Origin: Marsupella aquatica
Taxonomy: Eukaryota; Plantae; Marchantiophyta
Direction of reading: 5' to 3'
NCBI GenBank assembly: GCA_973895155.1
Contig: OZ316893.1
Span: 12,726,359-12,790,358 of the forward strand
Length of the DNA stretch: 64,000 bases
Part shown: piece by piece, positions 1-64,000 of the stretch
Layout of the letters: the number at the start of each line of letters is the position of its first letter
Position numbering within the stretch: the first letter of the stretch is position 1
Program-made: the position numbers and the translations under genes
Notes under the pieces: generated by a model
What the model saw: only the letters and a program-made list of their open reading frames with translations
What the model was told of the DNA's origin: nothing
Databases searched by the model: none

Positions 1-427
1 CGCATGGGAAGTCAATTTCGGATAGTGGTTCATTGCAAGCCCGGGTTGGACACTTGTATAATTGGATCCGGATTGGAGGCAGACAACACAAAGGCTTAGA
101 AGTCCTTAAGCTGGGGTCGATCCAACTATCAACAAGATACATTTTGGCAGAAAAACACAAAGTATGCCTGTGGTAAGTGTGTATGTATAGTTGGGTGCTC
201 TTAGCGCTAGTTTATGGGAATAAGTACAAATTGTGCATCCCTCCTTGCCTGAACCCTCAATACTAACAAAGCTTATGCCAACCTAAGCCAAAATCCATGT
301 AAGGATTGACCTTTTGGTGTGACGTATTGAATTAGAGAAGCTTTCTTTTTACTGAAATTGGAGAAGCTACGGAAATCCCAGCTTTGCCTACTTAGTTAGT
401 GTCGCTTCATTCAGGAAGCAAGATTGA

Positions 428-692
428 GGGGTACTAAATTCTCTCCTTTAATTTCTCCATTCCCAAGAATTGAGCCCCACTAAAAGACAAGAGGTCCAAA
501 GTGTCACATAAAATATATGGATATGATATCTTAATCTTGAGTTAATCACATAAGGGACGCCCCAATCATCTAGGAAGTGTGCACGCCATTCTTGGAAGTG
601 TGTCCAACAATTTTGGAAGTGTATTCAACCAACTCTGAATGACATTTCTGAATGACAGGGCCTCATTTTAAGGAGAGGAAATTTTGGGACCC
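428..692. mobile_element. Possible degenerate MITE (imperfect terminal inverted repeats)
   Basis: GGGTACTAAATTCTCTCCTTTAA near 429 is an imperfect inverted repeat of TTAAGGAGAGGAAATTTTGGGACCC near 668-692. No clear TSD. Confidence 0.3.
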
Positions 693-724
693 TACTGATC
701 TTCTCCTTCAATCTCTCCCCTAGC

Positions 725-2037
725 TTGAAGGTTGTGTGTGCAGCTACCCTGAACTGTCTACTTAGGGGATGGGAGCTCTCCCATTGTCATCTCCACTTTA
801 TCACAGCTGCTCGGAAAATTCCTTGTTCCCTCTCAATTGCACAATTTCTCCTCCTTATGGAGCAGCACCTAACTGTCACAGACACTGAGATGCGTGAAGG
901 TATGAGTTTTCTTGCAACCAGCAAGGTTTTCACTGTGGAAGATCTCTCCACACCTGGTCTTGGCTGGAAAACTCTAGAACGGGTCCAAGGTTTGCTACGA
1001 TTGACCCGACATAGTGCTACCCGACTTCTTCCACAAATTCTTGGTCTTTTGAACTCCTCCAAAGGGTCAACAACGGGGAGACTCTCACATCTGAAGGGTG
1101 GGTTTGGAAATGGCCCAATGGTGTGAAAAGAGGATGGCACCTTCCTACCAAGACGTGGGCAGCAATGGTGCAACCCCAACTTACCCCACGGCCCAACTCA
1201 ACCATAGGTGGTTCTCTCTTGACACACAAGACCCGGGACAAGACCTCTGGAGGAGCGATGGACGCATCTATGGAAAGGTTGGACCTCAACTAGTGTTAAA
1301 CTTGTCTTTTGGAAGGTGCTTCATCAGGGTTCTAATTTGCACGCTTTGAAATGGAAAGTTAGTGATGGCCATTGCACCGCCTGCCAAGGACACATGGAGA
1401 CCCCATTGAGCACATGTTCTATGACTGTCCTAGGCTGTGGTCCCAGTGGACCCATCTTTAAATCATTGCTATTGCCACCAGTCTGAACAAGGCTGTTGGA
1501 TGCTCCTTGTTTGGCAAGATTGACATTGCTATTAGGTCCCATGCAAAAGCGCAACCCTGGCTTCCTTCTCCTCATCCATGAGATGCTACCTCTACCAGGT
1601 TTCCATTGCACATCATCCTCAAAGATGTTGCTGTTCAAGTTCATGCTAGCCTTCAGCGGACTCACAGTGTGTAGAAGGCCAGACGGCTACATCAAACCAT
1701 TCTTAAACTCATTGAACTGACTGCTAGGACTTCTACTGGCACTAGTCCCGCATAGCTGAGGTCTTTGCTGTTGGAACCCTGCTCATTCTAGTGTGGAGGC
1801 CCCCCTTTGCCTGCGGGTGGTGCGTTGTTTGTCTGTTGTTAGTGTAACTTAGTTTCTTTGCTTTCGCCCCCCTTGGCGCTTCTTTAGGAGGTGACCTTGT
1901 GTTCTGTTGGGGTGGTTTTTGGCATTTAGCTAGTGGTCGTTTGGGGTGTGTGTGGCCCTTTGTGTGGTTTGTCATCTCCCTTGCTGGTTTTCGTCACGGT
2001 GGCTTCTCTAATAAACACGTATTTTCTATAAAAAAAA
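725..2037 (+). mobile_element. 5'-truncated, decayed L1-type LINE 3' end (zf-RVT region, 3' UTR, poly-A)
   Basis: Plus-strand frames give WTHLWKGWTSTSVKLVFWKVLHQG, then C-x2-C (GHCTACQGHMET) and, after a frameshift, HMFYDC. This matches the C-terminal zinc knuckle of L1 ORF2. The region ends in AATAAA plus an A-tract near 2010-2037. The 5' boundary is approximate. Confidence 0.6.
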
Positions 2038-2569
2038 GTAACTAGAAATTATTTAAACAATAAAAATTATCAATGGGTCCTTTCGAGAATTACCCAAAAT
2101 GTTTGGGTTCACTTTTGAGAAAGATGCATGATATATTGAGCAACTGAGAATAGACTAAGTTTATACTGTCTAGGAAAAAGAAAGTATATATATTGCAAAC
2201 ATTAGCACATACACCATTGCGGCCTTATTAGTTCTGCTGATGCTTCATAAGCCTGTATTTCAATTTTGCAAGCCACAGAATGGTCATCATTGTAGTAAAG
2301 ACTTTACAAAGCCATAACAAAGCACATAAATCATACCACCTTTTACTGGATTCCATGCAAATAGCTAGGTATCATCATTTTGGACATAATAGCAACACTA
2401 ATGCTGTGCTGGTTCATTTTGAGTGGTGAATCCTCAAAAGCCCAAGTGGGCAAGTTGCGCCTTCTCTTCTGGTTAGGACAGATCCAATTCTCAGTTTGTT
2501 TCATCCAATTGAGGCATGATCTTAACTGTGTGAGTACAATACTCAGCAATTAAAAACAGAGCTCTTTGC

Positions 2570-3070
2570 ATATCATCCAGTACCCCATAGTTCCCCAAAT
2601 ATTATAGAGTATACAATACTAATTCTGTAGATTATCAAATTGTACCCAAAATGCCCCATAGCACAGTCTTAGAGTACTCCAAAGTACTATAGATTATGAA
2701 AGGGTAGCCAAAATGTCTCTGAATATCTAGAGGATGAATCTTTGAGTACCCCATATGTCATAAAATGACCCACATTCCTCTGCCTTACCAAAGGGTAGCC
2801 AAAATGTGTCTGAATATTTAGAGTGTCTTAGAGTACCCCAAATATCATAAAATACCCCATAGTCCTTTACATTACCAAAGGGCACTCAAAATGTCCCTTA
2901 TATAATATATTGAGTGACCCATAGCACCCTACATATCATAGAGGCCTTCGTAGTACCCAGGAGTACTCCAAATATCATAGAGTACCTAAGAGTACTCTAG
3001 ATTATTTACCAAAGGGTACCCAAAATGTCACCAAAAGTCATAGAGTACCCTATTACCCAAATACCCAGGG
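2570..3070. repeat. Degenerate tandem repeat array (AGAGTACCCCAAATATCAT / AAAGGGTAxCCAAAATG motifs)
   Basis: The motifs recur many times between about 2570 and 3070. Confidence 0.6.
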
Positions 3071-3444
3071 TAAGTCTGCAAACTGTCCATACACAAATGC
3101 TATCCAAAAATGTTTTTGGCATCTGGAATGAAGACTCAGTGGTTAAGGAAAGAAAAAACCCACCAAGAATTACAAAACATCACAAAACTTGATGTGTTAT
3201 ACCAAGAGTTAACCTTTGTTGATAGATTACCCTATTACGTATTATTTAAGATTATACATATATACTTCTTTAATGTTGTACGTACATATGTATCATTCAT
3301 AATTAAGTTCACTTCTAACCACGGTAAGTTGACAAAAATTCAGGAACTATCATTGGCTCCATGTTTGCACGGGTGTTTATATTTTTTCCATCTTGGTTAA
3401 ACCGTACCTCCAATAAAATTTGCACATCATGCATGTCAATCAAG

Positions 3445-3535
3445 CGTGTGTAAAAAACTTACGCACACATGACATGCGTGTGTAAAAAACTTACGCACAC
3501 ATCTCAAGTGTGTGTAAAAAATTACACATCTCAAT
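3445..3535. repeat. 30-bp tandem repeat x3 (GTGTGTAAAAAACTTACGCACACAT core)
   Basis: Three adjacent copies are visible directly. Confidence 0.75.
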
Positions 3536-5234
3536 CATTTGCGCCTCATTTAAAAATTTGCACCTCATTCCAAATTACTTCCAAATATTTGCACATATTT
3601 GAAGTGCTTGAGAAAACTTTGCGTCTGCCTCTTAAACTTGGCCGTTCAAAAACTTTGTAACTTAGAAAGAAAATAAAAGCACACTCACATCCATTGTTGA
3701 GGCTTTTTATTTCCCATTCCTCTTCTACATTTGTGAGGTAAGCTTTTTTTCCTAAAATATTAGGCGTAATTTTTGTCATCTCCTCGGTAATGTGAGAAAT
3801 ATAGATCTAGAAAAGTCCACAAAAAATTGTTTTGTTGTATGACAATTTTTTATTTAAGTCTTGAATAATAAGATTTATTCAAAAATGAACTAATGATATA
3901 ACATTTATTTAACTCATAAATGAGGAAAATTAATATTTTAATCAGTCAAATCTGTTCAGATGTTATTTAAGAACTTTTGAAAAAATTAATTATGAACTAT
4001 AAAAATATTGGTCACCCCTTCTTCATTGACCAATATGTTTCTTCTTTTTAACAATATATTTTTGTTTTTGAAGGAAAAACACTCTGCAACATTTGGTATT
4101 CCGTAGGTGGGGTGTAGTGGTGGGAGTAATTATTGATTATTTAGGGGTTCTAGTTTAATCCTCTCTCCCTCTGGGTTTGGGTTGGACTCTCTCCCTGTGG
4201 GTTTGGGTTGGATCCCAGAGTGGTATGTAGTGGTGGGAGTATTGATTATTCACTCAGCCCCTGGTTGCCCCCTTTGGGGTTCTAATTTAATCTTCTCTTG
4301 TCCCTGTCTGATCCCTAGGTATTGTCCCCTTGTGGTTACCCTACATAAAAATGTATGCTCCAAAGCAAGACATCTATCGGCACTGATGAACCGAAGGTAT
4401 CCATTAAAATAGAAGCCGATTATCTGACTTTGAGCCAAAACCTTGTTGCACCTATTTGCTTGACACTCTCTCGACAGCATGGGGGTCCTGCATCTCCCCC
4501 AAGTCTTTGAATGAACTACATTTAATATCCAATCCAGCCCAAAAAAGTCTTCGTCCCTTTCCAAACTAATGTTTGGAGGGAATTTACAACAGCGTTCACA
4601 TTTATTCCCTCAATGTTTTATTCCCTCAGTTTTGGGGGCCGTGGGATTATCTATATGGGGCAGGCTATAAACTTAATTGAGCATATATACTTTGGAATAA
4701 GTGTCCAAAGTGAATTGAGTACAAAAAACAAATGAACACAGGAAGTGCAAGGTATTCAGGTACGCCCTCATTAGTCATTAGCGGGTATGAGGCCTAGGGG
4801 GAGAGAAAGAAGGATACCACTGAAGTATTTGTTTTTTGAAGTTTAACCTCTTTCCAATTTTTTCGTTTTTTTAGGAGGAGCCGGGGAGACAATTTTTTGT
4901 TGCTATATTCAATTTTTTTAGTAGGCCATATGATATTTGTTTGGGTGGGGTGTTGTTGGTGTGGTTTTTTTCCTCAGGGAAAGAGAAAGGTAACTTGTTT
5001 GAAGATGCCAGTATCTGAGGCCAGTATAATCAAATTCAAGGTTAGTGGGTACAGATAGAAAACTGGAGATAATTAATTAAACATAATTCATAATCACTTT
5101 TGTTAAATGACTCCTACACATGGATGGGACAGGAATGACATGTTTTGACACACAACTTCATAATATGACAAATGCAATGACATTCTATGTGCAAAAATCT
5201 TTTGCGCAATATAATCTAGGTTTTTCACAAACTA

Positions 5235-5267
5235 CATCTTTTGTGTAACGCACTGGTATCGAACTAG
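5235..5267 (+). mobile_element. Helitron-like 3' terminus (degenerate hairpin + CTAG|T)
   Basis: ACATCTTTTGTGTAACGCACTGGTATCGAACTAG|T resembles the terminus at 27077-27110. Confidence 0.4.
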
Positions 5268-6000
5268 TGAATTTATAATGATTGTGAAAGCATTAATCCA
5301 TTATGTACTGAGATAAGTACTCATCTGGTTCACATTTCTCTCTTCTAGTGTGACTTTGCTCCACAACTTCAGGACAAGTGCTAAAAATGGTGAAACCTGG
5401 TGGATCCAGGTTTTGTCATGGCCAATGGCTCATTAATAAAAAAATCCTCTGGAGAACTCAAAGTCTGTGAATGATTCGGATCTGGCCTGTGTTTAGTGTA
5501 GTGCTCATAAACCTAGTCAACCAAACCACATATAGATTGGAAGGGTTAGAAATTCAATTATAATTATCCACATTGTTCTTTGATGGAAAGTACCAAATTA
5601 AATCCGATAGATTGGAAGCGTTAGAAATTCAATTATATCGACATTTGTCTTTGATGAAAAGTTATGCAACAAAACTAACATGTCACCGTCGTGTTAAGTG
5701 TAATCCTTGTACGCCTGGCACATGATTCAACCCTCTTTTTCTCAATCAGCGAGAAACATTACAAATCCTAAGTACAAAGTTATTGAAGACTTCGCATTGG
5801 ACAATCCCATTGTCAATTCAATGCCTAACACAATGTGCTGTAAGTTGATTGTTTACAGTAGCTGGACAGGTGCTCCCAGCCGTTGTTTCATTCTAAATTG
5901 ACGTAAGCTTTCACCTTTCTGACGAAGCTACTCCCATCAGAAGGTATCGAATGGCCAACTAACGTACAGACTGAACCTAAAACTGCCCATAAGATTACAT

Positions 6001-9000
6001 CTAATTGTTTCTATGAGTGGCGAGTAAGCGAGCATACAACCCTCCTTTCAGAAGGAGAGCGTCCTGAGTGCCTTGCTCCACAATTTGCCCTTTGCTCATC
6101 AGTACAATCAAATTTGCATCTTTTATGGTTGACAGTCGATGAGCCACCACAACCGTTGTCCTAGATCTGGTTGCAAGAAATTTAGTCAAAGCCTCTTGAA
6201 CAATCTGCTCGGACCCAGTGTCTAGAGCGCTCGTGGCTTCATCCAAAAGAAGAATCGTGGGGTTCTTCAGAATTGCTCGAGCAATAGCGACTCGTTGTTT
6301 CTGGCCCCCAGAGAGTTGAGTGCCGCGGTCACCAACTACGGTGTTGTATCCTTCGGGAAGACTTGAGATGAACGTGTGTGCATTGGCAGCTTTGGCTGCC
6401 TCAATCATCTCTGCTTCACTTGCCTCTTCTTTCCCATAGAGGATGTTCTCCTTGATTGATAGGTCGAAAAGCATCGGCTCCTGCTGTACCAAGCCAATCC
6501 TTTGCCTCAGCCACTTTGAGGTTGAGCGTTTTGATATTGACATTCATGATCAATTAGAACTTGCCCTCCACTGGTGTCATTGAAGCGCTCAATTAAAGCA
6601 ATGATGGAAGATTTTCCAGATCCACTTTCCCCAACCAGAGCAACAGTCTGGCCAGGTTGGATTTGAAGGCTCACATTGTTCAGGACCTGCACCGTCGGTC
6701 TAGATGGGTAGCAGAACGTCACTTCATTCAGCTCAATGAACCCTTTCAGGTCGTTGGGTTGAGGACTACTAGTCTCGTCTGGATTGATTTCTGTCGTCCG
6801 ATGGAGGATGTTGTAGATGCTCTGCGCCGACATGACTACTGTGGGCAAAGTAGGGACGAGGACGGCGAGTTCGGACAGATTGATTGATGTATTTGAAATC
6901 ACCTGTAGAATTACATGCAACAATGAAGCACTTGCATGATCAAACACGGACCAGACTGTAAAGCCTATCGATCATGAACCTGTCAATTTGAAAAGATATG
7001 CATGAACTTCATTGTACTGCTAGAAAATTTGAGAAAAAATTTTAGAGAAGGTTCCAAGGGGGACAATATACACAAAACATTCAATGAATGAAAGAAAGAA
7101 ATATAGAGAAAATGAAGACCTGGATGAACAGTAGGAGATGTCTCATTTGTACTATTTTTTCCGCGACAGTAAGTTGGAAAGGGATATCAGCATTTCTTGT
7201 TTACCATCAAGACAGTGAAGGCATGTCCAAAATCAATGGTGTTTGTCCTCAATCTAGATTCAATGTAGTATACGCAAACTGTGTAGCAAAGGATTGGGAG
7301 AAATGAGGCAGCCCCGTTTGCTATCCCTGCCAAGAGGGCACGCATTTTAGCCTTTTTCAAAAGCACGCCAGAGAGAGAGGTGAGGCGATTGAAGACATGT
7401 GCCTCCATTGTAAATGAGTACACGGTGCGAATGTTCAAGACCGATTCCGTGGCAAGCTGTGTTACTTCCTCATTACTCGCTCGAGTCACATCTGCAAACC
7501 CCTGCGATACTCTGTACTGCATGCCGAATCACAAGTCACACACAACCTGATGGTCACAACAATGATGTCTAGTAGTTTCAGATGAGACCAGGGCAAGGTG
7601 TCTTCAGGTCATTCCCAGGGAGAATGTACTAGGTGTCTAAATTAGCAAGGTACCAATGCAGGTAGAACATAGCCAATTTGAGTTGGGGCGTCGCCACAGT
7701 CAATTCGACGGGCACAGCTCGAATTTTGGGGTTCTATGAGGTTTAGGTGATGTAAGAAATTGTCACCCCCTGCGGTCTGGAGGAGCACGGCGGCCCAAAT
7801 CCCGTTTAGACGCTCAGACGTCAACACAGAAATAAACATGCACTATCCGTGGTCTAGCTTGTCCAGAGGTTGATCAGACGTTCGAATTTTACGACCATCT
7901 AGGAATTTATTTGAAGGATAATTCTAGCTTATACGTCAAGCAAGTTGACATAAGATTCAAATTCTCGAGCAGATTAGTAAAAGGAAATTGAAGTAGCGGA
8001 GAGACCAGCTAATTACGTACCCGGAGGAAACTTGACAGTATAAACAAGGGAATGAGTGCGGAGTTGACGAGAGTCATACGCCACTCCAACCACAGACCCA
8101 AGCCGATTGCAAATACGACAGACGATAGGTTATTGACGAACGACGAAGCCATAGATGAAACGGCCGTATTTATCGATGCTCCGTCCGCAGCAAGCCTGCC
8201 TGTCACCATTGCGCTTTTATTCTCTTCTCTGTCATACCACCCCACTTCATTCCGCAAGGTTGCTGTCCATTCAACCCAATGAACCACTTAGTTCCATCAA
8301 TGTCTAGAAGATTATCTTGAAGTACCTGACAGGTCTTCAAAAATGAGGGATGTACTATATCTGCATTAATGGATATCTAAGAGCATAATTTCTGATCTCA
8401 TCCTGGACACAATAATTACAGTCATGCAATCTAAAACTATCAAGACTGATGGAAAATCTTGTGAACTATCAGTCTAGATGTAGGAACAGTCAATATGAAG
8501 CCAATTAGTTTGGTCCAGCTCTGTAAAGTATGCACCTGTAAGAAGACGCTCTCGAATTCTCTTTGTGACGATTTGGCCAACGAGCACAAGCTGCGAGTGC
8601 TCAACGGTAGAGGTAAGGGCAGCAAAACATGCCGAAAATGTCAAGGCAAGGCAGTATAGATGATTTTTACGCAGAACATTCTCCATGGGATAACCTTTGA
8701 AGAAAACTAGCGCTGATGACACCAAAAGATAGGAGTTCGCTGGTTTGACTGCGCCATTTGATATCGAACCAAACCATCCGATCATGACTCGTTTCCATTC
8801 CGGCTTGATGAATCCGGATATCAGTTTCAAAATGCCGAAGGCATTGAGTGTTGTCGTTGGAGGTATTTGTCGACTTTTGCCATCCTTGCCCGCAATATTG
8901 TCGGACAGAGTCTCAATTTGCCCCGGAGATTCCATTTCTCGTATTTCGGGTGACGATATGCCAAAGCCGAGCGAATCTACGCCCGGACTTGACCTGAACA

Positions 9001-12000
9001 TGGTCAGCAAGTTTCGCCTTTGTGCAACCGGACTCCTAGACGGTGAGGTCTTCATGATGTAAGAAGACCCGATACCCTTATCATGATCACGAATAGGAGA
9101 AGAGAAGTCTGAACCAAGTGAGGTATTCCTCCTACATTCAACAGCCGGGAGCACATTGGGGACAAAATTTTTAGGTGGTTGTCTATATATGAACCAACAA
9201 GAGATGAGTGCAGTGACATAATTAACATTCTTAGCAAAACCGAAATTAAAATCCTTACTGAAAAATGGCTTATTTCGTATGCTTATTTGCTGACGTTTAG
9301 GGCTTAGCAAGTAATCAGCAAAAAGCCTATTTAAGACAAGGTAAGAAGTTGCCAATAAAGAAGAAAATGGAGGAGTCCTCGGATTGAAGTGGTCTTCTGG
9401 ATATCGAATAATTCTACACAGCATTACCTGTATAATTGAAATAAGCTGAAAGGACAAATGCTAAAACGCAAAAGCTCACAGCCTCTTCTGGATTTCTGCA
9501 TCTATGGATTGCTAAACTGATCATATGCATTTAGTGAGGTGCGTAGTCGGAATAATACAATAAAAGTTCAAAGTTCAAACGGGTAACCTACATTCCTTCC
9601 GTTGTCAACTGAGAGGTGGACCCTTTCATTTCTTGGTTATTTTTGAGCTGGTAGAACTTGCCATCTTTGCCCATGGCCACGAGCTCAGATGGGCTCCCCT
9701 GCTCTACAATGTTGCCAGCTGAAAGCACAGCGATTGAATCCACATTGGTGATCGTGGAAACTCTATGGGCCACAACAACGCAGGTCCTTCCTAGCATCAG
9801 AGAATCTAATGCAACTTGCACAATCCACTCTGATTCTGCGTCTAAGGCACTGGTCGCTTCATCCAGCAGAAGAATGTGAGGATTCTTCAGCATTGCCCTG
9901 GCGATGGCTATTCGTTGCTTCTGCCCCCCGGAGAGTTGAGTTCCTCTTTCCCCCACCTGTCATCAATTGACCATGCCATCAATTCACTGAGAACCACATC
10001 AACCCTAGACCACCGTTCTGCCTAGGGAGAACGACCGTCTAGAATAGCATGTCCACAAGGATCAGAGCTTCATGCATAGCTTCATTCTTTATATAAATTT
10101 GTTGGTACTATGATCCCGCATTGCTGGGGTACTCATGAATTTATTGGAACCGCAATTTCAAGGAGAAAGGTTCATTTTTCTGAATGGTCCGGACTGCTTA
10201 GTTTTTTTTCTGAATTGACTGCTTAATTAAAGCCTACTTGAGTATTGTATCCCTCTGGTAGTTCACTGATGAAAGAATGAGCGTTGGCTGCTTTGGCAGC
10301 TTCCCGGCATTCCTCCATAGTTGCACCCTCACGACCGAGAAGAGTATTTTCCATGACGCTGGTGGCAAAAAGAGCAGGCTCTTGACCCACAAGACCGATA
10401 CAGCTCCTCAGACTCCGTAGATTCAGTGTCTTGTAGTCCTGTCCATCCAGCAATACTTTACCTGCGCAATGGTATGTAGAAAGGGATGATCGTGATCAGC
10501 CCACTTAGGAGCTTATATATATGTCTACCCATCCTTAATTTTGGAACAGCGATCCAATGACAATTCTACGAAAGGAGAGAGTCAGCAGCTCTGACTTTTC
10601 TTCCCCCAAGCCGGACAGTCGTTATAAAGTTTTTACCCGCTACAGAAAGTGCAGCGATTGGGCAGATCGATGGTTCCTACCTTTTATAGGATCGTAGAAT
10701 CGCGCAAGCAACGAGATTATCGTACTTTTTCCGCTGCCACTTTCTCCGACAAAAGCCAGGTTCTTGCCAGCAGGAATGTCCACAGTGAGGCCAGAGAACA
10801 CGGTAGCTTCACTTCGCGACGGATAGGCGAAATGGACTTCTGCCAGCTCGAACTTCCCTTGTGTTGTCTTTGAATCTAGAGGCTTCGAGTCTTCTGCGTT
10901 CGTCACTGCAGGCTGGCGCGCCAGCATTTCGTGGATCGGGTGAGCTAATCTTCTCGCCTTCCCGAACGATTCGATGTCAGGTACAGCGAACGCAAATATT
11001 CTGGGCCAGATCAATTAGAACAGCATCAATGCAAGGACGCTGTAACATCGACAGAATTGGACATTGGTCGACCAGGAGAGTCAATTTACTATGCTCTGAA
11101 CCAATATATTCAAGTTCATAATTCCGCCATGCTAAACAGTGTGGGAACATCATTGGCTGCTGTCAAACTATGAAGTAAGGTGGAAACTAGAGTAGATAGT
11201 GTCAGACTGCACGTATTTAAAATTTACATTGGGCACATGCTTTCTTGCCACTTCCTTTTCTTTTCTTTTCTTTTCTTTTCTTTTCTTGTCCTGTCCCTTT
11301 TTGCTTCATGTGACAAGCTTGTGAATGCACTGGACAAACAGTCTAGGCCATTCTTCCCTTTGTTGCATCTCCCTCTCGGAACATTGTCATTGTGCTGATT
11401 GCACACCAAAGGATATGGGAGGTATTTCAAGGCCTGAGATTCGCAGCATTGATATGCTCTAGAAAAATAGAAATCCTTTTGTTTTGTGACGTTGTCTCAA
11501 GCAGATGGTGAGCGACTACTTACAAGCCACCGTAAACGACACATAAAATCGATACGATCGCATGACTGGCCCTTACGATGCGTGTGGAAATTAAGATTCC
11601 TCCCACATAGAACAGCAGAGCCCAGCCCAGACTAACGGTGCCAATCATGGAGCCTAGTCCGATGCCCTTGGTAAAGCCCGCTTGAGAACTCAGTGTCACG
11701 CAGGTTTTCAGAGCGTCTGCAAAGGCACTCACTGCTCTCGTCTCCCCCACATACGAGTACACTGTTCGGATCTGCGATATAATCTGCCAGAGCAACACGT
11801 AGAGGAGGCAAGCTCATTCAGTTACATTTTGCTCTATTCTAGGTTTCCCTCAAATGAAATTCTATCTGCTAGCCAAATGATTAAGTCATAAGATAGACAG
11901 CGTCTTGTGCTGATGACCAGTAAGTCCGATTTCACAACTCTCACAAGGACTTTCATGTTAGTGTGGGATTTAATTTTCACAATCTTCAATTCTATTTCGG

Positions 12001-13822
12001 TTGCTCTTGGAAAGTAGTCGAGGTGTATATTTAAATTTGCGCTCATAGCTTTCGAGTATAATAAATAAATTATGTGTTATTTTTTCACACTTAGTTTCCT
12101 GTGAGAGTGGAAAATCATAATATCTTAATTTGTGGGTAGACGTAAAATACATCAACGTTTTGGGATGGGCACTACTTTTCAGTTCCCACGGTAATCCTCT
12201 CTGCAGGCAATGATGCGACATAGTGGAGGTTAAAAGGTCTAATCCAGTATTGCCTACCTCCTCCACGACGGAATCGGCTTTGCGACATTCTGCTTTACTC
12301 CGACTATTGACGGAAAAGAGAGTTCTCTGATAGAACCCCCCTGCGGTGGATATCAACGGAACGACCACAAGTGACAGTAGAGCTAATTGCCAGCAGAAAT
12401 AGAATGCCAGCACCTGCGAGGACAGCGTACCCCACAAGAAGCCAATGCCATGTCCCACCTGCACGCCAGATTGACCGTTAGACAAAAATCTCGCACCTTA
12501 CAAAAATCTTCGATTTTCACAAAGTCTCCCACCGAAGAGAATCTTTGGAATCACAAAATACGGCAGTGAGTATTTTGTGATACTCATTGAATCTGCATTG
12601 GTGCCTAAGAGACGTTTTGATGAAAACAAAAATGCATGCGTTCTCTGTAGTTCGCTTAGTTTGTACATTCCTGGCTATATCAAACATTAAAGATAAGGAA
12701 GGACTGTACCCGAGAGCAACAAAAAACTTGATTCTTGATTCGTCCTTGGAGTCAACGACGAATCTGAGTTAGTCTAATCGAGTAGCCTGGTAACTACAGA
12801 GTGCTAATATATACTCCAATGACGAATCTGAGTTTACTTAATCTAATCGAGTAGCCTGGTAAGTACAGAGTGCTTGAGGTACTGCATGTACACCTTGTGT
12901 AGAACGCGGGGTACAACGTCGTCACCAAATCCCTGAGCACACCTTTTTCGACGGTCGTTTGAGCCAGCTGCAGTGCGTCACATTCATGACGTCTCTACAG
13001 CTCGGGATCTCGAACAATCTCGTATCAGTCAAACCGCACACATAATTATGTTGATGAAGGGGGGCAATGTACTGTACCTTCTCTCCTATGCCCTCCTGAA
13101 TCTCTGCTATGCTTTCCGTGAGAGTGCTCGAGATCTCAGCCGTGTTGCCATCGGTATCAAAGTAGCCCACTTCTTGCTTTAAGATTGCTTCCAGAAATTT
13201 TTGACGGAGTTTTGTTGCTTGTCTCTCTCCAGTGTACAACCAGCATGACAATTCTCTCATCCTCCAGCCAACGCATGCATACTCAGTTAGGCACAACGAT
13301 TGTTGGATTGAGATGAATATCCGTCAAAAGATTTTATTGAAGGTTGCTGCCAGAATTTACCTTCCAAGAAAAACTCCCCGACAATCATTGACAATACATG
13401 TCATCACTCACCTACGAACCCGCCCATAAAAAATACCACCGATACTCCGGAATGAATGTAGCCTATCTGCATCAACCATCCAAGACAGTTATCATAATTA
13501 CGTTGTCAAGATATTCACGCCAAAGACGGCAACCAGTTACCTTCAATAGATGTATAGTGGATGTGAGCATATATGACAATATGCAAAGCTGGTTGCAAAC
13601 CTGGAGAAGCTGGTCTGCAAAGTTGCCGTGGTTACGTTGTTGAGCATTGGTCGACTGGCCGTATGCTCTGAAAATCTTTCCATACAAGAATAGGTTGACA
13701 GCGACAGTAGATCCTCTGATGCAAACTCCCAACGTTCCCAATAGCATCAACGTCACATCCCACCTGTCTGCCATGGAGTACAGCTTCCCGATCGGAACAG
13801 CTTGAGGGTTGTTTTGCGCCAT
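6001..13822 (-). CDS. ABCB: Full-size ABC transporter, subfamily B (MDR/P-glycoprotein, TMD-NBD-TMD-NBD); frameshifted in NBD2, possible pseudogene
   Basis: Inferred phase-compatible GT-AG exons: 13822-13601, 13466-13412, 13253-13078, 12458-12258, 11783-11524, 11000-10681, 10461-10238, 9956-9592, 9182-8536, 8262-8021, 7516-7205, 6902-6001. Motifs: [19 protein letters not shown], two Walker A (GESGSGKS), two LSGGQKQR signatures, two [11 protein letters not shown] and two AHR H-loops. The last exon is 902 nt and out of frame near 6515-6550. Confidence 0.9.
12757..12873. repeat. Intronic tandem duplication (~55-60 bp x2)
   Basis: GACGAATCTGAGTT...TCTAATCGAGTAGCCTGGTAAxTACAGAGTGCT occurs twice. 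Confidence 0.75.
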
Positions 13823-14771
13823 CTCTTTCGATCAATTGCCTTTTTCGAACAATTGATGTGTGACTTGGTAACATCATCATCAGCAGCACCATGCTCCTTT
13901 CTGTCTCCCATGATAAATATATTGCGCTGAGACGAAGTAGAGCCAAAGCGCATCAGGAAGCGGGAGAATTGACTCCTTCAAATCCGCGCAATCCAAGCTC
14001 CTAGCTAGCTTCCGACCCGATCTTTGGCTGCCAGTATCTGTCGATCCTCGGACCTCCAAAATGAAGTGAATGATCAAGCTCTACAGGCTCTGTCCTCTCT
14101 ACTACTCACGTTATTAGTTGCCTTCATCAATCGAGGCGCAGCCTAGCTCCGGATCCAGCTGTATGTGATAAAGGCACAAACCGCTCCGTTGCATCGCGAA
14201 GAAACACCAAGAAATAGTCTTCGATTGTTGTTGAAAGATCTAAGCATTGCGTAGTTTCACAGACCGACCAAATCACAAGTCCCGACCGTCAAGTTTGTAC
14301 AAGCGGTCCAGAGAATGCAGAACTCGAAAGCAGGCACTGAGAGATCCATACCAACAAGGCACGATTAGAAGCTACCAGGCACCCACAAATCTCCATAGCA
14401 GGTGCTCTCAAAGATATGGCAGGCGCAAGGAGCTAGGAGCATCAACACATCCAAGGTTGAGAATCTACTGCCTCTGCACAGAGGAAATGCAATTCTTCGT
14501 GACCCAACAACAAATGAGGAGAACATACTCAATGTCTCGCAAATGACGAACATCAATGCCAAAACTACAGAAGAGATTCAAACATACAAAGTGTAGTATT
14601 AATTGGATCTAGGGTGGGTTCCACCTACAGTTGAGACGAGTCATTGGTAACGTACTAAGGATATCCTTGATAACTAAATTCAAATGATTTTTGTTAGTAA
14701 ACTCAATCCTTGTGGTTCTAATAACGTATTTTACCTAGTCCAATGCACGTGCTTCTAGTAACATATTTTAC

Positions 14772-15490
14772 CTAGCCCAATGCTTGTGGGTACACAGAAG
14801 ATGTCAAGGTGAGAACAAGATATTGAGGAGAGAAAAACATGTTGGGATGAGAAAAAGATGTCGACCGGGAAAGAAAAAGATATTGATTGTGGCGAGAAAA
14901 AATACGAGTAAAGATGTCAACTAAGGGAGGGCAAAGACTTTGAGACAAAAAACCATAATTATTGAGGCAAGAAAATATGTTGAGGCATAAAAAGATGTTG
15001 AGGGGAGAGGAGATGTCAAGACACAAAAAGATGTCGAGTCAAGCAAAGACGTTGAGGTGAAGCAAGAAAATATAGGCTTTGCAAGGTAGACCGTTAACGC
15101 ATGTAATGTATCACTGCGGCCATATAGTTGTTGCAGCCGTGTCAAGGCAAGGCAAAAATGTTGAGGTGAAGCAAAGATGTTGAGGCAACTTTAGATGTTG
15201 AGGTGAGGCAAAGATATTGAGGTGAGACAAAAATGTTGAGGCTAGACAAAGAAATGCATGTGAGCCAAATAAATGATTGTAGACAATGCAAAAAAATGCA
15301 AACCAGGCAACAAAAGTTTTTATGACATCTCAGATGTTGTTACGACCATGTTGTCATTATGGTGATGCAATCATTCCGGTCATGGGTGTTTCAGCTATCA
15401 ATGCTGTTATTGCGGCCATGTTGTTGCCAAGTTCAATGCGGGGTTCAATGCCATTGAAGCATTGCAAAGAAACATTGAGGTAAGGTAAAG
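14772..15490 (-). mobile_element. Non-autonomous Helitron-like repeat with internal ~20-bp AAGATGTTGAGG array
   Basis: Many AAGATGT(T/C)GAGG units. The minus-strand end ACATCTTCTGTGTACCCACAAGCATTGGGCTAG resembles the 27110 terminus. The 5' boundary is uncertain. Confidence 0.4.
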
Positions 15491-15659
15491 AAGTGTTGAT
15501 TGAAGGTTGGGGTTTGACTGTAGGTGAAACCCAGTTTGACTTTGCCTGTCAAATTGGGGGAATTTTTCCGTGAACCCGGTCGCCCGGTCTCCTGGAGTCG
15601 GGGTTAGTCTGGGTGTGAGGGTCGACCCAGGCTGGCCAAGGCCGGGTTCGGGCCAGGTG

Positions 15660-15850
15660 TTTAGGGGGTTTGGAATGGGTTTGGAGGCAGGGTTTGGGAG
15701 GAGTTTGGGAGGCTGGGGAGGAGTTTGGTAGGGGTTTGGGAGGAATTTGGGAGGCCAGGGAGGAGTTTGGGAGGGATTCGGGAGGCCAGGGAGGGGTTCG
15801 GGAGAAGTTCGGGAGGCCGGGAAGGGGTTGGGAGGCCGGGTTTGGGTGGG
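15660..15850. repeat. G-rich ~20-bp minisatellite (GGGAGGAGTTTGGGAGGCC-like)
   Basis: Degenerate tandem units are visible directly. Confidence 0.7.
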
Positions 15851-17520
15851 CTCGGGCGGGATCCCGGGTCAGGTCGGGAGTCTGGGGAATGGGGGCGTCC
15901 GGGGGAATATTGGGGAATATACATCAAACTGGCCATTTTGGGACCATCATTTGACGGTTTTACATGCCTGGCAAGCCATAAACGTGTCCATCAGGTTAAA
16001 CCTGGAGGTGAAACAAACTGAAAATATAATTGATGATCTGTCATAATTCTTTCTTACTCATTGCATGTGAAAAGTTTTGTCAATGTGCAGATGTTGTTCA
16101 AGATAGCACCTGAAATTATGTGATCAATAATTCAAGTCAACACAAAAATATGGAAAAATACTTAAATGGGTAGTGAGAATACATGGATGAGAGTCGGGCA
16201 ATAAATCTTTACTATTGATGATACCAAAGATGGAACAAAACTGGAGACCAACAGATGCAAATGGGGGACAAATTGAGCTAGACTCCCGTCTGGGAAAAGA
16301 ATTAGACCACAAGCAAGACGATAGAGATGACAAGGCATATCATGCAAGGCAGGTCTTGCAGAGAAATGTTTTGGGGAGCTTGATGTTACTGGCCTTCATT
16401 CAACAAGCATTCTTTGAAGTTTTTTTAAAAGAATGTTGGAGTTTTTTAGATGGAATCACAAAATTTGGGATCATTTTTCTACAGAAGCTGAAACAAATCA
16501 AATGAATCAAATGAAAATGTAAACACAATCGCCTTCACTTTTGCATTTTTAATTTTATTTTGGAAAGGATGTTTTTATTGTTGTGAAAGCTATGTTGTTG
16601 GGGAGAGCAAGGTTGTGGGAGGGTGAGAGGGAGTGCAAGAGGGATTAAATAAACAGAAAAAATGCATAAATTTTAAATAAAGAGAAGACAAGAAGTGGTG
16701 GACCTCGCCACCCAGCGCCCTCACCAATCCCAGCACTTGTGCCTAAGTGCCCTTGGTGCCCGAACGCCTCCACGGAATACCTCGACCAAGCACCCAAGTG
16801 CCTCTTGCACCACCAGCGGCCCCTCCCATACGAAGCCGCACTTGCTCACCTACACGACCGCTACTCAACGATCCTCACTTTCTGCACAAGCAACCAAGCA
16901 CCTCGGTAAGTCACCCCTCAGGATCCAGAACTCCCCCAAGTCTAGCCTCCTAACTCAAGCTCAACAGACGTTGGTAAATAGGTCAACGATAGGTCCTCCC
17001 GATGCCATAAGCCGGAACCAGAACCCACGCCCACTGTCCGTCCAGGACAGCTCCTTCCTTGGGCGCGGCCCGGGTTCCCCCTCGTACCTATCCATCACCA
17101 ATTGACTGCCCTGACCTCAGGACATGCTCATGGCCCAAATAGCGTAGCTTGTCCTAAAGCTTGTCCCAAGCTTGTCTCAACACGCCAGGACCAGAACGGC
17201 CCCGACTCTAACAACCGCTCCCGATTCGCCCCACTGATGGTCTAGGGACCGAGCGCCCTTGGGACTCAGCCTCCATACCTACTTGGCCTTGCCTCCCCAA
17301 CGCAAGCTCCCTTGGGAGGCTGAACGCGGTTTGGCTATTGTTTGGCAGGATTTGGCAAGCGGGCGAGCTAACACCCGCAAACCACGAGAACCCCTGGCGC
17401 CCCCGGACCCATCTGAGCTCAGGAGGGCATAGCCCTCCTCAAGAGCTTTCCAACGCACCCAAGAAGTCTCCATCGGACTTCCCGTTGGGAAGATATCGTC
17501 ATTCTGTTTGGCGGTTTCCC

Positions 17521-17793
17521 CTCGGGGGGTTCACCTTATGAAATTGTTGTATACCATGTGCGAACGCCCCTATTTAATCACTCTCTCAAAAAGGAATAGG
17601 AAGCTCAAAAAACCCATCAATCATTTATTGACACGTGGCAAGCAATGAATCATGTGATGACAAGTGGCACTTTTTGAATTGTTACCCCCTTACTTACTTC
17701 CTCGCTACTTCTAAGTACTTCCCTAAAATAAATAAAACGCCCCTTACTTCGTTCGCACATGATGTCAACATTTGTGGAAGTGACCCCCCCAAG
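17521..17793. mobile_element. MITE, CTCGGGGG-TIR family, 8-bp TSD
   Basis: Left end CTCGGGGGGTTCAC, right end GTGACCCCCCCAAG. Perfect TSD GGTTTCCC at 17513-17520 and 17794-17801. Confidence 0.8.
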
Positions 17794-18554
17794 GGTTTCC
17801 CTTAGTGTCGCGACCGCAGCGGCTCACGACTTCGGCTCGGCCTTAGCCCCCAGGGAGACACCACTCCCCTCACATATGCTTCTAGAGACCTGCCACCCCC
17901 GGACCAGCTTTGGTCCCTAAACACTTGGCCCCCAACCCGGATCCTATCGTGCATAATGGGCGCGCCACCAACTGGCAACGCCCATAACTTTCTTGATAGG
18001 CATCCGCAAGCGGAGTGCCTTAGCCCGTTGTGACCGGGACGACCCAATGCTCATGCCTAGGCCCTCAGGTCTGATCGCCGCTCGGGGCCCCCGACCGGCC
18101 CAACCCGGATCGGGCCACAACTTGCGCCCCAAGCGTCCGTTGCCAATGGGGTCAACTCCATTGGCCTTGGGCCCAAGAGGAGCTCACTCGCAAGCCCTCA
18201 GAACTCAAAGTCCATCCGACGGTCCGGATGGCCATCCTTGAGCCTGGCCCATTTCCCCTTGACCCGACCAGCCATAGGCTAGTCCAAGTCCTTAGTTAGT
18301 GTCCCCAGCTTGGCCCCTTGCCTCGCCAGTGCCACGTCTCATTACCCACAAGTCTCCCCATGCTAAGTCCTCCCCGGATGGCCTATCCGGGCCTGGACCA
18401 TGAGGGAGCTCGGCGTCGGAGTCAGCGATGCAGGAGCTAATTGTTAAGGTAGTCGAGTTCCGCGACTCAAGAAGAGGGAGTTAAAAGCAAAATGTACCCA
18501 TGATTTGCTTGTGTCTACAATCTCATAATCATACTCTATGCAAAAATCCAAGAA

Positions 18555-18985
18555 GTTTGTCATGCCCCAAATGATTCTCCAAATCTTCTACTTTCATAGA
18601 AGACAAAGACACCTTTTAGGTTATCAAGAACTAAAATAAGAGGTTGCGCTAAAAAATGGCCTGGTGGTCATTCAAATTTGCAGGGCACAAAAATTGAAAA
18701 ATCTGGTCAAAGATAAGGACTAAAGCCAAAGAGTGAATTTAGTTTAGTGTGACTCAAAAAGTGTTGCACAACTGTAAATCAAGAAAAAATTGGTCAAAGA
18801 TAAGGAATAAAGCCAAAGTGTGAATTTACTTTACTTACTTAGTATAACTCAAAAAAAGGTTGCACAATTGTCCAAGCAATCAAGAATCAAATGAGACAAC
18901 AACAAAAAAGTCAAAAACTTTAACACAAATGATGCACTAGAGAGTATCAAAGGAGGATCTTCCTCCATGATCCATGCAAGGAAGT
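18555..18985 (+). repeat. Dispersed AT-rich repeat, diverged copy of ~27220-27880
   Basis: Blocks TTGTCATGCCC, AGGTTGCGC, GTCATTCAAATTT, GTCAAAGAxAAGGAATAAAG, GAATCAAATG and AGAGTATCAA occur in the same order in both copies. Confidence 0.55.
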
Positions 18986-19423
18986 GCTCTAAATATTCAA
19001 TCTTGTGATGGAGCATAGTTTTGTGTAATACAGGTAGGAGGAGTTTAATTGCAGATAGTATTTTAGTCAATAGAGTATTGCATAACTAATCAATCAAAAA
19101 CTATTCTCCCAATATTTGTGGTGATTTTTTACAGTCATTTCCACTGTCATTTTCAGTGCCAAATACAAAAGCAATAACTGAGGCCAAAAGGCATAGTAAA
19201 CAGCACGGCACGAGCATTGATGGCTAGGTGTCGTGCTAGAGACATACAGTTAGTCAAATCGCAATGTAAGGCAGCCCCTCAAGGGCTCCAGCCTCACATG
19301 AGTGGGGTGGGGGTGGGGGGGGGAGAAGCAAGTAGAGTGATGGTGAATGAGGAAAAGACTGAGCAGACCAAAATTAGTTAAAACAAGGGAAAAGGAGGGG
19401 TTAAAGGTTTAAATCGAACAGAA

Positions 19424-19898
19424 TGTTGGGTATTTACTCTTACGTCTAGGTTAGGTATGACGTGGTTGGTACAACAACGTGGGTTGGTACAACTACGTGG
19501 TTAGGTACAACTATGTGATTAGGTACAACTATGTGGTTAGGTACAACTACGTGATTAGGTACAACTATGTGGTTAGGTACAACTACGTGATTAGGTACAA
19601 CTATGTGGTTAGGTACAACTATGTGGTTAGGTACAACTAAGTTGCACACTATATCATAAGAGGCATGTGTGCTTGGAGAGGTAGAACCAAGGCTCATTGT
19701 TATGGAGCCACTTGAGAGATAGGGAGAGCTTACACTGTGGAGACTCGGTATAGCCGACGGGCTTAGAGTTCAGTAAAGCTCTCTTGTGTGTTCCCGTGGA
19801 CGTAGCCTCAAGGAGGTGAACCACGTATCTCTTGTGTCGACTATTGTGCGTTGGATGGTTCATGGGCTTGCCGTTGCGATCGTCGTCTCTGCTCAACA
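19424..19898 (+). repeat. copia 5' LTR (contains ~10 x 18-bp GGTTAGGTACAACTATGT array)
   Basis: TGTTGGG...CTCAACA; direct repeat of 25553-26027. Confidence 0.96.
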
Positions 19899-19900
19899 AT

Positions 19901-19912
19901 TGGTATCAGAGC
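19901..19912 (+). promoter_or_regulatory. Primer-binding site (tRNA-iMet)
   Basis: TGGTATCAGAGC, 2 nt after the 5' LTR. Confidence 0.93.
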
Positions 19913-21056
19913 ATGCTTGGGAGGTGACGTGTGTTCGTGACGGGATTTCATGACGGTTTTTCCAGCGTTGAGTGTTGGTGGATTTTCCAGAGTTCCATCG
20001 CATGGAACTTGGAGTTTATGGGCTCAACGGATAGATCAGGGCAAGAGCTTTCTAACGGTGTGAAGAAATCGTTGAACGGAGCTCGTGGTGCAGAGAGATC
20101 TAAGTTTTCGTCGTTCTGGATTTTGTGAAGAAAGTTGGCAATCGACTCGGAGGGAGAAGCGTCAAGTGTTTTGACTCAACGGAGAGATTGAGGCAAGACG
20201 ATTGTTTTTGAGTCCGGGATTGGCTCTTTGATGCAAAGAGGAAGGCTAAGCAAAATCAATTACCTTGTTGGACTTGGTGAAGGCACCAAGTGCAATTGAT
20301 CAACATTCGTTGTTGACAAGGTACCATTTTTTTCTCTTTGAAAAACTGATTCGAAATTGGCTATGGCAATTTAGAGAAATTTGTCATCTTTACCAATTTT
20401 TTTCTCCCTCGTTCTTTCCTCGTTTTGGGTGCTTCTTATATCGATCTTCATCGCCTCGGAGTCTAGTTTCCAAATCTGAAATCGGATCTTGATTTTGTCA
20501 AAACCCGAGTGAGATATCTTGCGTTTGGTGTCGAGGGGTACATTCTGCCGTGTGTATTTTCTGCGCGCGCGACCAGATTTCGACGACGAAGGGTGGTAGG
20601 GGGTTTTGGGGGTTCGAGGACACATGTCAGCCCCTCGATTGTTCTTCCAAAATTCCCACAGGGCCTGTACAAGGGTCATAGAATATTCCAAAAAACCAGA
20701 GAGCTATTTTTTGACCGTCCGACAAAGATTTCATCCGCCGAACGGTAACTTTTTTGGTTATTTTTCGGCGAGGTCGTAGCCATTGAAGTTGGCAATGCAG
20801 CGCACCAATCACATCGCAATTCCGACAACGGGTTGTACTTGGTATTTCGGTTATTCCCTGAGGTGGTCAAAACGAGGGAGTTTCCCAAGGTTTTACCCAC
20901 CTCGACCGAAATTTGAATAACTTTTCTGTCAAATTTCGATTTTGATTTCGGTTTTCAGTATTGGACTCCTAGCTTTGTGGGCTATGCGGCGGTGTTGAGT
21001 TTTGAGTTTTTTGAGAAGTTGTGAAAAACAACATTTTTTGTGACTTTCTCATATGA

Positions 21057-22088
21057 GTGATTCGGAGGAGTTTTTTCGAAGACGTGGAACTTGAAGCACG
21101 AGGATCACCGCGGAGGTTTCAGGGGCAGAGAGAGGAGCAGGAGGAAGAGCACGTGACACCGATACCATCACCGGTGCGGCGTGTGGTGGAGGAAGCAGTA
21201 CTACTACCGGAGCTCACGGTAAAGAAGAAGATGGGGACTTTCAAGCTTGGGGGACCCAAGTATGAAGTGACAAAGTATGATGGGCGCTCTGACTACTTGC
21301 TATGGGAGAAGCAAGTGAAGGGAGTACTTTATGCGTCAGGGATGGGCCAACTGCTGAGCCCTCGTGAAGACGATGTTGATGAGAAACAATGGGACCGCAT
21401 GCAGGAGCAGGGAGTGTGGTGTGTTACACTCTATCTCATGCCTCCCATCATCAAGCAGTTGGGTGCACATAAGGATTGCATGTCCTTGTTTGCGGAATTG
21501 CAGAGCAAGTATCACCGCAAGGAGTTGTCGAACCGGCTCTACACTTCTTACAAACTGATGAGTTTCAGGATGAAGGAATCTGGTACGAAGTTGCAAGACC
21601 ATGTGGATGCTTTCAACGACATGGTCGTTGACTTGGAAAACCTTGGGGAGACTTTGAATGATGAGACGAAGGCTCTGCAGCTTCTTAGTTCATTGCCTCC
21701 ATCTTACCAGTCCCTATCACGAGTGTTGTTGCATCGTGATAGGGATACCATTTCATACAATGACGTGGTAAGTTCTCTGCTTAGTGATGATCTTCAGCAG
21801 AAGATGCACATCACGTCACAGCCTTCATCATCTGGTGCTGCCCTCAATGTTAACCGTGGGAGGAGTATGCAGCGACCAACTAGGGACCGTAGAACCCAGT
21901 TTAGATCTAAATCCAGATCTAAGTCCAAGGGTAAATCCCCTCAGAGGAGGCAGGTGACATGTTGGAAGTGCAACCAAGTTGGACACTTCAAGCGAGACTG
22001 TAAGGGAAAGGCAGCGGAAACTTCATCGGCAAATGTGGCTAGGGCTGATGGAGAAGCTGATTTACTCAATGATGAGTATGTTTTATGA
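21057..22088 (+). CDS. gag: copia Gag (first ATG at 21231)
   Basis: KYDGRSDYLLWEKQ, LLSSLPPSY and a CCHC knuckle CWKCNQVGHFKRDC. Ends in TGA, in frame with pol. Confidence 0.9.
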   Translation: MIRRSFFEDVELEARGSPRRFQGQREEQEEEHVTPIPSPVRRVVEEAVLLPELTVKKKMGTFKLGGPKYEVTKYDGRSDYLLWEKQVKGVLYASGMGQLLSPREDDVDEKQWDRMQEQGVWCVTLYLMPPIIKQLGAHKDCMSLFAELQSKYHRKELSNRLYTSYKLMSFRMKESGTKLQDHVDAFNDMVVDLENLGETLNDETKALQLLSSLPPSYQSLSRVLLHRDRDTISYNDVVSSLLSDDLQQKMHITSQPSSSGAALNVNRGRSMQRPTRDRRTQFRSKSRSKSKGKSPQRRQVTCWKCNQVGHFKRDCKGKAAETSSANVARADGEADLLNDEYVL

Positions 22089-25000
22089 AGTCGGGGGTAT
22101 GCCCTGTGCACGTCATCTAGGAGAGCAGATGATGTGTGGATTCTTGATTGTGCTTGCTCTTTTCATCTTTGTTACATTCGTGAGTTTTTCAGTTCTTACT
22201 CTGTTTCAAACGGTTCAGTTCTGATGGGAAATGATCACTCCTGTCAAATTGAGGGAATTGGGTCTGTGAAGATTCAAATGTTTGATGGCGCTGTGCGCAC
22301 AGTGTCCGGAGTCAGGTATGTACCTGGCATGCGTAAGAATCTGATTTCACTCGGTGTGTTGGATTCAAATGGTCATCAATGGAGCGTTATTGATGGTGAA
22401 CTTCAAGTCAGGTCGGGAGAGACAGTGATTTTGAAGGGGAGTAGACAAAAGAATTTGTATGTGTTACAGGGCAATACTGTATGTGGAGAGGCCAATGTAA
22501 CCAAGTCTCACGAGGAGATGACTCAACTGTGGCATTCACGGCTAGGCCACATAAGTGAGAAGGGTTTGGCTATCTTACGGAAGAATGGACTCATTTCTGA
22601 TTTGCAATCTTGTAAATTAGAGTTTTGTGAGCATTGCATTCTTGGAAAGCAGCATCGTCGTGCTTTTGGTGTTGGAACTCATCGTTCCAAAGCGGTTCTT
22701 GAGTACATACATAGTGACGTGTGGGGTCCATCCCCGACTCCCTCACACTCTGGAAAGTTGTACTATGTATCATTTATTGATGATTACTCAAGATTTGTGT
22801 GGATTTATTTCATGACGCATAAGTCTGATGTCTTGTCCATTTTTAAGAAGTGGAAGGCCCAGGTGGAGAATCAGACTGGAAACACGATCAAGTGTTTGGA
22901 TACAAGGGTGAAGAGTCTGAGGTCAGACAACGGCGGGGAGTACACTTCAATGGAATTTGAAGAGTACTGTTCAGAACAGGGGATAACTCGCCATCTCACC
23001 ACAGTTTATACTCCGCAGCAAAATGGTGTCGCTGAGAGGCTCAATCGGACACTGTTGGAGCGGTCACGGAGTATGTTGAGCCAATCAGGTTTACCACAAG
23101 AATTTTGGGCAGAAGCTGTCAATACCGCAGCTTATTTGGTAAATCTTTCTCCTTCTAGTGCTATCAATTTCAAAACGCCGTTTGAGATGCGCTATAAGCG
23201 GCAAGCAGACTATCATGGCTTGGTAATTTTTGGAAGTGATGCATATGCTCTCACACCAAAGCAGAATAGGACCAAGTTGGATCCTACCTCCAGGAAATGT
23301 GTTTTTCTTGGGTACCAGAGTGGTGTGAAAGCCTATAGGCTATGGGATCCTATTGCCTGTAAGCTCGTTGTCAGTAGGGATGTTTCCTTCAATGAATCCA
23401 GATTATTGAAGGAGGGGGAGAATACTCAGGTCTCCCGTACTGACAAAGGAAAATCTCCTATCCCGGATCTCGTTGAGGGGGAGATTGGTTATGAGGTGCA
23501 TGACCGGAGAGAAGGAGTTGCTCCAATTATGGAGCTGGTTCCTGTGCCAGAGGAACCAGAGGAGTTTGTTGATGCTGGTGAGCAGCAAGTAGATGCTGTT
23601 GAGCTTCAAATTGTACCAGCACACGCAGATCAACCGGAGTCATCGGCTAGAAGAACATCTGGTCGCACTGTACGCGCTCCATCAAGGTATGGACAGTGGG
23701 TTGATTCATCTCAACTGCAAGAGGATGATTTTACAGCTGATGATGAGGGTGATGCGTTAATTTTGGAAGAAGGAGAACCTTCTTCATTTCATGAGGCAAG
23801 TGCTTCAAAGGAGAAGCAGAAGTGGACTGCAGCAATGCAAACGGAGATGCAGTCACTAAAGGACAACAAAACTTGGGAGCTTGTTAAGCTGCCTAAGGGT
23901 CAGCAAGTGGTGGACAGCAAGTGGATTTACAAGCTGAAGGATAATTCCATAGGAGGTGGATCGAAGGTCTACAAGGCTAGATTGGTAGCAAAGGGATTCA
24001 CACAAGAGAAAGGTGTGGATTACAATGAGGTCTTCTCACCAGTTGCTAAGTACTCTACAATACGACTATTGTGTGTACTTGTTGTAATGTTTGGTCTGCT
24101 CCTAGATCAGATGGATGTTGTCACAGCTTTCCTCTATGGCACATTGGAAGAGGTGATCTTCATGAGACAACCGCTAGGTTTTGTGAAGAGAGGACAGGAG
24201 GAATTGGTTTGCAGATTGCTGAAATCCTTGTATGGGTTGAAGCAGTCACCAAGACAGTGGAACAAGCGGTTTGACGATTGGATTCGGTCACAAGGTTTTC
24301 ACAGAAGTGTATTTGACCCTTGTGTGTATTTGAAACCGGTGAAGAATGTTGTCTTTGGGTTCATTGTTTTAGTACTTTATGTGGATGACATGTTAATTGC
24401 AGCCAAGGATAGGTCTGAGATTGTTAAGCTCAAGGCACTGCTTAGTGCAGAGTTTAAGATGAAGGACTTAGGGCCAGCTAAGAGGATTTTGGGTATGGAG
24501 ATCACTAGGGACTTGGAGGCTGGCAAGCTATGGTTGACGCAGAGCAGTTATGCGAGGAAGGTAATTGCAAGGTTCAACATGGAGAATAGCAAGCCAGTAA
24601 GTACCCCGTTGGCTCCACACTTCAAGTTATCATCAGCGTTCTGTCCTACGGATGACACAGAGAAGGGGTTGATGTCAAAGGTTCCATATGACAAGGCAGT
24701 GGGGAGTCTCATGTATTTGATGACTTGCACTAGACCTGATCTTGCCATGGCTATGGGCAAGGTGAGCAGATACATGTCGAATCCAGGGAAGGTACACTGG
24801 GAAGCAGTGAAGTGGATTCTCAAGTACTTGAAGGGTACCGTGGATCATGGTCTTTTATTTGATGCGAATGCAAAGAATGCTAGATCATTGATTGGCTATG
24901 TAGATTCTAACTATGGACAAGATTTGGACCGAAGGAGATCAACAACAGGATACGTGTTCACACTTGGCGGTGGATGCATAAGTTGGAGGTCTACTTTGCA

Positions 25001-25361
25001 GAAGTGTATTGCTCAGTCTACTACAGAAGCGGAGTATGTTGCAGCTGCGGAAGCAGCAAAGGAAGCGATTTGGTTGGATAGACTTATCACTGAAATGGGA
25101 TTGCCACAGGGGAATGTGAAGCTCCATTATGATAGTCAAAGTGCGCTCCACCTTGCTGTGAACCAGGTGATGGACAGCAGAGTGAAGCACATTGACGTCA
25201 GGTACCATTTTATCAGGCAGGCTGTGTCTGATAATTTGTTTGAGCTAGTCAAGATTGATGGTAAACTCAACCCGGCTGACGCATTTACCAAAGTGATTCC
25301 TTTGGAGAGTTTCTCTAGACACCGTGACGTATTGCAGGTTTTGCAATTGCATCACAAGTAG
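22089..25361 (+). CDS. pol: copia Pol (protease, integrase, RT, RNase H)
   Basis: PR-like WILDCACSFH; integrase WHSRLGH..CEHC, HSDVWGP, RSDNGGEY, QQNGVAER; RT YKARLVAKG, LYGLKQSPRQW, LYVDDML; RNase H EAEY and KHIDVRYHF. Confidence 0.95.
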   Translation, partial: SRGYALCTSSRRADDVWILDCACSFHLCYIREFFSSYSVSNGSVLMGNDHSCQIEGIGSVKIQMFDGAVRTVSGVRYVPGMRKNLISLGVLDSNGHQWSVIDGELQVRSGETVILKGSRQKNLYVLQGNTVCGEANVTKSHEEMTQLWHSRLGHISEKGLAILRKNGLISDLQSCKLEFCEHCILGKQHRRAFGVGTHRSKAVLEYIHSDVWGPSPTPSHSGKLYYVSFIDDYSRFVWIYFMTHKSDVLSIFKKWKAQVENQTGNTIKCLDTRVKSLRSDNGGEYTSMEFEEYCSEQGITRHLTTVYTPQQNGVAERLNRTLLERSRSMLSQSGLPQEFWAEAVNTAAYLVNLSPSSAINFKTPFEMRYKRQADYHGLVIFGSDAYALTPKQNRTKLDPTSRKCVFLGYQSGVKAYRLWDPIACKLVVSRDVSFNESRLLKEGENTQVSRTDKGKSPIPDLVEGEIGYEVHDRREGVAPIMELVPVPEEPEEFVDAGEQQVDAVELQIVPAHADQPESSARRTSGRTVRAPSRYGQWVDSSQLQEDDFTADDEGDALILEEGEPSSFHEASASKEKQKWTAAMQTEMQSLKDNKTWELVKLPKGQQVVDSKWIYKLKDNSIGGGSKVYKARLVAKGFTQEKGVDYNEVFSPVAKYSTIRLLCVLVVMFGLLLDQMDVVTAFLYGTLEEVIFMRQPLGFVKRGQEELVCRLLKSLYGLKQSPRQWNKRFDDWIRSQGFHRSVFDPCVYLKPVKNVVFGFIVLVLYVDDMLIAAKDRSEIVKLKALLSAEFKMKDLGPAKRILGMEITRDLEAGKLWLTQSSYARKVIARFNMENSKPVSTPLAPHFKLSSAFCPTDDTEKGLMSKVPYDKAVGSLMYLMTCTRPDLAMAMGKVSRYMSNPGKVHWEAVKWILKYLKGTVDHGLLFDANAKNARSLIGYVDSNYGQDLDRRRSTTGYVFTLGGGCISWRSTLQKCIAQSTTEAEYVAAAEAAKEAIWLDRLITEMGLPQGNVKLHYDSQSALHLAVNQVMDSRVKHIDVRYHFIRQAVSDNLFELVKIDGKLNPADAFTKVIPLESFSRHRDVLQVLQLHHK

Positions 25362-25540
25362 AGTTTTCTTAAACATTCATTGTAATTACTGATATATGCT
25401 CTTCCTCATTCCTATGTATTAGGCTACGGCTTAGTTCTGGTTTGCTCTAGTTAGAGAGGGAAACCGGTTTGGTTTCTGTCCAGAACTTCCCGCTGAGGGA
25501 TCATATACATTGGCAGTATTACTCTCCCCTAGACCAGAGT

Positions 25541-25551
25541 CAAGGGGAAGA
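25541..25551 (+). promoter_or_regulatory. Polypurine tract of copia element
   Basis: CAAGGGGAAGA just before the 3' LTR. Confidence 0.8.
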
Positions 25552-25552
25552 T

Positions 25553-26027
25553 TGTTGGGTATTTACTCTTACGTCTAGGTTAGGTATGACGTGGTTGGTA
25601 CAACAACGTGGGTTGGTACAACTACGTGGTTAGGTACAACTATGTGATTAGGTACAACTATGTGGTTAGGTACAACTACGTGATTAGGTACAACTATGTG
25701 GTTAGGTACAACTACGTGATTAGGTACAACTATGTGGTTAGGTACAACTATGTGGTTAGGTACAACTAAGTTGCACACTATATCATAAGAGGCATGTGTG
25801 CTTGGAGAGGTAGAACCAAGGCTCATTGTTATGGAGCCACTTGAGAGATAGGGAGAGCTTACACTGTGGAGACTCGGTATAGCCGACGGGCTTAGAGTTC
25901 AGTAAAGCTCTCTTGTGTGTTCCCGTGGACGTAGCCTCAAGGAGGTGAACCACGTATCTCTTGTGTCGACTATTGTGCGTTGGATGGTTCATGGGCTTGC
26001 CGTTGCGATCGTCGTCTATGCTCAACA
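25553..26027 (+). repeat. copia 3' LTR
   Basis: Direct repeat of 19424-19898, followed by TSD CAGAA. Confidence 0.96.
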
Positions 26028-26109
26028 CAGAAGAGAAAAACAGGAAAAACAAAAGAATAAGAAAAAAACACCTCTGATTTTGTTATTCTTATGTGGTCGT
26101 CATAGCCCA

Positions 26110-27110
26110 TCTTTTTTGCAACATTTGACATATTTTATTCAAGAATATTTGTTGTGCAAGGTGAAAAAATATGTAAAAAATACTATGTTCTTTTTATCAA
26201 ACTATTATAGTGATATCTTTTTATACTCCAGCATCCCGTATTTTGCACAATTATATCTTTACTCAACAACAGTTTTTGTGCAATAATATATTCTAAAAAA
26301 GAATTTTGTTATTCAGCAATGTGTTTTACACCACGATATACTTCCCAACAACATCTTTAGCATAATGATATCTTTAATTAAATGACATCTTTATGCATCG
26401 CATGGGGATCCCGGCGGGGATTGATAGTACAGCGACTCAACGGCCATTTTTGCTCAACCCGGGGCTAAACCCTAACCCTAAACTCTAACCCTAAACCTAT
26501 CATATAATGTTGTGCCAATTTATATTGCCACAACAATCCTGAGTTTTGGGGGTCTCACTATATGGATGTCTCCCCATCACCTACGACGTTTTTAGGCCTT
26601 GGATCTCCTAAAATGTAAGAAAAATATATATTTTTCAACCCCTATAAATTTTTCAACTCTAAAAAATTGATTATAAGGATCCTAATGTTCTTCTCAATTA
26701 TAAATCTAGAGAGAAGACTCTATTGTTCTTCTCATAAAATTCTTAAGTCTTCCCTTTGAACCATATAATGACCGTATAGTGCGTTGCAAGTGATGTGCCA
26801 TTTTTGTGGAAGTGAAACCCCCAAGTCTTGAGTGACTCTTGGTCGACTCATTCCTTCCTTCCTTGACCTTTTACTTCACAATGTCTTTTACATATTAATG
26901 ACATCTTGGGTGGAACAATACATTTTTTCTTACAAGTCTTTTACTTCACCATATCTTTGGCAAACTGACACTATTTTTAATTTGTTAACAACATCGTTGG
27001 CAAAACAACTTTTTTGTTGTTAACGACATCTTTCACATAACATCTTGGGAGACACAACATATATTTTCTTATTACAACATCTTTTGTGCAATGCACGAGT
27101 ACTGAGCTAG
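26110..27110 (+). mobile_element. Non-autonomous Helitron-like element (3' end at 27110), interrupted by a MITE
   Basis: Recurrent ACAACATCTTT units and a 3' hairpin GTGC-AAT-GCAC followed by CTAG|T. The 5' boundary is not resolved. Confidence 0.5.
26545..26825. mobile_element. MITE, CTCGGGGG-TIR family (older copy of 63506-63802)
   Basis: Ends TTTGGGGGTCTCACT and AGTGAAACCCCCAAG. 8-bp TSD TCCTGAGT/TCTTGAGT (1 mismatch). Internal sequence is collinear with 63506-63802. Confidence 0.85.
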
Positions 27111-27219
27111 TGTCACATAAGAATCATCTCATGTACTATGTATTCTACTATAAAAATAAGTATATCATTTGATACTCCTGGAGTCCTAGTCGATCAATTA
27201 ATAGAAGAGTACACAAAAA

Positions 27220-27880
27220 TCTTGTCATGCCCATAAAACTTTCCTTTCATCTTGTGTACTTTCATATCCTAAACTATAATACAAGGTTGCGCCTTTTTAT
27301 GAAGTGGTCGTCATTCAAATTTCCAGTGTCCAAAAAACATTAATCATGTCAAAGAGAAGGAATAAAGGTTATATTAAATTTAGTGTGCACCAAAAAGTAA
27401 TAAATACATTCCAAACAAACGGGGAATCAAATGGGAGACACTAAAGTAGGGAGCCAATGCTAGAACCAATGGGGCACACAAAACAAGAAAGTGAATGTAC
27501 ATGCATGAGTATCAAGGAGGTATACACATGAAATACAAAAGTACATAATATATATGATACTATATATTATTGTAACTATTATAATATTGCAAAATATAAT
27601 AACGATAGTAATTTAATTAAAATAAGTTAATTAAAAATAGGTTAGATTACAAAGACCATATCAAAAGCTATAATAAAATGTTACTTTTTTTAATTATAGT
27701 AGTCATTCAAATTTGCAATATCCCCAAAATGAAAAACATGAAAGAATGATTTCTTTTGTGAATGAAAATGGAGAGCAATGTTTCCAAGCACAAAATGAAT
27801 TTAATAGTACAAAGAAAATAAGGAGGGTCTCTAGCAATGCAAGAGTATCAAGGAGACCTCCCTTTACCATGTACCACTAT
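27220..27880 (+). repeat. Dispersed AT-rich repeat related to ~18555-18985
   Basis: Shares the same ordered sequence blocks as 18555-18985. Confidence 0.5.
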
Positions 27881-27969
27881 AATCATGATCCACTCCCTTT
27901 ACAAACTATAAAAAGTGACAATCAATTTTGAATGTTTATCAAAACATAATTGTTTCCACACTTTAAGAT

Positions 27970-28105
27970 TGTTGTGCGCATACACATCGCTACACAACAT
28001 ACATCGCTTGTCACACATATCCAAGCATAGTCACAATCTAACGACACAAACCTAAGAGAATGATCTACAAATGGAACCCATGTCCATACATGCCCAAAAC
28101 CCACA
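27970..28105 (-). repeat. Putative short 3' LTR of the gypsy element
   Basis: On the minus strand a purine-rich tract AGGGGAGCGAT is followed by TGTGGG...CACAACA (136 bp). The partner LTR is not in the window, so this is unconfirmed. Confidence 0.45.
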
Positions 28106-28280
28106 ATCGCTCCCCTAGCTGGAAGTGAGGTCCCCTAACTCTAGCTAGCCATGAGTTCTACAAGGTTGATATACACCTTTTTAGGTGTGAAGATCAGGAG
28201 GCCGGGTGCAAGTGAGCCCCATCGATCACCTACCTGCAATCTATATCTTCCATGAGAACACGAATGATAACTAGTCGGCA

Positions 28281-31200
28281 TCACCGACATTGAGGACACA
28301 ACCATGATCCACTAGGAATCATGTGCAAGGGTGGTGTCAAACACGACATGTGCCATCCTCTAGAACACCGATCACAAATCAACATAGTAGCTGCTCCCTG
28401 AGCAGACCCACACAAAATACACTTCAAGCCAGCACGAACATGTGCCAAGCTTGGATCCACAGTACCATCAATGTTTGGAAGATGACATGGCGCACAAAAT
28501 TTACGCACATGATCCTTCCAAACCATACCATCACGTCCTTGCAATATAAGGACTCCAGAAGGCAACACTTCACGCACACGTAAGATTGTTCGCCCTACGG
28601 TCACATCAAGCGTTGTTGGTGCTGTCTGCTGCAAATAAACATAATCGCCAGGATGAAATCTTCTAATCCTCGTGCGATAACCTCCTCCACGAATAGTAGC
28701 ATACCGCAAAGTATCACGATGTTGGGCAATAGCAAGGTTGTCAAAGGCCATGGGCATGACTCTCTCAAAAACTAGTGCCCTGTCTGAACAAACCTTGACC
28801 CAAACATTTGGATCATCCAAATCCACAATAGTTGCAACATCACGACGAATAGCCGCTGGCAAATCTGGTTCTCTACCATAGAGCAAGAAATAAGGTGAAA
28901 AGGATGCAAGTGATGCTTGTCGACTGAAACGGTAGCCCATAGCTAACCAAGGTAGTTGGAAATCCCAGTCTCCCAAATGACCAACCTGCAAGCCATACTT
29001 ACGCAATCCTCTCTTCACAGTTTGTACAACTCTTTCTGCCAATCCATCTGCCTCAGGATGATCGCGAGAAGTAGTACGATGATCAATCAAAGCTTGCTCA
29101 CACAAACCCTCAAAATCTCCACGGAATTCCGTGCCCTGATCAGTCAACACCTCAGCTGGTGCTCCAAAGTGACTGAGTACTCGATCCAAAAATGTGGTAG
29201 CCACTCCACTAGCTTTATCTGGCAATGCCACTAGTTCAATCCACTTGGAGAAGTGCTCCACCATAACCAAAACATACCGATTGTGACGTTGGGTAAGAGG
29301 CAATGGACCAGCAAAGTCCAAATTCCATCGATATCCCAAACCCATGATCGGTAGCGGATGCAACTGGGGAGTGGGAGCATTGAACGATGCTCGCACTCGA
29401 TCACAAACCACACACTTAGCTATCAATTGCTGGACATCAGTGTGCATACCACGCCACCAATACTGTGTCTGCAGCAAGCTATAAGTGCGCTTTACACCAA
29501 AGTGCCCTAACTCTTCGTGCGCATGTCGCACCAAATGTACTCGTTGTGACGGTTTTGGTACAACCAACACCTTCCCATCACGTAGTACCCTCAAAAGATG
29601 GTTTCCTTCCCATCGAAATCTCTTGGCTCGTTGTAGAACCCTATCACGCTCCTTAGCATCAACATTGCCACCAATGGAGCCACCATGCAAATATTCCAAC
29701 ACTCTCATATCGTTGTGAATATCTTGCTGTCCAAAAACTACATCACCAACATCCATATCCGAAGACACATCATCTACTCCATCCAATGAAGTAAAGTCTA
29801 CGGATCCACTGCATGCTGGCACCCAACAAAGGAAAGCAGATGCATGCCATCCTGGCACCATCTCCTTATCTGTCTCATCATGCCATCGGGCTCCAGTCTC
29901 ATCCATTTGACTGGTACATGGATTGCGGCTCAACCCATCTGCATCCAAATTCACTTTTCCAGGTCTATGCACAACCTGAAAATCATACTCTTGCAACAAC
30001 AATGCCCATCGTGCAAGCTTCCCTCTAAGCTTATCAGACTCCATTAACCACTTGAGAGGTTGATGATCAGTGATCAAGGTGAACAAATTACCAAACAAAT
30101 ACCAACGGAAATGTGCCACAGCCCACACTGTTGCCAAACACTCTCCCTCATAAGAGCTATACTTAGCCTCTGCTGAATTGTTGGATCTACTGACATACGC
30201 CACAACAAACTCATTCCCCTCATCATCCTTCTGAGTCAACACTGCTCCAAGTCCTACTCCACTCCAATTAGTGTGAAGCTGAAATGGTCGCCCTGAAATG
30301 GGTCTTCTCAAAATAGGTGTTGACGCCAGTCTTTCCTTCAATTCTTGGAAAGCATGCTCCTGGTCGTCTCCCCAAATCCACTCCTGATCCAACTTAGTGA
30401 GTATAGTTAAAGGTAACTTAGCAAGCTGGCTAAATCCTTTAACATACCTCCTATAGTAGCTCGCCAATCCCAAGAATGCACGAACTCTGCTCACATCAGT
30501 AGGACGAGGAATATGTGTAATGGCCTCCACCTTAGTCTGTTGCACACCCAATCCTCCTGGGTAGATAGTGTGGCCCAAATACTCAATCTTCTCTTGAAAG
30601 AACTTACACTTGCCGGGATGGAGCTTCAATCCATGTTCCCTCAATCTCTCAAACACAATCTGCAAGTGTCTCTGATGTTCTTCCACAGTAGAAGAATAAA
30701 CCAAAATATCATCAATATAACATCTGACAAAATCCAAACCTGCAAGGATTCGATCCATGACTCTCTGGAACTCAGCTGGTGCATTCTTCAACCCAAATGG
30801 TAAGAACAACCACTGATACAAACGATCTTTGCCATAAGAATCAATCCCCCAGAATGCTGTCTTGGACCTATCAGAATGCCTAATTGGCAAGTGATGGTAC
30901 CCCGCCCTGAGGTCCAACGAACTAAAAATCCTTGCATGCCCCATTGCATCAAAGATCTCCTCCGGTGTGGGCATGGCATATCGATCAGATTTTGTCTGAC
31001 GATTAATAGGCCGGTAATCACCGCACATTTGCCTATCCGTGTAATTGCCATGCACATTCTTCTTGGCTGGCATCACTGTGGCAGATGCATACTCTCCGTA
31101 TGAAATCTCCACCAAACCAGCTTCCAACAAATCTTGAGTTCTACTCTGAATCAACGCCCTCTCCATATCACTATATCGGTATGGTCGTCGAAAGATTGGC

Positions 31201-31364
31201 GCATCACTAGCCAATTCAATCTGAATACCAGGGCCCTTCAATGTTCCCAAATCCTTCATGCTAAATGCAAAACAATTCCAATAACTCTTCAAGAATTGAT
31301 ACATTCGACGTCTCTCACCCCCTGTCAACTTAGGGCCAATTTGTGGCTCCCAACTCTCCATCAA
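28281..31364 (-). CDS. pol: gypsy Pol C-terminal part: RT, RNase H, integrase, C-terminal PHD finger
   Basis: RT DYRPIN, LPFGLKNAP, YIDD; RNase H LHTNWS (expected D is N), YSSYEGE, TDHQPL; integrase H..GH..CVVC, LDFAGP, TDQG, AER. The end CILC..CDRCSRGWHMSC..WLCPQC is a C4HC3 PHD. Confidence 0.93.
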   Translation of the reverse strand: MMESWEPQIGPKLTGGERRRMYQFLKSYWNCFAFSMKDLGTLKGPGIQIELASDAPIFRRPYRYSDMERALIQSRTQDLLEAGLVEISYGEYASATVMPAKKNVHGNYTDRQMCGDYRPINRQTKSDRYAMPTPEEIFDAMGHARIFSSLDLRAGYHHLPIRHSDRSKTAFWGIDSYGKDRLYQWLFLPFGLKNAPAEFQRVMDRILAGLDFVRCYIDDILVYSSTVEEHQRHLQIVFERLREHGLKLHPGKCKFFQEKIEYLGHTIYPGGLGVQQTKVEAITHIPRPTDVSRVRAFLGLASYYRRYVKGFSQLAKLPLTILTKLDQEWIWGDDQEHAFQELKERLASTPILRRPISGRPFQLHTNWSGVGLGAVLTQKDDEGNEFVVAYVSRSNNSAEAKYSSYEGECLATVWAVAHFRWYLFGNLFTLITDHQPLKWLMESDKLRGKLARWALLLQEYDFQVVHRPGKVNLDADGLSRNPCTSQMDETGARWHDETDKEMVPGWHASAFLCWVPACSGSVDFTSLDGVDDVSSDMDVGDVVFGQQDIHNDMRVLEYLHGGSIGGNVDAKERDRVLQRAKRFRWEGNHLLRVLRDGKVLVVPKPSQRVHLVRHAHEELGHFGVKRTYSLLQTQYWWRGMHTDVQQLIAKCVVCDRVRASFNAPTPQLHPLPIMGLGYRWNLDFAGPLPLTQRHNRYVLVMVEHFSKWIELVALPDKASGVATTFLDRVLSHFGAPAEVLTDQGTEFRGDFEGLCEQALIDHRTTSRDHPEADGLAERVVQTVKRGLRKYGLQVGHLGDWDFQLPWLAMGYRFSRQASLASFSPYFLLYGREPDLPAAIRRDVATIVDLDDPNVWVKVCSDRALVFERVMPMAFDNLAIAQHRDTLRYATIRGGGYRTRIRRFHPGDYVYLQQTAPTTLDVTVGRTILRVREVLPSGVLILQGRDGMVWKDHVRKFCAPCHLPNIDGTVDPSLAHVRAGLKCILCGSAQGAATMLICDRCSRGWHMSCLTPPLHMIPSGSWLCPQCR

Positions 31365-31589
31365 AGCTGTGATGTCTTCCTTTGGGGTTGAAGAGATAGT
31401 CGGTGGTTGCTATTTAGCAACAATTTGAGCAGTCCCAACCTGCTCAACAATCTGTCCTGCCTTGGCCAATCCTGCCATAGGTCCATGGACTGTCTGCTTG
31501 CCCCCAGCTGTGGTCACTACTGTCTCAATAGCCCGCAAGCTCACCAACGGACGATCAGTAACACCAAAAGAGCACATTCGCAATTGTTC

Positions 31590-32550
31590 AGCTAATCCCA
31601 AGCTGATAATCCAAGTCAAGCAATTCAAATCCATGGCTTGACCAAGGACTTGGCGGCGTGAACTCTCTGACACAGAGGCAACCGCAGTGGTGCCAATCAA
31701 AAATCCCATAGCACGCTCTCTTTCATCAGCAGTAGGTTCCACTAATTGCTGTAGAGCTGTATCCCATACAAGTCCAGGCCCACCTGCTCTGAATGCATAT
31801 GAAGTAGAATGGCTCACAAAAGTGGGTAATGCACAACGTGGGCGACCAACTACATTGACCACTACCAATGGAGGTCTGTCAGGCTGGGTCACACCTTGTG
31901 CATGATGCCCTGGATCCAAAATATCATCCACCACCAAGGCTGCTGAGCGAGGAATGCTATCAAATGCTCGCTTCAACACCTCACAAGGTAACAAATTAGT
32001 CCACCACAAGCGTGGACGATGTGCACGAGAACCCACACGTGCAGCATCCAATAACACAGCAGGTCCAATCCAAGACTTAACCTGATGAACGCTGGCAACA
32101 AGTCGATGATGATCATCACCCAATAATGGCACATTCTCCAAAATGTAAGCAGGGGAATATGTCTGATGCAACTGAAGATGACGCAATACCCGTAACATCT
32201 CCCAAAACAATGCAGATCTTGGATCATGAAGTCCATGTCCAACTCCAGCTCTAGATTGACCCTGACATGGCCAACCCGCAATCATCAAATCAATGGGGCC
32301 AATGCGATCCAAATGATCCGCCCCCACCAATGAAATATCAGCTGGCAATGCATGTTGATAACCACGAACGCCATCCACTGGCAATAATTATGGGTAACGT
32401 TTGACCAACAATGCCACATGACGTAATGAGACTCTACGTGCTGTCTCATCAGTCTCCACATACAAATAACGGCACACAGGAATGCCGGCTTGAAGAATGG
32501 CAGCCAATCCAGTGCTAATTCCACCAAATAAATCCAACAAACAAATACCC
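31590..32550 (-). pseudogene. DNMT3-like C5 cytosine DNA methyltransferase domain inside the gypsy polyprotein (one in-frame stop at 32388-32390)
   Basis: Motif I LLDLFGGISTG, II YVETD, IV GPIDLMIAGWPCQ, VI YILENV, VIII AHRPRLWWTNL, IX ERERAMGF, X RQVLGQAM. Same frame as the RT ORF. Confidence 0.9.
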
Positions 32551-32699
32551 TCATGTGGATATTGCCATGCAATAGGAGTAGTATCCAGTGGGGAAAGAGT
32601 CACTGGTCCATTTGCAGTTGATTGCTCTGCTCCTGATTGCGGTGTAAAAGCATGACGCCATGCATCATGTATCAATCGGGCCGCACTTTGTGGCAAGGC

Positions 32700-33318
32700 C
32701 TATCCAGTACCCCATACTGGTGTCATAATACTATCAATGGGCAATCCATGCATGAAGTGTTCCTCATGTGCCTCCTCCACCGTAGGGACATCTACTGCAT
32801 GTGCGTTACCCTCAATCAAATCATCAGCCCAAGTAATCAAACTACTGAATGCTACCAAAGATAATGGTGCAGATTTGGGGCCTCCAACAGGTCCACTAAA
32901 TCGCACTGGCAATTGGCTCAATCGAGCATCTCCAGATTGCCAATCGGGTCGATACGACACCGATTCATTCCAAAAATCAAGAACAAATCCCATAGGATAG
33001 AGAACTGTACATCCCACCAAGACATCATATGACTCAGCCTTAGTCAAAATAGCTCGAGCCTGGATCCGTGAGTTATCCTTTGAATGATCCTCTTGAATCC
33101 TAAGTTCAAGTGCTCGTCGAGTGATATGTTGTGTGGTGTGTAGGTCCTCCCAATGAAGTCTGAATGGGAAAGGGACACTCCTCCAAGTCATCAGGATGCA
33201 ATCCCAATCCTCTTATCGCAAACTTACCCAACATCAAGGACTGAGCACCAGTATCCAATAACACTCGCTTTGGCTGGTATATTGCTCCAGAAGGCCCAAC
33301 TAATCGGAAGATACCACT
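32700..33318 (-). pseudogene. gypsy aspartic protease and linker
   Basis: RVLLDTGAQ active site and YDVLVG C-terminal motif. One frameshift near 33145 and a TAG at 32700. Confidence 0.8.
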
Positions 33319-36300
33319 CCCTGGGCCCTCAGTCTTACTAATACAGGGCGGACGTGCAAACGACGCAAGGGTATTTTTAATACATTGCAAAGTAATTTTT
33401 ATAATAATTTTTAAAGTAGGCAACATCCCCATATATACATTTGGCACAATATTAATAATAAGGTTCTTATCAAATATGTGTCACAAGAATTTTACGCAAG
33501 GTTACCCAAAATGCATAGGACACGCGTCACTCTATGGTTGGTCCACATGTCATCACCTCATTAGTACACATGTCCATGTACTAAATCAATCATTTAATTA
33601 TGTGCTATCCTAAGGCAAGTTTGGTTTAGGGTTTGTGATCCATAAGTTGAGGCAAATGGGTTTAGGGAGACGTGTTTGGGAATTGAGTAGATATTGGGCG
33701 GGGGTCTTTGGGGCCAACTTGGTATCATCCCACATAGACGGATCAGATTAATTCTTGCTTTAATCAGACGGCCAGGTATGAGGCCTAGTGCGGGGCCTGG
33801 TGTATATGCATGCATTAGGGTTTGTGTGCTCTTGTGATCATGGGTGGGTGTCGGGGGGTACCAAGGGGCTGGCCACACGGGTTCAGTCGGGGGTTCACTC
33901 ACCAGCAGGCTCACCAGCTCCCCTTGCCTCATCCTCCTCGCCCCGCTCCCAGTGCCTCGTCATGCGAGGAGTTCCCCGTTCCTCTCTCCCTTGCTCTCTC
34001 CCGCTCCCGCTTGCCAGTTTAGGTCGTGCAATTTCAGATCCGCCATAGCTCTTGTATCTTCTTTGGGCTGCATGCGGGGTGCATCGTGTGTCTATCCTCT
34101 GTTCTTACACAATCAACTTATTGCTTTTGACTCCCCGTCAACTCCTCGCTTGGTAAAGTAAGTGCATGCCACCCTCTTGCTAGTCTGCGTTACAATGTCT
34201 GCCCGTAATCTGATGTGACTCTGTTTTTGTGCATTTTTGTGGGTCTGCCCGTTTTAATGTGGGTTTTTGTAGCTGACAATTTTGGTGTACATGTTCTCAT
34301 GCAGGGTTTTGGCTTGGTTGGACTCGGTGAAAGCCAAAGAGCAGGAAGCAAATCCGGCAGAGGCCCAAGCTTCGAAGGTATTACTTTGCATCCCTTTTTG
34401 TCAATCTAACTGTGATGCCATAAAGCAACCGAAAGCTTCTGAACCAGGTTCTGAACATCAGCTCGTTCATTGCAGATTGCAAGCAATCCATTTTGCAACG
34501 AAGTAACCTATCTTTGGAAAATGATCAAGTGATGTGAGGTGGCAGCATGTACGTTGGCAGGCAGCTTTGCGATTAAGCAGAGGTATAATAAGGATGTAAC
34601 AATAGTTATAACTCCAATCTCATCCCCTATCTCATCCATGCTGCCGCAACTACTTTCGCGCAATCGGACTTCTGAGCTCTTGTCTTGTGTGCTTGCTAGA
34701 GTCAATACAGCGAGAACATTCAAGGTGGGGACCAGCGGAAGTAGGTGAAGGTCAAGGTCAAACTTGAGTACGAGGACAAGGGGGAGGAGGCCCGGGAGGA
34801 GGAAGAGGATTAGAGGACTTGCATGCGTGCCTTCATTTGGTTTCCTGGCGTTTTTGTATAACAAACTGGCTACGGCTACTGCTACTGCTACTGCTACTTC
34901 GCGCGAGGCAAAAGACTTGTGGTGAAATGAGAGCAAGATAGGGGGAACATAAGCGAGGGAAAAAGTTGCCATTGTGAGGTGAGAACACTGCGTAGTTGTG
35001 CTCTCCCCATCTGGTTCATGCATGAGGAAGGCGAGTCAGAAAGAATAGTGGATGTCCATTGCGTTGCGATCCTTTGCGCACCTCCTGCACATAATTTTTT
35101 ATTGAGTACCATTTGACTTGTTTGAAGAGTGTAAAATCCAGGATTGGTGATGATCTCTGTGACAATCACGGGAGCATTTTGGTGAGACTGGCGCCAGGGC
35201 TGCCGATGAATGATTCCCTCCTCTCAGGTGAGTTCATTTCTTTGCTGTATGCATCAGCGGTATCAATCCCATTGTCAGCCTTGGTATACTTAGGTCCCCT
35301 TTCACAACTCCTCTAGCTGAGTTACGACCTCTCCAATCGTTTGCCTTTCGTCCGGGTTGTCCCAGCAGCACACCAGTGCTAATCACGTGATGTTGTCCAT
35401 TTCTCAGTGGGAATATAACCCTCTGATCCGGAGATAAACCCTCCTTCTCCCACGTAGTCCTTCGTGCAAGCTGCCACCTTATATATTTCATGTTATCGTG
35501 TCAGTTGGAGGTCTCCACGAAATTGACTCGATCTTGGGTTCTCCTTGAATACTAAGAATAATGTCGGTCATGTTCCGGATCAGGTTGTTCTGGAGTGGTA
35601 ATGATTTTCCCAGTCATTCTCAGTGGGTCGAGAACTGGAAAGAAGAGGCACCGGAACCAATAGGTGTCCAAACTATTACTGGTTTGAAACCACTGGAGCT
35701 AAATTGAAGCTCGGAAAACTTAGATTGGCTTGCAAGTTCAAAGTAGCTACTGTAAATTGAAGCTCGGCTGAGTATCAACGACATAGTTGTCCCCTAAAAC
35801 CCTACTGCGGTGACATGAATCACCGCGATAGCTTGCAGGTGTTCTACTTGCGGTGGCATGAATCACCGCGATAGCTTGCAGGTGTTCTGTTCCCATTGCT
35901 CGAGATTTTGAAGTGACTCAAACATACCCTCAAAGATCACTTTGGAATCCCAGGAATTTACTACCAAGTAATGCGCTTTTTTAGCTTGCATGGACAATAT
36001 AGCTTTCATAGCCCATACAACACACGGCGGGCCAGCCCGACAAGTCTCTTGGAAGGTTACCTCCCAGCCGGGTTGCAGCTGCTGCTCCCGAGCTGCCACA
36101 CGCCGACCACACTTTTCGTTGACTTCATTTGCTTCAGTCATCGTCTTCCATAACGCTTGGCATACCATGTGAGCTTTACCCCGTAGTGCCTATAAAACTG
36201 TTGTCTTGCTCCAGCCATCTTCTTATTTGTGTTCTTCATGACTCTGTTTCTTCTTCCCTTCGAGTCTCCAATCTTTGCTCTTCAAAACTGTTGCTAAGAA

Positions 36301-37914
36301 GCCGATTGATTGTGCTTGACATAGAACAACATTTGGGCAGAAGCCATTATGCGGCTGATGTCCGAATTATATCTTCTCACGTAGCGGCGTGGTTTTGACT
36401 ATTTTAGTGCAGGCTGGGATTGGTTTCACTTCACAGGGCCGTGACCCCAACGCGGATACATGACCGGCTAGCCGTGACCCCAACGCAGGTCTCAGCAGTT
36501 GGCAATGCAGGGAGCAAACGCAAATTGAAGGCCACTGGCTTGAATCTTGAGAGCGATCACATTTTCAAGTATGCAGCCTCGTCTGTCCGCCTTCTGGTTG
36601 CTAGCTTTGCCTCTAAGGCGGCTTCTCGCTCAGATTCAAAGGGTCACCTTCACAACCTTCACAACTAGATTGACCTTTGACGCCTTGGAGATTTCTATTC
36701 ACACACCAAGATGCGATCGAGTTCATGGCTTCTCGTGGAATCGGCCAGTGTGTTCCACGGCTTTGGTCCCGAGTCCCATATCTCAGTCCAATGTTGATCT
36801 TGAGTAGTATTTAAAGTATTTTCTCCATAGTATGTGGCATGGATACAGCAGTACATGTGTAGTTTGGTCAGACTTGCGAGATGTATATCTGGTCCAGCAG
36901 CTCCACGTCAATGCATGGATATGACTATTTCGACTGCGCTGTTTCTTGTCATGCTTACTATTTGTGTTGAACTCCTCCTAGGTCCCCCTTAAGCAAATAA
37001 TAGTGAAATAGAGAGGTTGGATGGTCTCGTCAAGTGAGCACATTGACTTATTTGATCATTCATTATATTGTTCTTTGTCGGGAGCAGGCACTAGTAGAAA
37101 CCGGGGGGTATTTAGACCCCATTAAACGACTATTCAGTACCGTATAGGACTTGGAAACGACTGGGAAGGACTCCAGTCCTTTATAGGACTGCGAGTCGTA
37201 TGTTTTGTTACTATAATCAACTGAGTCCTTTATAGAACTGGTTTATAAGTCGTTTAATAGACTGGATTTTCAGTCTATTTTAGTCTTTGTGTGGGTAGCT
37301 TTGGTGAGTCGTTTTCAGTCTTTTATGGGCTGCGATGATGAGTCGTTGGGAATGACTAAAAAGGTTATGGAGGGTAGTCTTTAAATATACTTTGTGGGGT
37401 ATGTATAAGTCTTTCATGTCAACTGGATATGAGTGATGAAGACCCCACTATACTACTTGGAATGAACCCACTCTTGTGCACAAATAACATATTGCATTCA
37501 TGTTTTATTGTGTACTTGGAATGAACTCACTCTATAAGTTCACCATTCATCATGTTAACATTAGAATACATAGTTTCAGAAAGCCATCTTCTATACCATG
37601 TACACTAATATGAATTCACAGATTCAAACTTCATAGACTACAAAGAAGGTCACAAAGTATTCTTCTATACCATACACACTAATACTTAAATGATAAAATA
37701 GATTCAAGTATCATAGACAATCACCATAGAGCCATAGTTTGACATCAATCACTTGTTTCATACATACAGAATTCAGAAATATCAATGTCACACACAATGT
37801 CTCCTTCATCCTCTTTACCAAATGGAAAAATTGGTACAGATATTTCTTGGATCTTTCCAAGGCAATGTCAAAATGTGACACAATTCACATGATTCTATCT
37901 ACACTTGCATTCAA

Positions 37915-40900
37915 TCACTGCAGACTAACACACTCTGATGGCCAGAGCACAAGAGATCCTACTGCATCTGCAATTATTTCCTGAGGTGGATCATCGTCTC
38001 TATTCAGAAATGGCAAATTACAATCAAATACAATCACTGTAGTCAACAACACTACTACATGGTCATCCGGGACCACTTTGCCATGGAATTTTGCATGATC
38101 CGGTCGCAAAATGCCTGTACCCACACATACCTGCGAGTCATCCTCCCATGATAGAAGATTATGGGCTGGCTCTGCTGTGGCTATCACCTCCACCTTACCC
38201 TGGCTGTTTTTCTTGGCTTTCCTGGGTGGCTTATACATGACATTATTCATACCTTGGTTGCGAGTCATGACTTTGGCACGAGTGTTTTGTGATGGTGATC
38301 GAGAATTGGCTACACTCTTCTTCAAAGAATCTGCATCCATATTTGACACTTCTGATTGTGTAGCAGGATTTCCCTGCAACATCATCTCAGTATCTGCCAA
38401 CATTGTACTTGCTTCAATTGAAGCATCTACAATCTTACTTGCATCCAATGTTGCTCCCAAGTTTCGACGTCGCTTCACCCTACTCCCACTTGGTTGAGAG
38501 TCTGTCAACTCTGCATCAACTACAATTCAGTGTCATGTCCAACATAAGTCAATCACTCATCACATGTGCTAAATGTACATGTCACCAACCACAAAGTTGT
38601 CACTATCTCCTTACCATTATGAATAGCCTTCTTCCCCTTCTTTGCCATTGCCATATGCTCCATGTCTGCTTCTGTTGATCAATAAACACACCACAATATT
38701 TAGGTTGAATCTATTAACCACTGAATTGTTGCTCAACATTCATATAGAGGAATTTAAAGCATCAGCTTACCTGATACCTCCTTGGCTATGGTCACTGAGG
38801 CACTGGGCACATCTTCTTCATTATTGCTCTTTGAATCACCTGATACATCAATCATGATGTCACATCTGATCCTAGTTCATCCAACCAGTTCTTACAGAAA
38901 AGATTACCTCCAACCGGCTTAAGCTTCACAAAACTCCATGCACTTTTCAAATGTAATGTACTGGATCATAGCAGGTTACCTGTCTCAGCAACCTTCTTGC
39001 CCTTCTGCTTATTGATTACAGGGTCCTTCTCTGCCTCCACTCTTCCTGCATTCAAACCATTCACTCAATTCATGAAAACTTACTTCTAACATTTGAACAT
39101 AGGACACAATGAACAATGGGCCGGTGTCATTTCCATACCTGTGTCAGATTTGCCAATTCTCTTTTTTGTTAACAAGGGCACACTTTGTACAATGTTGCCC
39201 TCATTGTTTGGTTGGGAACCACCCAATTTTTCAATCACAAGCTTGAAATTAGATTCCACTGATGCAAGAAGGTTCGCTACAGATGCCTCCACAATATCCA
39301 AAGGATCAGCCAATTTACTTTCCACTCGAGGGAGTCCACACTCTAATGACTTCAACCGTTCACACATCTCTGTGAGAGTTGTAATAGTTCCCTGTCATAA
39401 CACAGCTTACATATCTCAGATAACTGTCCCCAAGAACTGGTTGCTTACTTCCTACTACATTTCTTTCTGATGCTCAAGGCCAAATAGTCACAGAACATAC
39501 ACAATTACAACATAATCACCTGTTTGGAAGTCACACTTGTCACCTCACTCCTTTGTTTCATGAACTCCTCTCTCACTTCTTGTGCTGATGGTTCTTCACC
39601 TGTCAATTTCTTCTGCAGTCCACATCAACATACATATGAATGAAACCAAGTGTTGATTGTCAATGAAAATGTAATAATGGTAGCAAGATGATAAGTTTGA
39701 GGCTTACTATCAGGCATGTCACTGCCTTACCAATTGTTCTTTCATTGGAGCATAACTTCCTCTCCCAGCCTGTGAAAGGTGTTTCACTTTGCCTCGAGCA
39801 TTTGACATCAGTTCACTCTTGCTCTGTCCAGCCTCCGACATGAACCCTTTGATTAACCGTGTCCATTGATCCAGTTCCAATGATGGGGGTGGTGGCATTC
39901 TCCTGTTAGAACCATTGTCTATCCACATCCTTTTCAACCTATGCCTCTCTTGTTTCAAAATCCTCATTGCATAATCTGATATGCAATCTTCAACTGGGCC
40001 CTTACCATCATTACCAACATAGTCCCACCATTCAAGAATGTCCTTGCAGATAGCAGCCCAATCAGCTTTGTTCTGACTCCTAAACTCTGTAATGCTCAAA
40101 TCTAACCAACGCAATACTTCTCCTCTTAGGTTAGAATGCCAACGGTTCTTACCATCACATGTGGGAGTTATCCAACCTTCGGAATTCACTTCTACTTTAC
40201 CAAATTTGTTACTGTCTCCTGCCTTGGTACTCCTTGAAGCGCTACTAGGTGTCCCTCCACGGCCTGGTGTCCCCCCACGGCCTGGGGTCCCTCCACGGCC
40301 TGATCTCCCCCCACGGCCTGGATTGCATTGTCCAAACCTCCCTGGAGTCCCTGCACATTTACAGGATCCATTTACAGTCACTTACATTAGGTAAGTATGA
40401 ATCATAAATCCTGCTGCCAAATATACATTGGACTTCAGAGCAATTCTGCAATGACCAAGTTACCTCTCCCTTGGCGCATAGATGGTTCTGGACCACCTGT
40501 CCTATTGCTTTGTCTTGATGAATTAGGGCCGTTTCTCCCGCCTATGAATGATTGCCGCCTATCTGAACGTGGATGGCCTTTGTTGTTTTCGTGATTGTCC
40601 CAATCAGAGTCTGCATACCAACAGGTACATGCCACACTCATGGACCTGTAAGATAAACTCTTTGCCCTAGCTACACATCAGATAAGTCCATATTGAGCTA
40701 AATCTCTACTACCATCACAAAATCACTAGCACAAGGCACTTACTTGTCCAATCATCCTCCTCACCTTTCCATTGCCCTCTGTACCCGTCTCTACCACGCT
40801 CTGGGTGTTCATATTCATCCCATCCATCTTCTGCTCCATCATAGTCATCATCATAATTATCAGGCGTCCCTTGCCAATAACTCTGGCTCCTTCTAGGGTA

Positions 40901-41810
40901 TGGATTATGTGATTTCTCTCTAGCTGCCCACCTACCTAGGACTTGATGAGGGCCCTGGGCCCTCACTCTTACTATATAAAGTGAACCCCCCTGAGAACAG
41001 ACACCCCCCATGTACCCCTTCTTAATATTTTTGTTCACAAAAAAAATCCCCTTGTTAATGTAAAAATATTAACTTTTCTTATTAAATTTTATCCTTTTGT
41101 AAATTATAATATAGTTTTTCAAGGAATTGAAAACATCCTTGAATTTTTAAAATTGCAAATATCATACTGAAATAGATAAGACTTTATTTTGCATAGGGGA
41201 CTTGTATGTTACGCCTTTGTTTAGGGTACATATTTTATATAGTTAAACAAAATTAGTACCAGAGAATTATAGTTCTTCCTGTAGTATACAGACAAGCATG
41301 GCTGCACTATCCTCTCAGTGTTCCTAAAGCCCACGAAACCAAACTTGCCTTATGACGACAAATAATTAAATATCTGATTTACTATATGAACATGTGCGCA
41401 AGTAAAGTGATGACATGTGTGTCAACCATATAGTGACATGTGTACTTGGCATTTTGGGTACCCTTGCATAAGATTAATCTGACATGTATTTGATAAGAGC
41501 CTTATTACTAATATTGTGCTGAATATATATACAGGGATGTTGCCTACTTTAAAAACTATTATAAAAATTAGTTTGCATTACATTAAAAACACCCTTGCGA
41601 TGTTCGCACGTCCTCCTTGTATTAGTAACACTTAGGGCCCAGGGGATGAGGGCCCTGTGCATCCTGCACAGGTGCATTTTTCTGTGAGCCCCCTGCATCT
41701 GGGTCTCCATCCATATCCAATCTTTCCTCTTCACCCCACTCTCCAAGCCCCATGTCTGTCTCCATGTCATCACCCTCTTCCCCCATAGCTTCTGCACAGC
41801 ACCCACAACC
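37915..41810 (-). pseudogene. Multi-exon second CACTA ORF (TnpA-like position), interrupted by a MITE
   Basis: Exon-like ORFs 37915-38508, 39086-39367, 39719-40381 (GGTPGR repeats, DQWTRLI..S..MSNARGK), 40435-40641 and 40715-40952. The exon reads through (PVQDAQGPHQVLG) once 40953-41644 is removed. Confidence 0.6.
40953..41644 (-). mobile_element. 692-bp non-autonomous derivative (MITE) of the P-like element, inverted relative to it
   Basis: TIRs CCCTGGGCCCT; TSD GATGAGGG at 40945-40952 and 41645-41652. Its two halves match the two termini of 33319-61817. Confidence 0.93.
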
Positions 41811-41963
41811 AAACAGGGAGAATCAGCACACTAAATTCAAAGTATCAATCAATTTCATGCATATCCAACTATCCTAAACATCATTCCAGGCAGCAATTCC
41901 CGTTCTGTGACTCTGTGCAGGTAGTCATCCTCAACCTCATACTTGCCAATCGCCAGCTGTTGC

Positions 41964-44900
41964 CTATTGCAAATCATCAACCTCATCATATTCCATTTGC
42001 CCAGGTTCATCATATGTCTCTCTCAATGTTAAGGGGATGTAGTCAGTCCCTGCCCGAGTTGGAAGTACAGTCTCATGACTAGGATGCTCGAATGCAGCAT
42101 GGTCATCCAAACTGAACTCTACTTTACTTCCATCCATCCGCCTGTTCCGTGCTTGGCTATGGCATACCACCCTCCAGCCATGTGACTCCTCCACATCTGC
42201 AAAGAAAGCCTGTTCAACTTGGCTAGGGAAAACAAAAGGCTCAGACCATTCTGGTACTCTGGACCTAAAATTGGCCAACAAGAACCCATCATGATCACGC
42301 TTCATGGTGGCCCTTGGTCTCTGCCACTCTGATTTCACCCATGATCCCTTCATCAATATCACTGGGACACTTGTGTTACCATAATTCAACACCCAAATGT
42401 CGGTCAACTCCCCCACGTAACCCATCTTCATCCACCCCCTCTGTTCTTCAGAGGTTCTCTGCTCAAACACAGAAATCAAACCACAATCATATGATACACA
42501 ATGGTCACCCTGCTCATCCCTCACTCGATAATGATTTCCATAAGCTCTCATCCGTTTGTAGGTCAGAATAGACAATCGTGGTGGCACAGATAGAAGATAC
42601 AAATCCTTCTCCATATCTGGGTGATGTCTACTATGCTCTCGAATTGTCACCCGAATCCACTGCTCGAACTGTGGGAAGGGATCCTGCTGCCCATAGTGTG
42701 CAGCTTTTTGCATATCATATTCCCTGCAATATGAGGTACAGGCATAGTTAGGTCTAAACAACATATGACAACCTAAGATCACCCTTGGAACAGACAAGAA
42801 GCATCACAACAAAGGCAAGTCAATTCAATCACTCACCTCCACCATGGTTGCATAGGCTCTGTGTTTGCCAGCACATATGAATGAGCCTTGTCTCGAATCG
42901 CAACAGGCAGCTGAACAGCACGTCCCACACCTTCAACAACCTCGCCACTCACTCCATCATCTTCACCAGATTTCCAAACTCTTGTCATAGCTTCACCAGA
43001 CCCAGCCATGTACTCTGTTAGGAATCCCAACGTCTCATCCTTAATGTACCCCAATGCCATGGAAGCCTCTGGCCTGTAGTATGTTCTCACATGACCTTTC
43101 AACAACTTCATGTATCGCTCCATAGGGTACATCCATCTGGTACTGACTGGCCCATACTGCCCTAGCTCTTCTACCACATGGATTAGGAGATGAGTCATAA
43201 CATCAAAGAAAGCAGGGGGAAGTATATCTCCAAGTCACAGAGGACATAAGCAGCATCCTGCTTCAACTGCTCCAATCCTTGGGGATCCCACACTTTCACA
43301 CATATACGGCGAAATACATTGCACAGTCGAAGAATGACATTGCGGACTGGTTTCTGCATGAGACCTTTGAGGCATAGGGGCAGAATGTGCTGCATCATCA
43401 ACACATGGTAGTCATGTGTTTTCATACTGCCAAGTTTATTCTTTGTAATATGCTTCTTAAAGGCACCAGCATAGGCAGAGGGCACTTTCAGACAGCTCAA
43501 TCTATACAAGAATGTCTTCCATTCATCCTGTGTGCACACATAGGGAGCTTGGAACTTGAGAAGTACATTGGGATTGCTTGCATGGGGCTTCAACCAAAGG
43601 TGAGGGCGAATCCCCTTCTGTTGCATATTAGCTCGAACTGCTCCTGTATCTTTCTCACCCGACAAGAACTTCAGCAAGCTCTCACAAATATTTTTCTCAA
43701 TGTGCATGACGTCCACATTGTGTTTGTTGGGCTCGAATTCTTGCACTCCACAAAGCAAAGAATTCAACAACAGAAACACTAATTAACCACATAGGAGGAT
43801 TGTAACCAACATCAATCCACCATTGCTCCAATCTAAAATTGCAATCATACAGGGGCTGGAGGCTAAGTACATTACCCTCCAGTACTCCAACTCCAAGTCC
43901 ATCAAGGTCTGTCTTTTCACACCGTGTTTCACCACTGGATCCTCAGGTTCTCGATCAGTGGCACTTCTCTTGTCCCAATCAGCCTTCCTGGCTGCCCACC
44001 TCAGGACTTGCTCTCTGGTGACCCTCTGTGGTGGGCCACGAAGCTCTGTTTTGTTGTTGAAGTGTGCAATTTGAGACCGTGTGTGCCTGTAAGGATGATC
44101 AACAGGCAGATACCTTCTATGCCCCTGAAATTTCATACTGTGCAGGGCATGCGACCACTCACTTGTCACATTTTTCCCACATGGTGTGCACCCCACATAG
44201 CCCTTTGTCACTCGTCCAGATATGATGCCATGGCCTGGGTAATCTGCTATATCCAGCAAACAAATTGCATGCAGTCTAAAGGGGCTGGGTCAAAGAAGCC
44301 CCTTCAGAACATCATGGGTTAACACCCCTTCTATCCACAAAGTCTTCCACTCTTCCACTGCTGGAGCCAACATGATATCTATGAATTGCTCGGTCACAGA
44401 AGCTGGTCCAGGGATTAACAGCACCATCATGACAAAAAACCTCTTTGTAGTCATCCATGGGGGAAGGTTGTAATTTAGCAGCGTAACCGGCCAACATGAA
44501 TAACGGTTGTTTTTGTCTCCAAATGGGTTTACTCCATCCAGTGATAGACCAAATCGAAAGTTCCGCTTCTCTGCAGCAAACTGTGGCCACCTCTCATCAA
44601 CAAATTTCCAATGGTTGGAATCTCCAATGTGACGCTGCAGGCCATCACTGCTCTTGTTATCATGAGTCCATGTCATCAGCTTGGAAATGGCAGGGCATCT
44701 AAACAGACGTTGTAGTCTAGGAATGAGAGGAAAATGACGAAGAACCTTGGCAGGATGTGTACATTTCCCTACATTCTTGTACCTGTGCTTACCACAATGA
44801 GGGCATGTCAATTTATCTGCATGCTCTTTGCGAAAGAGAACACACCCATCAGGGCACGCGTCAATAGACACATAGTTCAGCCCAAGGTTAGACATCAATT

Positions 44901-45666
44901 TCCTAGCCTCGTACATATTTTTTGGAATTGAATTACCATCTGGTAACACATTTCGGCGCAGGAAGGTCAACAACTCTATCACAAATATATTGGGAACATT
45001 GTGATTGCCACAGATGTTCAACAACAACACGACAAAACCCAGCTTGGAGCAGTTCGACCCCTTGTAGATAGGAATGCAAGCTTCTTTGATGTGTTTTGGG
45101 CCCCCAAACACCCACTCCCTCTCTGCTGCACCTTCCCCAATGTCAAAGTCAGGTTCAGCTTGGCCGTCGCCAATGTGTGGCTGCAGTTCATTGTCCTCTT
45201 CTGATTCCACTGTGTCGTAAAAAGCATCAAGGTCTTCAAAAATCTCTTGAACCATTCTTGGGACATCCATCCCACCGTCCTCAGTGATTGCCTCTGCCTC
45301 TCCATCTTGGTCATCCACGTTCTCATGTTGGACCCCAGGACCATCCCCTGCACAGTCTATGTCCTGCTCTACGTAGTCTCTACGCCTAGCTGTATTAGAA
45401 TCCACAAAGTCAGCTCTCCACTCTTCATCAGAGGAGTCTTCTTCTGCTGGTACATTCCAAACCCTCCACCGAGGGTGCCTTTCATGCCGCAGCAGGTGAA
45501 GGTGCACAGTGTTCAAACTCAACGACTTGAATCCTTGGCACTGTGTGCATGGGCATCTCATCCTCCTACTCCTACCTTGGGCGGCCCGGGCTTGTTCACG
45601 CATCCACAATTTAGAATCATGATGCCTAATCCTAAATGGGTTGTGAAGAGGCAACCTTGGAGCCAT
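41964..45666 (-). pseudogene. CACTA TnpD-like transposase (Transposase_21 / DUF4218 / DUF4216 type), with stop and frameshifts
   Basis: IDACPDGCVLF, CPHCG, LRHFPLIPRLQRLF, LSLDGVNPFG, YSCWPV.LLNYNLPPW, DYPG, DVMHIEKN, KTHDYHV, RWMYPMERYMKLLK, EPFVFPSQVEQAFF. In-frame TGA at 44290 and a frameshift near 43200. Confidence 0.92.
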
Positions 45667-45992
45667 CACTATACACACGCACTCAGCACCCTATCATTTT
45701 ATTATGCAAGTGAAAAATACACTTCCTGTTAAGGATTTCACCCCCGACTGTACTTGCCAAAATACGTAACGTTCCAAAAAAACAAAAAAACAAAAAATAT
45801 AGGTGCCTGAGTCATGTACCTATTCTCAAGTGAATGAGACAAAATTCCTAAATGTTTGAGGGTGTCAACTCCTCCGCTGTCCTCACATGTACTGCCTCTG
45901 CACGTACATCCATGACCATATCAGAGTCCAATCATGTATAGTCATAGACACAGGTGCCAGGTGCGAGACCGGTGTGAGATGTCCTCATCTTA

Positions 45993-46466
45993 CTACCACA
46001 TCAAATACGGATACCAATCCTGTTGTCGATGCCACTCAGCCCTGAGGTACTCAGGCATGTACATTAAGTCATCAAGGTCTAAACCCTGCTCATGCCATGG
46101 TGGTCTTCGATCCGTGCCTACAAGCAGTGGCAGCAGTGCCCTCCATGGTGCACATGTTGCTACCAAGTCCCTCCACTGGGTACTAATTAGTCTATATTTG
46201 CAGATATCTTGTGCGCCAGACACCACAAGAACCCTCGGCCAGACATGTGTAAGAACTATATCATCTGCCAAATCAGGCAACAAGGAACCACCTACAGCAT
46301 CGTGCTTGTCTAACTCATCTGCTGAAAAGTAAATGTCCTCTTCCGACTGTGCATCCTCATTCACCACAGCATTCACAACACATCCAAGGTCTGCAGGCAT
46401 TATCTCGGATGGAGCTACACTCTGTCTGGTTACCAATCCACACAAGTAAGCCCAAGCAGTAGCCAT
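45993..46466 (-). CDS. CACTA cargo: small F-box-like protein
   Basis: LLPDLADDIVLTHVWPRV...ICKYRLISTQWRDLV fits the F-box pattern LP.L..di...i......r.v...Wr.lv. First ATG after a plausible acceptor is at 46466. Confidence 0.6.
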   Translation of the reverse strand: MATAWAYLCGLVTRQSVAPSEIMPADLGCVVNAVVNEDAQSEEDIYFSADELDKHDAVGGSLLPDLADDIVLTHVWPRVLVVSGAQDICKYRLISTQWRDLVATCAPWRALLPLLVGTDRRPPWHEQGLDLDDLMYMPEYLRAEWHRQQDWYPYLMW

Positions 46467-46702
46467 GCACGATGCAACCCGTAGGAGGACCCTACATAGG
46501 GCCTGACGGTTTGGAAGAGGCAGCATACCCACCAAAGTCTTCAACCAAACAGAGCCCAGCAAGTAGATTCACAGTCACACCCCACGCAGCAGGAAACAAC
46601 AATCACTTCAACTGCGACCAACCATGACAAGATGAGTTAGTTCAAGGATCACATTTATTACAAAATTGTGATTTATACAAAAATATGAGGGACTCCTACT
46701 CC

Positions 46703-47551
46703 TCACTCTCTCCCACCTTTGCTAAGCATACATCTCCGCTGAATCTTGGAGGGCCAGGCCTCAAAAATATCAAAGTCCCAAGCATGCTGTCGCTTCCCTC
46801 TAGCTGCTGATTCCAGAAGCCAATCAGGGGAAAGCACCCAAAGATTGTTGTTCATGACAAAATCACGCACTATTGTCTTAAAGAATTTTCTGCATATTTT
46901 CATGTATGACAGACCTACAACATGAGTGGAGGTTTCTGTTAGACTCTCCTCCACTGTCCCACCTAGCTCAACAACTATGGACTTGTATAGTCTGCACTTA
47001 GTCTCCCCAATTCCTTCTTCTGCAAATACCACACTGAACCCCTTCATAATGGTATTTCTCTCCTTGCCATGCTCATTCAATATAGCATCTGCACGCATAG
47101 GATGGTGTCCTATGTTGACAACAGGTCCATATTGGACAGAAGCAAAGTTGGGTTTCTCTGCCGCTGCTTCATAGGCTTCCTTTTCAGCCAAAGCCTCTGC
47201 AGTGGCCTCCTCACTCTCCCACAACTCATATTGCTCAGTACTCTGTACACACCTATGTTTAACAGAATCGGTCAGCCAAGAGACTTCAACTACTTTTAGA
47301 CCTTGGTTGGTAATGGCAGAATCAATGAAGGACCATGACCACTTGTTCATCACATCCAGCCATGTCCCCGCAACAACATGTGTAGTCTGTGGAGTGATGT
47401 CCTTGACTTCAGTCCCATGGAACTCTGAGAATCGTTTTTGTACGATTGGCCAACTCACTTGGGTGAACCCATAGTGGCCAGGAATCAAAATGGCTTTGAT
47501 TCCAGCCAACAGAGGCGGGTGGTCAACCTTTGTACGTTTCCTAGAGGCCAT
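46703..47551 (-). CDS. CACTA cargo: tandem BRCT-domain protein
   Basis: Two repeats carry BRCT hallmarks: ITPQTTHVVA...LKVVEVSWLTDSVK and VVELGGTVEESLTETSTHVVG...WVLSPDWLLESAARG. Open and intronless. Confidence 0.75.
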   Translation of the reverse strand: MASRKRTKVDHPPLLAGIKAILIPGHYGFTQVSWPIVQKRFSEFHGTEVKDITPQTTHVVAGTWLDVMNKWSWSFIDSAITNQGLKVVEVSWLTDSVKHRCVQSTEQYELWESEEATAEALAEKEAYEAAAEKPNFASVQYGPVVNIGHHPMRADAILNEHGKERNTIMKGFSVVFAEEGIGETKCRLYKSIVVELGGTVEESLTETSTHVVGLSYMKICRKFFKTIVRDFVMNNNLWVLSPDWLLESAARGKRQHAWDFDIFEAWPSKIQRRCMLSKGGRE

Positions 47552-48149
47552 GTACACACGGGCCACCTAATCACTGCAGACCAGAAGATAATGCGTTCAC
47601 CTGATAATCGGAGGGCCCTTAAAATGCTGCGTTTATAACTTGGTCCAGTCCAGTCGTCTGGTGAGTCTCTGCTCCGATTCCAAACGGGAGAAATATTGGG
47701 ACAAACATACTAGACACCTGCAAGCATGCACCTCATAGTTTGAATATGTGTCTTCACAATATTGAAGGTGACAAGTGCAATTGTTTTGTGATGCCACATA
47801 CAGATGTTGTAAATGGGCAGACATTCAATGAGAATACAAAATGTTGGTACACTTTAAGGGAATTCTCGCAAATTAAATAGCCTTGTAACTTATATGCTCA
47901 TAATGAGAAGTCCTGATTTAATTTAAGCAGTGTCATGTAAGTCGTGATCAAAATGATTGCAGAGTTAAAAAAGTTCCTAGAAGGCTTAAGGGGAGTTTTT
48001 GAAGGCATGTACCCAGGAACAAGTAATGAACTTAGGGTACTTGTTGCCTAAGCATCCTCTCCTACAGAGGTCCTTCTTCTCAAAATTGGAATGTCTGCAA
48101 TCTCCAAGGTATCCACATCAGGTGCACTATGCATGTACATTATTCAGGT

Positions 48150-48830
48150 TCAAAGCCAAGAAATGTGATCTCTCATGGGAGTGTGCAAAGTAGGATCTAT
48201 GGCATGGCGATGACAATAGGAGATCCATCGATCAACACCATGTGCAGAGTGATCATAGATGTGTCTGTCACAAGCATAGCCTTCTGCTTGACGCTCCTTC
48301 AAACAATGAAAGTGCCACATGGTGGGACACCTAACACAGTGGACTATGTCCACCCAGAAATCTTCATCGTGCTGACCACATGCCTTGCACTTATGAAGTG
48401 GGCAAGCTGTGGCAAGATCGGGCAAACATGAAAAACAAAAGAACCTCACACAATATCTGTCAGGGCATTTCCTAACAAGTGGTGGAGCATCAACAGAGCC
48501 CTCATAAGACCCCAACTTCCCACACTGTGCACACTTAGCCTGCTTCTCCAAACAATCAGTGCACATCCAGCCTCCCTGGTGTGCTGACGGGAGGCCCACC
48601 CCTGGACAGTTGTTTTTTGCAGCAAGGTCAGACTCCGGGTTGAGGTGGAAATGCCTCATGCAAGGGCCCTCACATATGGCTAAGCCACCACCATCGTCAC
48701 AAATGGCACAACAATGAGCTGCCTTCTGGAAAATCTGACTTGCAGAGAAGTTACTACCATCTGGCCCAACTACACCTGTGTTGCTCACCTCTGTCCCCCA
48801 CTTCTTGGCTCGGATTTTAGGGCGTGCCAT
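48150..48830 (-). CDS. CACTA cargo: EDM2/NSD-type multi-PHD finger protein
   Basis: CAICDDGG..ICEGPCMRHFH..C..WMCTDC..KCAQCGKLGS..KC..C.RFF..CPLHKCKACG..CVRCPTMWHFHCL follows the EDM2 PHD cluster pattern. Intact 226-aa ORF starting with ATG. Confidence 0.8.
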   Translation of the reverse strand: MARPKIRAKKWGTEVSNTGVVGPDGSNFSASQIFQKAAHCCAICDDGGGLAICEGPCMRHFHLNPESDLAAKNNCPGVGLPSAHQGGWMCTDCLEKQAKCAQCGKLGSYEGSVDAPPLVRKCPDRYCVRFFCFSCLPDLATACPLHKCKACGQHDEDFWVDIVHCVRCPTMWHFHCLKERQAEGYACDRHIYDHSAHGVDRWISYCHRHAIDPTLHTPMRDHISWL

Positions 48831-49499
48831 GCCTACGCATGAGACAGATAGTACAATTTAGCAGAGTGCACAGACAATACAATTTAGTGCAGTGTACAAA
48901 AAGTACAGTGTAGCATATAGACTAGAGTGGCAATTGCTACTGCAATGAAATGTTCACACACATGTGCAGAGTAGACATACTTTTTGGTTTGTTGAGCCCA
49001 CACTAAAAACTGATCCCCTCGTACAATAGCTCCACCTACACCTCAATTTTGTGGCTATGATTCACCAAAGGAGATCTGCAACAAGATTTAATGCATTTGA
49101 ATCACATATAACAGTCGTGACATGTAAAACAGGCATTTTTTGAACAGGATTGGTATCAAGCACTGTGATCAGGGTTGTAATTTATACATCCTAAATAGGC
49201 TATGATAGTGAATGAGACAAATAAGTTAGGCATAAATCACTTTTTCCAGGTTATCACATGGCCCATTAATTCCAGTCTTTGAAAGGAGACTTTTAAGTGA
49301 GCTTGCTAGCCTCTTAAATTAGGATATTGTACTTAGTGCAGCCATAATAGGATAAGTTATGTACTGTTGACCCTAAACCCTGGACCCAAAATTGGTCATA
49401 ATTCAAAATCTTAAGTAAATATCCTCTCTGTTCAAGTCAAAGTGTTAAGTTATAGGTCAATGGTCTCTGGTTTGTGCATGCGGTGTGACAAGTGGTCCT

Positions 49500-49949
49500 C
49501 TAGAGCGTGTGATCCAAACATGTGTAGACACCAAAGTGACCGGTGGTGGGGTCTGGGAGGGCAGGACAAGTGACATCGCCAGGCACACTGCAGGATGGCG
49601 AGTGGTTCCAGATGATACATTGTGCTTTGTGAAAAAACCGACATCCAAGAGAACGGTCATCCAACTCTAGGCCAGAAGCCCTACAGGCAGGACAGTCATA
49701 TTGGCAACTATGCACACACCCTTGGGCCCTAATTTGTGGCGGGTCATGTACAAGAGACAGAAATACCAAGGATGTTGGGAAGGGTGGAGAAGCAGGTACA
49801 GGCCGGCTGTAGTTGTTCCTGGCAACAACTGGGTACTCAAAGTACCATGCAGACTGGGCTGGAAGGATCCCAAGTCTGACATACTCAAGGCGCAACATCT
49901 CTGCCTTGCGTGCAAGCCGCACATGTTCAGCGTTGCGGGTCCTCACCAT
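49500..49949 (-). CDS. CACTA cargo: Cys/His-rich orphan ORF (149 aa)
   Basis: Starts with ATG, same strand and spacing as the other cargo ORFs, contains CVHSCQYDCPAC. No family recognised. Confidence 0.35.
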   Translation of the reverse strand: MVRTRNAEHVRLARKAEMLRLEYVRLGILPAQSAWYFEYPVVARNNYSRPVPASPPFPTSLVFLSLVHDPPQIRAQGCVHSCQYDCPACRASGLELDDRSLGCRFFHKAQCIIWNHSPSCSVPGDVTCPALPDPTTGHFGVYTCLDHTL

Positions 49950-51897
49950 AAGTGTTGCTTTTGTGGAGATGTCGTGTGTTCACGTCCTCTGATAAGCACC
50001 TTCGATCAGCAAGGTGAGCAGGAGCTGTACTTGCCTCACCAACAGCAACCAACCTTAAATTATCAGTTCCCACTCACTGTGTCATTCCATTGGTTCCAGC
50101 TAGGGGTCACAGTGTAAACATAGCATGAAACACTCATAATCAACTTGCTTACAAACTACAATATCCAGAAAGAGTGAAAGTCTCACCCTCCAGTGAGCAG
50201 CAGAGAGGTAGTTCACTAGATGTGTTGATGTGCAGTTAAACCTCCACTATTGCTTACTTTTGGTGTATGCTGCTCAAAAGAAGACATATTAGTAGCAGCA
50301 AATTGCAAATAATGGCCATAAGCAAACCGTGAGAGTTTGCAGAATTCTACGACAAATCCATCACAGCAATGCTCCACAAGAATGAAACCAAGCAAAATTT
50401 GGTGACCTCGGCCAATGACAAGGCCAATGTAGTGAACAATCCTTGACCGATCAGGATATGGATTGGAATTACAATTAGTCAGCTCTTCTTCTTTGTTTTC
50501 TAACTCTAGGGAAATGAGCATGACCAGGGAATTCTCTGAGAAATAGAAGTGCACAGGGAAAATGAAATTGGCTCATTCAGCTGCGCAAGATGGACCATTG
50601 CAGCATACTTGGACAGTTGTTCCGCAATACATAAAATACCCTAACTTACATGCAATCGATACAATCTGCTTCTGTTGGCTGTCCTACAGCTCACGGCAGT
50701 GCCGTTGGGATAGGGTAAGTGAATATTGCCATAGCTGAAGCACATTGAGCTTGCAGCATTAAGTGAAGGAGCATGGCCAAAAGCAGAAAAGACAGATAGG
50801 TTTTACAAGAAGAAACTAACAACCGCCAATCTGCTCAAATCCGCTGCATAGATCAGTATCAAACGAACTACATAGCCCTCTTTTGAAAACAATCCAATGT
50901 GCTTTGGCTGGTGGATGACAAGGACTGGGAGAAGAGGAAACGTCTACACAATCAATCCAAATGACGGGACACAGAGACCAGGCACAGAGAGGATTTGTGC
51001 TTAGACAAAAACCACAAATTGTAGCATGGGCGCCATAGCATTCTAGACAAAGCACAAAACATAGAATCTATGAATCTATGACTCATGGACTAACAAAGTG
51101 CTTGGGTAGCATGGCAAAAGGAAAGACAAATTTCAAAATGACAACATGGCCCGTTTCCGCCATTCATTTGATGTTGCTAGGTGTCCGTAAGATGACTGAC
51201 CCACAGACAATCCCTACAACCTCATCTGACAGACTGCTTTTCTAGTGTGAAGAAATACATGATTACAAGCAACACCACGCCTCATCCAAGCAGGGAATTG
51301 AAAACATAACCATGTCATTCCTGTATTGGACAGTGTCCTCTACCATTGCACTGCATAGTTGTTATTCCATGTTGGTTGTCAACAGTTTGTTGGCTTGCCA
51401 TAGCCTAGATAGAACAATAAAATACTATACATGAATACAACAAGAAAAATCTGCATACAGTGATGGCCCGGTCACTTGAGGAAAAACCAAAACTAAGAAG
51501 GCAGGCACATGGGCAACCGAGAAAAAAAGCTAGTGGCGCCTCGCGGAGAATCCAGAATGGTAATGCCCTTGCCCAGAAGCTTGGGAAACAAAAGAGAAAA
51601 AAGCAAAACGAGCTACCGACCACCGTCTTGACCAGGCCCGCCACAAGGTATGGCTGGAGGCTGTGGTCCCCCCCTTAGTAAAGAAAAGGATGCAAGTGTG
51701 TGCACGGGGCACAAGGCATGTTCGGATCCAGGGAGGAGCACAACAGTAATGTCAAGCAAGAAGTGTGGAGAGACCAAACAGTAAACAAAAATAGGGGAGA
51801 ACAAACATACATCAGCAGTAGCAGGAAACGAGAAAGTTGATTTGGGAGGGATTGTAGGGAGAGAGCTTTTGGTGGGCTCAGCTACGCGTGAAATATC

Positions 51898-52905
51898 GGG
51901 AGATAGATGCGCGAGAGAGTGAAGAGGGTGGCAAGCGGAAGACAGGTTGGGACTGGACCCTTGGTGCCGGGGGGTAATATATGGGGTAATATACGCAGAG
52001 ACAAAGTTGTACTCACTTGATTGAGTAGGCAAGTGGGTGGACAAAGATCAACAACCGCAGTAGCAGCACAGCCAGAGAGGCAACAAAGGGGAAATTTCAG
52101 CAAAGGTAAGCGACACAGACAACTCACCCTCCGTACCCTCCGTACCTAACCTAACCTCCCAGCTCCAAAGTTGCAAGAGCAAGAAGTCAAAGGCACTGAA
52201 ACAAAGCGGGTGGCAGTTTCAGTATCTCAGGCAATGCAAAATTAATCCATACTTAATCAGCCCTGGCCACACGTTCCTTCAAAGCCCCTCATACTAGCAA
52301 GCAGGTCTGGCCTGTGAATCTTGTAGTGCTTAACAATACAAAGCCTTCCCAAGTACCAATTCAAAAGTAGCAGAAATAGATCGAAAGCTAGTTCCGATGA
52401 TAGCTCCCAAAAGCTTTCCTCAGCCCGATTCCTATGCACATCAGAGGAGCTCAAACCATTTAGAAATGAGATCACAGATTACTCTTGACAATCTCAAAAA
52501 TGCCACAACCTAAGCACTGACAGCTCCGTCCCCCCATTCTAATTTCTCCGACAAGTTTGCCTTAAAGCACATCCACTCGCAGTTCAAGCAGATTCAGAAT
52601 CATCATAGACAATAGAGTGCTCCACCATAGCCCACGGTAGGTCCACGACCATCGTAACGAACGCTCCGCCCAGCTCCGCCCCTACCGGGGCTTATTAGTA
52701 TTGCTCACTTTTAAGAAGGGCAGTTTTCACAAAAGCAGTCTAATTGCCTAGACTGCACTAGAAAAGTTGGAGGCAATATCACAGCGGAGCATTCTGCGTC
52801 TAAGGGCCAGCGACGCCGTTCAGGAGATAGATGCGCGAGAGAGTGAAGATGGTGGGGAGCGGAAGACGGGTTGGGACTGGACCCTTGGTGCCGATGGGTA
52901 ATATG
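51898..52905. repeat. ~85-bp direct repeat pair inside the CACTA (51898-51985 and 52822-52905)
   Basis: GGAGATAGATGCGCGAGAGAGTGAAGA...GGTTGGGACTGGACCCTTGGTGCC is present twice. Confidence 0.8.
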
Positions 52906-55251
52906 TGGGGTTTCAATGAACAATGGGCCAGTTTGAGGAGGATTAAGAAGCGCGCACCCCATGTTCTTGTGTGGTGGTTGGGTGGGGTTTTGTTTGATAG
53001 AAGAAGAAATCACCATTCTCTTATGGAAGAAAGAAAATCGCAGGAAACAGTGGGCGGGAGAACAAGGCATGTAATAGAGTACTTGCGGTTACTCTAACGG
53101 TGCACGAACACTCACCTTTGTCTTCCGCTTTGTCTGCAGTGGCCGACAAATCCCAGAGCGCTGCCGAGCTCGGTGGTTGCTTGATGGTTGAAAGTGCGCA
53201 GCTCACGTCCCTACCTCAATGTCCAACTCAATGTGGATGCAGCAGCTTCTCTTGGTCGCATCTCCTCTTCGTCGCATCTCCTCTTGGTTGCATCTCCTCC
53301 TTGTCGCAACTCCTCTTGGGGTTCACAGCTAGCGCGCAGCAGCGCTCGATGGTTGACAATGCGCAGCTGAGCTAGGAGAAGAACTGAATGATTGTGGCTG
53401 CTCTTCTCTGCAGTCCAAGCACCCGGCTGGCAGCTCCGCAAACCCTGATCGTAGCTGCAATCTCTACTCCGTTGATTGAAGAGCCTCCCTCTTCAAAGCT
53501 CGGTTGACCTAGCTCTGCGATTGACGGAGCTTTCATCCTCTGCATCAAAAACCCTCCACCACCCGACCTTGCGCGTACTTCAGGAAGCTCCTTACCACCA
53601 AGCGCTTCTCGGGGATGCCTCGCAACAATGTCCTTACCACCTAACGACTCTCAAGGCTGACTCTCCCAAACCAATGCAAACCCCTTGCAATCTAATACAC
53701 TGTGTCCAAACAGAGGCAGAACTGTCAAAAGCGCTCGCAGTAGTGGACGCAACAATGTGAAGTGAATGAGCTCCGACCTTCCCTCGCAAAATGCTTACCC
53801 TAAACTCTGCTCGTATGCTAAACTCACAAACATTCCGCAGGTTGTTCTGTCGCAAAGCACAAATGATGGGGCCCAAACGCATGGGGCGCGGACACTCGAT
53901 ACTTCCCTTCACAAAAACCCAGTTTCATACGATGACCAAAGCATACTCACCCTAACCCAAGACTTAGTGCAAACAGGACCCTAAACGCTAATCCAGGGCC
54001 CGTTTCCGTTGAGTTGAGCCGTTAGGCTTGATAAGTCATGGCCAGAGTCTTGATGTAGGGGAACAATGTGGACTTAATTAGGCAACAAATGAGTACATTT
54101 GGGTGAGGGTAAAGGATAACTTTAAATAAATCCCTTTGGTGACAAAGATGAGGCCACTTAATCAGTTGTGCCCCACCCTACCCCCCCCCCCCCCCCCTCC
54201 GGGCCCCCCTCATGGAATTACCTCTATCAAAAGTACCCTAAGTTATGAAAAGTACCCGTTACATGGACCTGTTTTGAGAGTTGAAAGATAATCAGAAGTA
54301 AAGGGACCATGGAGAAGAGGGGGCCAATGTAATTAAGTCAAGCATCACTCATTCAAAATACACATGGACATAGTTGGGTACTATATGAGACACCAGGGGA
54401 CAAGACATTTTTGAAGGGTTGGCATATTTACCCTCATCCCTAAACTTGGATGTGGTGCACATAACATCCACTCTCCTACCCCAAGTACAAAACAACTCCT
54501 AACAACTTAGGCCCAATGTAGTCACTTGTGCCCAACCATGTTCATTAAGAGCCTAAATGTTTTCATTTCACCCACATTGCATGTTGTTGGGGGTTCCATG
54601 GTCTGTTATTATAATGTAACTCCTCATGTGAACTTTGTGAAATTTAGTATTTAAGGGACCATGGAGAAAGTAGGCCAATGGAGTAATTGGAACCATGAAC
54701 CTTTTTGGTCACAAATAAGGCCATCTAATGAGTTATGCCCCTTGCTATCACCATCTTTATAGAATTAACCCTCTTCAACATAAGTGATCATTACCCATGT
54801 AGTGCTAGACTATTCACCGTTCACAAAGTAGCAAGGACCCTTCTCATAGTCATTTAGAGAACCATATAACACTAATAGTCTTTTGTAGTTTTCAACAAAA
54901 CCGGCACAATGAGAGCGAGTCGTTTCAAGTATGGAAAAAGGACTTAGTGGGCTTAGTCCTATAAGGTATGGTCTAAATGGCCCCGGTTTCTACTAGTGAG
55001 GTTTGTGGTGGGCTGGACACAAGGTGGATCTAGCTGCCTTAATTTGAAGCAATCTTTGCAAATTATACATAGGTGAGTGGGGAATCACTGATACTTCTTG
55101 TTGTCTTTGCTACTTTCATTTGATCTGTGCATTCCAATTTTTTGTCGCTCTTGTATGGATTTAACAAACAGGGCTCTGTGTGCTTTGCTCAGGTAAGCAT
55201 TTCTTTTCACGTTCTGTGAGTTAGGCTTTGTCTTTTTGCTATAGATATAGA

Positions 55252-55477
55252 ATTGTTTGCAGGTTCCATCAAATCCAAGGGGACCACTGGGGAAGTAATG
55301 CCCTCAGTGGAGATTGCTAGATTTCACCACTGGCAATCTAGCGCTCCTTGGAGGCGAGTTGTAGATCTAGGATTGTTTGCAGGGCCCATCAAATCCAAGG
55401 AGACCATTGGGGAAGTAATGCCCTCAATGGAGACTGCCAGATTTCATCCCTGGCAATCTAGCGCTCCTTGGAGGCGA
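55252..55477 (+). repeat. 120-bp-period tandem duplication upstream of the P-like transposase
   Basis: ATTGTTTGCAGG...CTCCTTGGAGGCGA occurs twice. Confidence 0.85.
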
Positions 55478-56146
55478 AGCAGGTGCAGGTAGCCTGGAAG
55501 TGGGGGGAAAGACTACTTAGAGCCTAGCCATAGGGTATGGGTTGTCCAAGGGATGTCACTATTCAAGCAAGGTCCAGTGAGTAAATAAATTCCAAACAGC
55601 CCATTGCACATGTCAAGGAGAGAGATTGGAGTGATGGGCCTGGCCTCGACTGCACATGGACCAAGCACAAACTGGGACAAGCTCAATTGGGACAAGCTAA
55701 TCTAGGACAAGCTATTTTGGGACAAACTGAAGCGGCCATGTGTAGATCCCACTCTCTCTTGTGCTTACGCTGAAACCAGAGTCCTTGCATGCAAAGGGTA
55801 TGTCCCTTCCCACCCGAAAGGAGAAAGCTGCAATGGACCTTTTACAAGCCAATCACCATGAGAAATGGCCGGGATGGGGCAAGGCTCTTGTGGAATTGGT
55901 CTGGTGGATGCGGTCGTGATAGATGGGCTTCCTTAGGTTACTTGTAGGGCACCAAATCTTCATAAATCCCTATGTTGTTGTCATTGGATGAGTTTGTGGG
56001 TTTACAAAGTAACAGATAACTGTCTGTGTTGCTTTGATTGAGTCCATTTTTATTCTGGTGTTTCTCTCTTGTGTTGTGCTCTGTTTGCAGGCCTATGCCC
56101 TTGGCATATGTCATTTGGATAGGGAATTAAACGTGGGACATAGAGG

Positions 56147-59100
56147 ATGCCGCCTGCCACTATATTTCAAGCAGACTCAGAGTCAGGGGAACGTAAACCC
56201 TTGACATCATATAGCTACAAGATAGGTGAAACCTTTTATGATGCTAGAAAGAACTTGGAGTCAGGTTTTGACTTTGAGTTCCATTTCATGGACGTCAACC
56301 TTGCTTGTAGAATGTTGGAGAAATTTGAGAGGTATAATCTAGTAGAGGATTGTGGTGGAAAGATTGTCATTGTCCCAAAATACTCCAACAATTTTGTCCA
56401 AGGAGATGTGCAGAATGGGGCACAACAAGTCCTTGGAAGCAGCCATGCATCCAATGGACCTGGTAGCACATCTACTGGAGACCAAGTTGGTACTCCTGCA
56501 ATAGATGAACCCTCTAACCAGCCTGCAAGTGGAGCTCCATTCCAGGAGACCCAGCCTGCAAGTGCTTCATCCCAGGAGGACCAGCCTGCAAGTGGAGCCC
56601 AATCCGCTGAGTCTCAAGTCAGCCTAGACTCTGTATTGATGTCTCAGGACTTAAAGATAGCATGGGAGACTTCTGTGACAAAGTTGAGAGAGTGGATGAC
56701 TTTTCTTAAGTGTGTGGACCACAAATGGAAAGTCAGAACGTGGGACAAGGATGGTGTGCCTCGTGGGCATATTGAGTGTTGCGAATGTGACTACAGATAT
56801 CAAGCAGTTGCATGTAGCAGTGTCAAGGGTGTGGATAAAACTATGGTCAATAATGTGTTTACAAACTTCAGAGTGAAACACTTGCCATCAAAAAAGCATG
56901 CTCGACGTGTAGCATCTAATAGGGGTGAGAAAGTGGATCACAGAGTGATTGCTTAGAGGGCTGAGGCTAGTACTCTGAATCATAGAGCCATACTTGATCA
57001 ACATGTCAAGATTGTGGAGAAGATTAACTCAGCACAGATTGCTGGTGGGCTTGTTGGGCATGATACATTTACTGTAATAGGTGATGTGGACAAAGAGCCT
57101 ATAGAGTTGGTCAAGTTCAAACTTCGTTGTGAGTTTTGTGCTGAAAACCTAACATTGATTCCAAAACAACGCAATTTGGAAACAAATCTGGAAAGCCCAT
57201 GTGGGAGGCTTGAGTCATCTTAATTATGTCATGAGAAGTCAAAGGCCTGCTATGGGCAATCCAGTGCACAGTGGAAGGCCAGGGAGACCTCGTGCACCAG
57301 ATGGAAGAGATGTGAAACAACAGAAAATAGCTGGGTTCTTAACTCGCCCCTCAACTGGAGGAGCTTCCAGTTCTAGTTCAAAAGACAAAGGTACTCTTGA
57401 CAATCTCTCTTTGCTATGCTGGGGTCTCTGGCGTGATGTGGTGAAATATGGTTCAGATACCAGGCCTATCAAGGAAATCTTAAATGATCAACTGAAATTA
57501 GATGGGAATTGGTATGCAGAGCCCATAGTGAGGGCAGAGGTGTGGTGTTTGACAACTCAAGAAACCTGTGTGATCTCTGGTTTATTTAGACACAGAGATT
57601 GTAGGCGAATATCAGAACTTGGTGGAGGTTTTATTGACTTGACCTGTTCGCTCTGTTTTAGCATAAAAACAGAGCAGGACTTTCGACTCAGAGTTTACAG
57701 GGAGTACAAAGCTATTGAGAAACGAGGTTGTAGAACAACTGGTAAAGGTAGGCGGTTAGACTACCTGACTATTCCAGAGGTTCAGTACCAAGCCAAAAGC
57801 TATAGGAACCAAATTTTGAGAGAGCAAAAATTGCAGAGAATCTTGAGTCACAAGCTACTCATGGCAAAGGCTCTGGTCCCCAGCATTAGTGAAGTGTGTC
57901 TTCACTATCAAGAACCAAACAAAGCAACTGTTTTGAAATTCTGTCATTCAATAATACTAGCACACAAACGAGGTGCCTTTGGTGGGAGAGGAGCTCTGTG
58001 GGATATGTTGTCAGACATAGCACAAAACATCAATAGGGAGAAGACAGGATATCGTTTTAAGCCTGGAACAACGCTTCTCTGTCAAACACTATTTTTACAT
58101 GGTGGAAGGCGTGTAGTTGATTGTCTTGCAACCAATGGAATTGGTCCTACTATCAACACCCTTCAACGAGATAGGAGAGGTATGGCAGTGTTTCGTGCTG
58201 GAATTCATGCAGAGCAATTCCAGTTTGTTGTGGAAATTTTTTCCAAATTGAAAGCTCGATTAAATATTCATGGACCCATTCCATGCTATTTGGCAGAGGA
58301 TGAGACTTGTGTGAAGAGAACTGTGAGGTGACTACTCATGCCTCCTCTTGCTCTGGTCATTCTTTCTGTTTAATATTTTTGTGTTACACAAAAATATTGA
58401 ACAAGCAACTAATGAAAAGACCGCCTGCTATTGGTTGCAGATGGCTGCCTAAACATGATACTCTTCTTGGGTTTTGTGGGACAAAAACCAACCATGAGTG
58501 TAGTGTTGGTTTGGAGATCATGGTGGAGGAAGGAGAAGTTGGCTTCAACAACATTGCAGATGCATTTGACAGTTATGTTGTAGCTCACCAGGCAAGGTGT
58601 TTGATAGTAAATGCCCTTGTTACTGGATTCCCTCGATTGTGCATATTGGGGATGGGTACATGTAACAAGTTTGATGCTCCATGGGTCAGGCGACAATGGA
58701 ATACCCTAGCCTCATTGTGGACAACTCATTGCCTAGAGTCAGTGGGGCCATTATTGGGTCATGCCAGTGATGGGGATGCACGGAGGAGAAAGCTTATGTT
58801 GGAAGACTACTCTGGAAAAGGAATACCAGGGCCAAGACAAGACCTGAGGTGGGAAGCTTGGACATTGACTCACTCTATGACCACTGCTGGACCATTGATC
58901 CATGCATATGGACTCCACGATCAAGATTTTATTCATAATGGGAAGAAGTTAGTGAACCCATTGGATTCTACTTCTCGTATTTTGAAATTAGGAGCAGAAA
59001 TGGCGAACTTGAGTCACATCATATCTTGTTACAAGGTGTACCTGAACAGTGATCATGGCTTGAATGAAGAGGACAAGTCAAGGAAAGATAGGCAAAATTG

Positions 59101-60852
59101 GGCTAGTGCACAATGACTCTGTAGCCGCAAAGTACAGTCCTCCTTACAGATGCTTCGCCAACGTGGTGATGCAAGAGTTGAACAGACTCTTGGGACAGAA
59201 GTTTACACTAGGATATGTGCAGACTACATTGATATATTTCTGAATACTAGTCTGAGTTTGCGACAAAGAATTGTCCATTGTGGGAAGGTTGGATTTTTCT
59301 TTAGACTATGGCGTCAATGGTGCTTTCATGGAAACCATTCTGTGGGAGGGAATACACAACCAATCAGTTTCACAAAAAATTGCATTCCCATGCAAAGTTT
59401 CCTTGACATTCAAATGTCAGTTCATTTTGTGGTCCTGTTGGTAATCCAATTCAGGGACAATTTTCGAAATCTTCCAGTACCATTGCATTTGACTGGGTCA
59501 GATGCTTGTGAGCAGTTTTTTTCTGCTGTAGGAGGTATGAATGGTCATGAGCGAAGTTATGACTTGGCTGAGTTAGTAGAATGCGCTACCAATCGAAATC
59601 GATTGGCTGCAATGGATCTGGCTGAAGGAATGATGGGTGCAGGGAAGAGCCACAAAAAACATGAAAACATTTGGATGAAGCTCACTACAATCCCAGCAGG
59701 GATTCCTATTGTAGCAGATCAAATGGACTATGCAGGGATTGAAACAAATGGAGAAATAGTGATTGCTTTGCAAGAAGGTCTTCAGCTTGCCCAAAATGCA
59801 TGCACTGAGTTACAAATGAACCCTTCCACATCCTGTAGAGACAAGGTGTGGTGGAATTCCCCATGGAAGATGGAGGCTAAAGGGGTCAAGTTTGGTAGTT
59901 GGTGTGATGTGAATGTTGATACATTAGCAGATGGAGGGGTAGATGTGAAGGAATCTGAGGAAAGTGAAACCACCTCTCATGAGCCTGCATCCTCATCAGT
60001 TCCAACAGAAGTTGCAGAAGAGGACTCCGAGTCTCCTGTCCCAACATAACAACTTTTGATATATGCAGACCCAGATGTAGAGGGAGTTGCTGCTCAAATG
60101 GAGGCCACCATGGGCATCATGCATTCTGACTTGATATATGGAGCAGCAAGACAAGATGTGAAGCCAACAGTAGAATATCAAAATCGGTCCATTTACAAAA
60201 GTACTTTGGTTAGCCAGTTGACCCTGAACCCTCTCCTCAGTAAAGACAGATTGACCCGGATAAAGCAAATCACTACTTCAACAATTTAGTGGACAAACCC
60301 AATGTGAGGGCAGGTGCTCAAACAATGTTTGTTACAGTAGGTTCAGACTGTGGAGTATTATTTTTGGATGATACATACAGTGCTCCTGAAACCAGAAGTT
60401 CAGAGGCAATTTCACGAACATTGAGAGGAAAAGGACGAGGAAAGAGAATTGGCAGTAGATCAGATGATCTTGTTCCAAATCCAAAGAGGCCCAGAGGTGC
60501 AGCTGTTGCAATGTCTTCAAATACAACACCAAAATACATGTGGTGGATAGGCAGAATACAAACTATACACAAAAAATATGGTGGGAAACAGGACAGAGCA
60601 AGAGGTGAATTGGATTTGCTTGATAGGCCTGGTGGTGAGGAGGCATGTAAAATTATGTTCCAATGGTTTTCTCCAATTGGAACTAGTAGGCATAAATTTG
60701 CCTACAATGTGTGTGATCCACAATTCATCGATTTGGACTGTGTTATATCAACAGTTCACTTGACAGTGGATCCACTATGCCCAGGAGTTTTTCAGTTGCA
60801 TCCAGATGATGCAGTTGCTCTTGATAATTTTGCCAAAAACAAAATTCCTTAA
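56147..60852 (+). pseudogene. P-element-like DDE transposase with N-terminal zinc fingers; inactivated
   Basis: Fragments 56147-56956, 57014-57223, 57201-58327, intron 58328-58440, then 58441-60289 and 60289-60852. Motifs LAEDET, HASDGD, DQDFIHNGKKLVN, DRQNWASAQ and SDACEQFFS fall in P-transposase order. In-frame stops at 56954, 59114 and 60047, plus two frameshifts. Confidence 0.75.
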
Positions 60853-61817
60853 TCTTATATAACAGGGTAAGCAATTGTCATAGTTATTGCCTGGTTATTG
60901 CATGTACCGTTTAAGTATGTAATTGGTATGAAAAGCTTTTGAATAGAAATTTTGATAATGCTTCTGACATTTTAATCAATTGTTTGATTGCAGAGATGAC
61001 AGAGAAATTACCTAGCATGTCTAAGTAACAATTTAGCCAAAGAGGACCTAATGGTATTATTCTCATATTTCTCAGCAGTGATTTTCTTGTGTAATGAGTA
61101 TGGTCCAAAATCAATTATTAATGTGTGGTTTGATGTATCAGGTTCAAAAGAAGCTGCCAAGAACTGTATTTGAGCTAGTGACTTCACATTGACCATCATG
61201 CTTAGTCATGATCATGGGGAACTTTACTTGAGTCAAGCAGAACTTTACTTGAGTCAGGGAGATTTTTACAGACTGAGGGAGATTTTTACAGACTAAGAAT
61301 CATGCTTAGTTTATAATATTTAGAACAATTTAGCAACAGTATACAGTCATGCATACTCAATAGTATACATGTATATGCAATAATATACTTGCAATTATTC
61401 TTCCGAGGCACTAGAACATTCTAGTGTTAATTTAATTAGTTCATGTTTATGAGGTTTATAAGCAACCAACTATACTATAATTATCTGGTGCTAATTTTGT
61501 TAATCTATATGAAACCTATACCCACATCAGGTTTCTTATGCAAAATAACATCATTACACATAATAATTTATGTTTCTGAGTAGTTTGCATGTTTATATGA
61601 TATTCATAATTTTAAAAAGTCAAGGGTATTATCAATTATCTGAAAGACCCTTTTATAAGTTACAAAAGGGTAAAATTTAATAGCAAAATTTAATATTTTT
61701 ATATTAACAAGTGATATTTTAATGGAAGAAAAAATATTAAGAAGGGGTACAAGGGGGGGGGGGGGTGGTCTGTTCTCAGGGGGGTTCACTTAATATATAG
61801 AGAGTGAGGGCCCAGGG

Positions 61818-63999
61818 ATACCACTCCGATTATCCAACGATATGACGCTAGGTTTAAACCTAGTCCTCTCATAAGCAGGGCGCGCTGGTAAATCTATCAA
61901 CCTTGCCGCTGCTGCATGCCATGTTTCATTACTGGCAATAGGTGGATTCAACTCCACTACTTCAGAATTGGGCGTTGCTTCTACATGTGAAGCAACAGCT
62001 GGAGTGTCCTCACATAATGTGGCCGCCAATCTGAACACCTCTGCTGGACTAACTCCCAATGTCAACATATCCGTAGCTGAAAATAATGGCGTGCGCACTA
62101 TAGTAGTGGCCGCCCCCAACAAGGTACTTGTCATCCCTGTCACAACATCACTTGATTCCGCCAACTTACCCCCACCTGGGTTAGTCCGAACCGGATTCAT
62201 AGAGGTAGTTTGAATTGCCTCTAACAATGTAAATGATTGGGGAAACTTCGTTTGACGATGAATATCCCCTCTCTGAGGATCCAACTCTACCACTGCTCCT
62301 CGTGGCTCAAGGGCTTTAACTGCTCCTCGAGTCAAAGCTGCTGATGCATCAACATGCGCAGTGCCACACATAAATCCCATGGTGGCAAGATCTCCATCAG
62401 CTCCATAAGAGGTTGAAGCTCCATAGGATGTAGAAGCCCCATCACTAGCAGTAGGTCTAACTTGAGAACTAGCCATTGCAGCTAGTTGTTGCTCCAATTG
62501 AGCAATCTTTGCATCCTTAGGATCTGTGGTAACGGTAGGAGCAACATCACCTCCCTGTCTTCCTGCATGTGGCATGCCTTGACCATGTCCACCACCTCTA
62601 CCTCCTCTTCCCTGATCATACGCACGTGGTCCTCCCCGTCGTAGTTCAGGATGAAGTACAAAACATCTATCTTTGGTGTGTCCAGAAACTCCACAATGAT
62701 CACACTGTCGTTGATCAGGTGTAGATGCCCCTCCTTGCCCCCTATTATCTGGGCAATATCTTTGTGCATGATCCCCACCACAAGTCCAACATCCTGATCG
62801 TTGTCCAGCATAAGAAGGCACAGGTCTCTGACTAGTAGATTCCCGTGTTGTAGGCTTCTCTCTCTGGCTCTTACGTGCAGTAGGTTGCGGTGTGGGCGTC
62901 GATGCAACCTTTGGTGCTTCCTTAGCAAATCCAGAAGTCACCACCTTCTCATTCACCATATTGAGCTCAATGCGCTCAGCAAGTGCAAAAACTATAGCCA
63001 ATGTGGGATCTGAATCCCTCAATAGAGTGGCATCTCTCACTCTATGACGCAACTCCCTATCGAGAATTGCATACCAAAATTGGACCGCTTGGGCCTCTGT
63101 CACTCCTTGTGTGACCATAATCAATCTTCGCATACGAGTGTATGCCTCACGTAGGCTCTCTCCAGTCTTGCGCTGGAACTCCTGAAGACCCTTCAACTTA
63201 TCGGTTCTCACACCCTGGTAGTTCTGCTTCAATACTTCGAAGAACTTCATCATAGGGTTAAATGTTGGCGCAGCTCCACTCCCAGCCACAATCACACCGG
63301 TAGGAGTAGCGGTGGATGCTGATGGAGTGCCACTCTGGCTAGTGCTGCTAGAAGAAGCCGCAGCTGTAGCAATGGGTTGGGCAACCGCACTTGTGCCATA
63401 AGTGATGGACACATAGTTTGGTGACCAATGCTGTCTCCATGCCTCAATATCCACTAAATGAGCCTTTCGAAACTCATGGTAGTCATCCATGGGTGGCCCC
63501 TCCAACTCGGGGGTCTCACTCTATGGGGACCTCCCCATCACCTGCGACGTTTTTAGGCCTTGGATGCCCTAAAATGTAAGAAAAAAATATTATTTTTTAA
63601 CCCCTATAAAGTTGGAATATTCTTGGAATATTCCAAAAATTGGATTGAAAAGGCCCTAATATTCTTATAAGTCTCAAAATTGAATTTAAAAGACCCTATT
63701 GTTCTTCTACAAAAATTCTTAAGTCTTCCCTTACAACCAATAAAATGACCCTATCCTTCGTCGCACGTGATATGCCATTTTTGTGGAAGTGAAACCCCCG
63801 AGCCCTCCAAATGCTGAAACAACCCTTTCCAAGCCATGAAAGGTGTGAACAATGTGGCATTACGCATTGTCTGCATATCACACCACGTATCAAACTCTTG
63901 GATGAAATCATCCAAATCAATCGTGCCAACTGCACCAGAGTATCTCCTCGGTCCTTTCGTGGCCCCATACATCTCTTCCATATCCCACAACAATGGCAC
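61818..63999 (-). CDS. gag: gypsy Gag (interrupted by MITE 63506-63802)
   Basis: YSGAVGTIDLDDFIQEFDTWC, FQRKTGESLREAYTR and two CCHC knuckles (CWTCGGDHAQRYC, CDHCGVSGHTKDRC). In frame with the protease across the P-like insertion. Confidence 0.88.
63506..63802. mobile_element. MITE, CTCGGGGG-TIR family, 8-bp TSD
   Basis: 15-bp TIR CTCGGGGGT(C/T)TCACT. Perfect TSD CCCTCCAA at 63498-63505 and 63803-63810. Removal restores the gag frame. Confidence 0.92.
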
Positions 64000-64000
64000 A

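Follow-up and report, generated by a model that had tools for sequence, protein, structure and literature searches.

The window, a 64,000-nucleotide stretch of the Marsupella aquatica genome (contig OZ316893.1, positions 12,726,359 to 12,790,358, forward strand), carries a complete DNMT3-like C5 cytosine methyltransferase (DNMT) domain on the minus strand at 31575–32564. An initial annotation, made from the sequence alone, had placed this enzyme inside a Gypsy retrotransposon, between the protease (PR) and the reverse transcriptase (RT), and the domain order of the Ty3/Gypsy-type element confirmed that position. The motifs it had cited (I, IV, VI, VIII, IX and X) were all located on the minus strand in canonical order, together with motif II: motif I (LFGGISTG, 32531–32508), II (YVETD, 32462–32448), IV (AGWPCQG, 32279–32259), VI (ILENV, 32144–32130), VIII (HRPRLWWTNL, 32021–31992), IX (ERERAMGF, 31724–31701) and X (RRQVLGQAMD, 31658–31629). 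A search with the profile PF00145, proposed as a check of the assignment, matched the stretch 32564–31575 with E=1.3e-11 and 44.9 bits, against a curated cut-off of 22. Among PDB sequences, human DNMT3A matched best (E=9e-12); DRM reached no better than 2e-3. The unpermuted motif order, unlike that of DRM, and the best sequence and fold matches to DNMT3A bear out the original view of the enzyme as DNMT3-like.

The Gag region of the element is interrupted twice. Its N-terminal piece (63803–63981, minus strand) was 87 % identical by tblastn to residues 1–60 of the Marchantia ORF1 proteins P0004 and P0005, and the element continues past it in the 5′ direction, out of the window. A MITE-like insertion (63506–63802) with ~14-bp terminal inverted repeats, an 8-bp target duplication and a sister copy at 26548–26825 separates this piece from the main part of Gag (61818–63505, minus strand), which includes CCHC-like zinc knuckles, ends in the Gag–protease linker and matched P0004 residues 58–619 (45 %) and P0002 residues 1–105 (67 %). 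A 28.5-kb block (33319–61817), a MITE interrupted by further insertions, then splits the element. This MITE has the terminal repeat CCCTGGGCCCT and the 8-bp target duplication AGTGGTAT, found at 61825–61818 and 33318–33311, and the Gag half (63981–61818) and the remainder of the element meet in the Gag–protease linker on either side of it. The MITE was itself later split by ~28 kb of other insertions; an unbroken sister lies at 40953–41644.

On the other side of the block lies an aspartic protease (32890–33318, minus strand), with a frameshift near 33140–33170. Its catalytic part (33318–33142) is in a different frame from the rest, a point missed initially. Its match to Asp_protease_2 (E=0.0056) was below the cut-off, compared with E=8e-5 to 2e-4 for the proteases of intact relatives. 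The pieces of ORF1 sum to ~1254 codons, near the 1278–1281 of Marchantia relatives. Beyond the DNMT, ORF2 (28281–31409, minus strand, 1042 codons) encodes RT (31025–30564), RNase H (RH; 30374–29985), integrase (INT; 29552–29055) and a PHD finger (28421–28287), the Pfam domains in the open reading frame 31409–28284 being RVT_1, RT_RNaseH, Integrase_H2C2, rve and PHD. The order Gag-PR-RT-RH-INT with a DDE integrase is that of Ty3/Gypsy elements. A polypurine tract (28106–28120, minus strand), agreeing in sequence with relatives, and a terminal segment B (27970–28105, minus strand) follow, and the element ends there in ...CACAACA with no further A-B unit. No tRNA genes were found in the 64-kb window.

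Translation of 33215–28278 gave four open stretches on the minus strand, in one frame and with a single stop between each. It had been proposed that the four (32700–33191, 32388–32696, 31410–32384 and 28281–31364) once formed a single polyprotein; the common frame and single stops stand, and the single polyprotein does not, given a stop at 31412–31410 that is conserved in the family. The three stops are in fact unlike. The TAG at 32702–32700 (minus strand), in the protease–DNMT linker, is replaced by a residue in 33 of 36 aligned relatives and by a gap in three, and the TAA at 32390–32388, inside the DNMT domain, by a residue in 58 of 60; both represent decay. The third is the conserved end of ORF1, TAG CAA CCA (31404–31412, minus strand), which fits the UAG-CAR-YYA readthrough context. 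The copy in the window is dead, decayed and split, as seen from the protease frameshift, the stops at 32702–32700 and 32390–32388, and an RNase H motif that reads TNWS compared with TDWS in the intact relative L019.

Relatives comprised 61 longer and 145 similar-length sequences, each set drawn from ~8000 scored candidates. Those named included Marchantia polymorpha, M. paleacea, Calypogeia fissa, Riccia sorocarpa and four Sphagnum species, and no vascular plant or hornwort was present among the 120 of the 145 similar-length relatives that were listed by name. In M. polymorpha, five proteins (P0004, P0304, P0305, P0311 and P0312, two with Mp_Vg locus tags) are full-length Gag-PR-DNMT ORF1 products annotated as hypothetical; examples of such full-length copies are BBN20516.1, BBN10775.1 and BBN08134.1. 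Locus L019 is intact, with 1359 codons of Gag-PR-DNMT, the junction TAG CAG TTA and 1047 codons of RT-RH-INT-PHD, and L082 repeats this layout with TAG CAA TCA before a 1047-codon ORF2. The latter was the single match in prokaryotic genomes; it is a Gypsy element present in full on a 9.3-kb contig assigned to a cyanobacterial metagenome-assembled genome, and the contig is most likely mis-binned eukaryotic DNA.

An exhaustive search gave 179 clusters (50 % identity) at E<=1e-30. Among the best 150 of these, 52 had the DNMT either flanked by RNase H and integrase or immediately ahead of integrase-PHD (with patterns including RT-RH-DN-INT-PHD in 21, DN-INT-PHD in 11 and DN-INT in 11, where DN is the DNMT), 10 were PR-DN proteins ending after the domain, three had one long frame from PR/DNMT through RT, and 65 contained the DNMT only. 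Trees of element sequences (a quick RT tree with seven near-duplicate loci left out, and a FastTree DNMT tree) separated the PR-DNMT-stop group from the RH-DNMT-INT group, with support of 99 and 96 for RT-RH and of 94 and 99 for DNMT. The sister group in which the DNMT follows RNase H and precedes integrase (P0037–P0061, P0418, L039, L042 and L046) is large and GC-rich. In this RT-RH-DNMT-INT-PHD type, to which a Scenedesmus pol also belongs, motif IV often reads WECQD in place of WPCQG.

The viral contigs, phages and prokaryotic genomes searched yielded no close donor of the element DNMT. Matches to viral contigs numbered 30, all of them weak and partial (E>=4e-12, no longer than ~145 residues). 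All 138 phage records were below 60 %, and the only two that covered 80 % of the query did so at 23 %; phage and prokaryotic enzymes in the top rows reached only 23–31 %, or were partial matches.

The junction between DNMT and RT was surveyed in 52 rows (51 metagenome loci and the window), of which 29 could be anchored on both the DNMT and the RT leader, whereas the other 23 were truncated or deleted or had a different layout. Every one of the 29 anchored rows had an in-frame stop (22 TAG, 7 TAA), directly followed by CAR in 28. The full CAR-YYA was present in 8/29, representing five of the six lineages (of 21, 3, 2, 1, 1 and 1 rows) and including the window; L047 and L082 also carry UAG-CAR-YYA at this point. 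Four spellings occur (CAA CCA, CAA CTA, CAG TTA and CAA TCA), which vary precisely at the degenerate positions and change the encoded residues. Elsewhere in these coding spans, away from the junction, only 2 of ~4650 stop triplets had CAR-YYA. The lineage of 21 rows, near-copies that are closest to Sphagnum proteins (84–92 % in the best cases), has the weaker context CAA-CCC/CCT rather than CAR-YYA, mostly followed by ATG. Five Marchantia ORF1 proteins (1278–1281 aa) end 124 residues beyond motif IX, P0002 and P0303 share their end residue with the window ORF, and full-length ORF1 proteins have a fixed end point within each lineage. Since every anchorable locus has the stop and five of six lineages the TMV-type context, the junction stop is not decay. 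In the window's clade, the layout is Gag-PR-DNMT, stop, RT-RH-INT-PHD, with the DNMT closing ORF1, and not the stop-free GAG-PR-DNMT-RT-INT-PHD polyprotein that had been envisaged. Distant relatives (P0374, P0392, P0395, P0062 and L045) have DNMT and RT joined in a single open frame, and the stop is therefore a feature of the clade rather than a requirement.

For the DNMT motif alignment, 65 relatives yielded 54 full domains, which with the window made 55, 11 partial domains being dropped. The catalytic motifs, whose loss in other copies had been named as grounds for doubt, were kept across these 55: among the top 12 variants of each motif, EN of motif VI was found in all those listed and the catalytic Cys in all listed ungapped variants. 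A profile built from 75 relatives scored 99 bits with DNMT3A, 62 with DRM and 40 with M.HhaI. Folding of the DNMT from a single sequence gave only pLDDT 33, and an alignment-based model of the intact L019 domain reached pLDDT 94.9. The top 32 PDB folds listed as neighbours of this predicted structure were all DNMT3A/B/C (best E=3e-20); when aligned by structure, the domain and human DNMT3 are 21–23 % identical. The domain search of ORF1 detected neither PWWP/ADD nor any other accessory domain of the host enzymes.

The dN/dS ratio of the DNMT, likewise proposed for study at the outset, was 0.10–0.24 in eight unsaturated comparisons between diverged copies (one further comparison was saturated) and 0.36–0.63 among decayed near-copies, as would be expected for dead copies. 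The DNMT evolves faster than RT (0.10–0.13 versus 0.02–0.08 in the same pairs). As judged from these ratios, the domain is under purifying selection across the family.

The ends of the element were followed in relatives. Members of the Sphagnum-like lineage start with a 342-bp segment A (TGTCATG...), and end in a 112-bp segment B (...GACA/AACA) that lies directly after the polypurine tract. A 4-bp target duplication was present in all four relatives with both ends (L005, L024, L026 and L040). The order was A-coding-B-A-B in L024 and A-coding-B in L005 and L040, rather than a coding region between two identical terminal LTRs. Segment B with the junction to A was also seen in L019, L025 and L082, and in these and in L024 the B|A junction forms a palindrome (CAYGACA-NN-TGTCAYG) ~110 bp past the tract. 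No tRNA-type primer site was found after segment A in the relatives. At three of 10 loci (two being the same insertion) the 16 bases after A show perfect complementarity to part of A itself, 26 bases past a TATA-like box, and complementarity of 9–10 bases was found at that site in four other loci. This complementarity suggests self-priming. Reverse transcription would make an LTR of B+A, and the integrase would use the internal palindrome, via a circle or by internal cleavage. The A-coding-B form may also have come from later recombination.

The reading that we prefer, with a probability of roughly 0.6, is that the element represents a bryophyte Ty3/Gypsy-type family in which ORF1 encodes Gag, protease and a DNMT3-like enzyme, ORF2 follows a stop that is likely read through, and the methyltransferase, which would be made at Gag level, likely methylates the element's own cDNA. 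Low-frequency readthrough of the stop between DNMT and RT is probable on the evidence of the junction sequences. The CAR-YYA context is essential for readthrough in TMV and gave 6–32 % readthrough in plant reporters (PMC2754532); the conserved gag-pol stop of Tca2 need not be bypassed through local context (PMC2194720). RNA structure 3′ of the stop was weak in the six sequences analysed (z −0.9 to −2.7). ORF2 might instead be expressed by splicing, with TAG as the 3′ acceptor as in Ogre, by re-initiation or from an internal start, and the ATG two codons past the stop in the Sphagnum-like lineage would suit re-initiation. However, ORF1 and ORF2 adjoin without a spacer. A splice acceptor does not need CAR-YYA in the downstream exonic bases, yet these six bases follow CAR-YYA in five of six lineages; upstream of the stop there is no sequence conservation. 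The first Met of ORF2 varies in position (3–117) and falls inside RT in L019 and L082. Expression by any of these routes is thus considered quite unlikely.

With readthrough, most ribosomes would end after the DNMT and a minority would read on into RT and integrase, so that far more methyltransferase than reverse transcriptase would be made. The conservation of the stop suggests that the methyltransferase is invested in at Gag level, which argues for a role inside the particle. By analogy with other LTR elements, the DNMT would be packaged with Gag and the domains released by the protease in the particle, where an abundant de novo methyltransferase would meet new cDNA and methylate it; the PHD finger on the integrase might, again by analogy, help to choose chromatin or the integration target. 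That the enzyme is catalytically active is likely, in view of the conserved chemistry and the CG activity of Symbiodinium element enzymes. Retention as a non-catalytic DNA-binding or structural part would accord with the faster evolution of the DNMT than of RT and with the Klebsormidium enzyme's lack of activity in yeast, but is very improbable, as motif I, the catalytic Cys, ENV and RxR-type residues have been kept over saturated synonymous distance. Still further from consideration is the idea that a dead element picked up a piece of host DNMT3 just once, or lies beside it by chance: the copy in the window is itself dead, but the DNMT is intronless, in frame and at the same position in dozens of liverwort and moss relatives and in the intact L019 and L082. 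These family data rule that explanation out and also answer the concern that sister copies might lack the domain.

Whether the substrate is the cDNA is a more finely balanced matter, and we would put the chances as even. The CpG observed/expected ratio was 0.50 in the window copy and 0.51 in a neighbouring Copia element without a DNMT, and because the depletion is equal, CpG/CHG composition is uninformative about self-methylation. The methyltransferase could act on host chromatin, at the insertion site or genome-wide, or slow the element to the host's benefit. An abundant ORF1 product could reach the nucleus, the host DNMT3b of moss carries out de novo CG/CHH methylation, and these options are listed by de Mendoza et al. 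(PMC5890265). Against this, fusion to Gag predicts packaging with RNA and cDNA, and the domain search revealed no targeting domain in ORF1; we regard these alternatives as unlikely. A wider version of the cDNA reading is possible although doubtful, namely that the elements form a large unrecognized green-lineage group, intact in Marchantia and other bryophytes, that would combine a de novo DNMT3 at capsid stoichiometry through readthrough, tRNA-free self-priming, DDE integration at a palindrome inside the LTR (by a circle or internal cleavage) and pre-methylated copies.

DNMT retrotransposons of dinoflagellates and Klebsormidium, both named in the initial annotation, are described by de Mendoza et al. 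(2018; PMC5890265). The closest known system, compared here by description only, is indeed the Gypsy-DNMT3 elements of Klebsormidium nitens, KnitGypsy-Dnmt3. As described there, these share with the window family the Gypsy domain set, a DDE integrase, an intronless DNMT3-related domain and purifying selection. The DIRS-like A-coding-B-A-B repeats described for them were seen here in the relative L024, L005 and L040 being A-coding-B and the window copy ending at B. Their DNMT lies in the Pol ORF with RT and RNase H, whereas that of the window family closes the Gag ORF, ahead of a stop conserved in the clade, and their host is Klebsormidium rather than land plants. The words PHD and readthrough are absent from the main text of that paper. 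When the Gypsy DNMT of Klebsormidium was tested in yeast no methylation was seen, a result the authors considered inconclusive, and SymbioDIRS-Dnmt3 of Symbiodinium methylates CG de novo in yeast (PMC5890265). The latter also has a DNMT3-type domain in a retrotransposon polyprotein, but is a dinoflagellate DIRS element with a tyrosine recombinase and, according to the authors, an independent capture (PMC5890265). EpiLTRs of Euglena and Cymbomonas are LTR elements with a cytosine methyltransferase and a chromatin reader, as here; according to the preprint, they possess a DNMT sister to DNMT4, a Dam methylase and a chromodomain, in contrast to the DNMT3-like enzyme, lack of Dam and PHD finger of the window family (bioRxiv 10.64898/2026.05.21.726589).

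An in-frame stop between two ORFs is also found in the TMV replicase, where the context is UAG-CAR-YYA as at the window junction (PMC2754532), in MuLV gag-pol, SIRE1 pol-env and Tca2 (PMC2754532, PMC2194720). The window family differs from the other stop-readthrough elements, as these sources describe them, in that the stop follows the protease and an accessory enzyme, which would place PR and DNMT at Gag level. Host DNMT3 enzymes of bryophytes and animals share the unpermuted catalytic domain (PMC6453930), and the element DNMT is unlike them in having no introns and no detected PWWP/ADD or other host accessory domains. In the text available, later papers mention Gypsy-DNMT3 only as ‘streptophyte’ elements (PMC12344493, bioRxiv 2026.05.21.726589), and the accessible text of a plant LTR survey (PMC6317226) mentions neither Marchantia nor such a domain. 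No description of a land-plant DNMT3-bearing Gypsy element, or of the readthrough layout, was found in the literature outside subscription journals and repeat databases; the preprint trees (bioRxiv 2026.05.21.726589) could include bryophyte sequences. New here are the land-plant host range, the Gag-linked DNMT before a likely readthrough stop and the internal integration site in relatives.

The interest of the locus lies in the family, the window copy being a fossil. Bryophytes have DNMT3-bearing Gypsy elements, whereas a 2019 opinion paper reported their absence from ‘land plants, such as tracheophytes’ (PMC6338049). The lack of ordinary paired LTRs may have caused LTR-based surveys to miss the group, and where bryophyte genomes are annotated, the ORFs of the elements can be miscounted as host DNMT3 genes. 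The role of a retrotransposon cytosine methyltransferase was left open in the 2018 report, in which the Klebsormidium enzyme was not shown to be active (PMC5890265), and the presence of the family in M. polymorpha, a transformable model, makes the question directly testable.

Several other features were identified in the window. The nested insertion series at 33319–61817 and 40953–41644 includes a MITE family, 692 bp long and flanked by 8-bp target duplications, one copy of which is split by ~28 kb; from the length of the duplication, the family is presumably hAT-like. Within the ~28-kb split are CACTA/En-Spm transposase remnants (Transposase_21 at 44293–45690 and Transposase_24-like at 39722–40381). 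Beside them, on the minus strand at 46706–48857, lie an ORF with a BRCT domain (E=2e-13) and an NSD-like PHD ORF, which are possibly DNA transposon cargo. Long ORFs (270–390 codons) on the plus strand at 56144–60849, with no Pfam match in the three tested, are probably a DNA-transposon remnant. A young Copia element (19420–26027) has 479-bp LTRs that are 99.6 % identical, and its Gag ORF (21057–22085) and Pol ORF (22089–25358) share one frame with a single stop between them. A multi-exon ABCB transporter gene occupies 6004–13900 on the minus strand; its last exon (6007–6543), which marks the host as most likely a leafy liverwort, shares 90 % identity with a protein of Calypogeia fissa, compared with <=70 % for the remaining 119 matches listed.

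Follow-up and report, generated by a model that had tools for sequence, protein, structure and literature searches.

The described systems closest to the locus presented here are the P element of Drosophila (transposase structures 6P5A and 6PE2) and THAP9. Ends beginning with 5'-CA are a hallmark of P elements. BuT5 is a MITE derivative of P (PMC3698922), and the MITEs reported below are comparable to it. A P-type core outside animals, as found here, is also known from fungal P-like elements of Pucciniales and Allomyces, and in the fungal set of PMC5751038, according to its available part, no more than 11 transposase-bearing P copies were counted. For plants, the accessible text of PMC6839031 gives a 2019 list of seven DNA-transposon superfamilies from which P is absent, and our literature search, which covered sources other than Repbase, found nothing on P elements of land plants. 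The same text describes GingerRoot from Selaginella, bryophytes and aquatic animals, and as unreported from seed plants; its range is similar to the one described below, but its transposase is integrase-like and unrelated, so that the analogy is one of range only. hAT elements (Hermes), Transib/RAG1 and the MULE-related IS256 type (ISCth4) share with the enzyme studied here an RNase H fold, a helical insertion domain and the C/D-x2-H motif.

The window, i.e. the whole 64,000-nucleotide stretch of DNA analysed here, comes from the liverwort Marsupella aquatica. Positions 33319-61817 hold what is very probably a decayed DNA transposon with a predicted P-type transposase fold, which likely moved by P-type cut-and-paste.

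Ends, target site and neighbouring insertions

The element (Table 1) measures 10,586 bp once the nested CACTA is subtracted, in agreement with the 10.6 kb of a preliminary description made from the DNA alone, and the imperfect 17-bp TIRs described there agree at 16 of 17 positions. Of the perfect 8-bp TSD that had also been claimed, the two identical copies stand, but the length does not follow from this copy: the direct repeat flanking the element has 11 bp and is compatible with a TSD of 8 or of 10 bp. We take 8 bp because a 692-bp MITE of the same family, together with its empty site, fixes the length. In contigs of the public sequencing runs X3 and X4 exactly 700 bases are skipped at this MITE, which corresponds to 692 plus 8. 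MULE/Mutator elements produce TSDs of 9-11 bp, and the MITE and its empty site therefore do not match them.

Table 1. Coordinates of the P-like element, its gene and further insertions in the window
Feature	Position	Strand	Remarks
273-bp MITE	17521..17793	.	ends CTCGGGGGG/CTTGGGGGG; exact 8-bp TSD GGTTTCCC
281-bp decayed MITE	26545..26825	.	78% identity to 63506-63802; TSD 7/8
Left TSD	33311..33318	.	ATACCACT; run X2 has the empty host site
Left TIR, 17 bp	33319..33335	+	CCCTGGGCCCTCAGTCT
Left sub-terminal region	33319..33627	+	82.5% identity with an end of the 692-bp MITE
Long leader	33628..37088	+	inside the element; no ORF >175 codons
Nested CACTA/EnSpm	37089..54998	-	3-bp TSD AGG at 37086-37088 and 54999-55001
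692-bp MITE, non-autonomous	40953..41644	-	same family as the element, opposite orientation, within CACTA; unambiguous 8-bp TSD GATGAGGG
Remaining leader to start codon	55002..56146	+	covered by contigs of four of four public sequencing runs
Transposase exon 1	56147..58327	+	predicted ubiquitin-like N-terminus, two C-x2-C...H-x5-H fingers, third C/H cluster, helical/HTH region, first catalytic Asp
First catalytic Asp (EDET)	58299-58301	+	exon 1
Intron, 113 nt	58328..58440	+	GT-AG, phase 2; homologues continuous across the site
Transposase exon 2	58441..60852	+	second Asp, D-x2-H, helical insertion domain with DRQNW, catalytic Glu, acidic linker, conserved C-terminal domain
Second Asp (SDGD)	58769	+	exon 2
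D-x2-H	58925-58936	+	exon 2
Catalytic Glu	59510	+	exon 2
Right TIR, 17 bp	61801..61817	-	CCCTGGGCCCTCACTCT, reverse complement read from 61817
Right TSD	61818..61825	.	ATACCACT; identical to left TSD
297-bp MITE, second P-like family	63506..63802	.	ends CTCGGGGG, like those of L003; exact 8-bp TSD CCCTCCAA

In total the window harbours five P-like insertions, the main element and four MITEs of 270-700 bp, with an 8-bp TSD that is exact in four and matches at 7/8 positions in one. When the whole window was scanned for pairs of inverted 17-mers that match at 14/17 or more positions and are flanked by an exact 8-bp repeat, three pairs emerged, all three of them with P-like ends. The segments 26548-26825 and 63509-63802 had also been considered as LTRs of a host retroelement; this was rejected, as their TIRs and TSDs mark them as MITEs. 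The CACTA element carries a Tnp2 domain (PF02992, E 5.7e-36), and PF13963 and PF13952 were also matched.

The public contigs contain empty sites as well as many copies dispersed elsewhere. Loose ends at exactly 40953 were found in 6, 7 and 13 contigs of runs X1, X2 and X3, respectively; the agreement beyond this point is only 0.4-0.5, and therefore many different flanks meet at one boundary. A joint at 61817-62056 is seen in all four runs with a short side of 27 bases, and may stem from a further insertion into this host family.

The end type of the family is C(C/T)C..GGG. In the copies of the window and in three metagenomic relatives (L002-L004, see below) the ends start with CCC, CTC or CTT, in one decayed case with TTT, and none of the ends found starts with CA. 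A sub-terminal AGGG(G)TA occurs in seven of eight ends. Since this motif was picked after inspection and its count, matched by 10-139 of 500 shuffles, is at most weakly above them, we do not claim it as a binding site.

The transposase gene

Downstream of a leader of 4.9 kb in total, the element encodes a transposase of about 1,530 amino acids, split by one intron. The reading frame is broken by three stops and two frameshifts: exon 1 has a stop at 56954-56956 and a frameshift near 57192, exon 2 has stops at 59114-59116 and 60047-60049 and a frameshift near 60266. This copy is a dead, decayed full-length DNA transposon. The intron is supported by intron-less homologues, which run through the site, and by a single contig of low depth (run X3, depth 4) that lacks exactly its 113 bases. 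All five motifs of the spliced ORF named in the preliminary description (AEDET, SDGD, DQDFIHNGKK, DRQNW, DACEQFFS) were recovered in the order given there.

A DDE triad with a C/D-x2-H motif following the second Asp is present in the window and in 84 relatives. The first Asp is conserved in 78/78 rows with a residue at this position, the second in 84/84 and the Glu in 82/82, while the two positions of the D/C-x2-H motif are kept in 84/84 and 83/84 relatives. When the family profile is compared with 6P5A, the first Asp aligns to P residue 230, which we take to be catalytic. The D(2)H-to-E spacing is 195, against 191 in the P element of D. buzzatii.

The region outside the catalytic core differs from Drosophila P and THAP9. 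Pfam finds no THAP domain in the window pieces, in 43 long relatives or in 36 relatives bearing the N-terminus; a pattern search run without a positive control gave 0/117 long proteins, and the weight lies with the Pfam scans. Three Cys/His clusters conserved among the relatives stand where THAP would be, as had been proposed, and are accompanied by a predicted ubiquitin-like domain. The model of this N-terminus (pLDDT 68.9, pTM 0.32) gave ubiquitin-like matches alone, at E 0.01 or weaker, and for the Cys/His clusters no structural match was among the matches listed. The lack of THAP is not the novel part, because the available text of PMC7776569 lets it be expected outside animals. With about 1,500 against 751 amino acids the protein is also larger and has an additional C-terminal domain, to which no family could be assigned from its top Atlas score of 0.76. 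The TIRs of the family, at 15-26 bp, are shorter than the 31 bp of P.

Relatives and origin

The association of this ORF with such TIRs recurs in other copies. The metagenomic relative L003 is a complete element of 6,096 bp with an intact ORF of 1,493 amino acids, 26-bp TIRs and the 8-bp TSD GTTTTCAT; L002 has both TIRs and no TSD, and L004 one end. L003 is the only one of 46 metagenomic loci with both TIRs and a TSD. A full-length protein of 1,529 amino acids is known from Calypogeia fissa (CAM6105892.1, 68% identity over exon 2). Named relatives come from Calypogeia, Riccia and Adiantum, and also from a coral and a sea spider. No seed plant is among the named matches of the searches for relatives, and 166 pattern matches on viral contigs included no relative. 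One sequence labelled as a Planctomycetota MAG (P0092), on a contig of 1.1 kb, is probably a contamination.

In trees without a true root, the window and all five other named land-plant rows fall into a clade of 17 rows with a support of 100 in two programs. The preliminary description had left both retention in non-seed plants and horizontal acquisition open. Judged from the trees, long-term retention appears likelier than a recent acquisition, because the named land-plant relatives share the clade of the window and those from coral and sea spider are placed elsewhere. The family would thus most likely be a land-plant branch inherited since early land plants, and, given the rootless trees, it may also go back to an ancient transfer that reached the early land plants. 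A much wider claim, namely an ancient undescribed P-type branch that is normal in land plants other than seed plants (in liverworts and ferns, and probably in mosses) and lost from seed plants, with intact autonomous members, many MITEs misfiled as hAT, end-binding by Cys/His fingers and transposition without GTP, the cofactor regarded as a mark of P enzymes, we regard as unlikely.

As to origin alone, if the family had passed horizontally, and fairly recently, from animals or fungi into the plant lineage, this could account for the relatives in coral and sea spider and for the missing seed-plant names. Against it, the window, Calypogeia, Riccia and Adiantum form one clade on a long stem (0.42-0.47) within which the liverwort rows cluster together, and the rows beyond the land-plant clade are about 24-38% identical, so that we consider such a transfer distinctly improbable.

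Predicted fold and placement of the family

The fold was modelled for a homologue (P0016, 46% identity to exon 2, pLDDT 87.1), which stands in for the protein of the window. Foldseek placed 6P5A first (E 4.6e-10, TM 0.70 by target); together with 6PE2 it was the sole match at E <= 0.001, with RAG1 (3.3e-3) and Hermes (4.2e-3) as runners-up. VIA, run against 48,161 chains, gave 6P5A a Z of 24.1 (rmsd 6.2, 415 aligned residues) and the next chain 8.0, whereas Hermes reached 6.5 and ISCth4 7.1; hAT, Transib/RAG1 and IS256-type enzymes lie at 6.5-8.0. The P-like identity put forward from the DNA is supported by this comparison, with Hermes far from the top. The model predicts the HTH of 6P5A together with its split RNase H fold and helical insertion domain; the catalytic residues lie on a strand, at the end of a strand and on a helix. 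Further likenesses to Drosophila P and THAP9 are the order D, D, D-x2-H, E, the 8-bp TSD and the 3'-terminal G. The nearest matches in the ESM Atlas (scores 0.95-0.97) are P/THAP9 clusters and two unnamed clusters in which Basidiomycota is the commonest phylum. From the fungal P-like elements, as they are described, the family is set apart by its land-plant branch with an N-terminal module of its own.

In sequence the ties to P are thin, and the family could be seen as a separate superfamily with the fold of P, standing beside P by its ends, DNA-binding module and cofactor use. Identity to 6P5A is 14%, the P models of Pfam are almost blind to the family (the five protein pieces of the window match no Pfam family at all), and nothing relevant came up when PDB sequences were searched with exon 2 or with the profiles A1 and A6. 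In addition, every end found is of the non-CA type, and the family makes up a large group closed in itself, with 918 representative proteins at E <= 1e-30 and with motifs of its own such as GFCG..H.C and SDGD.RRR. However, some members are linked to P: PF21787 was matched in 5/68 (best E 2.6e-4), PF12017 above its own cut-off in one of 43 long relatives, and PF21788 in some. The family profile retrieves 6P5A, at only E 0.028 and ranked under two low-complexity matches, the Atlas neighbours include P/THAP9, and the TSD length is that of P. According to the available part of PMC4455052, groups are united in Repbase when iterative searching brings their transposases to convergence. A separate superfamily is therefore very unlikely in our view.

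The 4.9-kb leader, the intron and the ordinary hypothetical-gene annotation of several relatives would fit a captured or domesticated host gene within a non-autonomous TIR element moved by another transposase. But fold and motifs mark the ORF as a DDE transposase in its own right, a compact relative of about 50% identity is flanked by related TIRs and an 8-bp TSD, and copies are numerous, diverged and often broken, which leaves this explanation extremely improbable.

hAT and Zisupton elements also produce 8-bp TSDs, and a SAP domain is typical of Zisupton. The 8-bp TSD, the short TIRs and the SAP domain of one distant relative would suit an unusual member of hAT, MULE or KDZ/Zisupton, a reading with next to no probability. 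The Foldseek and Z values above largely refute it, and the Pfam matches listed include no hAT, MULE or KDZ family (68, 43 and 36 proteins scanned, with 25 of 29 families listed for the 68; no KDZ in the window pieces).

For the decayed P-type transposon that we prefer, the Cys/His clusters would take over the role of THAP and bind the element ends, and the transposase would pair both ends and excise the element. Each 3'-terminal G would then be joined to target strands 8 bp apart, and repair of the stagger would leave the 8-bp TSD. The MITEs may be mobilised in trans by the same enzyme or by one of a sister family such as that of L003.

Transposition of the canonical animal P element depends on GTP and involves end cuts staggered by 17 nt. 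P contacts GTP through K385, K400, V401, S409, F443, D444, N447 and D528, as given in the available text of PMC7776569. In a tentative mapping, based on a 0.4-bit HMMER stretch and, for D528, on the spacing to the catalytic Glu, D528 corresponds to D in 72/82 relatives, S409 to S in 32/84, and D444 to D in 12/84 and E in 23/84. N447 and K385 are outside the five commonest residues. On this mapping D528 is well kept and S409 and D444 are kept in part, and the other contacts are not kept. That GTP still docks on the terminal G, as it does in Drosophila, has slightly better than an even chance; a pocket that was rewired or lost falls slightly short of one.

With this family the land plants gain a P-type lineage, and the 64-kb window alone contains five insertions. 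As Pfam barely detects the protein and the ends are without CA, its MITEs would go unclassified or be filed under hAT. With the intact L003 and the Calypogeia protein it becomes testable whether GTP docking is general to transposases of the P fold or special to the Drosophila branch, and a plant-native P-type enzyme is a possible tagging tool for bryophytes or ferns.

Catalytic core, terminal modules and gene of the transposase

Searches of Pfam and PDB sequences with the five coding segments of the broken window ORF gave no matches. The fold was modelled for P0016, a homologous protein that covers the core, using 68 sequences (pLDDT 87.1). This model, which is not one of the window's own protein, finds the Drosophila P transposase in Foldseek with E 4.6e-10; two P chains are the only matches at E ≤ 0.001. 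Structure comparison by VIA likewise sets the P transposase (Z 24.1, rmsd 6.2, 415 aligned) against RAG-like (8.0), Transib (7.5), ISCth4 (7.1) and, for hAT, Hermes (6.5). The preliminary description had recognised a P-type transposase by the order D, D, D-x2-H and E. This holds: across a diverse set of 84 relatives, both Asp residues and the Glu are invariant wherever the position is filled, the D/C-x2-H motif is near-invariant, and the P0016 model fits best on 6P5A, the Drosophila P structure. The weak sequence links agree with P identity, namely PF21787 matched in 5/68 relatives, PF12017 above cut-off in one of 43 and weak in one other, ESM Atlas neighbours that include P/THAP9 clusters, and 6P5A reached at E 0.028. 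Membership of the enzyme in the P fold family, as predicted from the model, is well supported.

No THAP domain was found in the N-terminal part by Pfam scans of the window pieces and the relatives. In its place stand, as had been proposed, Cys/His fingers: two of the form C-x2-C...H-x5-H, plus a C/H cluster of five ligands. Conservation of the ligands ranges from 21/21 to 34/34 rows (exceptions are one Cys with 19/28 and one with 32/33), and the window protein retains all of them. A ubiquitin-like domain is predicted in the N-terminal part as well, at a best E of 0.01; of the matches listed, nearly all are ubiquitin-fold chains. The C-terminal domain is conserved among the relatives. In the distant relatives P0114, P0120 and P0129 the C-terminus is extended by further modules, namely Tudor (PF21743), SAP (PF02037) and C1 (PF03107), which suggests chromatin- or DNA-reading add-ons.

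The long spliced ORF is backed by homologues uninterrupted at the single intron and by one contig (depth 4) without exactly the intron bases. A Calypogeia fissa protein (CAM6105892.1, 1,529 aa) is full-length and collinear with 5/5 window pieces. Judged by its three stops and two frameshifts the window copy is inactivated; in run contigs, other copies read differently at the two frameshift sites and at stop 60047.

Element ends and neighbouring elements

Features of the window
Feature	Position	Strand	Details
Tandem-repeat arrays	14700-15850		units 18-19 bp and 11/20/31 bp
Small MITE	17521-17793		TSD exact
Ty1/copia	19420-26027		479-bp LTRs, 99.6% identical, ten 18-bp repeat copies in each; gag and pol parted by one stop
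Small MITE	26545-26825		TSD 7/8
Ty3/gypsy-type insertion host	28281-33318 + 61826-63520	minus	domain order gag, protease, C5 DNA methyltransferase, RT, RNase H, integrase, PHD finger
C5 DNA methyltransferase of host	31413-32387		PF00145, E 1.3e-11
Large P-like element	33319-61817		inverted repeats 16/17 identical
Nested CACTA (17.9 kb)	37089-54998		TSD AGG; Tnp2; weak F-box match
692-bp MITE	40953-41644	opposite to large element	TSD GATGAGGG, 8 bp only
BRCT of CACTA	46703-47563		E 1.8e-13
PHD-like fingers of CACTA	48153-48857
Transposase ORF	56147-60852	plus
Intron of ORF	58328-58440		113 nt
Small MITE	63506-63802

The ends of the large element are the imperfect 17-bp TIRs described before, and its length without the CACTA, 10,586 bp, agrees with the earlier 10.6 kb. 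Of the perfect 8-bp TSD, the presence of ATACCACT on both sides stands, but the direct repeat comprises 11 bases, and this copy by itself is compatible with an 8- or a 10-bp TSD. Self-comparison of the window revealed the 692-bp MITE as a second family member, whose ends are 82.5% and 80.2% identical to those of the large element. An unbiased scan for inverted 17-mers (≥14 matches) flanked by an exact 8-bp repeat returned three pairs: these two elements and the small MITE at 63506. The other two small MITEs came from a motif scan. A terminal pattern built from all these ends has four matches versus 0.12 expected, which is only a rough control given that origin. All three small MITEs (273-297 bp) have 8-bp TSDs and ends like those of the metagenomic locus L003, which suggests, from sequence, that this genome harbours a second P-like family. 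The empty target of the 692-bp MITE (40945-40952 + 41645-41660) resembles the end of the element itself, with 11/13 bases equal to the reverse complement of the TIR; this single case may point to target preference or be coincidental.

The large element was inserted just ahead of the protease motif of its host. For the alga Klebsormidium, gypsy elements whose Pol includes a Dnmt3-like domain have been described (PMC5890265); the methyltransferase gypsy here, in a likely liverwort and with a PHD finger besides, may widen their known range. The Ty1/copia is a recent element.

Copies elsewhere and range of the family

Part of the large element is present in six public runs, and contigs of four (X1-X4) were compared with the window. 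The region 54900-62300 is covered in 30/30 bins in all four, with contig identity from 99% to <90%. Seven X2 contigs join the right flank to sequence like the left flank (28/30 bases, by eye) and represent the empty host site. At the 692-bp MITE, X3 and X4 contigs omit exactly 700 bases. Further contigs depart at exactly 40953 (X1 6, X2 7, X3 13) with a flank agreement of just 0.4-0.5; therefore many insertions have the same end.

Among 46 metagenomic loci inspected for ends, the ORF occurs with such TIRs at both ends plus TSD in L003, at both ends in L002 and at one end in L004. L003 is a complete element of 6,096 bp with a single intron-less ORF of 1,493 aa, termini of 26 identical bases beginning CTCGGGGGGGTCACTC and the TSD GTTTTCAT. 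In L002 the ORF is intact and the TIRs, beginning CCCGGGGGGAGCACT, measure 15 bp, but no TSD was found beside them; the end of L004 is of this type. The remaining 43 loci, many of them short or decayed, gave no convincing end pair.

The family is sizeable, with 918 representative proteins passing a threshold of E ≤ 1e-30 and 5,050 passing the looser E ≤ 0.001. Land-plant names appear on 25/97 hits of one protein search (Riccia sorocarpa 9, R. fluitans 12, Adiantum nelumboides 4); a second (23 hits) adds Calypogeia fissa and a third (78 hits) the animals Nymphon striatum (2) and Oculina patagonica (1). No seed plant is among the named hits of these searches, most hits being nameless. Two trees were calculated, one of 102 of the 216 core-covering proteins (thinned at 62% identity) plus four partial named rows, the other of 43 rows, both unrooted and without canonical P outgroups. 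Both place the window in one 17-row clade (support 100) with Calypogeia, Riccia, Adiantum and L003, group the liverwort rows and put the named animals elsewhere. A liverwort is therefore the likely host organism, and descent within land plants is more likely than recent transfer. Of the two origins considered earlier, retention in non-seed plants is thus favoured and recent horizontal acquisition less likely.

Mechanism and place among P elements

For Drosophila P, PMC7776569 describes THAP binding to internal sites, pairing permitted by GTP, cleavage with 17-nt overhangs, joining 8 bp apart and a terminal G contacted by GTP. With the predicted fold, the catalytic residues, the 8-bp TSD and the 3'-terminal G all shared, P-type cut-and-paste would be the likely route of transposition, and the Cys/His clusters, from their position, may bind the element ends. 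Under a tentative mapping of the GTP contacts, the D528 equivalent is D in 72/82, S409 is kept in 32/84, D444 is D in 12/84 and E in 23; neither N447 nor K385 is conserved. Human THAP9 retains N447, D444, F443 and D528 (PMC10824691); therefore the window family has drifted further.

That the observation is real is well supported. P elements of Chlamydomonas are entered in Repbase. Others are known from fungi (PMC5751038) and Trichomonas (PMC3698922), and P is not among the seven plant DNA-transposon superfamilies that a 2019 paper names (PMC6839031). No land-plant P report was found in the partly accessible literature on P elements in plants and bryophyte repeats, a scope outside which lie Repbase Reports and genome-paper supplements. 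Canonical animal P elements have THAP and CA ends. Both were looked for here and neither was found; therefore the large element is not in that family. THAP is confined to animals (PMC7776569), and its lack is therefore expected. The large element likely moves as P elements do. What is new about it is that its ends lack CA, that it has this N-terminal module and that its family ranges into land plants.

What the first reader, a model, noticed from the sequence alone, without database searches (positions are those of the whole stretch)
45993..49949. CACTA carries a cassette of chromatin/repair/ubiquitin effectors: PHD, BRCT, F-box, orphan
Seen: four compact, intronless, co-oriented open ORFs sit head-to-tail directly upstream of TnpD, inside the TIRs, while TnpD itself is broken. 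Established: CACTAs often capture gene fragments, and some TEs encode anti-silencing proteins (VANC in VANDAL, TnpA in Spm). Inference: complete single-domain ORFs for a histone reader, a phosphopeptide/DNA-damage binder and an SCF adaptor look like a retained counter-defence toolkit rather than random capture.
Basis: partly seen in the sequence, partly recalled or inferred. Interest (0 to 1): 0.8.

Follow-up and report, generated by a model that had tools for sequence, protein, structure and literature searches.

The report
CACTA transposon carrying a mini-EDM2 reader
A many-copy, 18-kb plant jumping gene carries, besides its cutting enzyme, a cut-down copy of the histone-reading part of the plant protein EDM2, a double-BRCT protein and a likely F-box protein, which it likely uses to stay active in silenced chromatin; no function has been tested.

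Summary
The four ORFs are real and lie inside a 17,910-bp CACTA element (37089-54998; 18-bp TIRs, 3-bp target duplication, empty site seen). In 4 of 4 public runs laid, the cassette is about as deep as TnpD, so it belongs to the family. The TnpD frameshift is not shared by all copies. The 'PHD' ORF is the whole triple-PHD module of EDM2, the H3K9me2 reader that lets transcripts read through transposon heterochromatin, without EDM2's other domains. With 8 unnamed relatives (36-81% identical) it forms a stand-alone clade that keeps 188 of 192 zinc-ligand positions and is about 33% identical to full-length EDM2s. The BRCT ORF has two repeats and a 61% relative, but lacks the BRCA1-type phosphate pocket. 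The F-box is weak but concordant in three searches. The orphan has no homolog. So a retained, constrained accessory cassette is likely; counter-silencing is inferred, untested, and rivalled by insertion targeting. Open: the relatives' genomic context, expression, and two unresolved read joints inside the ORFs. Multi-gene accessory cassettes are known (VANC, red-algal Plavaka); this gene set was not found in ten literature searches.

The parts
37089..54998 (-). Whole CACTA/EnSpm element, 17,910 bp
   Evidence: 18-bp perfect TIRs and 3-bp duplication; empty-site joint 37088 to 55010 in 2 of 4 runs
37086..37088 (.). Target-site duplication, left copy (AGG)
54999..55001 (.). Target-site duplication, right copy (AGG)
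37089..37106 (+). TIR at the element's 3' end, followed by four 17-nt subterminal repeats (37136-37264)
54981..54998 (-). TIR at the element's 5' end
37915..40999 (-). Likely multi-exon TnpA-like gene (bounds approximate)
   Evidence: Transposase_24 E 0.004, below cut-off; open exon-like frames
40953..41644 (.). Nested ~690-bp element with 22-nt inverted ends, likely absent from many copies
   Evidence: depth dip and loose ends at 40957
41964..45666 (-). TnpD transposase gene with introns; in this copy an in-frame stop at 44290-44292 and a frame break near 43214
   Evidence: Transposase_21 E 6e-36, Transpos_assoc, DUF4218, DUF4216
45993..46400 (-). F-box-like ORF, likely 135 aa from the third Met (longest ORF starts at 46526); no substrate domain detected
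   Evidence: Pfam F-box E 0.09-0.11 as sole hit; sole PDB hit is an F-box protein, E 0.56; Atlas F-box cluster 0.91; codon score
46703..47551 (-). Double-BRCT protein, 282 aa, basic N-terminus, about 55-residue linker
   Evidence: PF00533 E 2e-13; repeats 24% alike over 71 aa; relative P0006 61%
48150..48830 (-). Mini-EDM2: stand-alone EDM2/NSD-type triple-PHD module, 226 aa
49500..49949 (-). Orphan Cys-containing ORF, 149 aa; possibly coding
   Evidence: No Pfam or Atlas hit; codon score 0.094, like PHD and BRCT, reached by 4 of 57 background frames
49950..54980 (-). 5-kb 5' region without recognised gene; likely promoter and leader, more variable among copies
   Evidence: Depth of 50548-54351 is 0.05-0.26 of TnpD; no Rfam hit

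Best explanation
This is a decaying copy of a many-copy CACTA family whose standard structure includes an accessory-gene cassette, and the cassette likely helps the element stay expressed and mobile in silenced chromatin. Shown: the element's ends, the four ORFs, their presence at family depth, and the EDM2-type identity and conservation of the PHD module. Inferred steps: (1) the genes are expressed from the 5' region, possibly by alternative splicing of a shared leader; (2) mini-EDM2 binds H3 tails in H3K9me2 chromatin on the element's own copies and, having no RFD or methyltransferase-like domain, works as an adaptor or competitor of the host EDM2 complex, favouring full-length TnpD/TnpA transcripts over premature polyadenylation; (3) the double BRCT acts as a phosphorylation-independent scaffold for repair proteins at the excision break; (4) the F-box protein engages or soaks up SKP1. 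My odds: retained functional cargo about 0.8; given that, expression or counter-silencing as mini-EDM2's main role about 0.55.
For: Cassette bins are 0.35-3.2 times the TnpD median depth in 4 of 4 runs, while the right flank is 0.02-0.15. None of the 12 displayed indel rows (of 131) is in the four ORFs; 6 are in their spacers. The 226-aa ORF aligns end to end with the PHD module of an RFD+PHD protein (29% over 211 columns, E 3e-18), and named hits of its profile are EDM2 or liverwort PHD proteins. Nine short proteins form one side of a branch against 28 longer or grass EDM2-like rows (100/99). In 8 relatives 188 of 192 ligand cells are kept against 618 of 1296 other cells; neutral simulation leaves the frame open in 0 of 300 runs at 52% and 1 of 300 at 40% identity. 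BRCT frame open in 1 of 300 at 61%. AlphaFold model pLDDT 88, matching PZP and NSD PHD structures. EDM2 binds H3K9me2 at TEs and suppresses proximal polyadenylation (PMC7529245, passages).
Against: No functional or expression data. The relatives sit on contigs whose DNA I could not read, so they may be host genes and their constraint may not be the transposon's. The minis lack the acidic residue ahead of PHD1, and have Cys for His and a 7-residue linker in PHD2 where most long EDM2s have 25-27 residues, so specificity may differ from EDM2's. Two joints with unknown letters between fall in ORFs: 47015-47105 in BRCT (X1, depth 1799, near family depth) and 46318-46360 in the F-box ORF (X2, one contig); true deletions there would shift the frame. 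BRCT bins fall to 0.35-0.53 of TnpD in X2 and X3. No displayed contig bridges TnpD to a cassette ORF (the X1 piece 45059-45944 ends 49 bases short). The runs were chosen with the cassette, come from 2 studies, and one may be the window's source. The tree has long branches. F-box and orphan are weak.
Confidence: 0.45

Rival explanations
1. Insertion targeting: the cassette is functional, but mini-EDM2 tethers the transposition complex to H3K9me-marked or repeat-rich chromatin, as chromodomains and PHDs do for some retrotransposons; BRCT and F-box serve repair or turnover of the complex.
For: The empty site has its own contig depth of 924 and 381 in X2 and X4, which suggests the target is a repeat. 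A neighbouring Ty3 element carries a PHD on its integrase. PHD and Chromo are the commonest reader domains fused to TEs (10.1101/2021.11.30.470311, passages).
Against: Mini-EDM2 is a separate ORF, not fused to TnpD; one insertion site says little; no TnpD contact was tested.
Confidence: 0.25
2. Capture of whole short host genes (Pack-CACTA-like), amplified passively with the family; the conserved relatives are host genes and the element's copies are neutral or serve only as camouflage against silencing.
For: Context of the relatives is unknown; grasses and Marchantia have short EDM2-PHD-only host genes; runs that hold the cassette differ little from the window, so little time may have passed; camouflage by captured genes is discussed in PMC13317346 (passages).
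Against: Three or four unrelated, compact, co-oriented open frames; none of the mini-clade members looked up has an NCBI gene name (7; P0002-P0005); several look frameshifted or truncated, as TE copies do; a 198-nt piece 12% divergent with no gap lies in the PHD ORF (X3 record 19).
Confidence: 0.2
3. Only PHD and BRCT are real accessory genes acting on general host processes (repair, cell cycle), not a coordinated toolkit; the F-box-like and orphan frames are remnants or chance.
For: F-box below cut-off, orphan without homolog; an orphan-size ORF arises in 80 of 1000 simulations.
Against: F-box is the sole or best family in three searches; both frames score as coding like PHD and BRCT.
Confidence: 0.1

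Closest known systems
En/Spm (CACTA) elements such as maize Spm and soybean Tgmt* (PMC2613891, passages)
   Same: CACTA-type TIRs, 3-bp duplication, subterminal repeats, Tnp2 transposase and a TnpA-like gene
   Different: Four further ORFs upstream of TnpD; 18-bp TIRs
Giant Plavaka (EnSpm superfamily) elements of red algae with accessory genes PAG1-3 (10.1101/2025.02.11.637652, passages)
   Same: Same superfamily, 17-19 kb, family-wide cassette of separate chromatin-related genes
   Different: Their cargo is enzymes (adenine methylase + SET, 2OG oxygenase, ParB-like); here readers and adaptors with no catalytic domain, in a land-plant-type Tnp2 CACTA
VANDAL with VANC (passages)
   Same: Separate accessory protein, likely derived from a host chromatin regulator (MAIN for VANC, EDM2 here)
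   Different: VANC binds DNA sequence-specifically and its anti-silencing action is shown; here no VANC-type domain was detected and no activity is shown
EDM2 and EDM2-like PHD proteins (PMC7529245, PMC3632883, PMC4980392, passages)
   Same: Complete atypical triple-PHD module including its C-terminal motif
   Different: No RFD, acidic or methyltransferase-like domain; shortened PHD2 linker, His to Cys, basic N-terminal tail; a clade separate from the short EDM2-like genes of grasses
PHD and Chromo domains fused to TE proteins (10.1101/2021.11.30.470311, passages)
   Same: A transposon recruits a histone reader
   Different: Those are fusions to transposase or integrase; this is a free-standing gene in a multi-gene cassette

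Membership tests
CACTA/EnSpm | TIRs beginning with the superfamily's namesake motif | tested here: met
   18-bp perfect TIRs
CACTA/EnSpm | 3-bp target-site duplication | tested here: met
   AGG on both sides; empty site in 2 of 4 runs
CACTA/EnSpm | Tnp2-type transposase (Transposase_21, Transpos_assoc, DUF4218, DUF4216) | tested here: met
   two of the four families pass their cut-off; broken in this copy
CACTA/EnSpm | TnpA-like second gene and subterminal repeats | tested here: inconclusive
   Transposase_24 below cut-off; four 17-nt repeats at one end
EDM2 family | Atypical triple-PHD module | tested here: met
EDM2 family | Long protein with RFD and methyltransferase-like domains | tested here: not met
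   226 aa, module only: EDM2-derived, not an EDM2
EDM2 family | Binding to H3K9me2 chromatin | not testable with these tools
   needs peptide binding or ChIP
Phosphopeptide-binding tandem BRCT | Two BRCT repeats | tested here: met
Phosphopeptide-binding tandem BRCT | Ser/Thr-Gly and Lys phosphate pocket in repeat 1, closely packed repeats (pocket positions recalled) | tested here: not met
   In the BRCA1 alignment Tyr and Ser stand at these places (E 0.05-0.2, so register is uncertain); about 55-residue linker; best PDB profile hit is DNA ligase 4, E 0.006. Plant BCP4 binds with only partly conserved residues (PMC11014961), so binding is not excluded
F-box proteins | F-box profile above cut-off | tested here: inconclusive
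   13.2 bits against cut-off 20.5; concordant weak hits
F-box proteins | SKP1 binding | not testable with these tools
VANC-type anti-silencing system | Accessory protein causes hypomethylation of cognate copies | not testable with these tools
   needs transgenic methylome data
Pack-CACTA | Non-autonomous structure carrying fragments nearly identical to host exons | tested here: inconclusive
   Element has autonomous structure and best-scoring long matches are about 33%, but the host genome was not available

The most novel reading that the evidence does not exclude
An old lineage of land-plant CACTAs encodes a mini-EDM2 that hijacks the host's read-through-heterochromatin machinery for the transposon's own transcripts, with an H3-tail-like N-terminus (Ala-Arg-x-Lys in 9 of 19 members; H3 spacing recalled) acting as a histone decoy, together with a repair scaffold and an SCF decoy: a multi-protein, virus-like counter-defence cassette in a plant DNA transposon.
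Probability: 0.2. Interest if true: 0.85.

Novelty: new variant of a known kind. Interest (0 to 1): 0.62.

Why it matters
The plant anti-silencing factors described in the papers read (VANC, TnpA) bind DNA. A transposon-borne copy of the reader module of EDM2, the host factor that licenses transcription through transposon heterochromatin, would be a chromatin-reading or RNA-processing route to the same end. It gives a small, well-folded protein (pLDDT 88) with which to test how EDM2-type PHDs read H3 and whether transposons exploit or helped shape the EDM2 pathway.

Tried and rejected
No whole genome was held, so copies could not be aligned and dN/dS not computed. No RNA holder was listed: no evidence on expression either way. 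The metagenome scan gave 9 loci, all grass-type EDM2-like transcripts or an unrelated multi-PHD protein, none with other parts of the element. Viral contigs: 0 of 95 candidates for BRCT, 1 marginal hit for TnpD, not followed. Longer relatives of BRCT repeat 2: none among 63 candidates. A recalled likeness of the repeats to DNA polymerase lambda/TdT BRCT got only a TdT hit at E 0.32. The BRCT model was unusable (pLDDT 31), so it was not fold-searched. H3-tail mimicry: a profile of 13 hand-picked N-termini found nothing in PDB at E 10; residues 2-21 are disordered in the model; 19 of 195 other proteins, including liverwort and lycophyte EDM2s, also start Met-Ala/Ser/Thr-Arg, so a plain nuclear-import signal or inheritance is as likely. 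The tail-to-module complex job gave no verdict (score 0.00). The plus-strand ORF 49710-50117 overlapping the orphan has a FYVE hit at E 0.007 but scores as non-coding: rejected. Shared-leader splicing rests on acceptor-like sites 2 bases ahead of the PHD and TnpD starts (15 of 495 ATGs in the element have this): a hint only. Ligand positions were misnumbered; one search has the corrected counts. No Rfam hit. Earlier findings by sequence or place: none.
Full report
1. The element. The end motif occurs exactly twice in the window, at 37089 (+) and 54998 (-). The two ends match for 18 bases and are flanked by AGG on both sides. In 2 of 4 public runs laid, contigs join 37088 to 55010, the empty site. 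All recognised genes run on the minus strand: orphan, PHD, BRCT, F-box-like, TnpD (45666-41964, with introns), then a likely TnpA-like gene. TnpD has an in-frame stop at 44290-44292 and a frame break near 43214. Contigs in 4 of 4 runs carry one more base there, at full depth in X1 (2010.7 of 2010.7) and in part of the depth in X2-X4. Whether the stop is shared was not visible: 40 of 1059 difference rows were shown. Two PHD differences from other copies (positions 11 and 72) change residues to those of the closest relative P0001, so the cargo of this copy is decaying too.

2. The cassette belongs to the family. Across 45476-49913 the seven depth bins are 0.98-3.16 (X1), 0.40-1.65 (X2), 0.35-3.21 (X3) and 1.02-2.73 (X4) times the TnpD median. 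The right flank is 0.02-0.15 and the 5' region 0.05-0.26. Depth here is not a copy number, the runs were found with the cassette, they come from 2 studies, and one may be the window's source. Of 12 displayed indel rows (131 in all), none is in the four ORFs, 6 are in their spacers, 1 upstream of the orphan, 1 in a TnpD intron and 4 in TnpD coding sequence (three of 3 bases and the one above). Against this, two of 15 displayed joints (125 in all) lie in ORFs with unknown letters between: 47015-47105 (BRCT residues 149-179, X1, depth 1799) and 46318-46360 (X2). The first covers the linker where the window and P0006 differ most, so it may be a replaced stretch, but it is unresolved. No displayed contig bridges TnpD and a cassette ORF.

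3. The PHD ORF is a mini-EDM2. Pfam finds the three NSD-type PHD models in order, each below cut-off. The protein aligns from the first Cys to its last residues with the PHD module of a 1305-aa RFD+PHD protein from locus L004 (29%, E 3e-18). Five stand-alone relatives of 217-245 aa were found (38-81%). A profile search gave 549 hits at E 0.001; of the best 150, short unnamed proteins rank first, then long ones. Of the 10 long ones looked up, 3 clusters are named EDM2 and the rest are unnamed PHD proteins of Marchantia, Riccia, Diphasiastrum, Platanthera and Turnera; one search adds Calypogeia and Artemisia. Of 155 proteins, 136 had the whole module; in a quick tree 9 short ones grouped at SH-aLRT 92, with P0144 and P0145 on long branches outside. 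On 37 of the 136 rows, chosen by me, the 9 were one side of a branch at 100/99, with a long-branch warning and midpoint root only. Their marks: Cys for His in PHD2, a 7-residue linker where most long forms have 25-27, and no acidic residue before PHD1. In 8 full-length relatives (36-81%), 188 of 192 cells at 24 Cys/His positions are kept against 618 of 1296 elsewhere; the positions were picked from the pattern, so this is partly circular. Substitution-only neutral simulation kept the frame open in 31, 9, 0 and 1 of 300 runs at 81, 75, 52 and 40% identity. The six best-scoring long proteins are 31-33% identical. The AlphaFold model (60-row alignment) has pLDDT 88 with residues 2-21 disordered and matches PZP and NSD PHD structures. 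The host is likely a non-seed land plant, inferred only from these neighbours.

4. BRCT, F-box, orphan. The 282-aa ORF has two BRCT repeats (PF00533 E 2e-13; repeats 24% alike over 71 residues without gaps) and one relative at 61%. Aligned to BRCA1, the phosphate-pocket positions (recalled) hold Tyr and Ser, and the linker is about 55 residues; the best PDB profile hit is DNA ligase 4 (E 0.006). A phosphorylation-independent scaffold is therefore likelier than a phosphopeptide reader, though plant BCP4 binds with partly conserved residues (PMC11014961, passages). The F-box is below cut-off, yet it is the only Pfam family, the only PDB hit and the best named Atlas cluster (0.91, 84 shared features, a low count). 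The gene likely starts at 46400. The orphan has no Pfam or Atlas hit and was not searched against the large protein collections; its codon score equals those of PHD and BRCT, but 4 of 57 background frames reach it.

5. Mechanism. EDM2 binds H3K9me2 at intronic transposons and suppresses proximal polyadenylation (PMC7529245, passages; PMC4980392, passages), and it alters silencing of Mu1 and COPIA4 (PMC3632883, passages). An element with four genes ahead of its transposase and a heterochromatic body would gain from such a reader. I commit to mini-EDM2 acting on cognate copies as adaptor or competitor of the host complex (0.45 overall). Rivals are insertion targeting (0.25), capture of short host genes (0.2) and a partial cassette (0.1). 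Every functional step is inference. The constraint was measured on relatives whose neighbourhood I could not read. An H3-tail-like N-terminus is present in 9 of 19 mini-type sequences against 3 of 195 other proteins, but members are not independent and the tests gave no support.

6. Comparison and novelty. The element meets the CACTA tests. Family-wide accessory cassettes are known in this superfamily (red-algal Plavaka; 10.1101/2025.02.11.637652, passages), and VANC likely came from the host regulator MAIN (PMC13547354, passages). Ten searches (listings and abstract starts seen) showed no transposon-encoded EDM2 module, BRCT or F-box in a CACTA. Term searches for PHD, BRCT and F-box found 0 occurrences in the main text of PMC13547354, 10.64898/2026.08.24.746577 (abstract, section 6 and passages read) and PMC12730594 (title only). 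Also seen as passages: PMC13317346, PMC11738798, 10.1101/2021.11.30.470311, PMC2613891. The primary EDM2 peptide-binding papers were not held. No supplements or Repbase entries were seen, and they may list such cargo.

7. Verdict. Observation confirmed with corrections; interpretation partly supported. New variant of a known kind; interest 0.62.

Noticed in passing
window 28281-33212 (-): Ty3-type retrotransposon with a C-5 DNA methylase domain (PF00145, E 1e-11) just ahead of RT and a PHD finger (E 3e-10) at the integrase end: a second element in this window with chromatin cargo.
   Followed up: partly
window 40953-41644: About 690-bp element with 22-nt inverted ends nested between TnpD and TnpA, likely polymorphic among copies; related pieces at 33319-33627, 61474-61523 and 61596-61817.
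   Followed up: partly
window 56147-60852 (+): Five long ORFs (175-366 aa) with no Pfam match; motifs recall a P-element-like transposase (recalled, not tested).
   Followed up: partly
window 19420-26027: Ty1/copia element with 479-bp LTRs 99.6% alike and a 1090-aa open pol frame: a young insertion.
   Followed up: no
window 48012-49913: PHD and orphan bins are 2-3 times deeper than TnpD in X1 and X4; other elements may share this half of the cassette, or overlapping contigs inflate the sum.
   Followed up: no
L001, L002 and proteins P0031, P0041, P0054, P0135: Grasses have their own short EDM2-PHD-only genes, a separate clade; three of the short forms also begin Met-Ala-Arg-x-Lys.
   Followed up: partly
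window 6001-12497 (-): Pieces of an ABC transporter gene, likely ABCB-type.
   Followed up: no
window 61790-63490 (-): 566-aa gag-like ORF, weak Retrotrans_gag match E 0.14.
   Followed up: no
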